From positions 1 to 64,000 of the forward strand of contig JBGPFC010000001.1 of NCBI GenBank assembly GCA_041483195.1: a stretch of 64,000 nt of DNA, given 5' to 3'. This stretch comes from Candidatus Eiseniibacteriota bacterium (GTDB lineage Bacteria > Eisenbacteria > RBG-16-71-46). This document shows, one piece after another, positions 1-64,000 of this stretch (its first letter is position 1; each line of letters starts with the position of its first letter). The translations under genes and the position numbers were made by a program. Below the pieces are notes generated by a model. The model made no database searches. It had not been told where the DNA came from and saw only the letters and a program-made list of their open reading frames with translations.

Positions 1-600
1 CGATGTCGGCCCGAGCCCGGTGACCGCCGGCGCGACGATGAGCCCCGCGGTGCGGGTAAAGGTTGCGGACGCGTTCGGCAATGGCGTCGCGGGTGAGCCG
101 GTCGCGCTCGCCCTGGTCGGCACCGGCGCACTCACCGGCGGTGGTGCGGTGAACTCCGACGCCAGCGGCATCGCCGAGTTCGCCGCGCTCTCGATCGATC
201 TCGCGGGCAGCAAGCAGCTCACTGCATCGAGCGGCGCACTGACGCCGGTGGCCAGCGCGAGCTTCAACGTCACCGCGGCGACGGCGACGACGCTTACGTT
301 CGATGTCGGCCCGAGCCCCGTGACCGCCGGAGCGACGATGAGCCCCGCGGTGCGAGTGAAAGTCTCCGACGCCTTCGGCAACGACGTCGCGGGTGAGTCG
401 GTCGCGCTCGCCCTGGTCGGCACCGGCGCACTCACCGGCGGTGGCGCAGTGAACTCCGACGCCAGCGGCATCGCCGAGTTCGCCGCGCTCTCGATCGATC
501 TCGCCGGCAGCAAGCAGCTCACCGCCTCGAGCGGCGCGCTGACGCCGGTGACCAGCGCGAGCTTCAACGTGACGGCATCCGCTCCCGCGATCCTCTCGTT
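1..600 (+). repeat. Near-identical 300-bp tandem duplication encoding a ~100-aa Ig-like domain
   Basis: 1-300 and 301-600 both start cgatgtcggcccgagccc and match over most of their length; a third diverged copy starts at 601. Confidence 0.9.
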
Positions 601-2719
601 CGAGGTCGGCCCGAGCGCGGCACTGGTGGGCGCGGTGATCGCGCCGTCGGTCGAGCTCAAGGTCACGGATGCGTCGTCGAATCCGCTTTCGGGCGTGAGC
701 GTCTCGCTTTCGCTGGTGGGTACCGGCACGCTGAGCGGCGGCGGTCCGGTGCTGACCAACCCTTCCGGCATCGCCACGTTCGCGGGACTCAGCGTGGATC
801 GCGCCGGCTCGAAGCAGTTGAGCGCCACGACCGCGACCCTCGGGCCGGTCTCGAGCGCCGCATTCGCGATCTCGTGCCCGACCTCGAGTCTCTCGCCCCC
901 GACCCTTCCCGCGGGGACCGTCGGCGTGGCGTACAGCCAGCTGGTCTCGGCGAGCGGCGGCACGGGGCCTTACACGTTCGCGGTGACGGCGGGCGCGCCG
1001 CCTTCCGGGCTGACGCTCGATTCGGGCAGCGGCGTGCTCGCCGGCACTCCGACCTCGAGCGGAACGTTCAACTTCACGGTCACGGCGACCGACGCGAACG
1101 CCTGCTCGGGGATCCTCGCCTACTCGCTCGGGATCTGCCCGGTGATCGCGGTGCTCCCCTCCTCGCTGCCCCCGGTCACGGTCGGGACGGCTTACTCGCA
1201 AACGCTGAGCGCCGGCGCCGGCACGGCGCCCTTCACCTTCACGATCGTTGCGGGCGCGCTGCCCGCGGGGCTCACGCTCTCGTCCGCCGGCCTGCTGTCG
1301 GGAACGCCCGGCGTGAGCGGCTCGTTCCCCTTCATGGTCGGCGTGTCCGACGCCGGCGGGTGCGGCGGAAGCCGGGCCTACACGCTCGAGGTGCCGGGTT
1401 TTCCCGCGGCGATCGCGAATCTGGCGGCGCCGCGGCGCACCAGCGGCAACGATGCGGACGGCACGGTGAAGATCGACATCACGTTCACGAACCCCGCATT
1501 CGCCGTGAGCGCCGAGATCTATCGCGCGCCGTTCGGTCACTACCCGCAGTACGACGACGCGGGCGGAGTGGTGCCTCCGATGCCGAGCTATCCGCCGGGG
1601 CCGCCCTGGACGCTGACGGGCGTCGCCGCGAGCGGTCAGTACGACGAGCCCGCGTCGCGCGACTTCTACTATTACGTCGCGTTCACGAAGAACGCGGCGG
1701 GCGCGACCTCGCCGGTGTCCAACCGCACCAGCGGGACCGCGAACTACCACCTCGGCGATGTCTCGAACGGAGTGACGGCGGGCGCCGGTGACAACCAGGT
1801 CGGTCCCGCGGACGTCTCGCTGCTCGGCGCGCACTACGGCATCAGCGGCTCGGCGATCACTAGCGCCGGGGTGGAGTACCTCGACGTCGGTCCGACCACC
1901 GACCTCCAGCTCACCTCACGCCCATTCACCGACCGGCGCATCAACTTCGAGGACCTGATCGTCTTCGCGAGCAACTACGGCGTCGTGTCGACGCCGCTCG
2001 CCGCGGCGCGCGCCGCCGACAATGCGGCCAACGCCAGCGGGTCGCCGGAGCGTCTCGCCGTCGAATCCCCATCGCTCGTCGAGGCGGGCGCCACGCTGAC
2101 GGCGGCGCTCACCCTCGAAGGCGCGGGCCGGGTGCAGGGTCTGTCGGTCGCGCTCGAGTGGGATCGCACCGTGGTCGAGCCGATCGGCGTGACCGGCGGC
2201 GGCCTGATCGAGGGACAGGGCGGTGTCGTGCTCTCGTCCGCGCCGGGCACCGTGGACGGCGCCCTGCTGGGCGTGCGCGAACGCGGCATCACCGGCAGTG
2301 GACAACTCGCGACCTTCAGGTTCCGCGCGCTGCGCCAGGGCGATCCCGCCATACGCATCGCGAGCGTATCCGCGCGCGACGCGGCCAATCGCCCGCTCGC
2401 GGAAGGCGCGCTGGTGGCGGGCTCGAACCGCGACTTGCCGGCGCGCACGCTGTTGCTCGCGCCCTTCCCGAATCCCTCGCGCTTCGGCGCGCGCATCGAG
2501 TTCGCGCTGGCGCGCGCGGCCCAGGTCGATCTGTCCATCTACTCGGTCGACGGCCGGCGCGTCCGCACGATCGTGAGAGGCCCGCGTGCCGCGGGGGCCT
2601 ATCGATTCCAGTGGGCGGGAGATGACGACCAGCGGCGTGCCGTGCCGCCGGGCGTCTACTACGTGCACCTCTCGACCGGCGCCGAACGCTTTACGCGCGC
2701 CCTGGTCCAGCTGCGATGA
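1..2719 (+). CDS. Large secreted protein, 5'-truncated by window edge: tandem Ig-like repeats, putative Ig (He_PIG) domains, dockerin-like and cohesin-like modules, C-terminal FlgD-Ig/T9SS-like domain
   Basis: Open frame from window edge; LPAGTVGVAYSQ...GALPAGLTL He_PIG motifs; GDVSNG...D...L.GAHYG / D..INFEDLIVFASNYG pair; ends PFPNPS...IYSVDGRRVRT...W.GDD...GVYY. Confidence 0.8.
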   Translation, partial: DVGPSPVTAGATMSPAVRVKVADAFGNGVAGEPVALALVGTGALTGGGAVNSDASGIAEFAALSIDLAGSKQLTASSGALTPVASASFNVTAATATTLTFDVGPSPVTAGATMSPAVRVKVSDAFGNDVAGESVALALVGTGALTGGGAVNSDASGIAEFAALSIDLAGSKQLTASSGALTPVTSASFNVTASAPAILSFEVGPSAALVGAVIAPSVELKVTDASSNPLSGVSVSLSLVGTGTLSGGGPVLTNPSGIATFAGLSVDRAGSKQLSATTATLGPVSSAAFAISCPTSSLSPPTLPAGTVGVAYSQLVSASGGTGPYTFAVTAGAPPSGLTLDSGSGVLAGTPTSSGTFNFTVTATDANACSGILAYSLGICPVIAVLPSSLPPVTVGTAYSQTLSAGAGTAPFTFTIVAGALPAGLTLSSAGLLSGTPGVSGSFPFMVGVSDAGGCGGSRAYTLEVPGFPAAIANLAAPRRTSGNDADGTVKIDITFTNPAFAVSAEIYRAPFGHYPQYDDAGGVVPPMPSYPPGPPWTLTGVAASGQYDEPASRDFYYYVAFTKNAAGATSPVSNRTSGTANYHLGDVSNGVTAGAGDNQVGPADVSLLGAHYGISGSAITSAGVEYLDVGPTTDLQLTSRPFTDRRINFEDLIVFASNYGVVSTPLAAARAADNAANASGSPERLAVESPSLVEAGATLTAALTLEGAGRVQGLSVALEWDRTVVEPIGVTGGGLIEGQGGVVLSSAPGTVDGALLGVRERGITGSGQLATFRFRALRQGDPAIRIASVSARDAANRPLAEGALVAGSNRDLPARTLLLAPFPNPSRFGARIEFALARAAQVDLSIYSVDGRRVRTIVRGPRAAGAYRFQWAGDDDQRRAVPPGVYYVHLSTGAERFTRALVQLR

Positions 2720-3567
2720 GCGAGGTCCCGGGCATGAGACCGTCGAACGCGCTCCGCCTCGCGATGCCGGCCCTGCTCGTCGGACTCCTCCTGCTCTCCG
2801 CCCCGGCTCCCGCGCGCGCGCAAGGCGTGCACGCCGCCTTGCTGCCCGCCCTCCAGAACGTGGAGCCCGGGAACGAGTTCGAGATCACGATCGATGTCTC
2901 GCAGTCCGGCTCGCAGTTCAACGGATTCGAAGCGGTCGTCCAGTACGACCCGGCGGCGCTCACCTTCCTGCAGCAGTCTCCGGTGTCGGTGCAACAGGGC
3001 TGCCTGATGACGGGCGCGTGCAGCGCGGCATGCGGGAACACGTTCCATCTCTTCTCGGCGGCTGGTGACAGCGTGGCCGTGAACGACCTGCTGCTCTGCA
3101 ATCAGATCACGCTCACCGGACCGGGCCATCTCTACGTGCTCCGCTTCCGCGCCTCCAGCACGTCCCAGATCACGTTCCTCACGTTTCACCGGACGAGGTT
3201 CTACAACGGCGGCCTGTTCGTGAATCCGGTCACCGCCGTCGGCTGTCGCGTGGATATCGGGTCGAACCTGGACGTCGGCGGGCCCGATCCCGTCGCCGGC
3301 CTGCGGCTCCGCGCCGCGCCCAACCCGGCGTTCGGCCGGATCACGCTCGGGATCCGCTCCGATGCTCCCGGCCTCCTGCGGGTGGACGTGCTCGACATCT
3401 CGGGGCGCACCGTGCGGCATCTCTCGCAGGAGTGGACGGCGGGCGAATCGCGGCTCGAATGGAACGGCCGCGACGACGCGGGGAACCGGATGGCCGCGGG
3501 CGTGTACCTGATTCGCGCGCGGCTCGGCGCCCGCTCCCGTCAGACCCGCGTCACCCTGCTGCAGTGA
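2716..3567 (+). CDS. Secreted cohesin-like domain protein with C-terminal FlgD-Ig/T9SS-like domain
   Basis: ATGA overlap with upstream stop; signal peptide; VEPGNEFEITIDV...FNGFEAVVQYDPAALTF...GPGHLYVLRFRA cohesin pattern; AAPNP...WNGRDDAG...GVY tail. Confidence 0.75.
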   Translation: MSEVPGMRPSNALRLAMPALLVGLLLLSAPAPARAQGVHAALLPALQNVEPGNEFEITIDVSQSGSQFNGFEAVVQYDPAALTFLQQSPVSVQQGCLMTGACSAACGNTFHLFSAAGDSVAVNDLLLCNQITLTGPGHLYVLRFRASSTSQITFLTFHRTRFYNGGLFVNPVTAVGCRVDIGSNLDVGGPDPVAGLRLRAAPNPAFGRITLGIRSDAPGLLRVDVLDISGRTVRHLSQEWTAGESRLEWNGRDDAGNRMAAGVYLIRARLGARSRQTRVTLLQ

Positions 3568-3579
3568 GACCCGACCTCG

Positions 3580-6500
3580 ATGTCCACGCCCCGCCCGGGA
3601 CCTAGCGTCTCCCGCCTCGCGCCGATGGCCCTCGCGGCGCTGGCGCTGGTCGCGTTCACACCCGTCGCGCTCATCGCGCAGACGGTTCGCGGCGACTTCT
3701 ACATCACCAACGGGCAGGTCAACGCGGAGGTGGTGCGCGGCAACACCCTCTACGCCGGCGGCGCGTTCACGCTCGTGGGCCCCGTCACCGGCGCGGGGGT
3801 GCCGGTCGACGCGACCACCGGATTGGCGGTGGTGGGATTCCCGCAGATCAGCGGCAGCGTGTTCGCGGTGGCCTCCGACGGCGCGGGCGGCTGGTTCGTG
3901 GGCGGGCTGTTCACCGCTGTCGACGGCGTCGCGCGCACCAATCTCGCGCACGTCCTCGCGAATCACAGCGTCTCCTCGTGGAATCCCGCCCCCAACGGCG
4001 CGGTGCGCGCGCTGGTGCTCGACGGCAGCACGCTGTTCGTCGCCGGCGACTTCACGACGCTCGCGGCGACGACCCGCAACCGCATCGGCGCGGTGGACGC
4101 CATCACCGGAACCCTCTCGGCGTGGAACCCCAACGCGAATTCCAGCGTGCGCGCCCTCGCGCTCTCGGGCTCGACGCTGTTCGTCGGGGGCCAGTTCACC
4201 AGCATCGGCGGACAGAATCGCAACCGAATCGCCGCGCTCGATACCGGCACCGGGCTCGCCTACCCGGGCTGGAATCCCAACGCGAACAGCCAGGTGCTGA
4301 CGCTGTGGACCGACGAAACATCGCTGCTGGCGGGCGGCCAGTTCACCAACATCGGCGGACAGACGCGCAATCGAATCGCCTCGCTCAGCCTCGCCACCGG
4401 CCTCGCGAACTCCTGGAATCCGAACGCCAACAACCAGGTGCTCTCGATCGCGTCGGACGGCATGGTGGTTTACGCGGGCGGCCAGTTCACCACCATCGGC
4501 GGGCAGGCGCGCAACCGGATCGCCGCCCTTGGCACGACCACCGGCCTGGCCACCGCGTGGAATCCCAATGCCGGAAATCTCGTGCAGGCGATGACGCTCG
4601 ACGACGGCACGCTGTACGCGGGCGGCGACTTTCTCACGATCGGCGGCCAGACCCGCGGGCGCATCGCGGCGCTCTCCACCGCCACCGGTCTCGCGAGCGG
4701 CTGGAATCCGAATGCGTTCAGCACCGTGTCGGCGGTGGCGGCGGCGGGCACGGAGGTGTTCCTGGGCGGGTCCTTCAGCGCGGTCGGCGGCGTGCCGCGC
4801 AACAACCTCGCCGCGTTCGACGTGACCACCGGCGCGCCGACCGCATGGGACCCGAACGCCAACAACCAGGTGCAGGCCCTGCTCGCCACTCCCGACGCGA
4901 TCTATGCGGGCGGCAATTTCTCGCAGATCGGCGGCAAGATCCGCAACAGCATCGCCGCGCTCGATCTCACCAACGGGCTGGCCACCTCGTGGGATCCGAA
5001 TTTCGATGGGCAGGTCTCCGCGCTCGCGTCGGCGAACGGCGTGATCTACGCGGGCGGATTGTTCAGCATGATCGGCGAGGAGCCCCGTCAGAATCTCGCG
5101 GCGCTCGATCCGGTCACCGGGCTCCCGACCCCCTGGGACCCTGGCACCGACGACCAGGTGTTCGCGCTCGCCGCGGGCGCATCCGTCCTCTACGTGGGCG
5201 GCAACTTCAGCGCCGCCGGCGGCCAGGCCCGCAACTTCATCGCAGCGATCGACCCCGCCACCGGGGCGGCCACCGCGTGGGACCCGGATGCGAGTGGAAC
5301 GGTGCGCACCATCGTTCCGACCTGTGATCGGGTCTACGTCGGCGGCTTCTTCACCGACATCGGCATGGTGCCACGCGGCAGGCTCGCGAGCCTCGATCCG
5401 GTCACCGGCCAGCCGCTCGCATGGAATCCCGACGCGAACGGACCGGTATTCGCGCTCGTGCCCTCCTCCGGCGTGATCTACGTGGGCGGCGTGATGAACA
5501 TGTTGGGCAGCACGACGCGCAACCGGATCGCCGCGCTCGACCCTCAGACCGGAGCCGCGACGGCGTGGGATCCGAACTCGGGCGGAACGGTGCGCTCGAT
5601 CGCGGTCGGGAGCGGCGAGGTCTACATCGGCGGCAATTTCACAGGCGTCGACGGCGTCGCCTCCGGCAACCTCGCCGCGATCTCGTCAGACGCCTCGTCG
5701 CCCTGCCCCGCGATCGCGCTCACGCCGCCGCCGCTCGCGGCCGGCGTGGTCGGCACCGCATACTCCTTCACGCCGAGCGCCTCGGGCGGAACGGGCCCCT
5801 ACTGCTGGTCGGTGTCCGCCGGCGCGCCGCCGCCGGGGATCTCGCTCGGCGCCTCGAGCGGACAGCTCTCGGGCACGCCGAGCGCATCCGGCGTTTACGT
5901 CTTCACGCTGGTCGCGACCGACGTCCGCGGCTGCCGCGGAAGCGCGGACTATGCGCTCACCATCACCCCCGTGCCGGCCGTCACGCAGATCGCGGCGAGC
6001 GGCGCCGGGCTCTGCATCAACCCCGCGCGCGCCTGCGTGTCGCTGCCGTTCGTGTTCACGCGCGGCGAGTCAACGGGGCTGCGCGCGGTGAGCGTCACCT
6101 TCCAGCTCGAAGCGGCGAAGCTCGTGCGCTGCGGGGCCACCGCCGCAGCGAGCATTCATCCCGGCGACTGGGCCGCAGCCTTCCCGAATCTCGCGTTCGA
6201 AGTGATCGACAACGGCGGCGGCTCGTACACCGTCGATCAGGTCGTGCTCGGGCAACCGTGCGGCATCGAAGGCGGCGGCACACTGTTCACGATGGATCTC
6301 GCAGCAGCGGGGCCGGACGGCGCGGGAACGGTGAGCGTGACCTCGGTCACCGCTCGCGACTGCGGCAACGCGCCGGTCGGCGTGCTGGCGGGCGCGCCGG
6401 CTTCGATCCTGATCTCGAGCACGCCGATCGTCGTGCTGCCCGCTTCGCTCCCCGCCGCCACCATCGGCGCAGCGTACAGCCAGACTTTCGCGACGACCTC

Positions 6501-9500
6501 CGGAACGCTGCCCATCACGTTCGCGAAGACCGCCGGCGCGCTGCCCGCGGGGCTCGCGCTGACGCAGGCCGGGCTGCTGGCTGGCGTCCCGGCTCAGACC
6601 GGCACGTTCGCGTTCACGGTCACCGCGACCGACGCGGGCGGCTGCACCGGCGCGCGCGCCTGCACGCTCGCGGTGAGCTGTCCCGCGATCGCGATCGCAC
6701 CCGCCCTGCTGCCGGATGGCGCGGTGGACACCGAATACGCACAGACCTTCACGGCTTCGGCGGGGCTCGCGCCCGTCGCCTTCACGGTCTCGGCGGGAAG
6801 CCTGCCGGCGGGTCTGACGCTCTCGGCCGGCGGCCTGCTCTCGGGCACGCCCACCACCTCTGGCACTTCGGTCTTCACCATCCACGTGGCGGATTCTGCC
6901 GGTTGCGCAGCGGAGAACAGCTACACGCTCGACATCTTCGCCACCCCGCCGCTGTCGAGCGTCGCGGCGAACACCGCCGGGCTCGCGATCTCGTCGGCGA
7001 ACCCGTGCGTGAGCGTGCCGTTCGAGTTCACGCGCGGGGAGTCGGCGCTCGCGCTCGGCGTGAGCGTGACCTTCCAGATCGACGCGGCGATGCTGTCGCT
7101 GTGCACCCCGCTCCAGCCCACATCGAGCGTGCACCTCGGTCCGTGGTTCGCGGGCTACACCAACGCGGGCGTCCAGGTCGTCGATCTGGGCGGCGGCGCA
7201 TACACGGTGGACGCTGTGCTGCTCGGCTCGCCGTGCGGCATCACCGGATCGGGCGCGCCGTTCATCGTGGACCTGCGCTCGGTGGCGGGCGACGGCCTGG
7301 GCGCCATCACCGTGACGCGCGTGCACGTTCGCGACTGCGGCAATCAGCCGATCCCGGTGCTGGCCGGCGCGCCGGCGCAATTGCGCATCCTCAACACGCC
7401 GATCGCCCTCACTCCGCCCACGCTGCCCAACGGCTTCATCGCTCAGGCCTACTCGCAGACGATCGCCGCCGAAGCGGGCGCCGCGCCGTTCACGTTCTCG
7501 ATCTCCGCCGGGGCGCTGCCGCCCGGACTCACGCTCTCGCCGGCGGGAGTCCTCGCGGGCACGCCGGGCGCGACCGGCACCTTCCCGTTCACGGTGCACG
7601 TCGCCGACGTGGCGGGCTGCCCGGGCAGCCGGAGCTATTCGCTCAGCGTCTCGTGCTCGCCGTTCGCGGTGCAGCCCGCCACGCTGCCCGACGCGCAGGT
7701 CGGCGTTGCGTACAAGCAGCTCCTCAACACGACCGGCGGGCTCACGCCGATCGCGTGGAGCATCTCCGCCGGAGCGCTGCCCGCGGGGCTCACGCTCTCG
7801 GCGATCACCGGCGAGATCACGGGGACCCCTTCGGCGCCGGGCGTCGGCGTGTTCACGGTCACCGCGACCGACTCGGCCGGCTGCGCGGCGAGCGAGCCCT
7901 ACACGCTGCCGGCCTTCACCGACCCGTTCGTGTCGAGCGTGACCGCGAGCACCGCGGGGCTCTGCCTCTCCGCCACGCGCGCCTGCGTCAGCGTTCCGTT
8001 CGTCTACGCGCGCGGCGAATCGGCGGCGGCGCGCGGCGCGACCGTCACCTTCCACATCGACACCGCGCGCTTCGCGCTCTGCACACCGGGCTCGCCCGCC
8101 TCGAGCATTCACTCCGGCGGCTGGCTCGCGTCCTACTCCAACCCCACCTTCCAGATCAACGACCTCGGCGGCGGCTCATACACCGTCGATCTCGCGCTGC
8201 TCGGCTCGCCCTGCGGGCCGACGCAGGGCGGCGTGCTGTTCACGGCCGACGTGCAGGCGGTGGGCGGCGATGGGCTCGGCAACATCGACGTGACCGAGGT
8301 CCACGTGCGCGATTGCTCGAACGCGCCGCTGCCGGGCGTGCCCGGACCCTCGGCGCAGCTGGTGGTGAGCCACCTCGCGCCGCCCGCGATCTCCGATCTC
8401 GACGCCGCGCAGGTGCTCGCGGGCAACAGCGGCTCGACCACCGGGATCACGGTGACCTGGACCGCGCCGGCGCCCGGGATCGTCAGCCTCTATCGCGCGC
8501 CGTTCGGCAGCTACCCGGAATACGACGACCTCGGCGGCGGCGCGCCGGATTCGGCGCTGGCACCCGGCGCGCCGTGGACGCTGGCGAGCGCCGACGCGCA
8601 GCCGGGTCTCGTCGATCACCCGGACACGCGCGGGTTCTGGCACTACGTCGCGTTCATCACCGACTCGTGCGGCAATCGCTCGGCGGTCTCGAACCGCTCG
8701 CGCGGCGCGCTCGATTACCACCTCGGCGACGTGAGCGACGGCGTCACGATCGGAACCGGCGACGATCGCGTCGCGCTCGAGGACATCTCGCTGCTCGGCG
8801 CGCACTACGGCATCTCGGGCGCCGCGCTGATCACCGACGGGGTCGCCTACCTCGACGTCGGCCCCACCACCGACGGGCAGACTACCTCGCGCCCCGTCAC
8901 CGACGACGCGATCGGCTTCGAGGACCTGATGGTGTTCGCCGCCAACTTCACGGTGGGCTCGGCGCCGCAGGCGGCGTTGCGCCAGGTCGATGCGCCGCGG
9001 GGCGCTGGCGAGGCGTTCGAGGTCGAGGCGCCCTCGCTGGTCGAGCCCGGCGATGGCGTGACCGCGCACCTCCGGCTCATCGCCGGCGGCCGCATGCAGG
9101 GATTCTCCGCGGCGCTCGAGTGGGACGCCTCGGTGGTCACGCCGATCGCGACCGCGAGCGCCGGCTGGATCGAGGCCCAGGGCGGCGTGGTGCTGAGCCC
9201 GAAGCAGGGCGGCATCGACGCGGCGCTGCTCGGGTCGCGCGGCAGCGGCATCGCCGGCTCCGGCGAATTCGCGAGCGTGACTTTCCGCGTGCTGCGCGAG
9301 GGCGACGCCGCGATCCGGCTGCGCCCGGTCGTGGCGCGCGACATCGCCAATCGCACGCTCGATCTCACCTCGCTCACGCGCTCGACCCGCGAGGCCGCGC
9401 CCTCGCACACCACGCTCCTCATGCCGTGGCCCAATCCCGCGCGCGGGGTCGCCACGATCGCGTTCGCGCTCGCGCGCGCGGGCGCCGCCGAGTTGACGCT

Positions 9501-9681
9501 CTACTCGGTGGATGGGCGCCGGGTGCGCACGCTGGCGAGCGGCCCGCGCGCGCCGGGGATCCACCGCATCGCGTGGAACGGCGACGACGACGCCCGCCGC
9601 CCGCTGGCGCCGGGCGTGTACTGGGCGCGGCTCGAGGCGGACGGCCTGCGCTTCACGCGCCGCGTCGTCCTGCTGCGGTAG
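3580..9681 (+). CDS. 2033-aa secreted protein: beta-propeller-type repeats, He_PIG domains, three Cys-containing cohesin-like repeats, dockerin-like plus cohesin-like module, FlgD-Ig/T9SS-like tail
   Basis: Signal peptide; about a dozen WNPNAN..V.AL...LY.GG.FT.IGG..RNRIAAL repeats; C-terminal region paralogous to that of the first gene. Confidence 0.85.
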   Translation: MSTPRPGPSVSRLAPMALAALALVAFTPVALIAQTVRGDFYITNGQVNAEVVRGNTLYAGGAFTLVGPVTGAGVPVDATTGLAVVGFPQISGSVFAVASDGAGGWFVGGLFTAVDGVARTNLAHVLANHSVSSWNPAPNGAVRALVLDGSTLFVAGDFTTLAATTRNRIGAVDAITGTLSAWNPNANSSVRALALSGSTLFVGGQFTSIGGQNRNRIAALDTGTGLAYPGWNPNANSQVLTLWTDETSLLAGGQFTNIGGQTRNRIASLSLATGLANSWNPNANNQVLSIASDGMVVYAGGQFTTIGGQARNRIAALGTTTGLATAWNPNAGNLVQAMTLDDGTLYAGGDFLTIGGQTRGRIAALSTATGLASGWNPNAFSTVSAVAAAGTEVFLGGSFSAVGGVPRNNLAAFDVTTGAPTAWDPNANNQVQALLATPDAIYAGGNFSQIGGKIRNSIAALDLTNGLATSWDPNFDGQVSALASANGVIYAGGLFSMIGEEPRQNLAALDPVTGLPTPWDPGTDDQVFALAAGASVLYVGGNFSAAGGQARNFIAAIDPATGAATAWDPDASGTVRTIVPTCDRVYVGGFFTDIGMVPRGRLASLDPVTGQPLAWNPDANGPVFALVPSSGVIYVGGVMNMLGSTTRNRIAALDPQTGAATAWDPNSGGTVRSIAVGSGEVYIGGNFTGVDGVASGNLAAISSDASSPCPAIALTPPPLAAGVVGTAYSFTPSASGGTGPYCWSVSAGAPPPGISLGASSGQLSGTPSASGVYVFTLVATDVRGCRGSADYALTITPVPAVTQIAASGAGLCINPARACVSLPFVFTRGESTGLRAVSVTFQLEAAKLVRCGATAAASIHPGDWAAAFPNLAFEVIDNGGGSYTVDQVVLGQPCGIEGGGTLFTMDLAAAGPDGAGTVSVTSVTARDCGNAPVGVLAGAPASILISSTPIVVLPASLPAATIGAAYSQTFATTSGTLPITFAKTAGALPAGLALTQAGLLAGVPAQTGTFAFTVTATDAGGCTGARACTLAVSCPAIAIAPALLPDGAVDTEYAQTFTASAGLAPVAFTVSAGSLPAGLTLSAGGLLSGTPTTSGTSVFTIHVADSAGCAAENSYTLDIFATPPLSSVAANTAGLAISSANPCVSVPFEFTRGESALALGVSVTFQIDAAMLSLCTPLQPTSSVHLGPWFAGYTNAGVQVVDLGGGAYTVDAVLLGSPCGITGSGAPFIVDLRSVAGDGLGAITVTRVHVRDCGNQPIPVLAGAPAQLRILNTPIALTPPTLPNGFIAQAYSQTIAAEAGAAPFTFSISAGALPPGLTLSPAGVLAGTPGATGTFPFTVHVADVAGCPGSRSYSLSVSCSPFAVQPATLPDAQVGVAYKQLLNTTGGLTPIAWSISAGALPAGLTLSAITGEITGTPSAPGVGVFTVTATDSAGCAASEPYTLPAFTDPFVSSVTASTAGLCLSATRACVSVPFVYARGESAAARGATVTFHIDTARFALCTPGSPASSIHSGGWLASYSNPTFQINDLGGGSYTVDLALLGSPCGPTQGGVLFTADVQAVGGDGLGNIDVTEVHVRDCSNAPLPGVPGPSAQLVVSHLAPPAISDLDAAQVLAGNSGSTTGITVTWTAPAPGIVSLYRAPFGSYPEYDDLGGGAPDSALAPGAPWTLASADAQPGLVDHPDTRGFWHYVAFITDSCGNRSAVSNRSRGALDYHLGDVSDGVTIGTGDDRVALEDISLLGAHYGISGAALITDGVAYLDVGPTTDGQTTSRPVTDDAIGFEDLMVFAANFTVGSAPQAALRQVDAPRGAGEAFEVEAPSLVEPGDGVTAHLRLIAGGRMQGFSAALEWDASVVTPIATASAGWIEAQGGVVLSPKQGGIDAALLGSRGSGIAGSGEFASVTFRVLREGDAAIRLRPVVARDIANRTLDLTSLTRSTREAAPSHTTLLMPWPNPARGVATIAFALARAGAAELTLYSVDGRRVRTLASGPRAPGIHRIAWNGDDDARRPLAPGVYWARLEADGLRFTRRVVLLR

Positions 9682-9690
9682 CCTCCACGC

Positions 9691-10284
9691 ATGAATCCGC
9701 CCGCATCGGCTTCAGTGCCTCGCGCCGCAGCGCTGACGCTCGGCTTCCTCGTGACGCTCGTGACGACGCTCGCCGCGCTGCCGCCGCGGCCGGCGCCGGC
9801 CGCCGAGCCGCAACCGAATCTCACCGACTTCATCGCGCCCCCGGGCTCGAAACAGACCTTCCGGCCCTTCATGCTCCACGCCGACCTGTGGGTGGGCATC
9901 GACCCGCGCGCGCGGCTCGACTCCACCGTCTACGCGCTCGAGAAGGGCGCGCGCTGCTGCCGCGTCCTCAGCGCCGACAGCCTGTGGGCCGTTGACTACA
10001 CCTGGCTCTACCCGCACGGCGTGCTGCCGCCCCGCTGGTACGACGCCGACGCGCTGATGCGCGTGAGCGACTCGCTCAAGGTCGGCGACGACGCGCTGAT
10101 CACCTTCACCTTCGGGACCTGCCGCATCGGGGTGAGGGCGAAGAACTTCGAGCAGGCGCACGCCGAGGCGCTGCGCCTGTGGCCGGCGGAGATGCCGGTC
10201 CGCCTGCGCGGCCGGCTCAAGCTCAAGCTCGAGCGCGCCGAGAAGGCGCTGCACGGCGGCAGCAACGACGACGCGACGCGCTAG
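9691..10284 (+). CDS. Hypothetical exported protein
   Basis: Signal-like N-terminus, GC3-rich codons, sits between co-oriented genes. Confidence 0.6.
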   Translation: MNPPASASVPRAAALTLGFLVTLVTTLAALPPRPAPAAEPQPNLTDFIAPPGSKQTFRPFMLHADLWVGIDPRARLDSTVYALEKGARCCRVLSADSLWAVDYTWLYPHGVLPPRWYDADALMRVSDSLKVGDDALITFTFGTCRIGVRAKNFEQAHAEALRLWPAEMPVRLRGRLKLKLERAEKALHGGSNDDATR

Positions 10285-10299
10285 GCTACACTGCCCCGC

Positions 10300-11079
10300 A
10301 TGAGAACCGTCGCCGCCACCCGCTACGTGACGCCGCTTCGCGAAGGCGGCTCGCTGCCCGCGATCGTCGAGGCCGACGACTCCGGGCTCTACGTCGTGAA
10401 GTTTCGCGCGGCGGGCCACGGTGTGAAGGCGCTGGTCGCGGAGCTGGTGAGCGGCGAGCTGGCGCGCGCCGCCGGGCTGCGCGTTCCCGAGATCGTTCGC
10501 ATCGAGGTGGACGCGGCGCTCGGACGCAACGAGCCCGACCCGGAGATCCGCGACCTGCTGCGCGGCAGCGTGGGCTTGAACGCCGGCATCGACTATCTGC
10601 CCGGGAGCATCACGTTCGATCCGGTGGCGGGGCCGCCCCCCTCGGCCGACGAGGCCTCCGCGATCGTGTGGTTCGACGCGTTCGTGACCAACGTCGATCG
10701 CACGCCACGCAATCCGAATCTCCTGTGCTGGCACCGCCAGCTCTGGCTCATCGACCACGGCTCGACGCTCTACTTCCACCACGCGTGGGACGACGAGACC
10801 GCGCGCGGCCAGACCGCGTTCGCCGCGGTGAAGGAGCACGTGCTGCTCCCGTGGGCCACGCGGCTCACAGCCGCGGGCGAACGGCTCGCGGCGCTTCTCG
10901 GCCGCGAAACGATTCGGCGCGTGCTGGCGGAGGTGCCCGATTCGTGGCTCGCCTTCGAGCCACGCTTCGCGTCGCCGAACGAACACCGCGAGGCCTACGC
11001 GCGCTACCTGGAGCGGCGGCTCGCCGCAGCACCCATCTTCCTCGAGGAGGCCGAGCGTGCCCGCCATGCTTTCGTTTGA
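10300..11079 (+). CDS. HipA-like kinase (HipA_2-type)
   Basis: RYVTPLREGGSLP, YVVKFR, NVDRTPRNPNLL, LIDHG motifs. Confidence 0.85.
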   Translation: MRTVAATRYVTPLREGGSLPAIVEADDSGLYVVKFRAAGHGVKALVAELVSGELARAAGLRVPEIVRIEVDAALGRNEPDPEIRDLLRGSVGLNAGIDYLPGSITFDPVAGPPPSADEASAIVWFDAFVTNVDRTPRNPNLLCWHRQLWLIDHGSTLYFHHAWDDETARGQTAFAAVKEHVLLPWATRLTAAGERLAALLGRETIRRVLAEVPDSWLAFEPRFASPNEHREAYARYLERRLAAAPIFLEEAERARHAFV

Positions 11080-11446
11080 CTACGCGGTGTTGAGGATCGT
11101 CCCGCGGGTCGAACGCGAGGAGTTCGTGAACGCGGGCGTGATCCTGTTCTGCCTGGAGCAGGGATTTCTCGAGGCGCGGGTCGATTTCGATCGCGCCCGC
11201 GTCCTCGCGCTCTTCCCCGGCGCGGACCTCGCGTTCATCGAGGAGCACCTGCTCGTCGTGCCGCGGATCTGCGGCGGCGCGGCGGACAGCGGCCCGATCG
11301 GAAAGCTGTCGCAGCGCGAGCGCTTTCACTGGCTGGTCGCGCCCCGCAGCACCGTGATCCAGACCTCGCCGGTTCACTCGGGGCTCTGCGAAGACCCCGC
11401 GAAGGAGATCGAGCAGTTGATGGGCGCGATGGTGCGGGGGGGCTAA
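11057..11446 (+). CDS. DUF3037 family protein, usual partner of HipA-like kinases
   Basis: FDYAVLRIVPRVEREEFVNAGVIL and RFHWLVAPRSTVIQTSPVHSGLC; overlaps kinase 3' end; GAGGAGG before GTG. Confidence 0.85.
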   Translation: MPAMLSFDYAVLRIVPRVEREEFVNAGVILFCLEQGFLEARVDFDRARVLALFPGADLAFIEEHLLVVPRICGGAADSGPIGKLSQRERFHWLVAPRSTVIQTSPVHSGLCEDPAKEIEQLMGAMVRGG

Positions 11447-12582
11447 CCCGCGCGTGCGATCGCGAGCGCGGCCGTGCACGGCCGGCCCTCGCCCGCGAGG
11501 TTCTCGAGCTTCAGCGTCGCCTTCCATGGCTTGCCGTCGGTTCCGGTGAATCGCCAGGTGCTGGTGTGCGAGCCGGGACTCGGGCTCGACGCGCTCACCT
11601 TCGTCCACTTGCCGCTCGCGAGCGCCTCCTCCACGTGGCTCACCAGCTCGGTCGCCGCGAGATTCGTCGTGCCCTTCACGACCAGGTCCCAGTGCCGCGT
11701 GTCGCCCTCGGTGCGCACCATGTCCCACTTGCCCCAGTCGTCCAGCTTGATCTGCGGGATCTGGTGGTCGGCGAGCGCCGCGCGCGCGAAGCCGGCGTCC
11801 GGCTTCCAGTCGTACTCCTCGCTGAGCGCGACGCTCTGCGCGTAGCCGATGCCGAACAGCTTCCCGATGACGTGGAACGCGCCGTCCATGCCGGCGGAGA
11901 GCCCCGCAGTCGTGATGATTTTGCCGTTGTCCACGTAGCGCTGGTCCTCGACGACCTTGATATTCGGGTACTGGCTCGCGAGCTTCGGAATGTTGTGATA
12001 GGTCGTGGTCGCGCTGAGCCCGTCGAGCAGCCCGGCCGCGGCGAGGATGAAGGCGCCGTTGCACACCGACATCGTGTGGGTCGCGCGCGCGGTCACGCCC
12101 CGGACGTATGCGAGCGTCGGCTCGCTGTGCGCCGCGCCGTACACGCCGCCGCCCGGGACCACGAGCACGTCCGGCTGCGGCGCTTCGGCGAACGAGTACT
12201 TGGGAACGACGGTCAGGCCCATGGCGCTGGTCACCGGGTCCTTCGTCGCGGCGACCGTGTAGACGTCGCAGCCGGCCGCGCCGAACATCTCGTAGGGGCC
12301 CATCGAATCCACGATCTCGACGCCGTTGAAGACGAGGATGGCGACCTTCTTGACGGCGGGATCCGCCGCGGGGGTCGCCGCGGCGGCGCTGACCTCGACC
12401 AGCGTCATGCCGCAGGCCGGGCAGACGCCGGGCGCCGTGAACGTCATCGTGTCGCACGAGCTGGCGCAGGGCGGGCACACGTAGCGCGTTTCCGCAGCGG
12501 CGGGCCATGCGAACGCCGCGGCGGCGGCGAGCAGCAGGAAAGCGAACAGCAGCGGCGCTCCGGGGCTGGGCTGCGTCTTCAC
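11443..12582 (-). CDS. Exported DJ-1/PfpI family protein with N-terminal heavy-metal-binding-type Cys domain
   Basis: GTG start overlapping upstream stop, GGAG RBS; YVCPPC...GVCPACGMTLV; PGG, SVCNGA, TTAGLSAGMD. Confidence 0.8.
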   Translation of the reverse strand: MKTQPSPGAPLLFAFLLLAAAAAFAWPAAAETRYVCPPCASSCDTMTFTAPGVCPACGMTLVEVSAAAATPAADPAVKKVAILVFNGVEIVDSMGPYEMFGAAGCDVYTVAATKDPVTSAMGLTVVPKYSFAEAPQPDVLVVPGGGVYGAAHSEPTLAYVRGVTARATHTMSVCNGAFILAAAGLLDGLSATTTYHNIPKLASQYPNIKVVEDQRYVDNGKIITTAGLSAGMDGAFHVIGKLFGIGYAQSVALSEEYDWKPDAGFARAALADHQIPQIKLDDWGKWDMVRTEGDTRHWDLVVKGTTNLAATELVSHVEEALASGKWTKVSASSPSPGSHTSTWRFTGTDGKPWKATLKLENLAGEGRPCTAALAIARAG

Positions 12583-13664
12583 GAGGATCTCCCGAGTTGG
12601 GGCGAATCGCGGGTGGGCGATTTCGCGGGTGACTGCGAGCGGTTGAATCGCTCGCGGTACTGGCCGGGCGAGATGCCGACCGTTCGCAGGAATGCGCGGC
12701 GCATGGATTCGGTGGTCCCGAGGCCGCTCATCGCGCATACGGCCTCGAGCGGCTCCGAGGTTTCTTCGAGCAGCCGGCGCGCGGTCTCGGCGCGCACCGA
12801 TGCGACGAAGCGGGCCGGCGTCATGCCCACCTCGCGCGTGAAGACGCGCGCGAAATTGCGCGGGCTCATCACCACGCGGCGCGCGAGCCGCTCGACCGAG
12901 AGATCGGCGTCGGGATGCTCCAGGATGTAGGCCTGCAGCTCGCGCAGCGGCTCGTGCTCGGCGAGCTGCACCGAGAGCTGCGCGCTGAACTGCGCCTGGC
13001 CGCCGGGGCGTTTCAGGAACATCACCAGCTCGCGAGCCGCCGCCAGCGCGACCTCGCGCCCGAAATCCTCCTCGACCAGCGCCAGCGCGAGGTCCATCCC
13101 CGCCGTGACTCCGGCCGAGGTGTAGAGCGAGCCCTCGCGAACGAAGATGGTGTCGGGCTCGACCTTGACATCGGGGAAGTCGCGCGCGAAATTCGCGCAG
13201 TGGTTCCAGTGCGTGGTCGCGCGCCGCCCCTCGAGCAGCCCGGCCTCCGCCAGCAGGAAGGCGCCCGTGCAGATCGATGCGAGCCGGCGCACCTGCCCCG
13301 ACTGGCGGCGGATCCACCGCAACAGGGGCGCGTTCGAGCGATACCGCTCGACGCCGAGGCCGCCCGCGATCATCAGCGTGTCGATCCCGCGGCCCACGTC
13401 GGCGATGCCGCGATCGGCGTGGAGGCGGAGCCCCGACGAGGCGCGGAACGAGCCGCGCTTGAGCCCGACGATCTCGACCTCGTAGACGTGAGCGGCGCGC
13501 TTGCCGTGATCGCGCAGCCAGCGCGAGGTGCGAGAGAACACCTCGAGCGGCCCCATGACGTCGAGCACCTGGACGTCCGGGAAGGCGAGCATCACGATTC
13601 GCATCGGAGCCAGGCGGGCGGGACGAACGGCGCGCGGCGCTCGTGACGGCGAGGAGGTCTTCAT
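12579..13664 (-). CDS. GlxA/FtrA-type AraC regulator with DJ-1/PfpI amidase-like domain
   Basis: SICTGAFLLAEAGLL, TTHW, TSAGVTAGMD, RPGGQAQFS, C-terminal AraC HTH; start could be 13604. Confidence 0.9.
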   Translation of the reverse strand: MKTSSPSRAPRAVRPARLAPMRIVMLAFPDVQVLDVMGPLEVFSRTSRWLRDHGKRAAHVYEVEIVGLKRGSFRASSGLRLHADRGIADVGRGIDTLMIAGGLGVERYRSNAPLLRWIRRQSGQVRRLASICTGAFLLAEAGLLEGRRATTHWNHCANFARDFPDVKVEPDTIFVREGSLYTSAGVTAGMDLALALVEEDFGREVALAAARELVMFLKRPGGQAQFSAQLSVQLAEHEPLRELQAYILEHPDADLSVERLARRVVMSPRNFARVFTREVGMTPARFVASVRAETARRLLEETSEPLEAVCAMSGLGTTESMRRAFLRTVGISPGQYRERFNRSQSPAKSPTRDSPQLGRSS

Positions 13665-13819
13665 GGGAGGACAGCATGGCAGCGGGGCGGTCTGGCAACA
13701 ATGACAATATGCCCACGTTTTCTGCCATCGCGCGATCGCCCCCGGGCGGGGTATCTTCCCCGGCGTCTCACCCGGCGCGGCGCTCCACGCCGCGCGGGCG
13801 GAGCGGAGGAGTGACGAAC

Positions 13820-14350
13820 ATGCGATCACGTCTCATCGGTGCGGGCATCATGGCTGCCATACTGATTCTGCTGGCGCCCTTCTACGCGAGCGCCGAGGAG
13901 GCCGCGCAGGACGGGCCGCAGCACATCTTCAGGGATCCGTTCATCGAGAATCTGGCCGGGCGATGGCGGATCTCGCGCAAGGTCCACGGCACCGTGGCGG
14001 AGAACACGCTGCGGGCGGAGTGGGTGCTCAACCACCAGTTCCTCCAGCTCCACATGAAGGACGTCGCCCGCCCGCCCGCGTACGAGGCGATCGTGCTCAT
14101 CGGGTACTCCAACGAGGACCACCGCTACGTGGCCCACTGGTGCGACACGTACGGCGGAAAGTTCTCGGCGGTCGGATATGGGACGCGGTCCGGGGACAGC
14201 ATCGAATTCGAGTTCCGCTACCCCGATGGACCGTTCTTCAATACGTTCACCTGGAACGCGGCGACCCGGGCGTGGACGTTCCGACTGGAGAACACGGACA
14301 AGGATGGACGCCGGGTGCTGTTCGCCGAGGACACGCTGCGCCGACCCTAG
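13820..14350 (+). CDS. Exported beta-barrel-type protein (DUF1579-like)
   Basis: GGAGGAG RBS, signal peptide, LAGRW...EWVLNHQFLQLH...YVAHWCDTYG. Confidence 0.6.
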   Translation: MRSRLIGAGIMAAILILLAPFYASAEEAAQDGPQHIFRDPFIENLAGRWRISRKVHGTVAENTLRAEWVLNHQFLQLHMKDVARPPAYEAIVLIGYSNEDHRYVAHWCDTYGGKFSAVGYGTRSGDSIEFEFRYPDGPFFNTFTWNAATRAWTFRLENTDKDGRRVLFAEDTLRRP

Positions 14351-14910
14351 AGCGCCTGCCGCCGGCTGGCTCTTCTCACCGCGCCCAACTCGGCGAGAAA
14401 AGTCGAGTAGCCCTCGAGATGCCCCTCTCCGCGACTCCAGCTGCGCACTTTCCCGAGACCCACCCGGTTCCGCAGGACGATCGCCACCGCCGCCTTGAGG
14501 CTCTGCCGGTCGTTCCAATGGTAGAACGCGGCGAGTCGATCCCGGCATGCGTCGGTTGCCGAGAGCGCCAGGGCCTTCGGCGCGCGGCGGCTCGTCCAAA
14601 CCGGTCGGATTCGGAAATCCTCGCCAATTCCCAGCGGCCCACGCGGGAATTCTACGAAGAAGGGCACGACCCGGTGGACGTAACGATCGCGATCGCGCTT
14701 GAAGCCGAGCGGTTCGAGAGCGCGGTCGAGGCCCTCCGTCGTGCATGGCCCGGTGAGCACGAAGTCCGCGTCGAGCGACTGATAGGAGCCACCCGAATAG
14801 AGGCTCGCGCACGCGCCACCGGTGAGAACCGCGCGAATCCCGCGGCGCCGCAATGCGTCACCGACCGCGATCGCCACTTCGGCAAGCGAAGCACGCTTGC
14901 CGAGCCTCAC
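14347..14910 (-). CDS. Putative nucleotidyltransferase (AbiEii/DUF6036-like), possible toxin
   Basis: VLTGGACASLY...SLDADFV (GG...DxD) NTase motif; translationally coupled to upstream HTH gene. Confidence 0.65.
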   Translation of the reverse strand: MRLGKRASLAEVAIAVGDALRRRGIRAVLTGGACASLYSGGSYQSLDADFVLTGPCTTEGLDRALEPLGFKRDRDRYVHRVVPFFVEFPRGPLGIGEDFRIRPVWTSRRAPKALALSATDACRDRLAAFYHWNDRQSLKAAVAIVLRNRVGLGKVRSWSRGEGHLEGYSTFLAELGAVRRASRRQAL

Positions 14911-15245
14911 AGCGGCTTACCGGTTCGGCGAGGGCGACGTCGCAATCGTGCTGCGCGAGCGCGGAGATCACCTTCGGACTCCAGGAGCCGCTCAAGGTAG
15001 CTTTCGAGTTCGCGGCGCGCGGGCGCTCGGGGATTCAGCCGGAAGAGCCGCGTCCGACCAACCGCGCGGCCCGAGACCAATCCGTCTCGCTCCAGCGACC
15101 GGAGCGCCTTCTGCACCCCGGAAAGACTCGAGTCGAGGAACCGCTCCAGCTCGCGCGCGTAGGATTCGGCCAGCAACCCGAGCGCCAGCAACACGCGGGT
15201 TCGGGCGCGGCTTCCGAAGGGGCTCGAGGTGGTTATGACCTTCAT
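14907..15245 (-). CDS. Winged-HTH DNA-binding protein, putative antitoxin/regulator
   Basis: FGSRARTRVL...YARELER...LSGVQKALRSLERDGLV..R.VGRTRLFRLNP. Confidence 0.75.
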   Translation of the reverse strand: MKVITTSSPFGSRARTRVLLALGLLAESYARELERFLDSSLSGVQKALRSLERDGLVSGRAVGRTRLFRLNPRAPARRELESYLERLLESEGDLRARAARLRRRPRRTGKPL

Positions 15246-15261
15246 AGGCGGTCATATGACC
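15234..15261. promoter_or_regulatory. Putative autoregulatory operator of HTH-NTase pair
   Basis: Perfect palindrome GGTCATATGACC (15250-15261) plus an extra TATGACC half-site (15234-15240) around the start codon. Confidence 0.55.
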
Positions 15262-15400
15262 ATACAACGCGGTCGACATTCAAGCGGACCCCGCGTCGCC
15301 GGGCCCGCCTCCCTCGGGGCGTGTGGCCCACCGCGGCGAATTCTTCCTCGAGCCCAACTCTCCGGGCGACGCCGCTCCCCCAATGCATTGTCTCCCCCAT

Positions 15401-15441
15401 CTCCGCCCCGCGTTCTGGCATCATCCGCGATCTTCATCTCG
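15401..15441 (+). repeat. 41-bp direct repeat, copy 1 (upstream of topoisomerase IB)
   Basis: ctccgccccgcgttctggcatcatccgcgatcttcatctcg; 37/41 identical to 17548-17588 by hand alignment. Confidence 0.85.
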
Positions 15442-15501
15442 TCCTCCCGAACCACCACGAAGGAGCACGTGGCGCCCTTGAATGTGCGGAGCCGCGAGAG
15501 C

Positions 15502-16539
15502 ATGGGTTCGACGCCCCGGGCGCGACTCCGCCCGCGCTCGATCCGCGCCACGTTGGAGCGCTCCGGCATTCGCCGCCGTGGCGGCCCGCGCAACGGCTTC
15601 CATTACCGCTGCGCCGATGGCGCCGCGCCCTCGCGCGCCCAGCTCGCGCGCATCGAGCGCATGAGCATCCCGCCCGCGTGGCGCAGCGTGCTCATCGCCG
15701 CGAGCCCTCGCGCAAGAGTGCAGGCCATCGGGCTCGATGCCGCAGGCCGCAGTCAATACCTCTATCGCGCCTCGCACACGCGGCGTCGCTCGCGCGCGAA
15801 GTTCGCCAGGCTCGTGGCATTCGGCAGGGCGCTGCCCTGCCTCCGCCGCGCGTTCCATCGCGACCTCTCGCGCGCGGGACTCCCACGCGAGAAGTCGGTG
15901 GCCGCGGCGCTGCTGCTCCTCACCGCCTCCGCGATGCGTCCGGGATCGGAGGCGTACGCCGCGGAGAACCGCACGTTCGGCCTCGCCACGCTGCGCGACT
16001 CGCACGTGGAGATCGCGGGCGCGCGCATCCGGCTGCGCTTCCGCGGCAAGCGCGGCGTGCTGCACCGGCAGGAGTTCACCGATCGCCGGCTCGCGCGGCT
16101 GCTCGCGGCGATGAAGGCGCTGCCCGGGCGCGAGCTGATCGCCTACGTCGATGGCGACGGCCGCGCCCGCGACATCCGCCGCCGCGATCTCAACGACTAC
16201 GTGAAGCGCGAGATGGGCGCCGCATTCTCGGCGCGCGACTTTCGCACCTGGCGGGCGACGCTGGTGTGTGCCGCGGCGCTCCATGCCGAGCGCGGGGTGG
16301 CGCCGGCGGAGCGCGAGCGCGCCATCGCGCGCGCGGTGGGTGTCACGGCCGCGTGGCTCGGCAACACCCCGGCGGTCGCGCGCGAAGCTTACATCCACCC
16401 GGCGTTGATCGCGGCGTTTCGCGCGGGGCGCGTGGTCGCCCGCCCGCTCGCGCACCCCGCGGCACTCATCGAGCGACGACCCACCACGCTCGATCCGTCG
16501 GAACGCGCGCTGCTGACATTGCTGAGGCGGGCGCGGTAA
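15502..16539 (+). CDS. Bacterial DNA topoisomerase IB
   Basis: IPPAW, QAIGLDAAGRSQYLY, RPGSEAY...FGLATL, FRGKRG, DFRTW, LGNTPAVAREAYIHP with catalytic Tyr; alternative GTG start at 15469. Confidence 0.9.
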   Translation: MGSTPRARLRPRSIRATLERSGIRRRGGPRNGFHYRCADGAAPSRAQLARIERMSIPPAWRSVLIAASPRARVQAIGLDAAGRSQYLYRASHTRRRSRAKFARLVAFGRALPCLRRAFHRDLSRAGLPREKSVAAALLLLTASAMRPGSEAYAAENRTFGLATLRDSHVEIAGARIRLRFRGKRGVLHRQEFTDRRLARLLAAMKALPGRELIAYVDGDGRARDIRRRDLNDYVKREMGAAFSARDFRTWRATLVCAAALHAERGVAPAERERAIARAVGVTAAWLGNTPAVAREAYIHPALIAAFRAGRVVARPLAHPAALIERRPTTLDPSERALLTLLRRAR

Positions 16540-16618
16540 GGCGCGGGCGGACGCTGGGCGTCATCAACAGCCTGGTCATGAATCGGGCGACGAGCACGTT
16601 CGACGCGTGCTCATGCCC

Positions 16619-17104
16619 TCAGGCCGAGCGCAACTCCCACTTCTCATCGCGGGACTCGACTTCCAGTCGAGTAATCGCTGCCTTCTTCGGGTTGATCCTG
16701 GCCAGGCGTTCGGTCGGGTAGCTGATCGTCATCCGCCCCTGAGCGACCATCAGGCGCAGCAGACGGTCAGCCTGCGGACCGATTGGCACCGCGTCATTCT
16801 CCCAGCGCGAGACGGTTTCCTCGGTGACGCCCATGTGCTTCGCGAAGTCGGAGCCGGACCAGCCCAAGCGCTTCCGGAGAAAACGGACTTCTCCACCCGT
16901 GAATCGGGTCACCTTCTCAATCAGGACGCGGGAGATAAGGCGGTGTAGCCCCTCAATGTGTGGGATCGAAATCTCGTAGTTGCCACAGCGCGGGCAGCGG
17001 CTCACCTCCACGCCGACAAGCGTGACGTACTTGAGGCCACACTCGTCGTAGCGGTAATTCTCTTTCCGCGTTCTCATCTCGGTTCCGCACTCAGTGCACT
17101 TCAT
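16619..17104 (-). CDS. MqsA/YgiT-type zinc-finger plus XRE HTH antitoxin
   Basis: CTECG...CPRCG; EVRFLRKRLGWSGSDFAKHMGVTEETVSRWEN. Confidence 0.85.
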   Translation of the reverse strand: MKCTECGTEMRTRKENYRYDECGLKYVTLVGVEVSRCPRCGNYEISIPHIEGLHRLISRVLIEKVTRFTGGEVRFLRKRLGWSGSDFAKHMGVTEETVSRWENDAVPIGPQADRLLRLMVAQGRMTISYPTERLARINPKKAAITRLEVESRDEKWELRSA

Positions 17105-17133
17105 TTGTTCGCTCCCATCAGCTCGGCGCGGGC

Positions 17134-17415
17134 CTAGCGCCCTGCCCTCCAAGCCGTCACGAAGACGAGTTCGTGCTCGGATCGAAAGGCCACCACGACG
17201 GTGACACGGCTCGTCTCGACACGGTACCGCCAGGTCCCGTGCTCGTACTCGGCGGGACGAACGACTCCGCCTCGGAGCACGTTTTCGCAGTCGACCATGG
17301 TCAGGTCGTCCGCGAGCATTTCTTCCTTCGAGTGCCTTGTGTAGGTGAACCGCCCAACCTGGAGGATCTCCCGGATCAGCTTCTTCGCCTGATCCGGTGC
17401 AGGCGGCTCATCCAT
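17134..17415 (-). CDS. DUF4258-like putative toxin
   Basis: FTYTRHSKEEM...LTMVDCENVLRGG...WRYRV...FVTAW; toxin-first order before zinc-finger HTH gene. Confidence 0.7.
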   Translation of the reverse strand: MDEPPAPDQAKKLIREILQVGRFTYTRHSKEEMLADDLTMVDCENVLRGGVVRPAEYEHGTWRYRVETSRVTVVVAFRSEHELVFVTAWRAGR

Positions 17416-17425
17416 GACGACTCGA

Positions 17426-17455
17426 AGGTTATGTCGGGGCTTGATTATTTGTCAA
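17426..17455 (-). promoter_or_regulatory. Sigma70-type promoter of the TA pair
   Basis: TTGACA-18 bp-TAACCT just upstream of the toxin ATG. Confidence 0.55.
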
Positions 17456-17547
17456 CTCCGCCCAGGATCGCGTTCTGGTGTCGGATGCCTCGCCGTCTGG
17501 CCCGTGGGCCGCTCGCCCGCCCCGGCCTCCCCCCTTTCGCCTCCCAC

Positions 17548-17588
17548 CTCCGCCCCGCATTCTGGCATCATGCCCGCTCTTCATCTCG
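17548..17588 (+). repeat. 41-bp direct repeat, copy 2 (upstream of MFS gene)
   Basis: ctccgccccgcattctggcatcatgcccgctcttcatctcg. Confidence 0.85.
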
Positions 17589-17613
17589 CTTCCGTAACCC
17601 ACACGGAGCCCCC

Positions 17614-18843
17614 ATGCCCTCGCCTCCCGAGCGCCGCGCGCTCGCCATCGTCCTCACCGCGCTGCTGATCGACACGATCGGCTTCGGCATCATCATGCCG
17701 GTGATGCCCGATCTGATCGTGGACCTCACGCACACCTCGCTCTCCGAGGCCGCGCGGCTGTCGGGCTGGCTGCTCGGCGTGTTCGCCGCGATGCAGTTCC
17801 TGTTCGGCCCGGTGATGGGCGGGCTCGGCGACCACTTCGGCCGGCGCCCCGTGATCCTGCTCTCGATGGCGGCGTTCGGACTCGATTACCTGGTGATGGG
17901 CCTCGCGCCCACCTACACGTGGTTGCTGGTCAGCCGAGCGATCGCGGGCATCGCGGGCGCGATCTTCGTGCCGGCGAGCGCCTACATCGCCGACATCACG
18001 CCGCCCGAGCGCCGCGCGCAGAACTTCGCGCTGATCGGCGCCGCTTTCGGAACCGGCTTCATCATCGGGCCGGCGATCGGCGGCCTGCTGGGGTCGCTGG
18101 GCCCCCGCGCGCCGTTCTTCGTCGCCGCAGCGCTCGCGCTGCTCAATTGCGCGGCCGGGTTCTTCATGCTGCCCGAGTCGCTGCCGCGCGAGCGGCGCCG
18201 GCCGTTCTCGATCGCGCGCGCCAATCCGTTCGGCACGTTCAAATCGATCGCGCGTCACCGGGGCGCGATCGTGCTGTTCGTCGCGTGGTTCCCGTGGATC
18301 CTCGCGCACCAGTCGTATCCATCGACCTGGGCGTTCTACACCAAGCTCAAGTTCGCATGGAGCGACCAGGCGATCGGCGCATCGCTCGCCTACACTGGGC
18401 TCGTCATGGCGCTCGCGCAGGTGTTCGCGACGCCGCGCGTGATCCCGGTGCTGGGCGAGCGCCGCGCCATCCTGCTCGGGCTCACGTCGGGCCTGATCGG
18501 CTTCGTTGGCAACGCGCTCGTGCCCCAGGGCTGGATGGTGTTCGTCGTGATGACGTTCGCCGGATTTCAGGGGCTCGTCTACCCCTCGATGAACTCCACG
18601 CTCTCGAAGGCCGTGCCCGCGAACGAGCAGGGCGAGCTGCAGGGCGGCGTCGCCACGATGCTGAGCGTGAGCGCGATCATCGGCCCGCTGCTGATGACGC
18701 ACGCCCTCGCGTTCTTCACGGGCGCGAGCGCGCCGGTGCATTTCCCGGGCGCGGCGTTCGCGCTGGCGGGCGCGCTGACGATCGTGTCCATGCTGATCGT
18801 GGCGTTCGCGACGCGGCGCAGCTTCGCGCGGTGGGCTCCGTGA
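17614..18843 (+). CDS. TetA-like MFS (DHA1) efflux transporter
   Basis: LIDTIGFGIIMPVMP, GGLGDHFGRRPV motif A, GFIIGPAIGG motif C, EQGELQG. Confidence 0.9.
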   Translation: MPSPPERRALAIVLTALLIDTIGFGIIMPVMPDLIVDLTHTSLSEAARLSGWLLGVFAAMQFLFGPVMGGLGDHFGRRPVILLSMAAFGLDYLVMGLAPTYTWLLVSRAIAGIAGAIFVPASAYIADITPPERRAQNFALIGAAFGTGFIIGPAIGGLLGSLGPRAPFFVAAALALLNCAAGFFMLPESLPRERRRPFSIARANPFGTFKSIARHRGAIVLFVAWFPWILAHQSYPSTWAFYTKLKFAWSDQAIGASLAYTGLVMALAQVFATPRVIPVLGERRAILLGLTSGLIGFVGNALVPQGWMVFVVMTFAGFQGLVYPSMNSTLSKAVPANEQGELQGGVATMLSVSAIIGPLLMTHALAFFTGASAPVHFPGAAFALAGALTIVSMLIVAFATRRSFARWAP

Positions 18844-18919
18844 CGCTCGCACAGACGCTCGAGTGAGTGCGGGGCATCGCGTGGCCCCTGGCCCGATCGC
18901 TGCTCGCGACGCGGCCCCT

Positions 18920-19585
18920 TCATGTGATCGAAGCCGCACCCACCCGCCGCCGCCGTACGATCACCCAGGTCGCGACCGCTCCGAGCACCACCGTCACACC
19001 GGCGATGGCCCACGGCGTGGCGGCTGGAATCGTGGTGAACGCCACATTGACGGACGCGCCCGCAATCGTCAGAACAGTCGTGTGTGACGGGTCATCCTCC
19101 ATGTAGAACGCGACCGGCCCGTTCTGCATGGTGTAGGTCGTGCCTTGAGGGGGAATGCTGTTGATTTGGCCCTGGATGCGCACGGGATTTGTGGAGATCA
19201 GCGTTCCCAGCGAGGGCACGTTCATCTTGAAGAGGAAATCGATGGTGTTGGTCGCAGGAAACGGCCGCAAGCCCACCGGCTGAATCGTTCCGGTCGATGC
19301 CCGTGCGGAATCCAGCCCCACGGTCACCGTTCCAAGAACCGAGTCCACAGTGCTCATGTCGAATGTGAGCCAGGTCATGTGGCGCACGCCTTCGGGATCG
19401 GCCGACCCGATTTCCGCGACTGCGCCCGATCCGTGGAAACTGAGCGATGCGGTGTCCGGAGGACCGAGCGTGATGTGACACTTCTGATCGGGTGGATGGC
19501 AGACGATCGTGATCGCATCGGCCGGGACCACGAAAACGATCGAGAGCAGAAGCACGAGCAGGGTGACCCACCGCCCGGAATTCAT
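18920..19585 (-). CDS. Exported protein with IPTL-CTERM-like sorting signal
   Basis: GAGGAGG RBS, signal peptide; ends IPAATPWAIAGVTVVLGAVATWVIVRRRR. Confidence 0.7.
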   Translation of the reverse strand: MNSGRWVTLLVLLLSIVFVVPADAITIVCHPPDQKCHITLGPPDTASLSFHGSGAVAEIGSADPEGVRHMTWLTFDMSTVDSVLGTVTVGLDSARASTGTIQPVGLRPFPATNTIDFLFKMNVPSLGTLISTNPVRIQGQINSIPPQGTTYTMQNGPVAFYMEDDPSHTTVLTIAGASVNVAFTTIPAATPWAIAGVTVVLGAVATWVIVRRRRVGAASIT

Positions 19586-19749
19586 GTTGACCTCCTCGCT
19601 CCCGGAACCAGGTCCGGGGAGCAGCGCCAAAGGTACGACCGCTGGCGCAAGGCGGGTCGTGACATCCGTCGCTCAGTGCTTCACAACTCGCACGATGGCT
19701 ATCACGACCCTGCCCGCGCCTCGCGGTGCTCCCAGTTCCTCCCTACGAT

Positions 19750-20496
19750 CTATGCGGCTTCTCTCTGGCGTCGCACAAACAACGCGCCCGTGACGATCAG
19801 CGCCAGGACAAGTGCAATCTCTTGCCACGGCGAAACCAAAGGCATCTCGGTGATCCGCATCACTCTGAGCCCATCCCCGTTGCGTCCGAAGCCGGTGGTC
19901 GACCACGTGCTGCACCCGACCAGGTTTCGGCCGATTGACGATGCTGGCAGGACTTCCACCACCGTGCCTCCTGCGGGCACCGGCACCAGCGTCTGCGCGG
20001 CACTCATCGGAAGCGGAATCACGCTCCTGCAGGAATCGGTAAAAGCAATCACGATCGCAGTATCAAGTGACGAGCCGGTATTATTGATTGAAAGTTCCCG
20101 TGTTGCCTCGTTCCAGCCTAAGGCCCACGAATGCCCAGGTGCGGACGCGGCAGCATTCTCGAAGATCGCCAGCTCCACGGATTGACCGCCGGCTGCTGCC
20201 TGTGCGGCGGCGGCCGCCCAGTGCGATTGCTCCGTGACCGCTGCGACGGTGGCAGCGCCCCACGGTTGCCTGAGGCAATTGAGCCATGCCAGGCAAGGAA
20301 TGATCGTCTCCGGCGCAGCTCCGCAGGCCGCGCATTCTAAAATGCAGATCAGGAAATCGCCACCGTCAGGGGCTTGGAGCGAGACAGGATGCGCGGCGAC
20401 CGGCTGGGGACTGGCGGCCGATTGGGGACTGGCAACCGATGAACCGGACACGAGCATCGGCAGAACAACAAGGATGAGGTATCGCAGAGCCTTCAT
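19750..20496 (-). CDS. Exported Cys-rich protein with IPTL-CTERM-like sorting signal
   Basis: AAGGAGGA RBS, signal peptide; CILECAAC...C...C; ends MPLVSPWQEIALVLALIVTGALFVRRQR. Confidence 0.65.
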   Translation of the reverse strand: MKALRYLILVVLPMLVSGSSVASPQSAASPQPVAAHPVSLQAPDGGDFLICILECAACGAAPETIIPCLAWLNCLRQPWGAATVAAVTEQSHWAAAAAQAAAGGQSVELAIFENAAASAPGHSWALGWNEATRELSINNTGSSLDTAIVIAFTDSCRSVIPLPMSAAQTLVPVPAGGTVVEVLPASSIGRNLVGCSTWSTTGFGRNGDGLRVMRITEMPLVSPWQEIALVLALIVTGALFVRRQREAA

Positions 20497-20890
20497 CAGG
20501 GTCCTCCTTCGCCGTGGCGCGCCAGGCGACGGCGGATCCGTCGCGGGCCATGGTGCAACTCCCTCTCCTCGCATCGATCGCGCCACAGCCAATGATGATG
20601 GGACGTCGCTCGAATTCTATCGAGCGAATGGGGTTGACGTGTGCGGTGCTCCGGCAGCAGCGGCGGGCAATGCAGATCATGCTGCAGCACTTTGCCGCAG
20701 ACTATGCGGGGGGCTCGCTTGACGCCGCCGCAACGATCGGGTGGAAGCGGGCTTGAGCGTCGTGACAGGGGACTGCTGCAGAATGGCGCAGCACAGCAGC
20801 CCGTGACGCTTGCTTGCGTGCACCCCACCCCGATCTGAAGTATTGTCCACCCAGGTCTCGACCCCCCGGCCGCAGACCCGGAACTACTTC

Positions 20891-22336
20891 ATGAACGCGA
20901 GCACAGCCACACCCCCCGCCATCATCCAGGGCGGGATGGGCATCGGAGTCTCGGACTGGAAGCTGGCCCGCGCGGTGTCGCGGTGCGGCCAGCTGGGCGT
21001 GGTCTCGGGCACCGCGATCGACAGCGTGCTCGCGCGCCGGCTGCAGGACGGCGACCTGGGCGGCCACATGCGCCGCGCGATGGAGCGCTTCCCGTTGCCC
21101 AAGGCCGCGGCCGAGATGCTGCGCCGCCACTTCAAGCCCGGCGGACGCGCGCCCGGCGCGCCCTACTCCCTGCTCCCGATGCACCAGCAGGTCGTCGACC
21201 GCGCCCGCCAGCAGATCACCATGCTGGCCTCGTTCGTCGAGGTTCATCTCGCGAAGCACGGGCACCGGGGACCGGTCGGCATCAACCTGCTCACCAAGGT
21301 GCAGATGCCGAACCTCGCATCGCTCTACGGCGCGATGCTGGCCGGCGTGGACTACGTGCTGATGGGCGCGGGCATCCCGCGCGAGATCCCGGGCGCGCTC
21401 GATGCGCTCGCCGAGCACCGGGCCGCGTCGCTCAGGCTCGAGGTCGAGGGCGATGCGCCCGGCGCGGCGGAACACCTGACGCTCGACCCCGGCGATCACT
21501 TCGTGCGGAAGCCCGCGGCGCTCAAGCGCCCGCGCTTCCTCCCCATCATCGCCAGCAACTCGCTCGCGACGCTGCTCGCGCGCAAGGGCACGGGGCGCAT
21601 CGATGGATTCGTCATCGAGGGCCCGACCGCGGGCGGGCACAACGCGCCGCCGCGCGGCGCGGCGGTGCTGAACGCGCGCGGCGAGCCGCTCTACGGCGAG
21701 CGCGACGTGGTGGACCTGCCGAAGCTCCGCGAGCTCGGCCTGCCGTTCTGGCTCGCGGGCGGCACCGGATCCCCGGCGCGCTGCCGCGAGGCGCGCGAGG
21801 CGGGCGCGGCGGGCGTTCAGGTGGGCACGCTGTTCGCGTACTGCGATGAATCGGGAATCACCGAGCCGCTCAAGCGATCGGTGCTCGAGCACGCCGCGCG
21901 CGGCGAGGTGGACGTGCGCACCGACGCGGTCGCCTCTCCCACCGGCTACCCGTTCAAGGTGGTGGAGCGGCTCGACGATCTGGCGCAGGGCAAGCCGCGC
22001 GAGCGGGTGTGCGACCTCGGTTACCTGCGCACCGCCTATCGCCGGCCCGACGGCCGCCTCGGCTACCGCTGCCCGAGCGAGCCGGTGGATCAGTACGTCG
22101 AGAAGGGCGGCGACGCGCGGAGTACCGAGGGGCGGCGCTGCCTGTGCAACGCGCTGTTCGCGAACATCGGCCTCGGTCAGACGCGCGAGGACGGCCGCGT
22201 GGAGCCGCCGCTGCTCACGAGCGGGGATGATCTCATGTCGATCGGGGCGTTTCTGGCGGGGCGGACGCGGTATACGGCGGCGGATGTGGTGCGCTATCTG
22301 CTTGGGGATCGCGGCGCCGTGGCGTGCGGGGCTTGA
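20891..22336 (+). CDS. Nitronate monooxygenase / FabK-like FMN oxidoreductase
   Basis: PAIIQGGMGIGVS, EGPTAGGHNAPPRG, FWLAGG, GVQVGTLF. Confidence 0.85.
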   Translation: MNASTATPPAIIQGGMGIGVSDWKLARAVSRCGQLGVVSGTAIDSVLARRLQDGDLGGHMRRAMERFPLPKAAAEMLRRHFKPGGRAPGAPYSLLPMHQQVVDRARQQITMLASFVEVHLAKHGHRGPVGINLLTKVQMPNLASLYGAMLAGVDYVLMGAGIPREIPGALDALAEHRAASLRLEVEGDAPGAAEHLTLDPGDHFVRKPAALKRPRFLPIIASNSLATLLARKGTGRIDGFVIEGPTAGGHNAPPRGAAVLNARGEPLYGERDVVDLPKLRELGLPFWLAGGTGSPARCREAREAGAAGVQVGTLFAYCDESGITEPLKRSVLEHAARGEVDVRTDAVASPTGYPFKVVERLDDLAQGKPRERVCDLGYLRTAYRRPDGRLGYRCPSEPVDQYVEKGGDARSTEGRRCLCNALFANIGLGQTREDGRVEPPLLTSGDDLMSIGAFLAGRTRYTAADVVRYLLGDRGAVACGA

Positions 22337-22412
22337 GGGGGGTGGGTGGCGGATCAGCCCAAAGCGCGTTGCTACTGGGCTTGTTTCCGAGTTCGGGAGC
22401 AGGCCGCACACC

Positions 22413-23357
22413 CTATCGCTTGAACCTCTCCGCAAGATGCCACTCGAGCCCCGCTTCGCTCGGGCGATCCTCGGCACGCCGGGGCAAGTGAATCTCTCGA
22501 CCGTGAAGTGGATAGTAGCTCCGACCGTTCGAGAATTCGTCCTTCAGCCGTTTGCTCACGACGAAGCGATGGTCGGGAGTCACACCCACGTAGCCCTTGT
22601 CGAAGAGCTTGTGAATATCGCTGCGGAGTAGCAGTCCGTTGGACACCTCATGCTGGCCCCCGTCACCGTACGGTCGAATGTGCGCTGCCTCGAGCGCCGG
22701 CAAGGAGTGCTCCTCGGTCACGGCACAGGCACGCCCGTAGGCACTCGTGACACAGAGTCGAAAGATGCCCTGACCAAGGCGGGGTCGCGTGAGGGCTTGC
22801 TTTCCGTACCGGCTTCCGCCGCGAGCGGCGGTCTGTGGCCGATCAATGACCATCCCGTGGCCGGCCCCGCGCGCCTGGCACTCTCGCCACACGCGCGCCC
22901 CTTCACCGGAGTCGAGATCGTACCCCTTGCCCTGAACGACGTTCTCCGGCCAATCGATTGGCGGCTTCACCCAAGCCTCGGGGGGCAGGAAGACCGGCTG
23001 CGCCAGCATCAGACAGCCGATGCTGTACTCGGTGCCGCCCTTGACTCCGGCCGACCGATCGCGCCGAAGGCGGTCGATGCGGAGGCGCATCTCCGCGAAA
23101 TTCGCCGCACCATTCTTGGTCTCGAATGCGTCCCATGCGAGCCACGCCGGCAGCACGTCATGCTTCGCGAACAAGCCCCATCCCACGATCCAGCCGCCGT
23201 ATCGCTTTCGCAACTTGAAGAGGACTGGAGTGCCGACCACGAGTTGCTGAGGCGTTCGCTTGTCGCGGGGCCTCCAGAAGTTGACCTCATCGAGGTCTGG
23301 CTGGCGGCTCAGGAACTGAAACCAGTCGTGGTCGGTGACGAGGATGTCTCCGCGCAT
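22413..23357 (-). CDS. HNH endonuclease, putative restriction enzyme (COG3440-like)
   Basis: RLGQGIFR..V..AY..ACAVT, LEAAHIRPY, NGLLLRSDIHKLFD, LEWH. Confidence 0.85.
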   Translation of the reverse strand: MRGDILVTDHDWFQFLSRQPDLDEVNFWRPRDKRTPQQLVVGTPVLFKLRKRYGGWIVGWGLFAKHDVLPAWLAWDAFETKNGAANFAEMRLRIDRLRRDRSAGVKGGTEYSIGCLMLAQPVFLPPEAWVKPPIDWPENVVQGKGYDLDSGEGARVWRECQARGAGHGMVIDRPQTAARGGSRYGKQALTRPRLGQGIFRLCVTSAYGRACAVTEEHSLPALEAAHIRPYGDGGQHEVSNGLLLRSDIHKLFDKGYVGVTPDHRFVVSKRLKDEFSNGRSYYPLHGREIHLPRRAEDRPSEAGLEWHLAERFKR

Positions 23358-23475
23358 GATGGCGGGATAGTAGCGCAGAGCGGGGCGTGGGCGCTTCGGG
23401 GCAGATCAGCAGGTGGACTTGAGAGTGCCACGTTGCTCCAGCGTCGGGTCGCTGATCACAGCTGACGGGGACAGA

Positions 23476-24000
23476 TCACCGGTAGCGGCGCTTCAACGCC
23501 CCCCATGAGCGATCTTGCGCCGGCACAGGTTGATCGGAATACACTTTGAGCTCGAACCACGCGATCCACGAGGGCGAGGACGTGGTGGTCACGCGCACGT
23601 ACCGTACGGCATGGGAAGGATCGCAAGGGATGGACAGCCACTGATTCCGAACCGATGATCCCGCGTAGCTTCCGATGACGTACGTGGTGCCGAAGCTGCT
23701 TCGCCCTTCGACGATGTGGGTCACCTGTCCATTGGGAGTGATGTCGGCGCAGCCATCAAATTCGGTAATAGGGAAGTCGGCGCCGAGATCGACTTCAATC
23801 CACTGGGGGGCATGGTTGCCCGAGTTCCACGCGGTTGCGGTGTCACCATCGAACGCGCTGTCAGGGAGGCTCGACAGGTAGCTCCCGCTGGCGGTAGCGG
23901 GTCGACCGTGGGCAATCTCTGTCCCGGCTCCCGAACCGAGAGAGGCGAGGATGGTCACTAGCAGCAAGCAACCGAGCGGGATCAGCGGCCGAGCTTCCAT
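23476..24000 (-). CDS. Exported F5/8 type C (discoidin) domain protein with terminal SWGxLKxxYR motif
   Basis: ATASGS...AFDGD..TAWNS...PQWIEVDLG...RYVRV...ELKVY. Confidence 0.8.
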   Translation of the reverse strand: MEARPLIPLGCLLLVTILASLGSGAGTEIAHGRPATASGSYLSSLPDSAFDGDTATAWNSGNHAPQWIEVDLGADFPITEFDGCADITPNGQVTHIVEGRSSFGTTYVIGSYAGSSVRNQWLSIPCDPSHAVRYVRVTTTSSPSWIAWFELKVYSDQPVPAQDRSWGALKRRYR

Positions 24001-24183
24001 TGCAGGATTTCAGCCCCTCCTCACTCCGGTGTCACCCGCCCATGGCGCCGTACTCAATGTGTTCGACTCGAGGGTGTGGCTGCACTGCGCCGGCGACCAA
24101 GCTGCGAGACCCGATTGGAGAACGCTCGCAAGACCCGAGCAGTAACCACCAGCAGAACAGCTAGCCAAAGTACATACGCCGCC

Positions 24184-24409
24184 GACCTTACCAAGCCAGG
24201 GAGATGCCACCAATTCCAATAGCACGACCAAGCAACTCTTTCAGTTCGATGATCCGCTACCCGACGCTGGAGCATTCGGGCTCGCTCAAAGCGACCTGCT
24301 CGGGGGCCTCGGCTGCTTCGACCTCGGCACGATACTCGGCCGGGGTTCTCTGCCCCAAACTCCCGTGGGGCCGGCGGTTGTTGTACTCCTCCCGCCACGC
24401 GTCGAGCAC
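24184..24409 (-). mobile_element. IS3-family transposase C-terminal remnant
   Basis: LDAWREEYNNRRPHGSLGQRTPAEY matches the IS3 OrfB tail; possible degenerate right end near 24184-24215. Confidence 0.75.
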
Positions 24410-24570
24410 CAGCTTCATGACCCGCGAGAATCCAGGCGCGCACGTGCGCCACAGAGCCACGCTGGCCGGAAGCGTCGCCCCCCTGTCATCCCGGCCATCC
24501 CACGTCATGCTCCGCTCTCCGGAAATCTGCGAGCCATTCACCAGCGTGCGCACCAAATACCCGCCGACGT
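24410..24570 (-). pseudogene. Orphan fragment of a FlgD-Ig/T9SS-like C-terminal domain
   Basis: GYLVRTLVNG...GERSMTWDGRDDRG...KLV with no matching N-terminal part; runs in frame into the IS3 remnant. Confidence 0.6.
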
Positions 24571-24760
24571 TGCAGACCCCAGCTTCACCCGCTCTCCCGC
24601 GGCGGGGATGTCGTGGCGCACAACCGCCTTGACCCGGCCCCGCCGCTTCAGGTAGAACCCGACCCTGCGTTCGGCACGGACGCGGGCCGCGATCATCCGT
24701 GCAGACGTAACGGCCCGACCCACGCTGTTCGAAGTCACCCGGCCCCACAGGAGACCCCTC

Positions 24761-25072
24761 ATGCTGCTCATCCGCGAGATCATGTACTGCAAGCCCGGCA
24801 AGGTGCGCCCGCTGGTCGAGAAGTTCGTCGCCATGTCCAAGCTCAGCGAGAAGTCGGGCATGGGCAAGATGCGCGTCATGACCGACGTGAGCGCCGATCG
24901 CTACTGGACCGTCATCGGCGAGATGGAGGTCGCGAGCCTCGATGCGTTCGACAAGATGATGTCGGGCGCGGGCCAGGACGAAGCGTCCATGAAGGAGATG
25001 GGGAAGATCATGGAGGGCTACCACGAGCTGGTCGAATCCGGCCGGCGCGAGATCTACAAGATCGAGGCGTAG
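24761..25072 (+). CDS. NIPSNAP/dimeric alpha-beta barrel-like protein
   Basis: AGGAG RBS; REIMYCKPGK...EMEVASL...SGRREIY. Confidence 0.7.
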   Translation: MLLIREIMYCKPGKVRPLVEKFVAMSKLSEKSGMGKMRVMTDVSADRYWTVIGEMEVASLDAFDKMMSGAGQDEASMKEMGKIMEGYHELVESGRREIYKIEA

Positions 25073-25089
25073 CTCTTCAGCTCGCGCCC

Positions 25090-25686
25090 TCACTGCCCTC
25101 CCGCCAGCCGCCTCACCACGATCGGCTCCGGATACCGGATCGGCCCGATCGAGGTCTCGATCGTCGGCACCAGCTCGAGGCGCAGGTCCTTCTTGATCGT
25201 TCCCTGCCCCGCGATCGCGAGCGCCAGGTCGAAGAAGTCGTGCGCCCCGCCGGCTCCGAGCTGAAGCAGGTCGACGCGCACCGCGAGCGGCACGTCGGCC
25301 GTGCGGCCCGGCGCGATCTCGATTGGGCTGCCCAGCTGCCCAGCCAGCACCTGATGGTCCTCGATGAAGAACTTCCAGCGCATGTCGACCATGCGCGCCG
25401 TAACCTTGTTCTCGCGTGGATTGGTGGCGCTCACGAAGGCGACCAGTTCGAGCGGCATCTCCTTCGCGATGATGGCGGCGCTGATGCGCGCCGCGTCGGC
25501 GAGGCCGAGCGAAGCGGAGCTCGAATTCGCGCCGATCCGGATGCCGACGAGGCGCACGTCGGACACGCCGGCGAACGCGAACGTCACGGTGCGCAGCGCG
25601 GCGAGCTGCTGAACCGCGGTACAACTCGGGAGCGCGAGCATCGCGATGAGCACGAGCGGCGCGACCAAACGGCAAGCACGAAACAT
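25090..25686 (-). CDS. LEA_2/WHy-like lipoprotein
   Basis: Lipobox-like LPSC; VSATNP.N...VPLAVRVDL. Confidence 0.65.
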   Translation of the reverse strand: MFRACRLVAPLVLIAMLALPSCTAVQQLAALRTVTFAFAGVSDVRLVGIRIGANSSSASLGLADAARISAAIIAKEMPLELVAFVSATNPRENKVTARMVDMRWKFFIEDHQVLAGQLGSPIEIAPGRTADVPLAVRVDLLQLGAGGAHDFFDLALAIAGQGTIKKDLRLELVPTIETSIGPIRYPEPIVVRRLAGGQ

Positions 25687-25904
25687 GGGGACCTCACGGG
25701 GGGAGGGTCGAACGTCGGCCGGCGATGGCGTGGCGGGCGTGGCGCGGTGGAGCCGGCACCCCCAATATCCCGCATCGCCATGCCCGACAGCCAGCGATAC
25801 CTTGGTTTGCCGCTGCTCGCGAGCGCCCGAACAAACGACGCCGGGACCGATCAAGCTCCTCGGTCCCGGCGTCTTGCTTCCAACGACTCAGCAGCTCAGC
25901 GCAG

Positions 25905-27785
25905 CTACGGCGTCACCACCACTCGCCGGATCAAGCTCCCCGCCGGCGTCTGGTAGCGCACGAAGTAAACGCCGCCGCGCGCCGCAGCGCCCTCGCGGGT
26001 TCCGTCCCACGTGATCGGGAAGCGCCCGGGGCGATAGATTCCATCCGCGAGCACCGCGACTTCACGGCCCTGCACGTCCACCACGCTCACCTTCACGTGT
26101 GACTCGCGCGGCACCGAGAACTCGAGCTGGATCGGGCCCTGGCTCGGGTTCGGCGTCAGCCGCGAGATCGAGAACTTCCCGTTCGCATCGGCCATGGTTC
26201 CGTTCACCGGCCCGAACGTGAGCCTCTCCCCCGTCTTGGTCTGCACCACCAGCCGGTAGAAGTAGCTCCGTCCCGCCCCAACGCCGCGATCGAGCGCCAC
26301 CGTCACGCCGCCCTCGGTGTGAACGTCGGCCGCGACGATCTCGTAGGGACCGGTCACGCGATCGGCCCGCTCGAGATTCACGCTCGCGATGTCGCTCGCG
26401 TCGCCGAACTGCCAGCGCAGCTTGAGCGCCTCTCCAGCCGGCTCGGCCGTGAACAGCGACAGCTCGGTGGCGGTGATGACTCCCGCGCACGGCACCTCGA
26501 CGTCGCCCATCTCGGTCTTCTCGGACGACGCCACGCTGCCGTCGAAGTCCACCCAGGCGCTCACGGCCGGCGTGCCGCCGCCGGGAGGAAGTCCCTGGAT
26601 TCCGTACACCGTCAGGCTCCCGTTGATCGCATCCGAGGTGCCCCACACGCGGCCGAATGGAGTCGCGGGCGAGAAGGGGTCGAAGTCGCAGTCGACGCCG
26701 CCCGCCGAGTTGGTGCCGTTGCCCGCGATGCCCGAGCAGCAGCAGGTCGCGGAGACGCCCAGCACGTAGGCGTTCAGGTTCGGCAGCAGCCAGCCGCCGA
26801 CCGCGGGTGAGCAGACGTACTCGAGCATGCGCGACTCGTGCGCGGCCGGGCTGCTCGGCCCGCTCATGCTGCGCTCGGCGAGCAGCATCGAGCCCTTGGG
26901 GCTGAACGTGATGTCCGAGACCGGATGCGAGTAGTTGAGCACGTGCGCCGGCAGCACGATCTCGAGCTGATCGGTGGGGGGATCGAACGCCGCGCCGAGG
27001 AGCCCGACCGAGCGGATCGAATTGGGCGGCCCGCTGGTCTCGTTGCAGTTCTGGCTCCACACCGCGTAGTACACGCGGCCCGCGTGCCACTGAACGCCCC
27101 ACAGCCGCTCGCCGAGCGGCGCGAAGCCGGTGGCGCCGTTGTCGGGCAGCATCGGATCGAACGATTCCTGGATGGCGGCGGTCGGTGCGTTGGTGGTCGC
27201 GGTCTTGATCCGATAGATCTTGCCGTCCTCGTGATCGGTCACGAAGAACTGATCGTGGTCGCAGTCGTAGCTGATGTTGCCGAGGCCAACGCCGGAGCTG
27301 TTGGGCAGCGTGATGAACGTGTTGATCGCCCCGGTTCCGTTGGCGATGCGGTACACCGCGCCGTCCCCGCCCGGGCCCACGAAGTCGGCCGAGTAGCACG
27401 AGGTCGCGCACACGAAGATGTTGCCGTACTTGTCCATCGTGAGGCCGAATACCGAACCCAGGTTGGTGACGTTCCAGCTGTCGCCGGGCCCGTGGTAGCG
27501 AAGCACCGCCGCGAAGTTCACGCCGTTGCCCGGGTAGGGCTGCGTGATGTCGAAGATCGTGACGCACGCGTTGGTGCCGGCCTCGACCTCGCGCGTGCCC
27601 ACCAGGATGTCGCCGCCGAACGTGTAGTTCGGGTCGGTGTAGGTGGGCCTGCCCGCGCAGCAGGGGTCGACCACGGCGCACGGCAGCCCGACCTGCGCGA
27701 TTGCGCTTCGTGGCACGGCACCGACGAGACACGCGGCGGTCGCGATGCTGAGCGTGATGGTGGTCCAGAGTCTCATGTTGCGCAT
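25905..27785 (-). CDS. Secreted Cys-rich propeller-like protein with FlgD-Ig/T9SS-like tail
   Basis: AGGAGG RBS, signal peptide; ELSLFTAE linker; TPNPS...VVDVQGREV...WDG...GVYFVR. Confidence 0.8.
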   Translation of the reverse strand: MRNMRLWTTITLSIATAACLVGAVPRSAIAQVGLPCAVVDPCCAGRPTYTDPNYTFGGDILVGTREVEAGTNACVTIFDITQPYPGNGVNFAAVLRYHGPGDSWNVTNLGSVFGLTMDKYGNIFVCATSCYSADFVGPGGDGAVYRIANGTGAINTFITLPNSSGVGLGNISYDCDHDQFFVTDHEDGKIYRIKTATTNAPTAAIQESFDPMLPDNGATGFAPLGERLWGVQWHAGRVYYAVWSQNCNETSGPPNSIRSVGLLGAAFDPPTDQLEIVLPAHVLNYSHPVSDITFSPKGSMLLAERSMSGPSSPAAHESRMLEYVCSPAVGGWLLPNLNAYVLGVSATCCCSGIAGNGTNSAGGVDCDFDPFSPATPFGRVWGTSDAINGSLTVYGIQGLPPGGGTPAVSAWVDFDGSVASSEKTEMGDVEVPCAGVITATELSLFTAEPAGEALKLRWQFGDASDIASVNLERADRVTGPYEIVAADVHTEGGVTVALDRGVGAGRSYFYRLVVQTKTGERLTFGPVNGTMADANGKFSISRLTPNPSQGPIQLEFSVPRESHVKVSVVDVQGREVAVLADGIYRPGRFPITWDGTREGAAARGGVYFVRYQTPAGSLIRRVVVTP

Positions 27786-28180
27786 GCTGGTCCTCCTGGG
27801 GCTGGGGGGCGACTGGTCCGACGCGAACGGCGTGCATCCGACGCGGGTACGCGAGGAGTAGGGCGAGCCCGCTAAGCGCGGAGGATGCGGGTGCGGCCCG
27901 ACTCTGCGATTCCGCGCGGAGGAGGGCGGAGTATCGCAGCGGGGCGGGGCGAGTGAAAGCGGAAAGTGGCCGGTTGGCCCGGCGGCCCCGTTTCCGGTCG
28001 AACACCACCCGGCGTTCGGCGATAGCGCCCGCCGCGGTCACCCGTGCGAATGCATCGAGGCTTCGCCAGCTCGGGTCATTGCGCCAACGTATCGCCCGCC
28101 ACTCGCTCGCCTCGATTCTTGCCGGCTATTAAGCGTTCTTTACTAGAACCGCGGCTTATTAAGGGATGGGCAGTTTGCCG

Positions 28181-28270
28181 TCATCGCGGCGGCGGGAGTT
28201 TCCTCAAAGCAGTCAGCACGATCCGGCACGCCTTGACCAGATCCGTCAGGGCTTCAAGCGGCGAGCTCAT
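28181..28270 (-). pseudogene. Internally deleted HEPN-like toxin remnant (29 aa)
   Basis: MSSPLEAL-TDLVKACRIVLTALRKLPPPR*, overlapping the MNT gene 3' end; resembles the two termini of the HEPN partner of this MNT family as recalled. Confidence 0.55.
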
Positions 28271-28886
28271 GTTCGTCGCCGATCAGCCAAAACTTGGGCT
28301 GGGCCAGCACGCGCACCACGAACGCGTTCTTGCGTCTTGCCCGCTCGGCGAATTCCTTCGACGAATAGATCGTTGGAGCGACCTTCCGCCCGAGTCGTGC
28401 CGACGCGCCTTCCAGTGCGGCGAACAGCTCCGCGTACGCCAGGGTGTCGCTGATCACGAGAACGTCGATGTCGCTTGCGGCGGTATCCTTGCCCTTCGCG
28501 ATCGAGCCGTACACGAAAGCGGCGCGGATCTCTTTGGAGACCGGCTCGAGCGCCGCGCGTAAGACGTCCGTCAGTGCGAACGTCTTGAGCGCCAGCCCTC
28601 GAAGCTCCTCGAACAGCGGAGAACTGGCGTTGGCCTGGTAGTGCTTCTGCTGGCCCAAGCGTGTGACGCTCACCAGACCGGACGCCTCGAGCCGGCCAAG
28701 CTCTCGTTGCACGGCGCCCGTGCCGGAGTGTGCCAGGCCGATGATCTCGTTGGCGTAATAGCTTCGGCCGGCGTTGCCGAACAGGACCGCGAGAACGCGC
28801 TGCTGCACCTTCGAGAACAGCGCGTCGGCCAGGCCGGCCGCTGGACGCTTGAGAGGCGCCTTCCGAGCCCTTCGCTTCATTCCCAT
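28254..28886 (-). CDS. HTH plus minimal nucleotidyltransferase (MntA-like antitoxin)
   Basis: ALFSKVQQRVL..LF, GAVQREL..L...GL, FVYGSIAKGKDTAASDIDVLVI. Confidence 0.85.
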   Translation of the reverse strand: MGMKRRARKAPLKRPAAGLADALFSKVQQRVLAVLFGNAGRSYYANEIIGLAHSGTGAVQRELGRLEASGLVSVTRLGQQKHYQANASSPLFEELRGLALKTFALTDVLRAALEPVSKEIRAAFVYGSIAKGKDTAASDIDVLVISDTLAYAELFAALEGASARLGRKVAPTIYSSKEFAERARRKNAFVVRVLAQPKFWLIGDEHELAA

Positions 28887-28914
28887 AGTGGGTACGATAA
28901 AACCCAATCTGGGT
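28882..28914. promoter_or_regulatory. Paired CCCA-N3-TGGG palindromes, putative MNT autoregulatory operator
   Basis: cccatagtggg and acccaatctgggt at and just upstream of the start codon. Confidence 0.45.
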
Positions 28915-28996
28915 ATGGTCAAGGGAAGACCTCGCCGCGGACGCACGCTCCCCGCCGCTGATCGAGCGCAACGAACTCGGCGCGGGTCGCCGCCGG

Positions 28997-29920
28997 TCAC
29001 TTGCTCTTGTACACCTCGGTGCTCAGGTACTTCATCCCGGAGTCGATCATCAGCGTGGCCACCCGGGCATCGGGCCCCAGTCGCTCCGCCACTCGAATCG
29101 AGGCGACGACGTTTGCGCCGGAAGACGTTCCCGCGAACAGGCCCTCCTCGCGCGCGAGGCGCCTCGCCATCTCCTCCGCCTCGTCCGTGCTGACCGGAAG
29201 GATGTCGTCGACGAGCGCCGGCTCCCAGAGTGGAGGCGTGCGGCCGATCCCGATTCCTTCGATCCGGTGCCCCCCCGGCTGACCTCCCTGCAACACCGAG
29301 GACTCTGCGGGCTCGACGACGACGATCTTGATGCCCGGATGGTGGCGCCTCAGCACGGTCGCGACCCCGCGCGATGAGGCCGCCGTGCCCACGCAGTGAA
29401 CGAAGGCGTCGAGCTTCCCCTCGGTCTGGCTCCAGATCTCCTCGCCCAGCGGGAAGTAGCCCGCGATGCTGTCCTGGTTGTTGAGCTGATCGATCCAGTA
29501 GGTGTGAGGCTCCCGGCTCATTCCGCGGGCGACCTCGATCAGGTCCAGGATCAGCTTCCTGGTGGTGAGCCCTCCCTCGCTCGGGACGACCGTCAGCTCA
29601 GCGCCCAGCGCCGCCATGTGATCCCGCTTCTCCTGGCTGAACGCATCGGAGGTCGCGATCCTGAGACGGTACCCTTTGGCGGCACAGACCAGCGCGAGCG
29701 ATGTCCCGGTGCTGCCGCCCGTGTACTCGATGACGGTGTCTCCGCGCTTGAGGCGACCGTCCTCCTCGGCCCGCGCGATCACGGCCTGCGCCATCCGGTC
29801 CTTCATGCTGCCGGTGGGATTCTCCCACTCGAGCTTCGCGAAGATGCCCGCGCCGTTCGCGGGGACGACCTTGCGGAGCCGGACGATCGACGTGTTGCCG
29901 ACGGCATCGAGAATGTCCAT
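28997..29920 (-). CDS. PLP-dependent cysteine synthase family protein
   Basis: KLEWENPTGSMKDRMA, EYTGGSTG, HRIEGIG, EGLFAGTSSGAN, DSGMKYLST. Confidence 0.9.
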   Translation of the reverse strand: MDILDAVGNTSIVRLRKVVPANGAGIFAKLEWENPTGSMKDRMAQAVIARAEEDGRLKRGDTVIEYTGGSTGTSLALVCAAKGYRLRIATSDAFSQEKRDHMAALGAELTVVPSEGGLTTRKLILDLIEVARGMSREPHTYWIDQLNNQDSIAGYFPLGEEIWSQTEGKLDAFVHCVGTAASSRGVATVLRRHHPGIKIVVVEPAESSVLQGGQPGGHRIEGIGIGRTPPLWEPALVDDILPVSTDEAEEMARRLAREEGLFAGTSSGANVVASIRVAERLGPDARVATLMIDSGMKYLSTEVYKSK

Positions 29921-29998
29921 GCGTTGAGCCCTTCCTCGCGCTACGGCCGGTGGACGCGGTTCACGTTCGCCAAGCGACGTTCAGAGTTTCATGCGGCA

Positions 29999-30250
29999 TC
30001 ATACGCTGCCGCCATCGCGCGCGTTGAGGACGCGTCCGAACACGTCTCGATCCACGTTGCTCCCGGACATCACGAGTCCGACTCGCTTGCCCGCCATTCG
30101 CGCGCGCTCCTGGAGCAGCGCCGCGAGCGGCGCGGCGGCCGCGCCTTCGGCCACGTTGTGGGTGTCCGTGAAATAGTGCCGCATGGCGGCCTCGAGCTCC
30201 GCCAGGTCGGGCACGGTGAAGACCGGTTCGGTGGCGAGATTCGGAGTCAT
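29999..30250 (-). pseudogene. Internally deleted threonine/serine dehydratase (83 aa)
   Basis: N-terminal PDLAELEAA joined directly to C-terminal AMRHYFTDTHNVAEGAAAAPLAALL...SGSNVD; PLP-lysine core absent. Confidence 0.7.
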
Positions 30251-30663
30251 GATGCTCCCTCGTGCGTGGGCGCGGGATCGCCGGTGGGCACTATGCCCGC
30301 GTTTTCGACCATGAGCACGAGGGTGCGACGCGGGGCGCGCGGCCGATGCGGAACGCCCTTCGGCACCACGAACCCCTGCCCGGCTTCGAGTGTGACCGTG
30401 CGGCCCTCGAGGTCGATGAGGAACCGGCCTTCCACCACGTAGAAGAACTCGTCCTCGTCGTCGTGCTGGTGCCAGTGGTACTCGCCCTCCACGACGCCGA
30501 GGCGAACGACCGAGTCGTTCACCCGGCACAGCGTCTGGTTGTACCACTTGTGCGTGCACGCCGCGGCGAGCGCCCCGACGTCCACCAGCTCCAGGGGTCC
30601 ATGGAGGATGTCGAGTCGGGTCTCGTACGGGTACGCGGGCTGCGAAGCCTTGGGCTCGCTCAT
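30247..30663 (-). CDS. Cupin domain protein
   Basis: GEYHWHQHDDEDEFFYVVEG...VVPKGVPHRP. Confidence 0.9.
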   Translation of the reverse strand: MSEPKASQPAYPYETRLDILHGPLELVDVGALAAACTHKWYNQTLCRVNDSVVRLGVVEGEYHWHQHDDEDEFFYVVEGRFLIDLEGRTVTLEAGQGFVVPKGVPHRPRAPRRTLVLMVENAGIVPTGDPAPTHEGAS

Positions 30664-30803
30664 GGTGTGCTTTCTCCGGGAATGGGAACCCGATCGCCGT
30701 GGCTCGGCAGCTGGCTCACGACGAGGACGATCGGGTCATCGGGGTCCTCGTGGCGGGGGTCGTGCGAACGCGTGAAGCACCATCGCAGAACGCTCGCGGA
30801 ATG

Positions 30804-30860
30804 CACAGATACAGTTCACGGCAATTGTGACCGGCACAGTTGCGAGACCGTGTCATCTGC
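30804..30860. promoter_or_regulatory. Divergent promoter region with ACAG/ACAGT repeats, putative MocR sites
   Basis: cacagatacagt...cacagt between the cupin operon and the MocR gene. Confidence 0.4.
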
Positions 30861-30873
30861 TAGAATTCCGCGA

Positions 30874-32309
30874 ATGCGATCCGCCGCGAGCGACGCGCGC
30901 CCGCTCTACCAGAAGGTGGCCGAGAGCATCCGGCAGCAGGTGCAGGGCGGCAGCCTGCGCGTGGGCGATCGCGCGCCTTCCCTGAGACGGCTCCAGCGCC
31001 AGCACCGCGTCAGCATGTCCACCACGATCCAGGCCTATCACTGGCTCGAGGCGCAGGGCTTCCTCGAGGCACGGGCCAAGTCGGGATTCTTCGTGCGCGC
31101 GCCGCGCCCCGACCTCATCCCCGAGCCGCGGTTCGACGCGCAGAAGATCGTGCCGCGCTCGCGCAGCACGCGCGACATCTTCGTGCAGGTCATGCGGGCC
31201 GTCGACGATCCGGCCAACGTTCCGTTCGGGGCCGGCAGCATCGGCCCCGAGGTGCTGCCCAACCCGCAGCTCAACCGGATCTGCGCAGGATCGTCGCGCG
31301 CGATCCGCTCCACAGCGCGACCTACTCCATGCCCCCGGGGCTGCGGGCGCTGCGCCGGCAGATCGCGCGCCGCAGCGGCGACATGGGCTGCTCGCTCTCG
31401 CCCGACGACATCATCATCACCAGCGGGGCGCTCGAGGCGGTGCAGCTCGCGCTGCGGGCGACGGTGCAGCCGGGACAGGTGCTCGCGGTCGAGAGCCCGA
31501 CCTACTACGGCGTCCTCGAGTGCGCGAACTCGCTGGGGCTCGAGGTGGTCGAGATTCCCACGCACCCGCAGGGCGGGATGGATCTGGATGAGCTGGGGCG
31601 CACCATCCGCAGGCGCAAGGTTCGCGCGTGCTTCGTGATGACGAACGGTCACAACCCGCTCGGCTACGTCCTATCGGATGCTTACAAGAAGGCGCTCGTC
31701 GACCTGACCGCGAAACACGGCGTCCCGCTCATCGACGACGACATCCACGGCGACCTCACCTTCGGCGAGGGCCGGCCGACCACGACCAAGACCTTCGATC
31801 GCAGCGGGCTCGTGATCCTGTGCTCGTCGTTCTCCAAGCTCCTCTCGCCCGGATACCGCGTCGGCTGGATCGCCGCCGGGCGCTTCGCCGCGAAGATCGA
31901 GCGGCTCAAGATGCTCGCGAGCGTGGCCGTCGCGTCCCTGCCCCAGATGGTGATCGCGGAGTTCCTCGAGTCGGGCGGGTACGATCGCCACGTGAGGCAG
32001 CTGCGCTCGAACCTCGCGAATCAGGTGGATCAGGTCCGCCAGGGCGTGGCGCGCTACTTCCCAGCGGGAACCCGGGTCAGTCGCCCGGCGGGCGGATACA
32101 TGCTCTGGGTCGAGCTGCCGAAGCGCACCGACGCGATCCAGCTCCATCACGCGGCGCTCTCCCGCCGGATCAGCGTGCTCCCGGGCCCGATGTGCACCAC
32201 CACGCGGCGCTACCAGAATTTCATGCGACTCAGTTGCGGACACGTGTGGACCGAGGCGCACGAGCGGGCGCTCATCGCGCTCGGCCGTCTGTGCGAGCGA
32301 ACCCGCTGA
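30874..32309 (+). pseudogene. MocR/GabR family GntR-PLP regulator split by a 1-bp frameshift near 31281 (real or sequencing error)
   Basis: LYQKVA...PSLRRL wHTH in one frame, VESPTYY/SSFSK/PGYRVGW in the next; adding one C gives LNRILRRIVARDP. Confidence 0.85.
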
Positions 32310-32316
32310 GGTGCGG

Positions 32317-34323
32317 CTACTGCCTCACGCGTCGCGACGGAAGCGGAACGACTGTCACGTCGCTGAGCGTCTTGGTGTTCAGCAGCATGTCAGCGGCGGC
32401 CGTGGCACGCTCATAGGATCGGTAGGCGCCGAGCACGATGCGGTACGTATTGCCCCCGTCATCGGCGGCGGTAACGACCCAGCCTTCGATCCCGGTCAGA
32501 GTGTGCATCCGATCCCGCTGTTCGAGCGCGCTCTCGAGGTCGAGGTAACCGCCGACGTCCAGCGTGTAGGCCCGATTGGACCTCGTCGTCGAACCATCCA
32601 AGGAGTTTTCGTCGACGCGTGCCAAGGGAGATGGCCCCGCGATACGAGAATCAGCCCGGGGAACACCGGACGATGACGCGTTGTCGGCGTCTGGTGGCGT
32701 GGAGGAGAGCGCGTTGTCGGCGTTCGGTGGCGCCGTGGTTGGCGCCTTGTCGGCGACCTGTTGCGCGGTGGATGACGCCTTGTGCGCAACCTTCGGTGCG
32801 GCGGCGGTCGTCATGACTCTGGCGACTCGCCCGGCGCGACCGCGCGCGAGGCCGCCCGCCCGCATCACCAGCACGACCGCGGTGACCACCACCATCGCCG
32901 CGAGCAATGCGGTCGTCGCGAAGCGCAGGCCGCCGCGGCGTCTCGAGCGGGTTCGTGGCCGCGCGCGGTTCTGAGGGCGTCGGGGCGGTGGAGGCGTCTC
33001 CTCCGCGCCCTGCGTTCCCGCGTCGCTCGCATCGGACGGTTCCGCCGCCCAGGATGATTGAGCGAGCGCCTGCGATGAGAGTTGCAGCGGCCCCTTGTCT
33101 CCGACGAAGCGCGCCACCCATTCGCGCGCATCCTGTTTCGCCGGCGGCGTGAATGCCGGCGTGGCGTCTGCTTCGACGCGCGCCGCGCTCGCACTCTTGA
33201 CCGCAGGGCTGGTGCCGGCCGGTGTTGCCGAGGGCGCCGGCGCGCGAACGGCCGCCTCCGCTTTCGGCGAAGGCTGAGGCTTGGGGGCCGGGGCCGGCGC
33301 GACGGCCGGAGCGGAAGTCGGTCGCACGACCGCGACCGGAGCCGGCGCGACAACCGGCGCCGGAGTCGGTCGCGCGACAGCGGCCGGGGCCGGCGCGACA
33401 ACCGGAGCCGGTGTCGGCGCGACAACCGGCACCTTCGCCGGTGCGACAGCGCGCGGCGAAGTAATCGGCGCCGGTGAGTCCTCAGGGCCGGCATCGTCCG
33501 AGTCATCGAAGTTGCCCGTCGGAACGAGGAGCCCCAGCGCCGCCGCCGCGGTCTGCACGTGCTCCGCCCCCACCGTCTGGTCGCCCCACGCGCGCGCGAC
33601 GCGCAGCGCCTCGGCGGCGAGCGCGTTGATCTGGCGCGGCACGCCGCCGGTGCGCGCCGCGATGTCGCGGCAGGTCTTGCGCGAGAACAGGCCCGGCCCA
33701 TCGCCCGAGGCGGCGGTGACCCGATGATGGAGGTATCGCCGAGTCTCCGCGGCCGGCAGCGGCTCGAGCTTCGCGTGCACCGAGACGCGCTGGCGGAGTG
33801 CGACGAGCGCCGGCTCGTTGAGCTTCGCTTCGAGCGTCGGCAGGCCGATGAGCATGACCTCGAGCGGCCGGCGAACCTGCTGCGCGGCGTTGACCAAGAG
33901 GCGCAGCACCTCGAGCAGCTCCGGCGACAGGCCGTGCGCGTCGTCGACGATCAGCGTCGCGACCTGGCCGCGACTCGTGATCTCCCCGAGCGCCCGCTCG
34001 ACGCATGCGACGAGCTTCGACCGGCTGGCGCCGTCCGGAGGCTCGGCGCCGAAGCGCCGAATGATCTCTTCGAGGAACTCGGCGACCGTCAGCGCGGGGT
34101 ACGCGATGAATGCCGCCGTCACGCGCGAGCCCCAGCGCGCGACCGCCTCGTACGCGAGCGTGGTCTTGCCGGTCCCGGGACCGCCGGTGACGAGCAGGAA
34201 CGGTTCGCGCGCTCCGAGTCCATCGTCCAGCCGGCGCAGCGCTTCCCCACCGCCGGGGGTCTCGAGGAAAGATTCGCGCGAGTAGACCGGGGTGAATGGG
34301 TGATCGGGAGTCACGTCGGGCAC
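32317..34323 (-). CDS. ExeA/GspA-like AAA ATPase with Pro/Ala linker, TM helix and C-terminal SPOR domain
   Basis: GGPGTGKTT, LIVDDAH, LRQRV, GGVPRQINAL; YRIVLGAYRSYERA. Confidence 0.85.
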   Translation of the reverse strand: MPDVTPDHPFTPVYSRESFLETPGGGEALRRLDDGLGAREPFLLVTGGPGTGKTTLAYEAVARWGSRVTAAFIAYPALTVAEFLEEIIRRFGAEPPDGASRSKLVACVERALGEITSRGQVATLIVDDAHGLSPELLEVLRLLVNAAQQVRRPLEVMLIGLPTLEAKLNEPALVALRQRVSVHAKLEPLPAAETRRYLHHRVTAASGDGPGLFSRKTCRDIAARTGGVPRQINALAAEALRVARAWGDQTVGAEHVQTAAAALGLLVPTGNFDDSDDAGPEDSPAPITSPRAVAPAKVPVVAPTPAPVVAPAPAAVARPTPAPVVAPAPVAVVRPTSAPAVAPAPAPKPQPSPKAEAAVRAPAPSATPAGTSPAVKSASAARVEADATPAFTPPAKQDAREWVARFVGDKGPLQLSSQALAQSSWAAEPSDASDAGTQGAEETPPPPRRPQNRARPRTRSRRRGGLRFATTALLAAMVVVTAVVLVMRAGGLARGRAGRVARVMTTAAAPKVAHKASSTAQQVADKAPTTAPPNADNALSSTPPDADNASSSGVPRADSRIAGPSPLARVDENSLDGSTTRSNRAYTLDVGGYLDLESALEQRDRMHTLTGIEGWVVTAADDGGNTYRIVLGAYRSYERATAAADMLLNTKTLSDVTVVPLPSRRVRQ
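33240..33450 (-). repeat. Imperfect tandem repeat encoding a PAPVVAPAP linker
   Basis: Repeated gccggcgcgacaaccgg units. Confidence 0.7.
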
Positions 34324-34431
34324 TCGAGGGTTCGTGGCCGGCCGGGATGGCGGGTCTCAGTAGTTTTCGGCGGGCGGGCCCGCCAACCTGAGGGCGTTGT
34401 CCGGGCCGCGGCCGGCGCCGGCCACGGGGGT

Positions 34432-34488
34432 TCAGCCCGCCGCCCTCCCCGCCACCGTCCCGCTGATCCCCGCCCATTGGAAATTGAA
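34432..34488 (-). repeat. Displaced copy of the HI0933 gene 3' end (att-like scar 1)
   Basis: Encodes FNFQWAGISGTVAGRAAG*, versus FNFQWSWSSGTVAGRAAGR* at 50135-50194. Confidence 0.9.
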
Positions 34489-34493
34489 CGCCA

Positions 34494-37400
34494 TCAATCC
34501 CTGGCTGGTTCGTGAGGCGTGGGAGTGACCTGCCGGCGTTTCCGATGTGTCAGCGCGTACAACGTCGGCAGCACCAGGAGCGTGAGCAGAGTCGAAGAGA
34601 TGATGCCGCCTATCACCACGGTCGCGAGCGGCCGCTGAACCTCTGCGCCGGTCCCGGTGGCGAGCGCCATGGGCACGAAGCCGAACGCGGCAACCAGGGC
34701 GGTCATGAGAATGGGCCTCAGCCGTCGCGTGCAGCCATCCAGGATCGCGAGATCGACGTCCAGACCGTCCATGACCCGCTGGCGGACGAAGGAGAGCAGC
34801 ACGAGACCATTGAGGACGGCAACGCCCGAGAGCGCGATGAAACCGATTCCCGCCGTGATCGAGAACGGCATGTGGCGCGTCGCGAGCGCGAGGACGCCTC
34901 CGGTCAGCGCCAGAGGCACGCCGCTGAAGACCACGAGCGCATCGCGTAATGAGCCGAAGGCGAGGACGAGGGAAACCAGCACCAGCACGAGCGCCATCGG
35001 CACGACGATCGCGAGCCGGTTGCGGGCCGTCACCAGATTCTCGAACTGCCCGCCCCATCCCAGCCAGTAGCCGGCCGGAATCGAAACTCTCTCGTCGACG
35101 CCCCGCCGAACGTCGGCCACGAATGAGGCGAGATCCCGACCCCGGACGTTCGCTTGCACCACGACGCGTCGCTTGCCGTTCTCGCGACTGACCTGATTCG
35201 GCCCTTCCTCGAGCCGGATGTGCGCCACGGTGCTCAAGGGCACGAACTCGATGCGCGATGCACCCGGCGCGGCTGAACCGTCATGGCCATGCCCCGCGAT
35301 TGGGATCGGCAGCAGTTCGAGCGCCGCCACATCACGCCTCGATGGCTCGGGCAGGCGGACCACGATGGGAAACCGCCGATCTCCCGCGAACAACTCCCCG
35401 GCCTGCGTGCCACCGAGTGCCGTCCTCACCACGTTCTGGACGTCGGCGAGGTCGAGCCCGAAGCGGGCCACCGCACGGCGGTCGATGTCGATCGCGAGTG
35501 AAGGCAGCCCCGTCACCTGCTCGACCTTGACGTCGGTGGCGCCCGGCACGGCTCGCACGATGCGCGCGATACGATTCGCGGTGGTGAGCATCGTGTCGAG
35601 ATCGTCCCCGAACACCTTGATCGCAAGATCGCTTCGCACCCCGGCGATGAGCTCGTTGAAGCGCATCTGGATGGGCTGGGTGAACTCGTATGCGTTTCCC
35701 GGGAGCACCGAAAGCCGCCGCTCCATCTCCTCCACCACTTCGGCCTTCGGCCGCCTGGGGTCCGGCCATTGCCGACGGGGCTTCATGATCACGTAAGTGT
35801 CGCCGGTGCTGATCGGCATCGGGTCGTTCGCGACTTCGGCGGTGCCCAGGCGCGCGAAGACTTCCCGCACCTCGGGCATGGTGGCGATCACCGCTTCGAC
35901 CCGGTGTTGCATGATCACGGCCTGATCGACGCTGATGCCGGGCATGCGCACCGGTTGAATCAGGATGTCCTGCTCATCGAGCGTCGGCACGAACTCGCCG
36001 CCGAGACGCGTCGCGAGCACCGTGCACGCCACCAGCAGCACGCCGGTGCCGGTCAGCACGACCGCTCGGTGCGCCAGCGACCACCGCAGCACCGGCACGT
36101 ACGCGTGGCGGACGCGGCGCACGACCGGGCTCTCCGTTTCGGCGAGGCGCCCGCGCAGCAGCAGCGCGGTCATGGCGGGCACGAACGTGAAGGCGAGCAG
36201 CAGCGCCCCGGTGAGCGCCAGGAGCACGACCTCGGCGAGCGGGCGGAACATCTTCCCCTCGATGCCGGCGAGCGTCAGGATCGGCAGATAGACGATCAGG
36301 ATGATCCCGGTCCCGAACAGCGTCGGGCGCGCGACTTCCCGCGCGCTGGAGTAGCTCAGGACGAGCCGCTCGGGGAGGGTGAGCACGCGCCCGACTTCCT
36401 GCTGGCGCTGGCTCAGCCGACGCAGGATGTTCTCGACCATCACCACCGCGCCATCGACGATGATGCCGAAATCGATCGCTCCGAGACTGAGCAGGTTGGC
36501 GCTGACGCGACCCTGCACCATTCCGGTCACCGCGAAGAGCATCGAGAGCGGAATGACCAACGCCACGATCAGGGCGCCGACCCAGTTCCCGAGCAGCGCG
36601 AACAGCACCGCGATCACGAGGATGGCGCCCTCGAGCAGATTCTTGCGCACCGTGTCGAGCGTGGCGTCGACGAGCCGCGTGCGATCGTAGACGGGCCTCG
36701 CCACGACCCCGGGCGGCAACGAGCGACCGACCTCCTTCAGGCGTTCTCCGACCCGCTTCGCGACCGCGCGGCTGTTCTCGCCGAACAGCATGATGGCCGT
36801 GCCGATGACCGTCTCCGCCCCGCGGCTGGTCGCCGCGCCGGTGCGCAGCTCCTGTCCAAGCCCGACCGTGGCGACATCACCGACATGGATCGGCACACCG
36901 CTGCGCGTGGCGACTACGATCCGCTCGATGTCGTCGGGAGACGACAATCGCCCGTCGGTATGGACGAGGTACTGCTCGCCCTTGTGCGGCAGGAAGCCTG
37001 CCCCGACCGCCTGGTTGTTGTGTTCCAGCGCGAGCAGCACGTCGTCCAGCGTGAGGCCGTACGCCCGCAGCTGAGCGGGATCGGGTTGCACGTCGTACTG
37101 CTTCCGGAACCCGCCGATGGTGTTGACCTCGGTCACGCCGGGAACGGTCCGGATCTGCGGCTTGATGATCCAGTCCTGGATCTCGCGAAGGTCGGTGGCG
37201 GTGTAAATCGTGCCGTCCGCCTTGCGCGCATCCGGCCGCGCTTCGACCTCCCAGTGGAAGATCTCGCCCAGCCCGGTCGCGATCGGGCCCATCATGGGTT
37301 CGGCGATGCCGCGCGGAAGGCTTTCCCGCGCCTCTTGCATGCGCTCGTTGACGAGTTGCCGGGCGAAGTAGATGTCGGTGCCGTCGCGAAACACCACCGT

Positions 37401-37715
37401 GACCTGCGAGAGTCCGTAGCGCGACAGCGATCGGGTCTCCGCCAGGCCGGGCAGGCCCGACATCGCGGTCTCGATCGGAAACGTGACCCGCCGCTCGATC
37501 TCCAGAGGCGGCAGGCCCTCGACGATCGTGTTGACCTGGACCTGCACGTTGGTGATGTCCGGCACGGCGTCGATGGGAAGACGGCGGAGATTGAAAATCC
37601 CAAGACCCGCAACAGCCGCGGTCACGGCCACCACCGCCCAGCGATGTGCGACCGAGAAGTGGAGTGTGCGTTCGAGCAGCGTGCGGGCCTCCGGCAGGTC
37701 CGAGTCAGTCTTCAT
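34494..37715 (-). CDS. CusA/CzcA heavy-metal efflux RND transporter
   Basis: LPIDAVPDITNVQVQV, SANLLSLGAIDFGIIVDGAVVMVEN, RLRPILMTA, GAEVQRPLATVVIGG. Confidence 0.95.
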   Translation of the reverse strand: MKTDSDLPEARTLLERTLHFSVAHRWAVVAVTAAVAGLGIFNLRRLPIDAVPDITNVQVQVNTIVEGLPPLEIERRVTFPIETAMSGLPGLAETRSLSRYGLSQVTVVFRDGTDIYFARQLVNERMQEARESLPRGIAEPMMGPIATGLGEIFHWEVEARPDARKADGTIYTATDLREIQDWIIKPQIRTVPGVTEVNTIGGFRKQYDVQPDPAQLRAYGLTLDDVLLALEHNNQAVGAGFLPHKGEQYLVHTDGRLSSPDDIERIVVATRSGVPIHVGDVATVGLGQELRTGAATSRGAETVIGTAIMLFGENSRAVAKRVGERLKEVGRSLPPGVVARPVYDRTRLVDATLDTVRKNLLEGAILVIAVLFALLGNWVGALIVALVIPLSMLFAVTGMVQGRVSANLLSLGAIDFGIIVDGAVVMVENILRRLSQRQQEVGRVLTLPERLVLSYSSAREVARPTLFGTGIILIVYLPILTLAGIEGKMFRPLAEVVLLALTGALLLAFTFVPAMTALLLRGRLAETESPVVRRVRHAYVPVLRWSLAHRAVVLTGTGVLLVACTVLATRLGGEFVPTLDEQDILIQPVRMPGISVDQAVIMQHRVEAVIATMPEVREVFARLGTAEVANDPMPISTGDTYVIMKPRRQWPDPRRPKAEVVEEMERRLSVLPGNAYEFTQPIQMRFNELIAGVRSDLAIKVFGDDLDTMLTTANRIARIVRAVPGATDVKVEQVTGLPSLAIDIDRRAVARFGLDLADVQNVVRTALGGTQAGELFAGDRRFPIVVRLPEPSRRDVAALELLPIPIAGHGHDGSAAPGASRIEFVPLSTVAHIRLEEGPNQVSRENGKRRVVVQANVRGRDLASFVADVRRGVDERVSIPAGYWLGWGGQFENLVTARNRLAIVVPMALVLVLVSLVLAFGSLRDALVVFSGVPLALTGGVLALATRHMPFSITAGIGFIALSGVAVLNGLVLLSFVRQRVMDGLDVDLAILDGCTRRLRPILMTALVAAFGFVPMALATGTGAEVQRPLATVVIGGIISSTLLTLLVLPTLYALTHRKRRQVTPTPHEPARD

Positions 37716-38661
37716 CGCCGCCCGCTTCCTTCTCGAGTTCCGCCTTCAGCCAGAACGCGTTCCGGGTGACGATGCGCGCGCCGCGTTCGAGTCCCGTGAC
37801 GATCTCGGTCATCGTTCCGTCGCTTCGGCCCAGCGTCACGGGTTGTACCTCGAACCCGGACGAGTCGGCGCGGAATACGGCGGCGCCCGTGCCCACGCGG
37901 ACGATCGCGTCCTCCGGCACCGCCACCGGCACCGTGACGCGCTCGAGCACCACGACCGCGGTCACGAGGCGTCCGGGCTGCCAGCGGCCATCGGGGTTCG
38001 GAAGCACGACGCGCGCGTAGGTGGTGCGCGTATCCACGTCGAGCACCGGCCCGACGTAGCTGATCGTGCCGGACGCCGAGGTCGCCGGCCCCCCCGCCGC
38101 CCGCACGTGGACGCGTTGCCCACTTCGAATCCTGCCGAGTTGCTCCACGTAGATCGGAACGTCGAGCCATACGCTGGACAGATCCGAGACCGTGTACAGG
38201 ACCGACCCCAGGTCCACCGCCGCTCCAGGGCTAGCCGGGCGAGCGACGATCGTCCCGCCCATCGGGGCGGACACGACGTAGCCGCTGAGGCTCTCATTGC
38301 TCAGGATCTCGGCCAACGGCTGCCCGCGGGAGACGCGGCTCCCCAGCTCCGCGAGCAACGTCGTCACGCGACCCGGGTAGGTCGGCCGCACATCGACGCT
38401 GCGCTCGGCGTTCAACTTGATCTCGCCCGGCAGCTCGAGGGTGACGTCGGTCGGCTGGGCCCCGGACCTGCCGACGGCGATCCCGGCGCCGCGGACCGCC
38501 TCGGGCGACAGAGTCACGAGGGCCCCGCCATGCGATCCGGTGCGCGGCGCTGCCTCGTGCTCGGCGACCTCGGGCGGCTGCTTCGCGCAGCCGGAAACGG
38601 CCATTGCGTGCGCCAGCAGGACGGCCGTCAGCAGAGTTGCTGTTCGCCATGGGCGGTTCAT
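37705..38661 (-). CDS. RND periplasmic adaptor (CzcB/CusB-like)
   Basis: Lipobox VSGC, APMGGTI, DLSSVW, GTISYVGPVLDVDTRT. Confidence 0.9.
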   Translation of the reverse strand: MNRPWRTATLLTAVLLAHAMAVSGCAKQPPEVAEHEAAPRTGSHGGALVTLSPEAVRGAGIAVGRSGAQPTDVTLELPGEIKLNAERSVDVRPTYPGRVTTLLAELGSRVSRGQPLAEILSNESLSGYVVSAPMGGTIVARPASPGAAVDLGSVLYTVSDLSSVWLDVPIYVEQLGRIRSGQRVHVRAAGGPATSASGTISYVGPVLDVDTRTTYARVVLPNPDGRWQPGRLVTAVVVLERVTVPVAVPEDAIVRVGTGAAVFRADSSGFEVQPVTLGRSDGTMTEIVTGLERGARIVTRNAFWLKAELEKEAGGDED

Positions 38662-39947
38662 CGCGCCTCCTTCGGGGTGAGAAGCCCGGTGCCCGCCAGG
38701 AACTCGAGCCGCAAGTGCGCGCGCCAGAGCTCGGCCTGTGCGTCGATGAGCGCGAGCTCGGTGTCGAGCAGGTTGGATTGCTCGGCAACGAGATCGAGGT
38801 AGCTCGACCGACCCATTCGATAGCCGCGGAGCAACTCGTCGACGATCTGCTCACGGGCCGGACGCACGCGAAGACGGAGGGTGTCGTAGACGGCAGCGGC
38901 GGCCTTGATACGCTCCGCGGCGACCACGAACGAAATCTGAAGTCGCTGCTCCGTCGCTCGTCGTTCGGTTGTGGCCGCCTCGAGCTCGCGATGCGCCGCG
39001 GTGACGCCGCCACCCCCTCGGTTCCAAAGGGGCAGCGGCACTTCAGCCCCGACCAGGAATCCGCTGCCCTGCACTTCTTCGAGGCGTCTCACACCGCCAG
39101 ACAACGTGAGGTCTGGACTCCGGGCCGCGGCCGCCGCCTGCACGCGGGCGGAAGCGATGGCTTCGGTTGCCGCGGCGCGAGTCAGCTCGGGATGCGCCGA
39201 GAGCCGGGGCCACCATCCCGCGGTGTCGCTCGGCAGCACCTGCTCGGGGGCGACCAGGGAGTCGAACGTGGCCGTCACCGCGCCCCAGCTCAGGGCGAGC
39301 TCCCGGCGAGCAACAGTCAGATCCGACTCGGTGCGCTGACGCTCCACCGCTTGCGTCGTCGCCCGACTCTGCGCGCGCAGAATTTCCAGACGTGGTGACG
39401 CGCCGGCCTGAAATCGTTGCGTCGCCGCACGGATGGCTTGCTCGGTGAGCGCCTCGCCTTCCCGCAACCGTCCGAGTCGGGCCTGAAGCGACCACGCCGC
39501 AATGAATCGGTCCGCGGCCTGAGCCAGCGCGTCGCGACCGATCGTGCCCGCCTCGGCACTCGCGAGCCTGGACTCCGCCTCGGCAAGCCCCAGGCGCGCG
39601 CTTCGGTCGCCTCCGATCTCGAAGACCTGGCTGATGGCCATTGTGGCCTCTCGATGGCTCGCACCGAGTTGCCCGCCGAAGTTTTCCTCGGTCGCGTTCA
39701 GAGTCGGGTTCGGACGACGGCCGGCATCCCCGACCCGTGCGCGTGCGGCCTGAGCCCGCAGACCGGTCACCTGAAGCGTCGGTCCGTATCGGCTCGTGAG
39801 CGTGAGCGCACGTTCGAGGGTCAGGGGACCGGAAATGGCGGCGATGGTGTCCGGCGGCATGGGTGCCGCGATCGCCGTGGCCCGCGATGACACGAGAGCC
39901 ACGAGCATGATCGCGCAGCGGCAGCCGGCTCTCACGATTGAGAGCAC
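38658..39947 (-). CDS. TolC/CzcC outer-membrane efflux protein
   Basis: PNPTL, RFQAG...LEILRA, VPLPLWNR, GYRMGRSSYLDL. Confidence 0.9.
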   Translation of the reverse strand: MLSIVRAGCRCAIMLVALVSSRATAIAAPMPPDTIAAISGPLTLERALTLTSRYGPTLQVTGLRAQAARARVGDAGRRPNPTLNATEENFGGQLGASHREATMAISQVFEIGGDRSARLGLAEAESRLASAEAGTIGRDALAQAADRFIAAWSLQARLGRLREGEALTEQAIRAATQRFQAGASPRLEILRAQSRATTQAVERQRTESDLTVARRELALSWGAVTATFDSLVAPEQVLPSDTAGWWPRLSAHPELTRAAATEAIASARVQAAAAARSPDLTLSGGVRRLEEVQGSGFLVGAEVPLPLWNRGGGGVTAAHRELEAATTERRATEQRLQISFVVAAERIKAAAAVYDTLRLRVRPAREQIVDELLRGYRMGRSSYLDLVAEQSNLLDTELALIDAQAELWRAHLRLEFLAGTGLLTPKEAR

Positions 39948-40029
39948 GGAATGATCTCCTTCGAGCTAGAGGGTCCGACCGTGGGTGCACGAATTCGTGC
40001 GCCGTCTCAGATTCGGGCAGCTCGAGAGA

Positions 40030-40410
40030 TCAACAGCGGAGGATGGGAAAGTGCTTTCCGGGAGGTTCGCCGGCCCAGAAGCGACGGGCCCCGACAAGAG
40101 GCGCGGCGACGGCAGCTACATATGGTGTGACGAGCGGCAGAGCCGTCGTCAGCGCGCCGCGAGCCGCCGGCGCGATGCTCCTCAAGGCGGTGAACACCTC
40201 GTCCCGACACGGCCCACACTCCGCCGTTCCGGTCGCGCCGATCGTCGCCTCAGAATCACAGGTGGGCAACACCATGCATGCGCAGAATCCCGGCTCCAGC
40301 TTCTCGACCCCGTCTGCGGAGATGCAGACGGAACCGCTCGCCAGCGGAGGCATGACGATGAGCAGTTGGAGGAGCGCGAGCATTCGGGTGGGCCACTTCG
40401 GTGCGCGCAT
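40030..40410 (-). CDS. Small Cys-rich hypothetical exported protein preceding the efflux genes
   Basis: VCISADG.EKLEPGFCAC...ECGPCRD; ends ILRC. Confidence 0.5.
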   Translation of the reverse strand: MRAPKWPTRMLALLQLLIVMPPLASGSVCISADGVEKLEPGFCACMVLPTCDSEATIGATGTAECGPCRDEVFTALRSIAPAARGALTTALPLVTPYVAAVAAPLVGARRFWAGEPPGKHFPILRC

Positions 40411-40486
40411 GGGTTCTCGACATTCGTGGAAATGCCGGCGCCGGTCAAGCTCGGGGCCGTCGCGGCAATCGTCGCTCGTGGGTCGA

Positions 40487-41047
40487 TCAGTCTCCCTCGA
40501 CGACAGGCAGCCCCTGGTCGATCCAGTCGTGCTGGAGGTTCTTGGCGATGTTGAGAACCCGGACGTCCGTGAATCCTATCTTGCGCGCGGCCCGAAACGC
40601 CGGGCGTACGTTGGGACAGTCGGCCCAGGGGCAGCAGCCGCAATACAACACCACCGCCTGCTCTCGCGGAATCTTCCGCAGTTCCTGCTGCAAGGCCGCC
40701 AATCCCTCCGGCTTCGAGGCGGGCCCAATGAACCGTGACCCCGGAATGTGTCCGGCTCGGAACAACACCTTGAACCCGACCTGCAGCACCACCGGTCGCT
40801 TTGCTGTCGTGTCGGCGAGGGCTCGCGCGAGGGCTTCGGGTTGGATCAGCTGCCCGGGCTGCGGCGGATCGGTGAGGCTCGACGCCAGGCGCAGCGAGTC
40901 CTCACCGCCCCGGGCTCGCGGGCCGGGTTCGCCGAAGACGGGGCGGTTGATCAGGGCGGGCAGGGCTATGGCGACAGCGGCCAGAGCCCCGAGCAAGACC
41001 GCGTGCAGGCGTGCGCGGAAGGATCGCGCGGACTCGAGGGCCGTCAC
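40487..41047 (-). CDS. Exported rhodanese-like protein
   Basis: GTGA overlap with upstream stop; GHIPGS, VVLYCGCCPWADCPNV, W..QGLPV. Confidence 0.8.
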   Translation of the reverse strand: MTALESARSFRARLHAVLLGALAAVAIALPALINRPVFGEPGPRARGGEDSLRLASSLTDPPQPGQLIQPEALARALADTTAKRPVVLQVGFKVLFRAGHIPGSRFIGPASKPEGLAALQQELRKIPREQAVVLYCGCCPWADCPNVRPAFRAARKIGFTDVRVLNIAKNLQHDWIDQGLPVVEGD

Positions 41048-42201
41048 ATCCAGCCTCGGAGCCAGGATTGCTCCAGCAGCACCTTGCCGAGGTGCCATCG
41101 GCGGGATGGCTTGTCCAAGGACACGGCAGGCAACGGCTCGGCGTAGAAATTGCCCTTGCCGAAGCCGGCCTTGCCGTCTCCCGTTTCGACGAAACACTCG
41201 CCGAAGCCGGTGAAGCGAGCCTCTTCTCCTCGGCCGGTGATGGCTCGCGCGATGTTTTTCGCAACCACCTGGGCCGCGAAGTGAGCGAAGACACCCGCCT
41301 TGGGCAGTGGCTTGCCCAGCTTGAGCGGGACCGAGTTGACGTCCCCGATGGCGTAGACGTTCGGAACGCGCGTCACGAACGTGTTGCGATCCACCTCGAT
41401 CCAGCTCCCTTCCGCGCACAGTCCCGAGTCGCTCACCACGGAAGGCACGTGGTGCGGTGGAACGAATCCGAGCATGCCGTAGGACGCGGCCGCGCCGTTG
41501 GAGAAGTGGATGCTGCGCGCGGCCGGGTCGACACGAGTCACCTGATGCTCGGGTCGATAGTTGATTCCCTTGCCCTCGACCATCTGACGAACGGCCGCAG
41601 AGACGTGGGCCCCCGCCACGCCCATCGGGCCGGGCTCCGCGGTGAACATGTCGACCTGGACATGCTCGCGCACACGCCGCGCACGGCAGGCGGCCTCGAC
41701 CAGCATCGCGGCCTCATACGGCGCGGCCGGGCAGCGATAGGCCGGCGCCGCGGTGAGGATCACGACACGGCCACTGCGCAGCGAGGCAAGCTGGTCGCGG
41801 AAGGCACTCGCTCCTGCGAGGGAGTACAGATCGTGGCCGCCGTCGACCAGACCGGGGATCGCGCTCGCGGCCGTGGCGGCGCCAAGCGCGATCACGATGT
41901 GGTCGGCACTCGAGGTTCGGCCCGCCACCACGACCTCGCGTCGGGCGGCATCGATCCGTTCGATCTCGCCCGTCGTCACCGTCACGCCGCGGTGGACCAG
42001 CCGCCGCAGCGGCCGTGAGATCTGCTCCGGACGGCGCGCCCCGACCAACAGCCAGAGCAGCGACGGCGCGAAGAGGAACGTCTCCTCACGGTTGACGAGG
42101 ACAAGCTCGTGGGTCGCGGGGAGGCGCTTGCGAAGGTCGTTGGCGACCACGATCCCGCCGACTCCACCACCCAGCACGAGAACGCGCTGCGTTCCTCCCA
42201 C
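41044..42201 (-). CDS. Sulfide:quinone oxidoreductase / FCSD-like FAD oxidoreductase
   Basis: VLGGGVGG, YRCPAAPYE, YAIGDV, LPKAGVFA, GECFVETG; GGAGGAG RBS. Confidence 0.85.
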   Translation of the reverse strand: MGGTQRVLVLGGGVGGIVVANDLRKRLPATHELVLVNREETFLFAPSLLWLLVGARRPEQISRPLRRLVHRGVTVTTGEIERIDAARREVVVAGRTSSADHIVIALGAATAASAIPGLVDGGHDLYSLAGASAFRDQLASLRSGRVVILTAAPAYRCPAAPYEAAMLVEAACRARRVREHVQVDMFTAEPGPMGVAGAHVSAAVRQMVEGKGINYRPEHQVTRVDPAARSIHFSNGAAASYGMLGFVPPHHVPSVVSDSGLCAEGSWIEVDRNTFVTRVPNVYAIGDVNSVPLKLGKPLPKAGVFAHFAAQVVAKNIARAITGRGEEARFTGFGECFVETGDGKAGFGKGNFYAEPLPAVSLDKPSRRWHLGKVLLEQSWLRGWM

Positions 42202-42215
42202 GTCTCCTCCCTCGA

Positions 42216-42575
42216 TCAGAAAACGAGCACCTGTTCGCTCGTCGCCGTCCACTCGGTGAGCTCGTCCATCGAGCCTCGGTGCGCGCCCTCGACCAGTTCT
42301 TCCGTCGCGATCCCGCGCGCGTCCATGCAGCTGCCGCAGACCCCGACTGCACCGCCGCGCTTCGTCACGGCGGAGAGCATGTGCTGCACGTTGTAGTAGC
42401 CGGCCGGAACCCGCTGGTTGGCCTTCGCGGCGGAGGCGCCATCACCCAGCAGGAACACCTTGACGCTGACGTTGTCCCGGCGGGCGAGCGACCCGGCGAG
42501 CCGAAGCCCGTTGTACACCCGCTCGCTGCCATAGGGAGCGTCGTTGAGTACGATCAGAAAGCTCGATGCGCTCAT
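42216..42575 (-). CDS. DsrE/YchN family sulfur-relay protein
   Basis: APYGSERVYNGLRLA, VFLLGDG, VCGSCMDARG. Confidence 0.9.
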   Translation of the reverse strand: MSASSFLIVLNDAPYGSERVYNGLRLAGSLARRDNVSVKVFLLGDGASAAKANQRVPAGYYNVQHMLSAVTKRGGAVGVCGSCMDARGIATEELVEGAHRGSMDELTEWTATSEQVLVF

Positions 42576-43253
42576 TCATGCACCTCGTGAAGGGCCCGAC
42601 TCGGTCGGGAGTCCGGCCCCCCGCCATTCGGGAAAGCCCTCGGCCAGCCGCCGCGCGCGAAAGCCCCGCGCCCGCAGCAACTCCACCGCGTGCACCGACA
42701 GCACACAATAGGGACCGCGGCAATACGCCACGATCTCCTTCCGCCTGGGCAGCTTGGCCAGACGTCGCTTGAGGTCTTTGAGCGGGACCGACACGGCCCC
42801 GCGGATATGTCCCGCCGCGTACTCCTCCGGCGGTCGGACATCGAGGATGAGCACGCTCTCCTCGCGCACACGCTTGACCAACTCGCGGCGGGAGACCGGC
42901 TCCAACTGCTCGGGAGAGATGAAGAAGGTGTGGATCAGGTCGTCGACCTCGTCGATCCGTGCTTTCGCCACGCGCCTGAGGATGTGGAGGAGATCGACGA
43001 CCTCGGGCCCGGCAAGCCGGTAGAAGACCCGCGTCCCCTGCCTACGCACGTCGACGAGACGAGCGGCTCGAAGTGCCTGGAGGTGGTGCGAGGTGTTTGC
43101 CGTGGGCAGCCGGGCTTCCGCCGCGAGCACGTCGACGCTGCGCTCACCCTGGGCGAGCAGCTCGAGCAGCTGAATCCGCTGGGCGCTCGAGACCGCCTTC
43201 CCAATGTGAGCGAAGTGCTCGAAGAGCCGCTGGGTAGCTTCCGTTCGATCCAT
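42576..43253 (-). CDS. ArsR/SmtB regulator fused to rhodanese domain
   Basis: RIQLLELLAQGERSV...TSHHLQAL; DVRPPEEYAAGHIRGA, AYCRGPYC. Confidence 0.9.
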   Translation of the reverse strand: MDRTEATQRLFEHFAHIGKAVSSAQRIQLLELLAQGERSVDVLAAEARLPTANTSHHLQALRAARLVDVRRQGTRVFYRLAGPEVVDLLHILRRVAKARIDEVDDLIHTFFISPEQLEPVSRRELVKRVREESVLILDVRPPEEYAAGHIRGAVSVPLKDLKRRLAKLPRRKEIVAYCRGPYCVLSVHAVELLRARGFRARRLAEGFPEWRGAGLPTESGPSRGA

Positions 43254-43257
43254 GGCT

Positions 43258-44043
43258 CTACTCCGGCTTGAGCGCGGTCATCATGACGGCCTTGACCCCA
43301 TACGCTTCAGCTGAGTTCTGCGTCGACTCCTTGCGGAACCGAAACCGCGGGACGACCGCGGATCGGACACGCGTGAAACCGGACTCCTCGAGCAGCCGGA
43401 ACAGCTCTCCCTCCGGGAGAGCGCCGCCGATTCAGCTGGCCCAGAGTTTGGGATCGTTGACGATCGATTGGGAAAGCTGCTTGGCGCTCACGATGTCGGT
43501 GATCGAAATGCGACCGCCCGGCCGGAGCACGCGAAAGATCTCCTCGACGACCCGGCGCTTACGGAACGAGAGGTTGATCACTCCATTGGAGATGACGACA
43601 TCCACCGAGGCCGCGGGCACCGGGATGTCCTCCATGCGCCCGACCTTGCATTCCATCCGGGTCCCGTTCTCTGCCGCGTGCGCCTGGACCTTGAGGCACA
43701 TCGCGGGGTTGAGATCGACACCGATGACCCTGCCGCTTGGGCCAACGCTCCAGGAGGCGATGATCGCGTCGAGGCCAGCCCCGCTCCCGAGATCGAGCAC
43801 CGTCTCTCCCGGCTGCAGGTTGCTTCGCTCGTGCGGATTGCCGACGCCGGCGAACGAGTCGACGGCGCTCGCGGGCGCGCGATCGAGCCACTCTGGCGAG
43901 TAGCCGAACAATTCCGCCGCCTCGCGGCCGTGGAAGAAGTGGAAGGTGCCCTTCGGGTTGTCGGCGACTTCCTGATACATGCGGACGATCTCGTCCTTGA
44001 GCACCGCCTCCAGAGAGGCCTGCGCGTCGACGGAATCAGTCAT
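43258..44043 (-). CDS. ArsM-like SAM methyltransferase, predicted selenoprotein (UGA at 43432-43434), 261 aa
   Basis: VLDLGSGAGLD, RVLRPGG; WAS-UGA-IGGAL matches ArsM W.xC.xGAL; frame continues to TAG at 43258. Confidence 0.85.
43404..43431 (-). promoter_or_regulatory. Bacterial SECIS-like hairpin
   Basis: GCTCTCCC-GGA-GGGAGAGC perfect 8-bp stem starting 9 nt after the UGA, G-initiated loop. Confidence 0.75.
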
Positions 44044-44138
44044 GTCGTGACTCCCCCCGTTCGTGTCCACGAGATCGGCGTGAGATTCGCGCCGCGGCAT
44101 GGCGATCGAGCCCAGGCCGTTCGATCCCTGCTCCTCAA

Positions 44139-44162
44139 GTATTCAAACGTGTACTTGAATAC
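44139..44162. promoter_or_regulatory. Inverted-repeat operator, putative ArsR-rhodanese site
   Basis: GTATTCAA-N8-TTGAATAC upstream of the methyltransferase operon. Confidence 0.65.
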
Positions 44163-44194
44163 CATGCGGACGACGGGTGAGTCAAGCGAGCCGG

Positions 44195-45403
44195 CTAGAA
44201 CATCGGGGTCGGCACGCGCCCCCACCCGGTGCCCGGACCCAGAGGATGGATGTCCAGCAGCACGAGGTTGTGGATGTCCACGTCCGCGAAGAACTGCGGC
44301 TCGCGGGTCGTGTTGATGCCGAAGAGTTGCGCGGGGGTATCGGCCGGCCCGGCGGAATCGATGCGCAGGAAGATCAGCCGGCGGACGACGTCCCCCGGGG
44401 GAGCATTCGGGGCCGACATGCCCGCCATGTCGTGGTGCATCATCGTGTGGCCGCCCTGCAGGTGCCGGAACGGGTGAAAGATCCAATCGGAGATCATCGC
44501 CAGCGTCTGGTGGTGCTGGTAGAGCCGCCACTGCGGCCCGATGTCTGCGATCATCCCCTGCATCACGTACTGCGGGGGCATGAGGTAGACGAGGATGGGC
44601 CCGGTCGTTTGCGAGAGGCGCGACTTCACTTCCGGCAGCTCGAGAACGTCGGCCATCCGGTGCTCGAGCATCATCGCGTCGCCCGGCAGGATGGTCATGG
44701 CCGTGACCCTTCCCTCCGACCACAGTGGCAATCGCGCGATCGTGAATGCGCGCAGGGCGAACGCGCTCCCGACGGCGACCGCGATCAGCAGGATGAAGCC
44801 GACCAGGGGCCGCAGCGCCGGGAAACCCGGCAGCGGCACGCGATCCACGGCCTGCTCCAGCGCGCGCGGGCAGAACCGGCCCGTCCGCTCCATGTAGTCG
44901 CGATACTGGTCGCCGAACTGGTTCAGCATCCGCCGCTCCTCGTCCATCGCCAGCAGGTAGTAGAGCCCGACCATGACGGTCCAGAGGACGACGGTGAGAA
45001 ATCGCGGCCACAGGATGGCCAGCCCGATTCCGGTGAGCGCGAGCGCGACGTATTGCGGATGGCGAATCCAGCGGTAGAGGCCGCCCAGCGCGGGGCCGCG
45101 ACGCAGGAACTGGTGGAAGTAGACCTGCGCCGCGCACGCGAGGAACACGACCGTTCCGCCCACGAAGAGCACCGAGCCCGCGACCCGGACGGCCTTGAGC
45201 ACGATCCCCGGGGGAAGCACCATGTGCGGCATGAAGAACGACGCGAGCCAGCGCGTTGCCGGCGAGTGGGCGAGGAAGAGCAGGAACGGGTTGAAGGCCG
45301 CGTAGAAGAACGCAGCGAACGGGCTGATCATGATCAGCACCTCGAGCGCGATGATGAAGTACAGGACGATGACGCCGCCGAACAGCGGGCGCGACTTGTT
45401 CAA
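44195..45403 (-). CDS. ICMT/PEMT-family membrane methyltransferase with C-terminal soluble extension
   Basis: AAGGAGGAG RBS before TTG; GGLYRWIRHPQY, EERRM..QFG.QY.DY..RT.RF.P. Confidence 0.8.
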   Translation of the reverse strand: MNKSRPLFGGVIVLYFIIALEVLIMISPFAAFFYAAFNPFLLFLAHSPATRWLASFFMPHMVLPPGIVLKAVRVAGSVLFVGGTVVFLACAAQVYFHQFLRRGPALGGLYRWIRHPQYVALALTGIGLAILWPRFLTVVLWTVMVGLYYLLAMDEERRMLNQFGDQYRDYMERTGRFCPRALEQAVDRVPLPGFPALRPLVGFILLIAVAVGSAFALRAFTIARLPLWSEGRVTAMTILPGDAMMLEHRMADVLELPEVKSRLSQTTGPILVYLMPPQYVMQGMIADIGPQWRLYQHHQTLAMISDWIFHPFRHLQGGHTMMHHDMAGMSAPNAPPGDVVRRLIFLRIDSAGPADTPAQLFGINTTREPQFFADVDIHNLVLLDIHPLGPGTGWGRVPTPMF

Positions 45404-45432
45404 GGATCTCCTCCTTCGGAACTGATCCGCTC

Positions 45433-45927
45433 CTACTTCGACTTTCTTCGCCGGCCGTTCTGGAGCCTCGCGAGCGCGTGCACGTGCCTGCGAATCGGGG
45501 CCTGCTGCCCCCAGCTTTCGAGCAACCGGGCAGGCCTGCCTCTCGGCGTGCGCGCGAGCCTCGCATCCCACTCCCCGAGCATCGTGCGCATCTGATCGCG
45601 CAGCAGCGCGAGGTCCCGGAGCTGGGCTTCGATGGATTCGAGCTTGGCGGCGGCCAGGGCTCGCACCTCGCGGCAGGGCGTTCCACCACGGTCCCTGATG
45701 CGCATGAGCCGCGCGAGCTCGTCGAGCGTGAATCCAACCGCGAGAGCGCGCTGTACGAGGTGGACGCGCCCGGGCGCCTGCGCGTCGTACTCGCGGTAGC
45801 CGTTCGGCGAGCGGCGCGACGCGAGCAGCCCCTTGCGCTCGTAGTGGCGCAGGGTGTCCTTGCTGAGCCCGGTCTTGCGGGCCAGCTCCCCCGCGCGCAA
45901 CGGACCGGGCGGTCCATCTTCGCTCAT
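45433..45927 (-). CDS. MerR family regulator (ZntR/CueR-like)
   Basis: LRAGELARKTG...TLRHYERKGLL...NGYREY, GFTLDEL, PCREV. Confidence 0.9.
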   Translation of the reverse strand: MSEDGPPGPLRAGELARKTGLSKDTLRHYERKGLLASRRSPNGYREYDAQAPGRVHLVQRALAVGFTLDELARLMRIRDRGGTPCREVRALAAAKLESIEAQLRDLALLRDQMRTMLGEWDARLARTPRGRPARLLESWGQQAPIRRHVHALARLQNGRRRKSK

Positions 45928-45934
45928 GGGCCGG

Positions 45935-45966
45935 ACTCTAGACCATGGAACTCATTCCATGGTCAA
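45935..45966 (-). promoter_or_regulatory. MerR-type long-spacer promoter with dyad operator
   Basis: TTGACC-20 bp-TAGAGT with perfect GACCATGGAA-N4-TTCCATGGTC; ATG 7 nt below the -10. Confidence 0.85.
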
Positions 45967-45997
45967 GGGCTCAGATCCGCGCTGGCGCTGAGCTGAT

Positions 45998-47407
45998 CTA
46001 CCTGGCTACGACGAGCTTCTGTATCCGCGAGACGTCCCTTGCCTGCATCCGGACGAAGTACACGCCCGACTTCAGGGGGCGACCGTCCGAATCCCTGCCA
46101 TCCCACGCGAGCACATGCTCACCGGCTGACTCGGCCCGATCCTGCAGCCGGATCACTTCGCGCCCCGCGATGTCCACCACCGCCAATCGCGCACGGCCCG
46201 CGCCGGGCAGCGCGTAGCGCAACGTCGCGCCGGCGTACGTCGGATTGGGCTCGGGCGCGCGCAACTCGAAGCCGCGCGCCGGGGCGAGCGCCTGCTCCAC
46301 CGCGGTCACAGGCGCGGGCGTCAGCACCATGGCCCGAGTGAAGGTCGTACGGAGCGCATCGCCCACGATCTGGCCCGCGTCGTTGATCTCGTCGGCATAC
46401 GTGAGGACGTACCCGGTGCCCGGGGCGATCAGGGAGTTGAGATCCTGCGGCGGGCCGCTCGCCGAGAACAGCGTCGCGCGCGATGCGTCGCCGGGGAGCG
46501 TGGAGTACCCCACGATTTCACCCGACCCATTGATTCCGAGCGCCTAGCTGCTCAGTGCACCGTCGAGCATTCCCAGATCGGTTGCCGAAAGTCCCACCCA
46601 GAGAGTCGCCCGCGACTCGCTCCCCGACTTGGAATAGCCGACGACATCGCCCTGGTTGTCGACGCCGATCGCGTCGGATTCCGAGAATCCTGCCAGTGGT
46701 GGAAGCTCGTCGATACTCGTCCCATGCAGCCTGAACCCACGAATCTGCCCCAGCATGTTGGCTCCGTAGCCGCAAATCTCGGAGCCGTCGTTGGAGATTG
46801 CGCTGGCCACGCTGAAGTAGCCCCCCAGGTTGGGCAGGAACGCGCTCGACCCTTCGCTCCATTTCATGGCGTGCCCCGGGCTGCTGACACACTGGGGGTA
46901 GCCGCAACCGCTCGTGAGATTGGTCCAGCCCACGACCACTCCCGAGTCCGAGATGCTGTAACCGTACGAGTCGCCCGCACCGGCCGGCTTGGGAAGGTCG
47001 AGGAGAGCCCCGCCGGGCGCCTGATGGGCGGCCGTGGCGAATCCGTTGGACTGCGTCAGCCCGAAACCGCACAAGGCCCCGTCGCTGTTCACGTCGGTCG
47101 CGGCACTGAGGAGCGAAACCACGAGCGCGCCCTCGTCGGTCATGCCGCCGGAGCTGGTCCAGCGGAAGACATGGCCTGCCGAACCATCGGTGGCGGCCCA
47201 GCCGACCACCAATCCGGCATTGTTGATTCCGGTCGCTTCAGACGTGCCGGTCGTGTCGGTTCGTAGCGTGCCGAGAACAGTGAGGTCGTACGACGAGGCT
47301 TCTGCCCTCGCTGCCGACAAGGCAAGCAGGCATATCATCGGGCAAAGAACTCGGGTGGATTTGTTCGGAGCGGGCTGTGAACCCGGGCTCAAGCCTCGAG
47401 CGATCAT
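45998..47407 (-). pseudogene. HAF-repeat secreted protein with FlgD-Ig/T9SS-like tail, interrupted by in-frame TAG at 46544-46546
   Basis: SEATGINNAG.VVG-type repeats; SS*ALGINGSGEIVG continues in the same frame to the tail. Confidence 0.8.
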
Positions 47408-47583
47408 TGGGGGCGGCCTCCTCGTGGCGATGGCGCGAGTGACGCGGGTGACGATCATATCAGTGGTGCCCGCGGGCATTGATGAGAAAATGTCGGCGCC
47501 CTGGCCCAATCCGCTCGAGATCGAAGCGGAACACGTGCGGCGAAGGAGGAGCCAGGCGGCGCGCAAGTCGATGCGCTTGTGAA

Positions 47584-47643
47584 TCACTGCCCCGCGGCCC
47601 GCCCCGCCTGCGTCCCGCTCGACCACGCCCACTGGAAGTTGAA
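47584..47643 (-). repeat. Displaced copy of the HI0933 gene 3' end (att-like scar 2)
   Basis: Encodes FNFQWAWSSGTQAGRAAGQ*. Confidence 0.9.
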
Positions 47644-47902
47644 TGCTGGCCAAACTCCGAGACTACGTGTCGCAATCGGGCACAAGGTGCTGCTATCGGA
47701 GACCTTGACCGCAAGGGCGTGCGACCGATCGCGACCCACGATGGTCGTTGTTGCCCGATGGTTCTCGCACAATTCTGGCACAGCCCAAAGCTGCGTCCTC
47801 GGCCATCGGGGACTGCGCCCGGCTCGTCCTGCACCTAGAAGGATCTGCCCCGGCCGACCATGTGATGCAGAGTTCACGGTCGGTCCTGCGGCTCCTCCTC
47901 CC

Positions 47903-49999
47903 TCAGGGAGCTACCATGAGAACGTCTTGAATCTTGCGCACCCGGATACCAGAATCCGATCGCCTTCCTGTCCGGACATCGACAACGGCAAGCGCACCTT
48001 GTTCGAGGATCAGCACCCGATCGCGATCGAGCCAGCCGACGAACTCGGCATGCTCCGCGCGCCACAAGGTGGACGGGATCGGATCCAGGGCATCCACTTC
48101 CGCCACGGGAAGTTCGGCGAGACTCGCCTTGACCCGCCGCAGCTCGAGGCTATCCGGAGGCTCGTCGGCCGATGCATGCAGCGTTCCGTCACCACGGATC
48201 GTGAAACCGATCGCCCGCCGGTCGGGAGCGGGGGCGAGATTGTCGGTGAAGAAGCTCACGTCGCTGTGCTCGTTGTGATAGCGGGGCCACTCGTCGAAGA
48301 ACACGACTTGGACGCCTTGGCGGACGATCCACGACTGGTTGGAGTTCTCGTTCGACCACCCACAGCATGCGAAGTCTCCGATCGAACCGATCTGGGTCTC
48401 GCCTCGATCGAAGTAGAGCTGCGCTGAGCGCTCCCCTCTTGATCGCCAGCCCGCTTGAGTTCGGACGAACAGAGTGTTGGCGCCCTCGGCTTGCGCGACG
48501 GAGCCTTCGGATCGAGTCGCGCGTGGGACCATTCGATCAAGCACGAAGAAGCTGTCCACGACTCCGTTCGATGCCACGACCCCGGCCTCTTCGCACGGTT
48601 CGGTCAATGCGGCGACAGGGGACGGATTGTCCTCGCAGCGCTCGTAGGGCAGGTCGAAAATAGCGTGACGCGGCTTTAGGTCGAAGTCCGTCTCCTCGAA
48701 GCGTGCCGCGTTGTAGGCGCTGTCGACGTCCAGTGCGCCCTGCCAGGAGATCGTCGAGGTCTCCAGCAGGAACGCGCTGCTATCGGCGGCGCCCAGGTAC
48801 CACTTGCGATCGCATGAGCCGCGCAAGAGGTATGAAGCGTTGGGAGATCGTGTGCGCTGTCTCCAGCTCGCGCCGTCCCAGATCCACACGCTGTCCCGGG
48901 TGACGGGGATGAGCAGCTGTCCGCGCCGATTCACGAGAATTCGAGCCGGATCTACGAAGGCGAAGTCAGGTATTCCCACGCCGCCGAGGCGCTCGAGGGC
49001 GGCTGAGTACGCGACAAGGTGATTCGGCGCCTCCGCCACCCAGAGGCGAGCCTCGGTCGCTCGCGAGCCAACACCGACTTCATTGAACGAGTAGCCGACG
49101 CGCTGCAGAGTCGGCGGGGTCGCGTACCATTTGTGATTTCCGATCCGGACTCCGTACCGGAATAGGTGCGGCCTGAGGCCTCCGTCTGGTTCGGCTATGG
49201 CCTGACTAACAACGGAGACGATCACCACGCGCTTGTTCGGCCCGACACGGATGGTCGAGGGCTTGGTCGAAGCGGCCTTCGGGTAGAGCGCGAGCGGTTC
49301 CGGACCTGAGCGAGGTCGACCATCGCAAGCCTCAGGGCCGATCGCAGCGACCTCTCGCTCGATCAAGGCCCATTCGCGCACGCCCTGAGGAACTGCGGGT
49401 TCGAATTTGATCGCCCCGTTCCGGATACGTGGTTCCAGAGTCGCCGGGTACTCGATGCAGTCCACTCTCGAGGTCCCCTCGACGAATTGAGACTTCGAAG
49501 GATCCCAATCCAGAACCACCCAACCACTGCTGGCGATGGAATGCGGCGAAGCGAAATGGATGTACTGCCTTCTTTCGCAGGCGGCGGTTGACGCGCATGG
49601 CACCAGTTGTGCGGTCACGATCAGCATGAGACCGTCGCGCCATGGCGCGCTATCCACATGCAGGCGGGTGCATCGCAGGCCGAGGTTCGCGTCATACCAA
49701 GCGACTCCGCCCTGCGAGTTTGGAATCGAGATTCCCCGGTATTGACGGGGTTGCGCCTCGTCCTTCGCGCCTTCGCCACATGAGTCTCTGGTCCAAACGG
49801 CGCGAACGATCACCGAGTCCCCGCGGAACACGCCTCGCCAGATCGACCCGACCGCCTCTTCGGGCTCACCGGCCCAGCGCGTAGCGGAGGCAGGTGCGAT
49901 GAACGCCGACAGCGCAAGCAGACCGATCGCGACCCTCGTCCAGCGGACGAGTGGATCGAGAGAGGCGGATGAAGCGAATCGAAGTGGATCCACCCTCAC
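47903..49999 (-). CDS. Hypothetical exported protein (698 aa), only ORF on the ~2.5-kb segment between two HI0933 3'-end copies
   Basis: Long ORF with signal-like N-terminus and less GC-biased codons; no recognised family. Confidence 0.55.
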   Translation of the reverse strand: MRVDPLRFASSASLDPLVRWTRVAIGLLALSAFIAPASATRWAGEPEEAVGSIWRGVFRGDSVIVRAVWTRDSCGEGAKDEAQPRQYRGISIPNSQGGVAWYDANLGLRCTRLHVDSAPWRDGLMLIVTAQLVPCASTAACERRQYIHFASPHSIASSGWVVLDWDPSKSQFVEGTSRVDCIEYPATLEPRIRNGAIKFEPAVPQGVREWALIEREVAAIGPEACDGRPRSGPEPLALYPKAASTKPSTIRVGPNKRVVIVSVVSQAIAEPDGGLRPHLFRYGVRIGNHKWYATPPTLQRVGYSFNEVGVGSRATEARLWVAEAPNHLVAYSAALERLGGVGIPDFAFVDPARILVNRRGQLLIPVTRDSVWIWDGASWRQRTRSPNASYLLRGSCDRKWYLGAADSSAFLLETSTISWQGALDVDSAYNAARFEETDFDLKPRHAIFDLPYERCEDNPSPVAALTEPCEEAGVVASNGVVDSFFVLDRMVPRATRSEGSVAQAEGANTLFVRTQAGWRSRGERSAQLYFDRGETQIGSIGDFACCGWSNENSNQSWIVRQGVQVVFFDEWPRYHNEHSDVSFFTDNLAPAPDRRAIGFTIRGDGTLHASADEPPDSLELRRVKASLAELPVAEVDALDPIPSTLWRAEHAEFVGWLDRDRVLILEQGALAVVDVRTGRRSDSGIRVRKIQDVLMVAP

Positions 50000-50134
50000 A
50001 GTATCGTCCGCAGGCCCGCTCCAGCTGAGTGCGGTGCTCGGCCCGCTGGTCCCGCCCTCATTTGTGGCCGCACCTTCGCAGGCCGGCGGGAACAGGTTCT
50101 CGGACCCCGGTTCCCCATGGCTCGCGATCGCGCC

Positions 50135-51445
50135 TCACCGCCCCGCCGCCCTCCCCGCGACCGTTCCGCTCGACCAGCTCCACTGGAAGTTGAACCCCCC
50201 GAGCCGTCCCTCCACGTCGAGGATCTCCCCGCACAGGAACACGCCGCTCGCCTTGCGCGACTCGAGCGTGCTCGGATTCACTTCGTCCAGCGCGACGCCG
50301 CCCGCGGTCACCTCGGCCTTCTCGTAGCCGAGCGTTCCCGTCACCTGCATGGGACGCGCGATCACGAGCCGCAGCAGCGCCGCGCGCCGCGCGCGCTCCA
50401 CCTGCGCGAGCGCCGCGGCCGGGGTCACGCCGGCCTCCGAGCACAGCTCGCCCGCGAGCCGGTCGGGCAGCGCGCGTCCGAGGTAGCGCCGCACGCTCGC
50501 GCGCGGATCGCGCGAGGCCTCGAGCCACGATGCGAGCAGCGTCGCCTCGGTCTCATCCGGCAGGAAGCTCGTGCTCACGAGCCGCTCGCCCTCGCCCTCC
50601 GCGCGATGCCAGTGCCGCGACAGATCGAGCGCGGCGGGCCCGGAGTATCCGAAGTGGGTGAACAGGAACGAGCCGCGCGTCGCCGCGAGCTTGTGTCCCC
50701 CGGCACGCAGCGTGAGCGCGACCTCGAGCGTGACGCCCTGCAACTTCTCGCACAGCGGATCGCTCGAGGTGAGCGGCGTGAGCGCCGGCACCGGCGGCAC
50801 CAGCGTGTGGCCGAGCGACTCGGCGAGCGCGTAGCCGGTGCCGTCGCTCCCGGTGCGCGGAAACGAGAGCCCGCCGGTCGCGAGCACGATCGCGTCGGCC
50901 TCGATCCATTCGTCGGGCTCGATCGCGGGCAGCGGCCAGTGGGTCGCGCCCTGCGCCGCGACCGCCGCGCCGAACGCCGCGGCATCGCGCACGTTCTGGA
51001 TGCCGATCCGCCAGCGCGGCGGCACGATGCGCGGCGCCCGCTCGATCCGCACCGCGCGCGCGCCGCACCGGATCGTCACGCCCGCGCGCTCGCACGCCGC
51101 GAGCAACGCGTCGAGCACAGTGCGTGCTTCGTCGGTCTCTGGGAAGTACTTTCCGGTGGGCTCGAGCTTGAGCGCGACGCCCAGCGACTCGAGCCACGCG
51201 CGCGACGCCTCCGCGGGAAACGCCGCGAGGATGCGCCGCACCACCGCGCGCGAGCCGCCGTGGAAGTCGCGCTCGTCGACGCTCGCGTGCGTCACGTTGC
51301 AGCGGGTGCCGCCCGACATCAGGATCTTGAGCCCGGGCCTGGGGTGCGCGTTGAGCAGCGTGACGCGCGCGCCGGCCTCCGCCGCGCGCAAAGCTGCGGT
51401 GAATCCCGCGGCGCCCGCGCCCACCACGCATACCTCGCGGTTCAA
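50135..51445 (-). CDS. HI0933/YhiN/BaiN-family flavoprotein
   Basis: VVGAGAAG, KILMSGGTRCNVT, ATGG.SFP.TGSDGTGY, AEVTAGGV, GEILDV.G.LGGFNFQW. Confidence 0.92.
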   Translation of the reverse strand: MNREVCVVGAGAAGFTAALRAAEAGARVTLLNAHPRPGLKILMSGGTRCNVTHASVDERDFHGGSRAVVRRILAAFPAEASRAWLESLGVALKLEPTGKYFPETDEARTVLDALLAACERAGVTIRCGARAVRIERAPRIVPPRWRIGIQNVRDAAAFGAAVAAQGATHWPLPAIEPDEWIEADAIVLATGGLSFPRTGSDGTGYALAESLGHTLVPPVPALTPLTSSDPLCEKLQGVTLEVALTLRAGGHKLAATRGSFLFTHFGYSGPAALDLSRHWHRAEGEGERLVSTSFLPDETEATLLASWLEASRDPRASVRRYLGRALPDRLAGELCSEAGVTPAAALAQVERARRAALLRLVIARPMQVTGTLGYEKAEVTAGGVALDEVNPSTLESRKASGVFLCGEILDVEGRLGGFNFQWSWSSGTVAGRAAGR

Positions 51446-51455
51446 TGCCGCGCCC

Positions 51456-52298
51456 TCATCCGAGCGAGATGCACACGATGCTCGCGGCCGCGAGCGCGAG
51501 CCCGGCCTGCTGCGGCCTGCTCCAGCGTTCGCCGAACACCGCGCGCGCGAGCAGCGTGGTGGTGGCGGGCGACAGCGAGATGATGGTGCCGATCAGCGCC
51601 AGCGATCCGCGGTGGACGGCGATGAAGTAGGCGACGTTCGCGAGCGAATCGAGCAGTCCCGACACCAGCGTGGATCGCCGCGCGCCGGGCGGCGGCCACC
51701 ACGCGCCACGCCGCGCCGCGATCAGCGCGGCGAACAGCGCGATGGTCGAGAGCCGCGCCACGACCAGCGGCGCGAACCCGGCTCCGGGCGCGATGCGCCT
51801 GACCATGACCAGAAACCCGCCCAGCAGCACGCCCGAGGCGAGCGACACGCCGAGCACGCTGCGCGAAGCGGGGCTCGCGCCGCGCTCCGCGGCGGCCCCC
51901 GTGATGAGCAGCAGCGCGGGCGCGGCGAGCGCGATGCCGAGCAGCGCGAGCGCGGAGGGCCGCTCGCCGAACGCGAGGCCGAACACCAGCGGCACGGCGA
52001 GCATGCTCACCGAGATCACCGGGGCCGCGACGCTCACCGGGCCGATCGCGAGCGCGCGGTAGAGCAGCGCGACGCCGGTGCCGCCCGACAGACCGGCGGC
52101 CGCGCCCCAGAGGAGATCGGTCCGGCTCGCGGTGCCGGGGATGAACGCGGTCGCGATCGCGAGCGTGACCAGCCCGGCCAGGGCCGACACCAGCGTCACC
52201 GTGAAGGCGGATGCCCGCCGCGCGGCGAGCCCACCGAGAAAATCCGCGCCGCCGAACGCGACCGATGTGAGCGCGGCGAGCGCGTAGACCGGGTTCAT
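51456..52298 (-). CDS. EamA/DMT transporter
   Basis: FGGADFLGG, YRALAIGP, GERPS and GERWS in two repeats. Confidence 0.85.
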   Translation of the reverse strand: MNPVYALAALTSVAFGGADFLGGLAARRASAFTVTLVSALAGLVTLAIATAFIPGTASRTDLLWGAAAGLSGGTGVALLYRALAIGPVSVAAPVISVSMLAVPLVFGLAFGERPSALALLGIALAAPALLLITGAAAERGASPASRSVLGVSLASGVLLGGFLVMVRRIAPGAGFAPLVVARLSTIALFAALIAARRGAWWPPPGARRSTLVSGLLDSLANVAYFIAVHRGSLALIGTIISLSPATTTLLARAVFGERWSRPQQAGLALAAASIVCISLG

Positions 52299-53872
52299 GC
52301 GTTCGCGGGCCCGCCGCCGTGCGCCCCGCCACCGTGCGCCGCTCCCGTATCGCCATGCGCCGCGCGCCAGCCCCCGCCCTCGAGCGTGGCCTTCCCCTCG
52401 CGCTCGAGCTTCAGGAGATGCGCGAGCAGCGAGCGCTCGGCGTACGGCCACAGCTCGCGCGCCGTGTCGGCGTACGCGCGCTCGACCAGCGTCGCGATCT
52501 CCCGCGCCTCGGGCTCGAGCGCCGCGAGCACCTTCGCCTCGCGCTCGAGCCGATGGTGAATGAGCCAGCGGATGCGCCGCATCGCGCCGCCCTGCGGCGA
52601 GCCGTGGCCCGGGAACAGCGTCTCGACCGGCTCGGCGAGCAGGCGCTCGAGCGATGCGACGTAGTCGCGCATGTCGCCATCGGGCGGATCGATCATCACG
52701 GTGCCGCGCCCGCCGATGATGTGATCGCCGCTGAACAGCGAACGCGTGCGCGGATGAAGAAAGCAAAGTTGCCCGCGCGCGTGGCCGGGGGTGTGGAGCG
52801 CGCGCAGGCTCCAGTCGCCATCGCCCGGCGTGAGCGGAATCCAGTCGCCGTCGGCGAGCGTGAAGTCCAGCCTCAGGTGCTTCGCGGTCTCGGCGTGCGC
52901 CGCGACCTTCACGCGATAGCGCGCGCGCACGGCTTCGACCCCCGCGACGTGATCGGAGTGGTGATGCGTGAGCAGCACCAGCGCGAGCTTGCGGCGATCG
53001 CTCGCGAGCGAATCGATCAGGCCGAACAGCGCATCGAGCTCGGCGGGATCGTCGCTGCCGGGATCGATGAGCGCCATCTCCCGCTCGCCGACGAGATAGG
53101 CGTTGGTGTGGGTCGCGGGCGGCAGCGGCCGGGTGTGCATGGGGTGGAGCACGATCCCCCACTTCAGCTCGATGCGGCGCCCCGGGCCCGCCGCGTTCGC
53201 CGGCGCCGAGGCGAGGCACTCGCCGAGCGAGGCGAGCCCCGCGTCATCGAGCACGTGCGCCGCGCCCGCCGCGTGGGCGAGCGCGAGCAAGGTGTGCAGG
53301 ATCGGCGCGGCGAACGACGCCTCGCCCCGCTTCCAGCGCGCGATCGCCTCGCCGGGAGCGATCCACTCGCCGGAGGCGAGCTCGCCGGGGATGATCGATG
53401 GGCTCTGATCTCCGGGCACGCGCGCGAGGTAAAACGACGTGTCGAAGCGCTGGATCGCGAACGGCGGCGTCATCCAGCGCCCGGCGAACACCAGCCGGCG
53501 GGCGTCGAAGCGCCAGCCGTTCTCGCACGCGAGCGCATCGAACGTCGCCTCGCCCGCGAGCAGGCGATCGCGCGCCTCGGGCAGCGCGGCGAGCGATGCC
53601 GGCGCATCGAGCGCGAGCAGCACGCCGACCTCTTCGAACGCCTCGCGCACCGCGCACGCGCGCAGCAATCGTTCTTCTTCGGAGGCCGCGCCCCCGATCG
53701 CGAGCGCCCGATCCTCGGCGTTCACCTTGCCGCCCACGAACGCGTGGAAGCCCGGCATGTAGCCCACCGCGTCGCCGCGCTTGACCCAGAACGTCTCGAG
53801 GCCTAAGCCGGCGCCGCGAATCAGGACGATCGCGGCGGAGTCTTGAAAGCGGGGCTTGGTGTGCGGGGTCAT
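52295..53872 (-). CDS. NUDIX hydrolase fused to LACTB2-like metallo-beta-lactamase
   Basis: GGKV...AVREAFEEVG; THHHSDH, HTPGH, FSGD, PGHG. Confidence 0.85.
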   Translation of the reverse strand: MTPHTKPRFQDSAAIVLIRGAGLGLETFWVKRGDAVGYMPGFHAFVGGKVNAEDRALAIGGAASEEERLLRACAVREAFEEVGVLLALDAPASLAALPEARDRLLAGEATFDALACENGWRFDARRLVFAGRWMTPPFAIQRFDTSFYLARVPGDQSPSIIPGELASGEWIAPGEAIARWKRGEASFAAPILHTLLALAHAAGAAHVLDDAGLASLGECLASAPANAAGPGRRIELKWGIVLHPMHTRPLPPATHTNAYLVGEREMALIDPGSDDPAELDALFGLIDSLASDRRKLALVLLTHHHSDHVAGVEAVRARYRVKVAAHAETAKHLRLDFTLADGDWIPLTPGDGDWSLRALHTPGHARGQLCFLHPRTRSLFSGDHIIGGRGTVMIDPPDGDMRDYVASLERLLAEPVETLFPGHGSPQGGAMRRIRWLIHHRLEREAKVLAALEPEAREIATLVERAYADTARELWPYAERSLLAHLLKLEREGKATLEGGGWRAAHGDTGAAHGGGAHGGGPANA

Positions 53873-54036
53873 GAGAACGCGCAGCGTACCTTCTCACGGC
53901 GATCTGCGTGAAGGCGCCTTTCGAACCCCGTTCGAACGCGGGGGTGCGGCCGCATCCTCGCCGGGAGTAACATCAATGTGGCCCGGTGTCCTCCCCCGGT
54001 CGGTCCGGTGCCCCTGCCACCTCTCGGAGAGCCGCC

Positions 54037-56949
54037 ATGCCACGCCATCGCCCGCACCCGCATCCTCCGATCCTCGCCATCGCGTTGCTCGCGCTGATTC
54101 CGGCCATGGGGCGCTCCGCTTCCGCACCGGGCCCATCGACCGATCTGTCGCGCGCCGCCGCGCAGATCCCCGCGCCTCGCCCGCATTTCATTCCGGTCTC
54201 CGCCGCGGGGGCCGAGCTGATGCGTGCGGTTTGGGAAGCCGGCGGGCTGCGCGACAACCCGCATGCGCGCGCGGTGGTCGAGCGGATGCAGGCCGAGGAC
54301 AAGTCGGCGCTCTACCAGGAGGCGGCGGAGCCCGCGGCGATCGCGCCGCAGCCGATGCTGACCCCGTCGCTCGGGCCCGACGCGATCGCGAACAATCGCG
54401 CGCTCGCGATCTGCACGTGCTCCGGCCGGCCGATCAGCGAGGCCGAGCCGTCGATCGCGGCATGGGGGCCGTACGTGCTCGCGAGCTGGAACGACCGCCG
54501 CAGCGTCTGCTTCCCGCTCGGCACTCCGTCCCAGAGTCATGCCTACTCCCGCGACTATGGCGCGACCTTCCGCGAAGGCTCGCTGCTCTGGGGACCGGGA
54601 CCCACCGACGCGTTTCATGGCGATCCGACCGTGGCGGTCAACCGCAAGACCGGGGACTTCTACATCTCGGGCATCCTGCGCCGCGGCTCGACGTTCGTCG
54701 GCGTCACCGCGCTCCGCGGGCACTTCGGCCCGGACTCGTTCGTGATCGACACGCGCCGGGTGATCGCGATCGCCGCGGGCGGCGACTTTCTCGACAAGCC
54801 GTGGATGGCGGTGGATTCGCTCACCGGCCACGTGTACATCACGTGGACCAACTTCCCCGCCGACTTCACCACCCAGATCGAGCTGCAGCGCCTGGACGCG
54901 GATCTGAATCCGCTCGGGCCGCTCCAGGTGGTGCGCCACGAGCCGTATGGCTACTACGGCGTCCAGGGGAGCAACCCGACCGTGGGCCCCGACGGCATCC
55001 TGTACGTTCCGTACTCGGTGCTCTACGCCGACACGCTGGCGGCGGTGTGGAACGCCCCGAGCCACTTCGAGGTGGTGCGGTCCGACGATGGGGGCGCGAC
55101 CTTCGGTCCGCCCCACGTCATCGCGAACGCCTTCTACCATCCGGTCACCATCCCGCCCGGCTCGCAACGTGGATTCTGGGCGCAGCTGCTCGCGGTGGAC
55201 GTGGATCGCACCAACGGGGCGCACCGCGGGCGGATGTATGCGGTCTGGAGCGAGAGCCGCCCGCTCGGCGGCATGGTGGTCGGCCCCACGTCGGTGGTCG
55301 AGAAGGAGAACAACGGCTTCTTCGCATCCGCAACGCCCTTCACGCCGGGCCAGATGCTCCGCGGCACCATCAACAACGTGGAGAAGGACTTCTACAAGTT
55401 CACCGGAGTGCGCGGCCAGATCTTCTGGTGCTCGAGCGACTCGATCCAGCTGCTCTCGCTCCGCGTCCGCCTGATCTGCTCGGCCGACACCTCGACGCTC
55501 GCGAACTGGCACCTGCTGTACACGCGCGCGCCCAACGCGGGCGGCGGCGCCGTTTTCGCGTGCGGGCTGCCCTACAATGGCACCTACTACCTGCTGATCG
55601 AATCGCCGTTCGCGAACACCGGAGGCTATCGCTTCGGGACCGCCCTGGTGCCGGCCTCGCTCGGCGATCGCGCGCGCGGCATCAAGGACGAGTTCGTCTG
55701 CTACTCGGACGACGGCACGACGTGGAGCACGCCCGCGCGCCTCAACGACAACGACGGGTATTCCGACGGCTCGGAGCCGCAGGTGGTCGTGGACGGCCGC
55801 GGCCGCGTGCACACCTGCTGGCTCGACTGGCGCGACGATACGCAATGCGGCACCAGCTCCGGCGACTACGGGGCATCTTCCGGAGACGGCGGCGTCACGT
55901 GGGGCGCGAACCGGCGGCTGAGCGACGCCCCTTCGTTCTGGGGCGCGCTCGCGTCGTGCTCGGACAACGACCAGGGCGACTTCATGCAGATGGCCGCCTC
56001 GGGCGATCACGTGTACTCGGCGTTTCCCGACAGCCGGCTCGGCGATCCCGACGTGTTCGTCGATGCATCGACCTACGCGTCGACCGGCGCCTGCCCGGCG
56101 AACCAGCTGCTGGTCTCCGGCGACGACACCGTGCTCCAGTTCTCGCTATCGAACGGCGGCAACTTCGCGACGCCGCTCGCGTGGACGCTGAGCGACGACC
56201 GCGGCTGGCTCACCGGCGCCTCTCCAGCGACCTCGGGCTCTGCCGCGCTCGCGGCGAACGGCGGCACGATCATCATCTCGGCCACGTTCCATCCGCCCGG
56301 CGGGTGCAGCGGCGATTCGAGCGTCGTGCGATTCGTGACGAGCGATCCCTACATCCCGGGCCACGAGGAAGAGTGCAGCACGGTGCTGCGCTGCGGCACC
56401 ATCGTGCCGGCGCTGCTCGCGCTGGTCAGCCAGAAGGTCGCGGGCGATCGCGTCTCGCTGCTCTGGCACTCCGCGGACGGCGCGGGTACGCGCGCCACGA
56501 TCGAGCGCCGGGGCGCGAGCGAGGACTGGCTGGCGCGCGGGACCATCGCGGCCGATGCCGGCGGCAATTTCAGTTTCGAGGAAAGCGGCGTGCCGCCCGG
56601 CCGATATACCTATCGGATCCGGCCCGATGGCGCGGCGCTCGGCTCGTCGCCGAGCGAGGTGTGGGTCGAGGTGCCGGCGCTGGCGCTCGCGCTGCGCGGC
56701 ACGCGGCCCAATCCCGCGGGCGGGGGGCCGTTCATCGTCTCGTTCACGCTGCCCAGCGACGCGCCGGCGGTGCTCGACGTGCTGGATCTGGCGGGACGAA
56801 GGCTCGCCTCGCGCGCGGTCGGCGTGCTGGGCCCCGGCCCGCACGAGCTGCGCCTCTCGGAAGCCGAAACGCTCCCGGGCGGCGTTTACGTCATGCGGCT
56901 GCGGCAGAGCGCGATAGAAGTCGTGAGCAAGGCGGTAGTGGTGCGATAA
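54037..56949 (+). CDS. Secreted BNR/Asp-box (sialidase-like propeller) protein with PPC-like insert and T9SS-like tail
   Basis: SRDYGATF, SDDGGATF, SDDGTTW, SGDGGVTW; DKPWMAVD; EKENN...DFYKF; PNP...GVY. Confidence 0.85.
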   Translation: MPRHRPHPHPPILAIALLALIPAMGRSASAPGPSTDLSRAAAQIPAPRPHFIPVSAAGAELMRAVWEAGGLRDNPHARAVVERMQAEDKSALYQEAAEPAAIAPQPMLTPSLGPDAIANNRALAICTCSGRPISEAEPSIAAWGPYVLASWNDRRSVCFPLGTPSQSHAYSRDYGATFREGSLLWGPGPTDAFHGDPTVAVNRKTGDFYISGILRRGSTFVGVTALRGHFGPDSFVIDTRRVIAIAAGGDFLDKPWMAVDSLTGHVYITWTNFPADFTTQIELQRLDADLNPLGPLQVVRHEPYGYYGVQGSNPTVGPDGILYVPYSVLYADTLAAVWNAPSHFEVVRSDDGGATFGPPHVIANAFYHPVTIPPGSQRGFWAQLLAVDVDRTNGAHRGRMYAVWSESRPLGGMVVGPTSVVEKENNGFFASATPFTPGQMLRGTINNVEKDFYKFTGVRGQIFWCSSDSIQLLSLRVRLICSADTSTLANWHLLYTRAPNAGGGAVFACGLPYNGTYYLLIESPFANTGGYRFGTALVPASLGDRARGIKDEFVCYSDDGTTWSTPARLNDNDGYSDGSEPQVVVDGRGRVHTCWLDWRDDTQCGTSSGDYGASSGDGGVTWGANRRLSDAPSFWGALASCSDNDQGDFMQMAASGDHVYSAFPDSRLGDPDVFVDASTYASTGACPANQLLVSGDDTVLQFSLSNGGNFATPLAWTLSDDRGWLTGASPATSGSAALAANGGTIIISATFHPPGGCSGDSSVVRFVTSDPYIPGHEEECSTVLRCGTIVPALLALVSQKVAGDRVSLLWHSADGAGTRATIERRGASEDWLARGTIAADAGGNFSFEESGVPPGRYTYRIRPDGAALGSSPSEVWVEVPALALALRGTRPNPAGGGPFIVSFTLPSDAPAVLDVLDLAGRRLASRAVGVLGPGPHELRLSEAETLPGGVYVMRLRQSAIEVVSKAVVVR

Positions 56950-57032
56950 TCGATTTATCTTCGCCGAAGATCCCGCGCGTGGCTCGCACGAGCGACACGC
57001 GGGACCCGGTCGCCCTTCCCTCGGAGGTATCC

Positions 57033-60000
57033 GTGCTCTCGCCTCACGGCTTGACCCGACCGGCTCTCGCGGTCGCACTCAACGCACTGCTGGTCGCAGC
57101 GGTCTGCGCGATCGGTCCCACCGATTCGCTGGCCGCGCCGAAGTCCGCCGCGGCCGTTCGCTCGTCCGTGCCCGCGGGCACGGTGCTGATCGGAACCCCG
57201 CTCGCCCCGACCACGACGGCGGTGGTGAACTTCGCAGAGCTGGCGCGCCGGGAGGCGCTCGGCGTGAAGCCGATAGTCCCGGAACGGGTTCTCATCCGGG
57301 ATGAAGACGAAAACGAGATGGATCGGGAACCGGGCGCGGACGTGGTCGGCCAGATCCCGCCCCAGGGTTTCCTCAGGTCGCAACCGTTCGCTCCGTTCGT
57401 GGCGTCCCCGTCCCCCACCACGAACTTCATGGGACTGGACGACGTCCCGATGGTGGATTCGAGCTACATCGTCATTCCCCCCGACGTGGGCGGCGCGGTC
57501 GGTCTCACCAAGATCCTGACCGGGCTCAACAACAACTACCGCATCCTCGACAAGGCGACGGGCGCGGTGCTCAGCACCGTGGGCACCGCGACCTTCTGGG
57601 CGGCCGCGACCGGCGGCGCTCATCTCAACGAGCTGACCGATCCACGCACCCTCTACGACCCGTACAACAATCGCTGGATCGTGGAGATGCAGACCGTGAC
57701 GACCGGAGCCGGCCTGCTCCTGGTCGGGGTCTCGCAGACCAGCGATCCGAGCGGAACCTGGTTCCTCTACTCGTTCGCCACCGGCGCGACGCTCGACTTC
57801 CCGGTCGTAGGCTTCAACAAGAACTGGATCTCGGTCTCGATCAATCGGTACAGCAACACCGGCACGTTCCAGCGCGGGATCAACCTGATCGTCAACTACC
57901 CGCTCGCTCGAACCGGCGCCGGGAGCGCGACGCTCGTCACGCTTCCGGCCGGCGGCAATTTCTGCAGCGCGCCATGCGCCACCTATTCCTCGACATCGGA
58001 TACCCTCTACGTGGTCACGCATCTGGGCAGCGCCGCCGCGACGTATGTGATCGAGACCATCACCGGCACGTCTGCCGCGCCGGTCTACACCACCGGCCCC
58101 GCCCTCACCCGGCCGGGCGGAGGCTGGGTGCAGCCGAGCGGCCAGATCCTCCCGCAATCGGCGCCCATCTCCGGGGCGAGCGCCTGCGCCGGGACGCCGT
58201 GCCCGGTCGAATCGCAGGACGCGCAAATCCGATCGGCGCCGGTCTACCGTAAGGGCTCGATCTTCTACACGCAGACGGTGGGCCTTCCCTCGGGCGGCCT
58301 CACCCACACCGGCGTCCAGTGGACCAGGATCGTCGCGCCGGGCGGCGCGTTCGTGGACGGCGGCCGCATCGAGGACCCGACCGCGACCGCGACCAACGGC
58401 GGAAAGTGGTACGCGTATCCGCACATCGGCGTGAACGCGCTCGGTGACTTCATGGTGGGCTACAGCCAGTTCTCGTCGGCCCAGCACCCGTCGGCGGGAT
58501 ACTCCGTGCACCTCGCGGGCGACGCGGCGGCCTCGATTCGCGACCCGGTGATCTACCACGCGGGCGCGGACTACTATCACAAGACCTTCACGACCGCGAC
58601 CGGCCGCAATCGCTGGGGCGACTTCAGCCAGGCCCAGGTGGATCCCAGCGACGACCAGACCCTGTGGGTGGTCCAGGAGTACGCGAAGGTGCGCGCGACC
58701 ACCGACGACGGGAACACGGGTTCCAACGCGAGCAAGTGGAGCACCTGGTGGGCGGGCCTCGCGCCGCCGTCGGTCACGATCGACGCCGGGCCCAGCCAGA
58801 GCGAGGGCAACAGCGGAACCACCGCCTTCAACTTCACCGCGCGACTCTCCTATGCCTATGGGCTCCCGGTCACGGTGAACTACCAGACGTCGGACGGCAC
58901 CGCGACCGTTGCCGACAACGACTACCAGGCCGCGACCTCGTCCGTCGTCATCGCGGCCGGCAGCACCACCACTCCCCTCACGGTGAACGTGGTGGGCGAC
59001 GCCAAGTGCGAGGCCAACGAGACGTTCGGCGTCACGCTCACCTCCACGGTGACCGGCGGCGTCACCAACGCCATCCCGCTCGGGGCCCAGAACGCATCGA
59101 CCGGCACGATCCAGAACGACGAGACCAACAAGACCATCACCGCGACCGCGGGGGCGGGAGGCACGATCGCCCCGAGCGGGCCCGTGAGCGTCGCGTGCTT
59201 CGGCAGCCAGGCGTTCCACATCGAGCCCTCCGACAAGTGCCACGTGATCCTCGACGTCAAGGTGGATGGAATTTCGGTCGGGGCACTCAGCGACACCACG
59301 CTCAGCAACGTGATCCTCGACCACACGATCGCGGCAACGTTCGCAGCGCTCGGGGCCGACAGCATCACCGCCAGCGCAGGGCCGGGCGGCACCATCACGC
59401 CGAACGGTCTGACGTTGGTGGCATGCGGCGGCAGCCAGTCGTACACGATCGCGCCGTCCGACAGCTGCCACGTGATCCTGGACGTCAAGCTGGACGGCGT
59501 CTCGGCGGGGGCGATCGCGTCCCACACGTTCAACGATGTGCAGGCCAACCACACCATCGCGGCGACCTTCAACGCCATCGTCCTGGTGCTGAGCGAGACC
59601 CACGTCAACGCGAGCTGCTCCGACAGCGCGAACGGCTCGATCGATCTATCGGTGGCGGGCGGCGACTCGCCATACACCTACGCGTGGAGCACCGGGCCCA
59701 CCACCCAGGACATCTCGGGGCTCGCGCCCGGCGCGTACTCGGTGACGGTCACCGGCGCTTCGGGCTGCACAGCATTCCTCGGCGTCGTGATCGGAGCGCC
59801 TCAGTACAACATCGTCTCCAGCGCGGGAGCGAACGGCTCGATCGCGCCGCTGGGCACCGTGGTGGTGGATTGCGGAGACGACACGATGTTCGTCATCAGC
59901 CCGGATACCGGGTTCACGTTCGACCAGCTGCTCGTCGACAGCGCGCCGGCGACGCCCGCGGCCAGCTTCCCCTTCACGCACGTGACCGGGAGCCACACGA

Positions 60001-60326
60001 TCCACGCGACGTTCAAGGCCGAGGTGACAGCGGTCGAGGAGGCGATCCCGACGGACTTCGGCCTGGGCCGCGTCTCGCCGAACCCCGCCACCGGAACCAT
60101 GTGGCTGAAGTTCGCGGTCCCGCGCGAGAGCGCGGTGCGGGTGAGCGTCGTCGATCTGCAGGGACGCGAGGTGGCGATGCTGGCCTCGGGCAGTTACCCC
60201 GCGGGCTGGCACGAGCTGCTGTGGAATGGCAGGACGGGACGCGGCCCCGCCCCCACCGGGATGTACATCGTGCGGTTCCAGGCGGCGGGGAGGAATCTCC
60301 TCCGCCGGTTCGTGCTGACGAGGTAG
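57033..60326 (+). CDS. Secreted multidomain protein: propeller-like N-terminus, Calx-beta, three ITASAG..GTI.P.G repeats, SprB-like repeat, FlgD-Ig/T9SS-like tail
   Basis: GGAGG RBS before GTG; PPD..GAVG, RWGDFS, EGNSG...DGTA...DY, GSIDLSV.GG..PYTYAWS. Confidence 0.85.
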   Translation: MLSPHGLTRPALAVALNALLVAAVCAIGPTDSLAAPKSAAAVRSSVPAGTVLIGTPLAPTTTAVVNFAELARREALGVKPIVPERVLIRDEDENEMDREPGADVVGQIPPQGFLRSQPFAPFVASPSPTTNFMGLDDVPMVDSSYIVIPPDVGGAVGLTKILTGLNNNYRILDKATGAVLSTVGTATFWAAATGGAHLNELTDPRTLYDPYNNRWIVEMQTVTTGAGLLLVGVSQTSDPSGTWFLYSFATGATLDFPVVGFNKNWISVSINRYSNTGTFQRGINLIVNYPLARTGAGSATLVTLPAGGNFCSAPCATYSSTSDTLYVVTHLGSAAATYVIETITGTSAAPVYTTGPALTRPGGGWVQPSGQILPQSAPISGASACAGTPCPVESQDAQIRSAPVYRKGSIFYTQTVGLPSGGLTHTGVQWTRIVAPGGAFVDGGRIEDPTATATNGGKWYAYPHIGVNALGDFMVGYSQFSSAQHPSAGYSVHLAGDAAASIRDPVIYHAGADYYHKTFTTATGRNRWGDFSQAQVDPSDDQTLWVVQEYAKVRATTDDGNTGSNASKWSTWWAGLAPPSVTIDAGPSQSEGNSGTTAFNFTARLSYAYGLPVTVNYQTSDGTATVADNDYQAATSSVVIAAGSTTTPLTVNVVGDAKCEANETFGVTLTSTVTGGVTNAIPLGAQNASTGTIQNDETNKTITATAGAGGTIAPSGPVSVACFGSQAFHIEPSDKCHVILDVKVDGISVGALSDTTLSNVILDHTIAATFAALGADSITASAGPGGTITPNGLTLVACGGSQSYTIAPSDSCHVILDVKLDGVSAGAIASHTFNDVQANHTIAATFNAIVLVLSETHVNASCSDSANGSIDLSVAGGDSPYTYAWSTGPTTQDISGLAPGAYSVTVTGASGCTAFLGVVIGAPQYNIVSSAGANGSIAPLGTVVVDCGDDTMFVISPDTGFTFDQLLVDSAPATPAASFPFTHVTGSHTIHATFKAEVTAVEEAIPTDFGLGRVSPNPATGTMWLKFAVPRESAVRVSVVDLQGREVAMLASGSYPAGWHELLWNGRTGRGPAPTGMYIVRFQAAGRNLLRRFVLTR

Positions 60327-60334
60327 CGACAACC

Positions 60335-60392
60335 GGGGGCGGCGGCCTCCCGGGCGAACGCGCCCGATCCGAGGCGCCGCCCCCGAGCCCCG
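60335..60392 (+). terminator. GC-rich hairpin after stop codon, possible terminator
   Basis: ggggcggcggcctc...gaggcgccgcccc stem with inner cgggcg/cgcccg; no clear U-tract. Confidence 0.35.
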
Positions 60393-60424
60393 ATAAATCC
60401 ACGTTGCCCTGCCGCGGCCCGTGG

Positions 60425-60459
60425 TGCTAGTGTATCAGCACAGTGCTGATGCATCAGCA
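60425..60459. promoter_or_regulatory. Tandem TGCT-N8-AGCA boxes, putative BlaI-type operators
   Basis: TGCTAGTGTATCAGCA and perfect palindrome TGCTGATGCATCAGCA just upstream of the BlaI gene. Confidence 0.7.
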
Positions 60460-60484
60460 TCACGACCCCGGCAAAGGAGCGACG

Positions 60485-60877
60485 ATGGCAAGTCTCTACG
60501 CGGAACTCGGCCGGCGTGAGCGGCAGATCATGGACGTGCTCTTCCGCCACGGCCGCGCGTCGGCGTCCGAAGTCCTGAAGGAGTTGCCCGACCCCCCCAG
60601 CTACTCATCCGTGCGCAGCATGCTTCGGCTGCTCGAGTCGAAGGGGCACGCCCGGCACGAGTGGGACGGGCCGCGGCACGTGTACCTGCCCACCGGACGG
60701 CGCGAGAACGTCCAGCGGTCGGCGGCGCGGCACGTCCTGCGCACGTTCTTCAACAACTCGATGGAGACCGCGGTCGCCGCCATGCTCGGCGCCTCGGAGA
60801 AGCCGATCTCCTCAGACGAGTTCAAGCGCCTCGCGCGTCTGGTGGAGCGCGCGCGCCGCAGCGGAGGTCGGTCATGA
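60485..60877 (+). CDS. BlaI/MecI/CopY family repressor
   Basis: AAGGAG RBS; RRERQIMD, PSYSSVRSMLRLLESKG, RTFFNNS. Confidence 0.9.
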   Translation: MASLYAELGRRERQIMDVLFRHGRASASEVLKELPDPPSYSSVRSMLRLLESKGHARHEWDGPRHVYLPTGRRENVQRSAARHVLRTFFNNSMETAVAAMLGASEKPISSDEFKRLARLVERARRSGGRS

Positions 60878-63143
60878 GCGGATCGTTCGCCTCACTCTTC
60901 GCGGCGCCCGCCCTGCTCTGGGGGCTCGGCCTCGTCCTCAAGGTGACGGTGATCCTCGCCGCCGGTGCGATCGTCGCCGGCCTCCTGCGCGGCGCGTCAG
61001 CTGCGGTGCGGCACTTCGTGTGGTTGCTCACGCTCGGCGGCGCTCTGGCGCTGGTCGTCGCGTCGCCGCTCGTGCCCGCGGTCGCGATCCCGGTGGGGAT
61101 GCTGCCCGCGATCGCATCGCCGGAGCGTCTCCCCGCGCGCGCGGCCGCGCCGGTCGGCGCCGTCGCCGCGAGCCCCGATCTCGCGGGCCCAACCGCGGGC
61201 TCGGATCGCATCGTGCGCGCCGCGCGCGCGGCCACTCTTTCGTTCGCGTCCGCCGCGTGGCGTCGCGCCGGCGATTGGCTCATCGGATCGTGGCTGCTCG
61301 GCGCGCTCGCGGTGGCGGCGTGGTGCGCGCTCGGCCATGCGGGCCTGGCGCGCCTCGCACGCCGCGCAACGCCGCTCGATGGCGTTGAGTGGCGGTCGCT
61401 CCTCGAGAGCGTCGCCGCGCGCAGCGGCGTGTCCGCGCCCGTGCGCCTCCTGCGCGCCAGGGCCGCGCGATCTCCGCTGACGTGGGGCGCTCGCCGGCCG
61501 ATCGTGCTGCTTCCGGATGACGCGGACACGTGGCCCACCGAGCGGCGCCGGGTCGTGCTCGCGCACGAGCTGGCGCACGCGGCGCGTGGCGATTACCTGG
61601 TGCAGCTCGTCGCCTGCGCGGCCTGCGCGCTCTACTGGTTTCACCCGCTGGTCTGGATCGCCGCCCGCCGGCTTCACCTCGAGAGCGAGCGCGCCTGCGA
61701 CGATCACGTCCTGGTTCGCGGCGCGTCGGGGCCTGAATACGCCACCCACCTGCTCGACGTCGCGCGCCGATACCGGGCGCTCGGGGCGGGCGGAATGCTC
61801 GCGATCGGGATGGCGCAGTCGTCGCAGCTCGAAGGGCGGTTGCTCGCGGTGCTCGACGAGTCGCGTTCGCGCGAGGTGCCGAGGCGCCGCGCGTTCGGGT
61901 GGGTAGCGCTCGGGCTCATCGTGCTGCCGCTCGCCACACTCCGATTCTCCGCGCGCCCCGCGGCCGCCGCGCCGCGGCCGGAACATTACGCGACGGACGC
62001 GAGATCGGGCAGCGCCAACCTGGAGAGCGCGGTCGGTGCCTCGCCCGGTGAACGACTGGTGATCGATCTGGAGACCGGCGGGTACGTGGATGTTCACGGC
62101 TGGGATCAGCCGATGGTGCGGGTTCGCTCTCAGCTGAGGGGGCGGGATTGGCGTTCCAGCCGCGTGTCGCTCGAGCGCACCGATCGCGGCGCACGGTTAC
62201 ACGCGTGGCAGGCGGACGACCTCCACTCCTCCTCCACCTCGCACCATTTCGAAATCCTGGTGCCGAAACGCTTCGATGTCCGGATCAGCTCCGCCGGGGG
62301 AACCCTGCTGCTGACCGATCTCGATGGAGAGTTCACGGGCAACACCGGCGGTGGCGGGTTCGTGATCAACCACGTGCGCGGAAAGGCGTCGCTCAGCACC
62401 GGCGGCGGAGACATCGACGTGGACGACGTCGATCTGAGCGGCTCCCTCGACACCGGGGGCGGACACGTCAGGCTGTCGAGGACGCGCGGCGATTTGAAGA
62501 GCTGGTCGGGGAGCGGGCCCACCATCGAGGAGGACCGGGGCGAGAAAGAGTCCGGGGATCTGCGTCACGTCACGATCGACGACGCGGGCATCCACGTCGG
62601 GAAGGGCGCCGATGGCTCGGACGCCCGGGGCAAGCTCCACATCAACCAGGGGGGCGGCGACGTCGTACTCGACCGCGCCCCCGACGGAGCCCAGATCCTG
62701 ACCGGCGGCGGGACGATCCGCGTCGGCGAGGCCGGGAACGACGTGAGCGCGACCACCGGCGGTGGTGACATCGAGATCGGACCGGTCTCGGGCTCGGTGC
62801 GCGCGAGCACCGGAGCGGGCGACGTCACCGTGACGATCGTCGGCGCGGATGGGGTCGAGCGCTCCGTCGACATCGGCTCGGGAACGGGATCCGTGGTGCT
62901 CGAGCTGCCCCCGGTCTGTCGGCGCGCTTCGATCTCGAAACGGCCTACACGAACAACTTCGAGCGTCGCACGCGGATCACGAGCGACTGGAATCTGGAAC
63001 AATCCGAGACCCGGCAGTGGGACGGCTCCCACGGCACGCCGCGCAAGTACGTGCGCGCGCGCGGATCGGTCGGCGGGGGCGGCGGGTACATCCGCGTGCG
63101 GATCGTGAACGGCGATATCACGGTGAGGCGCGGACGGACCTGA
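60874..63143 (+). CDS. BlaR1/M56 metallopeptidase with DUF4097-like adhesin repeats; 1-bp frameshift in C-run near 62908-62912
   Basis: HELAH, YWFHPLVW, ERACDD; TGGGDI repeats; the other frame continues LSARFDLETAYT...VNGDITV to TGA at 63143. Confidence 0.85.
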
Positions 63144-63177
63144 GCGGACCGGGGCATTCGCCGAGTCGCGCGCTCCC

Positions 63178-64000
63178 CTACGCCGTCTTCGCGCTCGCCC
63201 GCTCCACCGCGCGCTTCAGGATGTCGAGCGCCTCGTCCAGCTCGGCGGTCGTCACGTCGAGCGGCGGGCGGAAGCGCAGGCTGCGCGTGCCGCACCCGAG
63301 AATGATCATGCCCAGCTCGTAGGCGCGCTCGGCGGCCGCGTCGCGCACCGCACCGTCGGGTAGATCGATCGCGCACATCAGGCCGCGGCCGCGCGCGTTG
63401 CTCAGGATTTCGGGGCGCTCGGCCGCGAGTGCCTCGAGCCCGCGCTTCAAGTGCGCGCCGGTGGACTGCGCGCGCTCGATCAGCCGCTCGGATTCCATGA
63501 TCTCGAGGTAGCGCTGGCAGCGCACCATGTCCACCAGGTTGCCGCCCCATGTGGAGTTGATGCGGCTCGACACGCGGAACACGTTGTCGGGCTCGACGTC
63601 GAGCATCGGGCCGCCGAGCATGCCGCACACCTGCGTCTTCTTGCCGAACGCGAGCAGGTCGGGGCGGACGTCGTCGTGCTGGTGGTTCCACATGCGGCCG
63701 GTCAGGCCCATGCCGGTCTGCACCTCGTCGAACACCAGCAGCGCGTGGTTCTCGTGCGCGACGTCGCGCAGCGCGCGCAGGAACTCGGGGCGGAAGTGGC
63801 GATCGCCACCCTCGGCCTGGATCGGCTCGATCAGGATGCAGGCGATGTCGTCCTTGCGCTGCGCGAACGCGTTCTTGATGGCGGCGAGCGATTCGTTCTC
63901 GGCGCGCCGCACGCGCTCGATCTCGGCGGCATCGAGCGGGAAGCGCAGATGCGGCGCATCGACCCGCGGCCAGTCGAAGCGCGGGTAGTACTGGTACTTC
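63178..64000 (-). CDS. lat: L-lysine 6-aminotransferase, 5' part beyond window
   Basis: EPIQAEGGDRHFR, FDEVQTG, AFGKKTQVCG, SRINSTWGGNLVDM. Confidence 0.88.
   Translation of the reverse strand, partial: KYQYYPRFDWPRVDAPHLRFPLDAAEIERVRRAENESLAAIKNAFAQRKDDIACILIEPIQAEGGDRHFRPEFLRALRDVAHENHALLVFDEVQTGMGLTGRMWNHQHDDVRPDLLAFGKKTQVCGMLGGPMLDVEPDNVFRVSSRINSTWGGNLVDMVRCQRYLEIMESERLIERAQSTGAHLKRGLEALAAERPEILSNARGRGLMCAIDLPDGAVRDAAAERAYELGMIILGCGTRSLRFRPPLDVTTAELDEALDILKRAVERASAKTA

Follow-up and report, generated by a model that had tools for sequence, protein, structure and literature searches.

The 64,000-nt window analysed here, the whole stretch of DNA taken from an uncultured member of Candidatus Eisenbacteria, contains three direct repeats of the 3′ end of an HI0933-family flavoprotein gene. 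These repeats are very probably (about 85%) the attachment-site scars of two islands, A and B, stacked at the 3′ end of the gene by a dedicated clade of tyrosine integrases. The HI0933-specific integrase is still present at this site in relatives and is missing from the locus in the window's genome.

Three copies of the HI0933 gene end

The proposed integration target (50135..51445, minus strand) is an intact gene for an aminoacetone-oxidase-type FAD flavoprotein, identified with Pfam and NCBIfam. PF03486 matches the protein at E 2.1e-69 over residues 4-432 of 436, PF22780 also matches, and TIGR00275 matches at 1e-111. The gene is full length by Pfam, in keeping with a target that an integrating element restores with an end of its own.

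All three att copies lie on the minus strand, and each is terminated by a stop codon and has the length of the last 19-20 codons of an HI0933-family gene. Copy 1 (50135..50194; core profile E 9.3e-12) is gene-proximal and consists of the 15-nt core TTCAACTTCCAGTGG and the tail that now completes the gene; from 50194 to 50135 it reads, after GG, FNFQWSWSSGTVAGRAAGR and the stop. Copy 2 (47584..47643; E 4.4e-12), a displaced gene end between islands B and A, reads FNFQWAWSSGTQAGRAAGQ and the stop from 47643 to 47584. The distal copy 3 (34432..34488; E 5.6e-9), the most decayed, reads FNFQWAGISGTVAGRAAG and the stop from 34488 to 34432. In both displaced copies similarity to the gene starts at TTC of the Phe codon, and nothing to its left is identical (0 nt). 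Copies 1 and 2 match without interruption over 15 nt, with 41/50 positions identical over 50 nt; copies 2 and 3 share 40/50 over the same length. Specifically, copy 2 carries three silent changes relative to the gene as well as S>A, V>Q and R>Q, and copy 3 shows W>G and S>I, with two changes inside the 15-nt core. The original prediction had given the recurrence of the terminal 57-60 bp of the gene at 47584-47643 and 34432-34488 and a similarity break at the Phe codon; the coordinates are confirmed and the break is exact. It had also stated that the copies differ at synonymous positions and keep the peptide, of which the former holds and the latter does not, given the non-synonymous changes.

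A repeat search returns the three copies as a single direct-repeat family (D2, spacing 13155 and 2551), so that direct repeats of the target gene's 3′ end flank the islands. In the 4.17 Mb genome, an nhmmer core profile built from 17 displaced copies in other genomes without the window sequence matches the three copies alone, the next match being at E 4.7. When the entire genome is scanned in six frames, the peptide motif likewise appears at the three copies only, plus an unrelated FQLQW on contig C30. The 15-nt core TTCAAYTTCCARTGG is present in 58 of 102 genomes of the order; the reversed control turns up a single time in the whole set.

All three copies are spanned with 0 differences by contigs of sediment-metagenome runs, the two runs flagged as possible sources being left aside: X6 record 16 spans copy 1 (48836-50860), X3 record 5 copy 2 (46435-47680) and X3 record 1 copy 3 (33474-34679). 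Given these independent contigs, the repeats are not a misassembly.

An integrase clade linked to the HI0933 gene

The relatives comprise 102 genomes of the order, whose named records are Candidatus Eisenbacteria MAGs. Every integrase locus fetched from them that is about 67% or more identical to the integrase of genome G022 (PF00589, E 4.6e-15) is convergent to HI0933 (10/10), with 90-164 nt between the match ends of integrase and gene, versus 0/20 loci adjoining HI0933 at 57% identity or less. The HI0933-linked total is thus 10/30 integrase loci, or 9/29 without the unpublished genome G026. In a species-representative collection, the core is found at 9/9 integrase loci of at least 69% identity versus 0/31 more distant ones. 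The HI0933-linked integrases of full length, six in number, group in a single clade (support 90/93), and its two subclades correspond to arm classes 2 and 3. More distant members of the family lie at tRNA genes, at 17/20 loci in the 102-genome set (12 of them tRNA-Leu) and at 22/31 loci in the species-representative collection. HDLRR, a later H and a C-terminal Y..Y are invariant in the five aligned clade members, in agreement with the catalytic signature of tyrosine integrases; the catalytic residues are presumably among them.

The 228 kb contig of the window carries no integrase, tyrosine or serine, and there is no PF00589 match on C1; the prediction had noted that none was visible, and this extends to the whole contig. 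No excisionase was found in or near the islands, and Pfam searches found no recombinase, relaxase or secretion genes in islands A and B. The window's assembly (96.8% complete, 93 contigs, 4.17 Mb, 69% GC) holds only fragments of other clades of the integrase family (C77, 48%; C5, 61% over 94 residues; C20, with stop codons), and searches of it gave no match to the HI0933-specific clade that exceeds 61% identity. A tyrosine integrase adjoins one att site in relatives, not in the window. We therefore class the window's islands as integrase-less derivatives, and it is from the relatives that we infer their arrival by integrase action.

Complete elements and arrays in relatives

In the single-contig genome G022, a PF00589 integrase, an HTH_17 gene and a Prim-Pol/AAA_25 primase abut the HI0933 end, and the 40 kb up to the displaced copy contains defence-type cargo (SIR2, HerA, SNF2, Eco57I-type methylase, DEAD/MZB helicase and RmuC). 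Two tandem 11-mers, TGTGyNAGAAC, lie 137-139 nt upstream of every displaced core in all arm classes. In G022, G017, G041 and G071 they also lie downstream of the proximal core, at 159-160 nt, and the same Y-side offset is seen in all nine integrase-bearing elements. One integrase subclade carries a tail containing TGGAGCTCGGG, the other a tail containing TGGTCATCNGGG, and displaced copies mostly retain TGGTCGAGCGGG. In addition, the gene tail of G001 matches the tail of copy 3 in G008; each type of element has its own tail, which moves along with it. At the ends of integrase-bearing elements, unbroken identity extends over 21, 21 and 15 nt from TTCAAC onward, which bounds the crossover.

In relatives, the attP of a complete element is ordered as X arm, a core of 15-21 nt identical to the gene (beginning TTCAACTTCCAGTGG), recoded tail, Y arm and integrase gene, the last reading toward the core. 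The tail, brought by the element, is a recoded version of the last ~15 codons and ends in a stop; because the target is protein-coding, the element must carry such a recoded, in-frame tail. Strand exchange within the core would join the element's tail to the HI0933 gene, which would thus stay intact, and would displace the old gene tail to the opposite end of the island. The next element to arrive would then integrate at the regenerated proximal site, giving an array in which the distal copy, here copy 3, would be the oldest. By this order, island A would have arrived before island B.

Two to four exact cores are present in 18/102 genomes, and displaced copies were verified in 16 of those 18. 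At least 16 of the 102 genomes of the order therefore carry displaced copies, up to four per array, and weaker extra copies occur in G003, G004, G015, G016 and G059. Upstream of HI0933 in relatives, EamA and MBL-fold genes are syntenic; downstream, the content differs in every relative examined. The empty site that had been predicted, in which the ExeA-SPOR gene would come directly after HI0933, was found in none of 40 relatives, and in none of these does an ExeA-SPOR orthologue lie on the contig of HI0933. Same-genus genomes G001 and G003 hold only 35-37% paralogues of the ExeA-SPOR gene, and G002 has no match. The apparently single-copy relatives examined with at least 17 kb of downstream sequence (G003, G015 and G016) all have weak extra copies. 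The original prediction of two successive site-specific integrations (~13 kb and ~2.5 kb) using the gene end as attB, with the integrase since lost or acting in trans, is nevertheless largely supported: none of the three results that it had named against itself was obtained, as relatives do not share the whole block, the assembly is colinear with independent contigs at the repeats, and the HI0933-linked integrase family that it called for exists.

Integrase-less islands are found in the relatives as well. A TetR-DUF418 island lacking an integrase shows 97.7% identity over 1931 nt in G008 and G055, two genomes of different genera whose adjoining HI0933 genes are 67% identical; its recent transfer between genera is thereby shown. 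Its left boundary lies at core +46 in G008 and core +156 in G055. Decay by deletion is also seen, with ~90 nt of the G022-type Y region retained in G055, and with the Y arm retained and the integrase gone in G041.

The two islands of the window

GC content drops from 0.74 to 0.64 at the HI0933 stop codon. The ORFs of both islands have a GC3 of 0.73-0.86 versus 0.90 in the HI0933 gene and flanking core genes, a composition foreign to the locus. Islands A and B are both att-bounded and lack integration and transfer genes, as CIMEs do. They differ in their arms: island B has an intact X arm and no Y arm, and island A has neither.

Island B (2.5 kb; 47644..50134), delimited by the composition break at 50135, has a GC content of ~64% versus ~74% in the gene. 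Its X arm (47644..47785, minus strand), a conserved arm-site module abutting copy 2, matches at E 1.4e-18 an arm profile built without the window sequence. The arm starts with the tandem 11-mers TGTGCCAGAAT and TGTGCGAGAAC (47782-47761), 139 nt upstream of the core, and aligns with eight other class-1 arms; a search for a Y arm found none. The sole ORF of the island (47903..49999, minus strand; GC3 0.73) encodes a 698-aa protein with a signal-peptide-like N-terminus, and is cargo, not a recombinase. The protein has no match in Pfam (up to E 5), NCBIfam, PADLOC or PDB sequences; its best Atlas score, 0.85, serves as a lead only, and it has one 66% homologue (G054:C4:15145-17229). Island B is probably a one-armed, cis-mobilizable hitch-hiker that would move only in a composite, together with an integrase-bearing element inserted beside it.

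All nine class-1 arms, the window's included, sit on integrase-less islands, and none of the nine was seen physically linked to an integrase. Examples of such islands include island B, a run of three in G008, and further ones in G001, G004, G055 and G059. Tentatively, and with the odds somewhat against it, the small integrase-less islands with a class-1 X arm could form a distinct class of one-armed hitch-hiker cassettes that a neighbouring HI0933-specific integrase element loads and unloads. If so, such cassettes would need only an arm of ~140 nt and a 15-nt core, and an integron-like array of exchangeable cassettes would lie behind a housekeeping gene in an uncultured phylum.

Island A (13.1 kb; 34489..47583), analysed with Pfam/NCBIfam, composition and the arm profile, has no integrase and no recognisable arm, and its GC content is 65-70%. 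All its cargo lies on the minus strand. A heavy-metal RND efflux operon (34494..39947; PF00873 E 0, TIGR00914, PF16576, PF02321) comprises CusA/CzcA (34494-37715; PF00873 E 0, TIGR00914 1490 bits against a cut-off of 701), an HlyD-type adaptor (37705-38661) and an outer-membrane factor (38658-39947). A sulfide and arsenic stress block, annotated with Pfam and NCBIfam, follows at 40487..44100. Encoded there are an ORF with a rhodanese domain, an SQR-type flavoprotein (41044-42252), a DsrE/TusD-like ORF (42216-42575), an ArsR-rhodanese regulator (42576-43253) and an ArsM-like methyltransferase that extends to 44100 and, read through a TGA at 43432-43434, down to about 43258. The remaining block (44195..47583) encodes a membrane methyltransferase of the PEMT/ICMT-like type at 44195-45937, a T9SS-sorted FlgD-Ig protein at 45998-46513 and, from 46544 to about 47500, a HAF-repeat protein whose longest ORF extends into copy 2 in a different frame. 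The czcA stop codon is 5 nt away from copy 3, and with no arm left either, the present boundaries cannot be where the element originally ended. Island A, which has lost both arms, is probably a fixed relic; it carries genes for metal efflux, sulfide oxidation and arsenic methylation.

Alternative explanations

An exchange of cassettes by homologous recombination, in which integrases made the site and islands A and B then came from a relative's array via RecA with no integrase involved, is unlikely. Recombination would use the conserved HI0933 gene together with the core at one end and an arm-plus-core repeat at the other. Such an exchange would agree with the lack of both integrase and Y arm at the window locus, with the flanks that are conserved between genera (a ~50-nt core at 74-94% identity and X arms of ~140 nt), and with the left junction of the TetR-DUF418 island, which is not at one fixed position. 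However, the homology is short, with 15-50 nt of high identity, and the HI0933 genes of the genera that share the 97.7% identical island are too divergent (67-71%) to be a good RecA substrate. Moreover, similarity to the gene ends at one base in every copy, the T of TTCAAC, which is the signature of a fixed crossover site. It is very unlikely that the islands are still mobile in trans, with an HI0933-specific integrase in an unassembled part of the genome or on a co-resident element acting on island B. The fully conserved X arm (E 1.4e-18) and the 93-contig draft assembly, with integrase fragments at contig ends such as C77, leave some room for this, but nothing above 61% identity to the clade occurs in a 96.8%-complete assembly and island B is one-armed. 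Furthermore, no att-to-att joint, the excision junction, was found in the contigs of four metagenome runs, contigs being blind to rare excision.

Transposition of the Tn7-like type downstream of yhiN was considered because this gene, which the original prediction did not know as a hotspot, is already described as one by a different mechanism, as the att site of the Tn7-like transposon Tn6230 (PMC11406308, entry in Table 1; PMC10121019, as excerpted); no other mechanism has so far been described for it as a hotspot. The arm motif also begins with TGTG. It lies 138 nt inside the element, though, not at its tip; in place of a 5-bp target duplication, the repeat consists of 57-60 nt of recoded gene end; a tyrosine integrase co-occurs with the site; and Pfam detects no TnsA, TnsB, TnsC or TniQ domain in 23 window ORFs or 142 island ORFs of relatives. 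For TniQ and TnsA, searches of whole genomes give no information, as their controls matched in no reference genome. The Tn6230-type features (Tns/TniQ genes, terminal TGT...ACA ends, 5-bp duplication) were not found in the ORFs and repeats of the window array, and we regard this origin as extremely unlikely. That the copies are remnants of decayed HI0933 paralogues, or chance similarities in GC-rich DNA, is hardly credible, even though Gly/Ala/Arg-rich tails are easily produced in a 69% GC genome. The profile E values are 6e-9 or lower and no other site in 4.17 Mb attains E 1, similarity breaks off at one and the same base in the two displaced copies, a conserved arm adjoins copy 2, and the same architecture occurs in at least 16 other genomes. 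Successive integrations by a dedicated tyrosine integrase clade thus remain our preferred reading.

Comparison with known systems

The window array is a new example of a well-known accretion process; Pavlovic 2004 and Bellanger 2011 are said to be the primary papers for the accretion/CIME model of ICESt1/ICESt3. These elements show tandem accretion and CIMEs at the 3′ end of fda in Streptococcus thermophilus, according to passages of PMC5704250. As described there, a tyrosine integrase likewise acts at the 3′ end of a protein-coding gene whose end the element restores, decayed integrase-less elements retain att, the regenerated site gives rise to arrays, and composites can co-move (PMC5704250, same passages). 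Islands A and B fit this model of accretion and cis-mobilizable elements, and cis-mobilization is the route by which they may have moved; the near-identical integrase-less island of G008 and G055 is indirect evidence for such joint mobilization. In contrast to ICESt1/ICESt3, the target here is an HI0933/yhiN-family flavoprotein gene and the host belongs to uncultured Candidatus Eisenbacteria, no conjugation module is seen (the G022 element has a primase and defence genes where a type IV secretion system might be expected), and many integrase-less islands retain the distal arm only.

dusA-specific integrases (PMC4482086) and trmE/SGI1-type islands (PMC8409611) are likewise reported to pair one clade with one conserved housekeeping gene and to restore the interrupted end. 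Both families occur in Proteobacteria, with an integrase clade and att sequence that differ from those of the HI0933 elements, and dusA elements use the 5′ end of their target. Tn6230 shares with the HI0933 elements the gene family that serves as landmark and insertion just past its 3′ end; in the excerpts of PMC11406308 and PMC10121019, however, it relies on a transposase/TniQ mechanism, leaves no gene-end duplication and inserts between yhiN and yhiM. An integron cassette array has IntI with attI and attC hairpins. The array here has no integrase at it; its repeats derive from the end of a coding gene, and their arm is linear and built of direct 11-mers.

Islander-type tDNA islands follow the same logic, a displaced 3′ fragment marking the island end, as outlined in parts of PMC4383910, and their integrase family is apparently the same, the nearest relatives of the HI0933-linked integrases adjoining tRNA genes. 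Unlike in tDNA islands, the HI0933 target is protein-coding sequence, and comparison of the tRNA-Leu 3′ end with the HI0933 core found no similarity above chance. The window's own genome contains, on C5, a remnant of a tRNA-Leu(CAA) array with the same arm motif at the same spacing.

Three copies of the HI0933 gene end

The HI0933/yhiN-family flavoprotein gene (hereafter HI0933; 50135–51445, minus strand) matches PF03486 over residues 4–432 of 436 (E = 2.1e-69) and the NCBIfam model TIGR00275 (1e-111). Its last 19 codons, FNFQWSWSSGTVAGRAAGR plus stop, occur twice more in the window, as copy 2 (47643–47584, minus strand; FNFQWAWSSGTQAGRAAGQ plus stop) and copy 3 (34488–34432, minus strand; FNFQWAGISGTVAGRAAG plus stop). 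All three copies are in direct orientation, a stop codon ends each, and in both displaced copies the match to HI0933 begins precisely at the T of TTCAAC. A six-frame scan of the 4.17-Mb genome (93 contigs) finds the end peptide at no fourth place. In addition, a core profile made from 17 displaced copies of other genomes, with the window sequence excluded, matches only the three copies in the whole genome (E = 4.4e-12, 9.3e-12 and 5.6e-9; next E = 4.7). Alignment, profile search and six-frame scan thus confirm the three-copy direct repeat described in the original prediction.

Sediment-metagenome runs, leaving aside two that are flagged as possible sources, contain contigs that cross all three copies with 0 differences. 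Specifically, run X3 spans copy 3 (record 1, 33474–34679) and copy 2 (record 5, 46435–47680), and run X6 spans the junction of HI0933 with the adjoining island (record 16, 48836–50860). Because independent contigs span each copy and the profile and scan are specific, the repeats are real and no assembly artefact; misassembly, named in the original prediction as a possible undoing, is refuted.

Composition and cargo of the two islands

The window has a GC content of 69%. GC is ~0.74 in HI0933 and its upstream neighbours, drops to ~0.64 exactly at the stop codon, and stays at 0.63–0.70 in both intervals between copies, while GC3 is 0.90 in HI0933 and flanking core genes versus 0.73–0.86 in the island ORFs. 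Island A, between copies 2 and 3 (34489–47583), holds metal, sulfide, arsenic and membrane or secreted-protein genes by Pfam and NCBIfam: an RND efflux operon of CusA/CzcA type, SQR-type flavoprotein, rhodanese and DsrE-like genes, an ArsR-rhodanese regulator, an ArsM-like methyltransferase, a PEMT/ICMT-like membrane methyltransferase, a T9SS-sorted FlgD-Ig protein and a HAF-repeat protein. In the ArsM-like gene (43258–44100, minus strand), reading the TGA at 43432–43434 as Sec adds ~57 in-frame codons (...WASUIGGALPEG...ALKPE, stop). This ORF matches NCBIfam selenoprotein-subtype models, including ArsM_AhpD_UU (5.4e-51), all under curated cut-offs, and its SQR and rhodanese neighbours likewise match such models below cut-off.

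Island B, between copies 1 and 2 (47644–50134), holds a single ORF encoding 698 aa (47903–49999, minus strand) with a signal-peptide-like start; a scan of the island and its borders returned 0 promoters and 0 terminators. The protein has no family match in Pfam (also at E up to 5), NCBIfam, PADLOC or PDB sequences, and its best Atlas score (0.85, recognition 1799) lies under the trustworthy level. It looks like a fusion of two modules, because its halves (residues ~35–304 and ~315–696) are separate ORFs in several relatives, e.g. G016, G099, G059 and G006 (numbered genomes of the same order). A homologue in G054 lies 10 kb past that genome's distal att copy, in a stretch that neither the core nor the arm profile matches; being outside the att array, it leaves unsupported the idea that G054 shares island B as an island.

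Islands A and B contain no recombinase of any kind. PF00589 has no match on the whole 228-kb contig, and a Resolvase search finds no serine recombinase in the genome (control positive in 12 of 14 reference genomes), so the integrase is indeed missing at this locus, as had been noted from the sequence.

A tyrosine-integrase clade tied to HI0933 in relatives

A protein search of 41 relatives revealed extra short matches to the last ~20 residues of HI0933, 3′ of the gene, in G008 (three), G004 and G022; G002 has one, on a short contig without the HI0933 gene. In the single-contig genome G022, the neighbour of HI0933 on its 3′ side is a convergent gene for a tyrosine recombinase of 487 aa (PF00589, E = 4.6e-15), preceded by an HTH_17 gene and a Prim-Pol/AAA_25 primase; SIR2, HerA, SNF2, an Eco57I-type methylase, a DEAD/MZB helicase and RmuC are encoded in the 40 kb before the displaced copy. 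The G022 integrase ORF (L033:2554–4017, plus strand, on the fetched locus) crosses the integrase-side (Y) arm and the att core and runs 135 nt into antisense HI0933 (which ends at L033:3882), so its last ~45 residues would differ between the integrated and excised states; in this GC-rich DNA the extension is probably just a low-complexity tail without relevance.

We used this integrase as a query against 102 genomes of the order and fetched the best 30 loci. The HI0933-linked integrase family on which the original prediction depended exists: among these 30, the loci with at least ~67% identity are convergent with HI0933 in 10 of 10 cases, with 90–164 nt between match ends, versus 0 of 20 at 57% identity or less (9 of 29 loci are linked if the unpublished G026 is left out). 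A tRNA gene is present at 17 of those 20 loci, tRNA-Leu at 12 of them. In a named species-representative collection, the core lies just past the integrase in 9/9 loci at 69% identity or more, HI0933 being visible in 8 since the remaining contig ends too early; the more distant loci have the core in 0/31 and a tRNA gene in 22/31. By title, the nine named records comprise seven Candidatus Eisenbacteria, one uncultured Clostridiales and one uncultured bacterium. The Clostridiales-labelled MAG contig (L126, 2.3 kb), whose integrase is 75% identical to the Eisenbacteria clade and which carries the HI0933 core, is probably mis-binned.

An IQ-TREE phylogeny of 25 integrase segments, which omits L066 (unpublished) and L070, L078, L081 and L091 (<300 aa), groups the six HI0933-linked integrases together with support 90/93, as a clade split into two subclades; the tree is rooted by midpoint only, and L090, a long branch beside the clade, is unreliable.

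Occupancy of the site across the order

The 15-nt core is present in 58 of 102 genomes, while a reversed control occurs once across all 102. Two to four exact cores are found in 18 genomes, with displaced copies verified in 16 of the 18, and profiles add weaker copies in G003, G004, G015, G016 and G059. G061 was rejected as an array since its second core match is an unrelated ORF, as was G081, whose two gene-type copies lie on separate contigs; an unrelated ORF likewise accounts for one of the three G071 core matches. Where copies share a contig, 1.4 to 91 kb separate them and their orientation is direct, with the exception of a partial inverted copy in G011. That copy (L044:1600–1750, contig C25) lies with a class-1 arm 1.3 kb from the gene's own core and consists of the FNFQW codons followed by unrelated sequence, with a second arm motif on the opposite strand; it may be an inversion or an aberrant recombination product.

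The upstream EamA and MBL-fold genes are syntenic, and the content downstream of HI0933 differs in every relative; a whole block common to relatives, which the original prediction named as counting against integration, is therefore not what is seen. The proposed empty site, with HI0933 directly before the ExeA-SPOR gene that follows copy 3, was not found in 40 relatives, in none of which an ExeA-SPOR orthologue shares a contig with HI0933. Among the relatives examined there is no clean empty site. All three apparently single-copy genomes with at least 17 kb of downstream sequence (G003, G015, G016) are occupied; in G003, of the window's genus and seemingly empty, a weak copy lies 3.5 kb downstream. 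Variation may extend to the DNA distal to copy 3, because the best ExeA-SPOR orthologue (79%) is in another genus; within the window's genus, G001 and G003 have only 35–37% paralogues and G002 no match. The ExeA(AAA_22)-SPOR gene itself (32317–34323, minus strand) contains two in-frame tandem repeat sets, at 32674–32783 and 33286–33462, with periods of 33 and 24 nt.

Anatomy of the attachment site

Alignment of the element sides of 19 displaced copies reveals a conserved module with sharp boundaries; it falls into three sequence classes, and upstream of it conservation is absent. In every class the module starts with two tandem 11-mers, TGTGyNAGAAC, 137–139 nt upstream of the core; in the window they lie at 47782–47761, upstream of the copy 2 core. 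In G022, G017, G041 and G071 this motif recurs in the same orientation 159–160 nt downstream of the gene-proximal core, and the Y sides of all nine integrase-bearing elements have it at that offset, immediately ahead of the integrase gene's 3′ end. By analogy with the lambda-type paradigm, the layout would represent P and P′ arm-type sites, putatively bound by the integrase, around a core.

Arm class 2 pairs with the integrases of G022, G087 and G044 and class 3 with those of G017, G075 and G046, matching the integrase subclades. Furthermore, the subclades bring distinct, synonymously recoded tails (...TGGAGCTCGGG... or ...TGGTCATCNGGG...), and displaced copies mostly retain ...TGGTCGAGCGGG.... 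Compared end versus end, integrase-bearing elements show unbroken identity for 21, 21 and 15 nt from TTCAAC, and window copies 1 and 2 for 15 nt. Because this identity is limited to 15–21 nt, strand exchange must fall within TTCAACTTCCAGTGG(GCGTGG).

Islands without an integrase

Island B has a complete distal (X) arm (arm profile E = 1.4e-18) and no Y arm. Island A has neither, and 5 nt separate its czcA stop codon from copy 3. All nine arms of class 1, the window's class, adjoin islands without an integrase; beside the window's arm, three lie in tandem in G008 and others in G001, G004, G011, G055 and G059. G008 and G055 represent different genera, and their TetR-DUF418 islands match at 97.7% identity over 1931 nt; identity to a copy in G004 is 91.5%, and the neighbouring HI0933 genes are 67–71% identical. 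On these comparisons, integrase-less islands are still mobile or were so recently. The gene-proximal junctions of the TetR-DUF418 island differ: G055 (L102:948–1104) has ~110 extra nt with their own short tail between the core and the sequence common with G008 (L036), which may be the stub of another deleted mini-island. Decay by deletion is seen directly in G055, where the DNA distal to the island retains no more than a G022-type tail and ~90 nt of Y region, and in G041, which has kept the Y arm and lost the integrase.

Origin of the repeats

We consider it highly probable (about 0.85) that the HI0933-specific integrase clade accreted two islands at the 3′ end of the gene and that the repeats are the att scars left by them. 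Copy 3, the most decayed, would be the oldest displaced tail; copy 2 would have been delivered by the element of island A and the present HI0933 tail by that of island B. Exchange by homologous recombination is an alternative that we regard as improbable. An integrase acting in trans from unassembled sequence is less probable again: the assembly is 96.8% complete and has only fragments of other clades of the integrase family. No att-to-att joints occur in assembled contigs of four metagenome runs, and the joints listed in those runs, with short sides (~20–27 nt) and unrelated coordinates, are treated as noise from other organisms. Tn7-like transposition, for which genome-wide TniQ and TnsA searches gave zero matches but are uninformative since controls were equally silent, merits almost no credence, nor do paralogue remnants or chance, given a peptide and profile confined to three places.

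Within the accretion scheme, we infer that an island with only the distal arm can travel as a composite with an integrase-bearing neighbour, since the pair is then flanked by the Y arm of the neighbour and the X arm of the island, and that it is left behind once the neighbour excises alone. Such travel would explain why selection keeps the X arm and not the Y arm. A further reading, that one-armed islands form a distinct class of hitch-hiker cassettes, we advance tentatively and rather doubt; if true, it would add interest to a result that is solid and tidy and would not surprise a specialist.

Relation to known systems

The composite travel envisaged here equals the accretion and cis-mobilization scheme that PMC5704250 describes for ICESt1/3-type elements and CIMEs. 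It is well established that tyrosine integrases can target the ends of genes, restore those ends and build up tandem accretions; tDNA islands, fda, dusA and trmE are examples. The gene yhiN appears in Table 1 of PMC11406308 and in PMC10121019 as a hotspot of the Tn7-like Tn6230, inserted between yhiN and yhiM; Tn6230 uses yhiN independently, in enterobacteria, by a Tn7-like mechanism, whereas the mechanism favoured here is a tyrosine integrase. Because the same gene is independently a landmark for that transposon, the conserved C-terminal FAD-motif region of HI0933/yhiN suggests itself as a generally attractive safe harbour. The open full-text literature yielded no paper describing an integrase-type att site within HI0933/yhiN, and the 3′ end of this gene would, on comparative grounds, be the attB of a dedicated tyrosine-integrase clade, a previously unreported integration module whose core, two arms and crossover window are mapped by comparison.

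What is added is the core and arm map, a likely switch of target from tRNA to protein gene, and the many one-armed, integrase-less islands. To our knowledge, the phylum Candidatus Eisenbacteria is known only from metagenome-assembled genomes, and every named record in this analysis is a MAG. The site is one of few handles on how horizontal gene flow is organised there: it repeatedly gathers metal, sulfide and arsenic resistance, defence systems, toxin-antitoxin pairs and secreted proteins, and, in practice, island limits in Eisenbacteria MAGs can be drawn with the core and arm profiles.

Since the HI0933 clade sits among tRNA-adjacent integrases, it is a clean natural example of a target changing from an RNA gene to a protein-coding one. 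Mimicry of the tRNA T-loop was rejected as the cause: the best local alignment of tRNA-Leu(CAA) with the HI0933 end has a score of 13, which 458 of 500 shuffles equalled or exceeded. On contig C5 of the window's own genome (L115:818–3430), a tRNA-Leu(CAA) gene is followed, after ~2 kb, by the same tandem 11-mer arm motif, a displaced tRNA 3′ end ~138 nt on, a second motif and a fragment of a related integrase on the opposite strand (61% identical); the locus is what is left of a sister system, a second and decayed array belonging to this integrase family.

Follow-up and report, generated by a model that had tools for sequence, protein, structure and literature searches.

A probable selenocysteine-containing methyltransferase of the ArsM superfamily, truncated in public gene calls, in a Candidatus Eiseniibacteriota genome

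The first 64,000 nucleotides of contig JBGPFC010000001.1 of a Candidatus Eiseniibacteriota genome (GCA_041483195.1), the stretch analyzed here and hereafter called the window, very probably encode a selenoprotein: a class I SAM-dependent methyltransferase of the ArsM/AS3MT superfamily, from a sister branch of canonical ArsM, in which codon 204 is a UGA that specifies selenocysteine (Sec). The gene (43258..44043, reverse strand; 261 residues including U204, plus the TAG stop codon at 43258-43260) starts at ATG 44043-44041, with GGGAG just before it. Its open reading frame under translation table 11 ends ...KLWAS at TGA 43434-43432, past which the frame runs on as IGGALPEGELFRLLEESGF...ALKPE to TAG 43260-43258; read with TGA as U, the segment at codon 204 is LWAS-U-IGGALPEGELFR, and the translation contains a single in-frame TGA and no second domain. 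The early stop, the continuing frame and a hairpin placed after the UGA had been pointed out in a preliminary description that proposed a hidden selenoprotein, and all of them are present. The gene belongs to a selenoprotein family that is already known and has been mis-truncated; full-length relatives with one TGA exist in other genomes, and we infer the insertion of Sec at codon 204 from sequence comparison.

A class I SAM-binding domain is present in the protein (Pfam Methyltransf_31, 5.1e-25; also Methyltransf_25 and Methyltransf_11), the motif VLDLGSGAGLD is common to it and ArsM, and solved ArsM chains in the PDB match it across the TGA (E = 4e-25, residues 56-231), a sequence match that already fixes the predicted fold. 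The Sec codon (43432..43434, reverse strand) falls in the column of the third As(III)-binding cysteine, U204 being aligned with the Cys of ...GEC-LGGAL in the PDB chains as part of a U-I-G-G motif (UxxG).

The decisive evidence for the predicted recoding is comparative, namely the TGA retained in every relative fetched and the covariation of the stem that follows it. TGA stands at the Sec codon in 80 of 80 species-representative loci and in 80 of 80 metagenome loci fetched (160 of 160 together). Among 41 related genomes, eight have TGA in this column with the downstream frame kept, down to 40% protein identity, a depth of conservation that bears out the proposal of a hidden selenoprotein. Across the phylum, 25 TGA-bearing methyltransferase matches were found in 24 of 206 genomes; since about one-eighth of the sampled genomes carry the Sec form, the enzyme is common. 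The cysteine sought at this column in homologues was also found: one relative (G029) has TGC and lacks the hairpin, and Cys occupies the column in 29 representatives of V-G-C type and 71 of C-C-C type, as named by their residues at the three cysteine positions of ArsM.

The UGA is followed by an apical hairpin of bacterial SECIS type, GCUCUCCC-GGA-GGGAGAGC (43404..43422, reverse strand), recognized by its fold, its covariation and its frozen synonymous sites. The order 3' of the TGA is nine nucleotides (ATCGGCGGC), GCTCTCCC (43422-43415), GGA (43414-43412) and GGGAGAGC (43411-43404), which puts the first G of the loop 18 nt past the UGA, with 17 nt between the UGA and the loop. The bSECIS model as set out in section 5 of PMC13188914 has a loop of 3-9 nt with G in one of the first two loop positions, a stem of 4-16 bp, a distance of 16-37 nt from the UGA and an energy of at most -7.5 kcal/mol; the hairpin, which had been called SECIS-like in the preliminary description, agrees with this published model on every count (loop of 3 nt, G first, stem of 7-8 bp, 17 nt and -13.6 kcal/mol).

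The loop of this hairpin is GGA in all 77 distinct sequences compared, while its closing pair is C-G in 29, U-A in 42 and U-G in 6. The covariation score is 0.168, versus 0.075 in shuffles, none of 500 shuffles scores as high, and slid registers score lower; two stem pairs are altered on both sides, in a compensatory manner, in 39 cells. Synonymous sites are evidently frozen at hairpin codons +4, +5, +6, +8 and +9 (third-position entropy 0-0.14 bits; four-fold sites flanking the hairpin, 1.5-2.0 bits), and codon +7 reaches 1.0 bit because the third base of its GAA/GAG covaries with the closing pair. The fold energy of the 76-nt stretch is ordinary for GC-rich DNA (z = 0.10; an equally good fold is reached by 95 of 200 shuffles), so the hairpin by itself is weak evidence. 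Of the 84,461 TGA triplets in the genome, 55 are followed at 16-19 nt by a GGA loop on a hairpin stem of at least 5 bp; 35 of the 55 lie in an open frame, three of these 35 with a stem of at least 8 bp, and a protein-like translation was seen among the candidates only for the methyltransferase and for selD.

The Sec machinery was likewise found in this genome, which encodes selA, selB and selD (455, 353 and 349 bits, respectively) and a tRNA-SeC (anticodon tca). The selD gene itself contains one TGA, followed by GGUCC-GGA-GGACC, with its GGA loop also at +18. The hairpin within nine codons after the UGA of the methyltransferase gene would recruit SelB and Sec-tRNA. The possibility that the Sec trait is maintained only for the methyltransferase was rejected, SelA being present in 38 of 41 relatives versus eight of 41 for the Sec methyltransferase; a formate dehydrogenase selenoprotein was looked for in the genome and none was found, and on both grounds other selenoproteins must exist, of which only selD came to light.

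Were the TGA a genuine stop codon, the frame beyond it would be a remnant, and the gene would be a pseudogene or encode a truncated methyltransferase of 203 residues. Public gene calls take it so: 116 of the 120 best database matches are exactly 203 residues long, the four sequences examined end ...KLWAS, and TGA is the commonest true stop codon of the genome (979 TGA, 399 TAG and 56 TAA among long open reading frames). Such truncation is nevertheless very improbable. In 83 distinct sequences the 57 codons after the TGA are open and show protein-level conservation even as their synonymous sites vary freely; these codons match solved ArsM structures, relatives have Cys where the TGA stands, the hairpin covaries, and a remnant would not survive in 160 of 160 loci. 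The public calls that end at residue 203, which number in the hundreds, would accordingly lack both the catalytic residue and the C-terminal 57 residues of the enzyme. An assembly or sequencing error, or a different genetic code in which TGA stands for Trp or Gly, is hardly credible, even with a database protein (P0002, 75% identical) that shows W at the Sec column. TGC, TGT or TGG at 43432-43434 would have spoken for an error, but contigs of four further runs (X2-X5) that cover the codon have the same letters, still TGA, with no variant listed. TGA is also found in 160 of 160 independent loci, which include the 80 closest relatives of P0002 (75-83% identity); the W of P0002 would most simply be a TGA that a gene caller translated with another table. 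The genetic code is not reassigned, because TGA is the commonest true stop and ends most long open reading frames of the genome, and the Sec column holds Cys in relatives, not Trp.

At the remaining two cysteine columns of ArsM, the alignment with solved ArsM chains shows V67 (FAGVGNP) and G154 (SNGVINL). The second and third As(III)-binding cysteines of CmArsM are Cys174 and Cys224 by chain numbering, and the first is Cys72. The three cysteines of canonical ArsM/AS3MT are therefore V67, G154 and U204 in this protein, and are likewise incomplete across its branch. A tree and column set were made from a 50%-identity library, of which 135 rows were kept and 16 of 151 dropped: 71 rows are C-C-C, 29 are V-G-C, and 19 stop just before the third column, all 19 with Gly at the second column and 18 with a residue other than Cys at the first (the exception is P0125, with Cys). 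The C-C-C rows form one clade, and the branch of the methyltransferase is separate, with Val/Thr and Gly at the first two cysteine positions and Cys or Sec at the third. Judged by these columns and the tree, the methyltransferase falls in a large branch that is sister to canonical ArsM and in which two of the three As-binding cysteines have been lost. The loss noticed in the preliminary description is thus real, and is a conserved trait of the whole branch. The accompanying claim that Sec is the only conserved nucleophile has to be qualified: the branch also conserves H35 (90% of 58 branch rows), part of an FHF..G motif that takes the place of the Cys-rich stretch at the N-terminus.

The NCBI model of ArsM, NF008823 (cut-off 263), separates the two groups: canonical ArsMs score 279-501 bits versus 179-220 bits for 12 of 12 V-G-type relatives, and the methyltransferase scores 202.1 bits. 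Surveys of arsenic methylation that use arsM as a marker may include this branch as well, although it lacks two of the three As ligands and fails the curated ArsM threshold. Cys-type relatives are fused to TusA, DsbA-like thioredoxin, MerC or ChaC-like domains.

Arsenite methyltransferases that contain Sec have appeared in catalogues since 2007-2008 (PMC2398784, PMC5029168, PMC13188914): the entries for a Sec arsenite (S-adenosyl)methyltransferase comprise eight GOS sequences (PMC2398784) and 41 proteins of 39 organisms (PMC5029168), and table 1 of PMC13188914 credits the family to Fomenko et al. 2007. The statement in the preliminary description that Sec forms of ArsM-like proteins had been reported was thus correct, and the find will not surprise a selenoprotein specialist. 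The methyltransferase is like the catalogued proteins (PRK11873/NF008823 type) in fold, in the UxxG position of Sec and in having a SECIS right after the UGA, a likeness drawn from their published description; it differs in scoring below the NF008823 cut-off and in being annotated as a protein of 203 residues. Its Rossmann and substrate-binding domains align with those of canonical ArsM/AS3MT (Cyanidioschyzon merolae ArsM 4fr0, 4kw7 and 5eg5; also 5evj) and it keeps their third cysteine column, as Sec, but it has Val and Gly at the first two cysteines, the FHF..G N-terminus, a place in a separate clade and no ars genes among the neighbours examined. It also matches the methyltransferase part of three NCBIfam models, with 177-203 bits: NF047649 (methyltransferase/UXPK-star), NF041537 (ArsM/AhpD) and NF041536 (ArsM/DUF2284) give 185.2, 203.2 and 176.9 bits, below the cut-offs of 460, 510 and 575. 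Unlike the members of these three families, it contains a single Sec and lacks both a second domain and the UXPK C-terminus (its last residues are ALKPE), and the NCBIfam Sec-ArsM models score canonical and V-G-type proteins alike. The three selenoprotein families were reportedly described by Haft and Tolstoy in 2025.

The methyltransferase gene would lead an operon in which the genes for ArsR-rhodanese, DsrE and SQR follow and which is repressed via a palindromic operator. The ArsR-rhodanese gene (42576..43253, reverse strand) encodes a fusion of ArsR/SmtB HTH and rhodanese domains (225 residues; Pfam HTH_5 and Rhodanese; NCBIfam HTH_metalloreg, 73.4 bits) and begins with ATG 43253, 4 nt after the methyltransferase stop codon; it adjoins the Sec methyltransferase in five other genomes (G008, G014, G007, G144 and G120), and the adjacency occurs in four different gene orders among the loci compared. 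It is abutted by the gene of a DsrE/TusD-like sulfur-carrier protein (42216..42575, reverse strand; 119 residues; Pfam DsrE, 4.3e-22), which is kept after ArsR-rhodanese in G008, G120 and L049. The fourth gene (41044..42252, reverse strand) encodes a sulfide:quinone reductase-like flavoprotein of about 400 residues (Pfam Pyr_redox_2 and FCSD_central) that scores 213.6 bits on the NCBIfam type III SQR model, below the cut-off of 525. Its open reading frame overlaps the DsrE gene, and its start is uncertain. Group-B operons also contain genes for an MFS transporter and for a rhodanese-MBL protein that is persulfide-dioxygenase-like. The gene context is uninformative at most loci: at 69 of 80 species-representative loci, no neighbour known from the window lies within 4 kb of the gene; no universally conserved neighbour was found, clusters of flanking open reading frames reaching at most eight of 80 loci.

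The 150-nt gap upstream of the methyltransferase gene contains a perfect palindrome, GTATTCAA-N8-TTGAATAC (44139..44162), found by a repeat search and the only perfect TATTCAA-N8-TTGAATA within the window. It overlaps a -10-like TATTCA that lies 18 nt after TTGACT (44185-44180) in a promoter read by eye; a consensus scan of 40900-46100 listed no sigma-70-like promoter. Related palindromes precede the same gene or ArsR-rhodanese at six loci (L041, L049, L046, L068, L078 and L114), and the palindrome is a candidate operator of the ArsR-rhodanese regulator.

The recurrent link to genes for the rhodanese-fused regulator, DsrE, SQR and persulfide-dioxygenase-like proteins is a lead to the substrate. 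Sec204 would serve as the only soft nucleophile, positioning the substrate beside the methyl group of SAM. Tentatively, and with somewhat less than even confidence, the substrate may be a chalcogen (sulfane sulfur/sulfide or selenide), methylated to a volatile or exportable product, in place of the three-cysteine handling of arsenite. This reading is drawn from the ArsR-rhodanese gene with its palindromes, the Group-B operons, the domain fusions of Cys-type relatives, the canonical ArsR-ArsM pair with all cysteines elsewhere in the same genome, and the neighbours, as no arsenic-resistance family was found among 31 neighbour open reading frames of 10 loci scanned. Rhodanese, DsrE or TusA-type carriers might deliver sulfane sulfur or selenium to Sec204, where it would form a Se-S or Se-Se adduct; SAM could then methylate it, with methanethiol or methylselenol as the released product, the ArsR-rhodanese sensor switching expression through the TATTCAA-N8-TTGAATA operator. 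The broader proposition, that the entire single-Sec/Cys branch of the ArsM superfamily consists of chalcogen methyltransferases and not arsenic enzymes, is rather doubtful; if true, it would imply that volatile sulfur or selenium is produced by a hitherto unrecognized route, one that is widespread among the Gemmatimonadota of sediments and soils. Candidate functional analogues in the SAM methylation of a small chalcogen nucleophile are MddA, MddH and MddM1/2, which belong to different families and whose descriptions, in the excerpts available of PMC11445057 and PMC12904073, mention neither ArsM nor selenium. The only MddA-like signal in the neighbourhood is that of the upstream membrane protein (22.2 bits versus a cut-off of 270). 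No description of the function of the V-G-(C/U) branch was found in the literature searched on ArsM cysteine loss, selenium methylation and MddH.

The preference for sulfur or selenium over arsenic expressed in the preliminary description is favoured circumstantially by gene context and domain fusions, and is countered by a single-cysteine arsenite methylase that has been reported (PMC8649762). A true arsenite or methylarsenite methyltransferase, in which Sec204 with His35 or other ligands would bind As(III) and detoxify it like canonical ArsM, is less likely. In its favour, the best matches of the protein are ArsM structures and ArsM models, the catalogues cited above file such selenoproteins as arsenite methyltransferase, and an ArsR-family regulator adjoins the gene; a response to metal or metalloid stress would account for the ArsR-type regulators and the HMA protein found nearby just as well as one to sulfur. 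The single-cysteine enzyme, TtArsM of Thermus thermophilus, is described as working with one Cys plus two His (PMC8649762), and the conserved H35 could act as a ligand like a His of TtArsM. By the same description, to which the comparison is confined, this cysteine is C77, an N-terminal residue present in all ArsMs and not the third-cysteine column, possibly aided by His, and TtArsM has no Sec. The arsenite reading is further opposed by the branch-wide replacement of two of the three As(III) ligands, by a score below the curated cut-off that canonical paralogues pass, by the canonical ArsR-ArsM pair that the genome already has, and by the lack of ars genes among the neighbours examined.

Upstream of the palindrome, and outside the unit that it would control, is the gene of a membrane protein with a PEMT/ICMT-type methyltransferase domain (44195..45571, reverse strand; Pfam PEMT, 1.1e-6; start uncertain), whose NCBIfam scores for isoprenylcysteine methyltransferase (57.1 bits) and MddA are both below cut-off. 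It was not found beside the Sec methyltransferase in any of the 8 + 80 loci examined. Parts in the system for this protein and for a MerR regulator were considered and are unsupported, neither being beside the gene in eight loci and MerR occurring at one of 80. No RNA runs carrying the methyltransferase stretch were listed. Three terminator-like sites are present in 40900-46100, compared with 2.0 expected, and were treated as chance occurrences; one of them lies inside the methyltransferase coding sequence (43361-43345).

The window encodes, on its reverse strand, an ArsM-like methyltransferase whose open reading frame starts at an ATG at position 44043 (GGGAG 8 nt upstream) and, under translation table 11, stops after ...KLWAS at an in-frame TGA (43434-43432). 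Translation of this TGA as selenocysteine (Sec, U204) carries the frame to a TAG (43260-43258), which lies 4 nt short of the ATG that opens the following gene, and yields a 261-residue methyltransferase. A hairpin predicted by RNAfold, GCTCTCCC-GGA-GGGAGAGC (43422-43404, reverse strand; -13.6 kcal/mol for the hairpin alone), begins 9 nt past the TGA. All coordinates and letters given in a preliminary description of this DNA agree with the window. As a whole, the 76-nt stretch folds with an energy that is unremarkable for this GC-rich DNA (z = 0.10). More informative is a scan of the entire genome: among its 84,461 TGA triplets, 55 are followed at 16-19 nt by the GGA loop of a hairpin with 5 bp or more. 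Of the 55, 35 lie in open frames, and only two give a protein-like translation, namely those of the Sec methyltransferase and selD. Downstream of the Sec codon, inside the coding sequence, lies a terminator-like hairpin (CCGCGG-TCGTC-CCGCGG, then TTTCGGTT; 43345-43361, reverse strand) that is probably due to chance, because three terminator-like sites were found in the region versus 2.0 expected.

Full-length homologs with exactly one in-frame TGA are present in 8 of 41 related genomes (a set that includes one unpublished genome, G026, on which no claim depends by itself), and comprise a group A (79-100% identity) and a group B (40-46% identity). In one more genome, G029, the homolog is of the canonical three-cysteine form, and the Sec column is TGC. 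TGA was found in all of the best 80 of 253 relatives from species-representative genomes (79-93% identity; nearly all of them carry labels of Gemmatimonadota or neighboring MAG bins), in all of the best 80 metagenome loci found with database protein P0002 as the query, and in 25 matches in 24 genomes of a 206-genome phylum sample. Contigs from four other sediment-metagenome runs cover the Sec codon, with no other letter listed there.

Across 83 distinct sequences (77 distinct forms in a separate count over a shorter 43-nt stretch), the GGA of the loop is invariant, the loop-closing pair is U-A in 44, C-G in 32 and U-G in 7, and the second stem pair is C-G in 75, G-C in 7 and U-G in 1. Covariation in the hairpin scores 0.168, compared with 0.075 in shuffles (none of 500 as high), and exceeds that of all slid hairpin registers. 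At the outermost pair, which is G-C in the window, 74 of the 83 sequences have a G.A mismatch, so that a stem of 7 bp is conserved. The hairpin codons have frozen synonymous sites (GCT in 82/83, CTC in 82/83, GGA in 83/83 and GAG in 81/82), and the third-position entropy of flanking Gly, Leu, Ala and Arg codons is 1.5-2.0 bits. At the hairpin, the protein sequence is GALPEGE or GALLEGE in group A and GALLEAE in group B; thus, amino acids vary and the pairing is kept. The hairpin agrees on every point with the bacterial SECIS model as set out in section 5 of PMC13188914.

The genome possesses the Sec machinery (selA, selB, selD and tRNA-SeC), and its selD is a selenoprotein gene itself (G000:C9:87663-88583, locus L010, motif ...ACAG-U-ASKLGPEDL), in which the UGA is followed, after 12 nt, by GGUCC-GGA-GGACC; its GGA loop, like that of the methyltransferase, thus sits at +18, which makes selD an internal positive control for the methyltransferase hairpin. 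Reassignment of TGA in the genetic code is ruled out, because TGA is the commonest ordinary stop, ending 979 of 1,434 long ORFs. With TGA in both sets of 80 best loci, a covarying hairpin and the Sec machinery in place, the methyltransferase is almost certainly a genuine selenoprotein gene. The preliminary description was right in its core interpretation, a hidden Sec codon in an ArsM-like methyltransferase, and the sequence-based checks that it proposed (a SECIS element, selA/selB/selC/selD, and Cys or Sec at this column in homologs) came out in its favor.

Sec forms of ArsM-like proteins have already been reported, as that description stated: the selenoprotein family 'arsenite S-adenosylmethyltransferase' (PRK11873) is catalogued with 8 GOS sequences in PMC2398784 and in 39 organisms in PMC5029168, and PMC13188914 counts it, with the motif UxxG, among the experimentally verified families, crediting Fomenko et al. 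2007, and names in addition three fused ArsM-type families from Haft and Tolstoy 2025. The window gene, in which the catalogued motif reads U-I-G-G, is a new, unannotated member of this known selenoprotein type. In public databases the protein is still cut short: of the 120 best matches, 116 are exactly 203 aa long, and the four that were inspected end in ...KLWAS. The sole full-length protein among the 120 (P0002, JGI metagenome, 271 aa) has W in place of Sec; since TGA is present in all 80 of its closest metagenome relatives, this W is probably a TGA that was read with a different table.

The product contains class-I SAM methyltransferase domains (Pfam Methyltransf_31, 5.1e-25), and the proteins of solved structure that match it best are arsenite methyltransferases (E = 4e-25), with alignments that cross the TGA to residue 229-231. 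These alignments show an ArsM fold in which Sec occupies the third ligand column: U204 aligns with the Cys of ...GEC-LGGAL in the solved ArsM chains, V67 with the Cys of GCGNP (5evj), and G154 with the first Cys of SNCV-NLS. The cysteine in the column of V67 is the one named Cys72; the names Cys174 and Cys224 come from the chain numbering of the structure alignment. Replacement of the two other ArsM cysteines, as previously described, recurs across a branch of relatives with Val or Thr and Gly at the first two columns and Cys or Sec at the third (V-G branch). The window protein scores 202.1 bits against the NCBIfam ArsM model NF008823 (cut-off 263), and 177-203 bits against three NCBIfam models of ArsM-type selenoproteins (cut-offs 460-575). 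Each of the 12 V-G-type relatives that were scored falls below the NF008823 cut-off (179-220 bits), and canonical ArsMs, including the paralog in the same genome, lie above it (279-501 bits).

The best 150 representatives of a 50%-identity library were classed by the three Cys columns, and 135 rows were kept for a midpoint-rooted FastTree phylogeny of 159 columns (16 of 151 were dropped for >15% gaps). C-C-C accounts for 71 rows and V-G-C for 29; another 19 end just before the third column, all with Gly at the second and, except for P0125 (Cys), non-Cys at the first, and a few rows have G, R, E or W at the third. In this tree the C-C-C rows group in a single clade, at whose base lie two V-G rows, and in the V-G part of the tree the early-ending (presumed Sec) and Cys forms are interleaved. 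Conserved residues specific to the V-G branch are V26, P30, H35, F36 and G39, where an FHF..G motif replaces the Cys-rich N-terminus of canonical ArsM, together with S63-F64-A65, G154 and L200. Cys-type V-G relatives are fused to TusA (two), a DsbA-like thioredoxin domain (Thioredoxin_5, two), MerC (one) or a ChaC-like gamma-glutamylcyclotransferase domain (one), and four V-G relatives that all break off at the Sec column are fused to DUF2652; the fused proteins are P0137, P0145, P0144, P0180, P0136, P0157, P0201, P0226, P0231 and P0256.

On the same strand of the window, the methyltransferase gene is followed by genes of an ArsR-type HTH regulator fused to rhodanese (4-nt gap), a DsrE-like protein (abutting) and an SQR-like protein (overlapping). 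The 150-nt gap upstream contains TTGACT and TATTCA separated by 18 nt, a candidate promoter recognized by eye only, as a consensus promoter scan did not list it; a perfect palindrome, GTATTCAA-N8-TTGAATAC, the sole such site in the 64-kb window, overlaps TATTCA. Closely related sequences occupy the same place in G008 and L049, and related palindromes are found ahead of ArsR-rhodanese in G007 and L068, and between the divergently oriented genes in L078 and L114. The regulator is found beside the Sec gene in four different orders: methyltransferase, regulator, DsrE, SQR (window, G008, L049/G120); regulator, methyltransferase, rhodanese-MBL, MFS (G014, G007); regulator and methyltransferase divergent (L078, L114); and regulator, DsrE, SQR, methyltransferase (L068, L120). 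In G144, the two are adjacent and followed only by a short MFS-like fragment, with no rhodanese-MBL match. The association is a minority one: none of the window's neighbors is present at 69 of 80 species-representative loci, no other neighbor is widely shared among the 80, and ten further loci have unrelated genes. Upstream on the same strand, the window also encodes a MerR-family regulator (45433-45927) and, within 44195-45927, a membrane protein with a PEMT/ICMT-type methyltransferase domain, weakly similar to the methanethiol S-methyltransferase MddA (22.2 bits; cut-off 270). At the other loci compared, neither of these two genes is retained next to the Sec gene. At locus L242 of genome G194 (6179-8172), a group-B Sec methyltransferase has an HMA-domain protein upstream, and is followed by a 205-aa SAM methyltransferase and a plain ArsR-family regulator.

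The gene context (with no ars genes at the ten further loci), the domain fusions and a canonical ArsR-ArsM pair elsewhere in the genome (G000:C50, locus L015, 966-1310 and 1336-2160), which has all of its cysteines (CNCGDIVC and CYC in ArsR; CCGDGCGCG, GLGCGNP, SNCVVNL and VGCVAGA in ArsM), tentatively favor, short of proof, sulfur or selenium species as substrates rather than classical arsenite methylation. Two points speak against this chalcogen reading: a single-cysteine arsenite methylase is reported in PMC8649762, and His35 is conserved in the V-G branch. The chalcogen reading is less likely than not, but somewhat more likely than a role with arsenic. For synthesis of the protein, SelB with Sec-tRNA would bind the GGA-loop hairpin while the ribosome sits at the UGA; Sec204 would face the SAM methyl, by analogy with the homologous ArsM cysteine, and may hold the substrate via a single Se-X bond. 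ArsR-rhodanese may repress the operon at the palindrome until the rhodanese cysteine (motif YCRGPYC) is modified.

Of the same 41 relatives, 38 have SelA but only 8 the Sec methyltransferase, and no formate dehydrogenase selenoprotein was found in the whole genome that contains the window; the lineage must therefore have further selenoproteins. In G014, the group-B Sec methyltransferase is followed by a rhodanese-MBL gene (GloB/persulfide-dioxygenase-like; L045:1485-2660) with an in-frame TGA (1929-1931, motif TGKG-U-LSYLV) and, 14 nt later, a hairpin, CGCUUCCG-GUG-CGGAAGCG, with its loop 22 nt after the UGA; the G007 ortholog (L046, about 3820-4908) has TGC (Cys) at this column. Judging from these features, the rhodanese-MBL protein of G014 is likely a second selenoprotein in the same operon.
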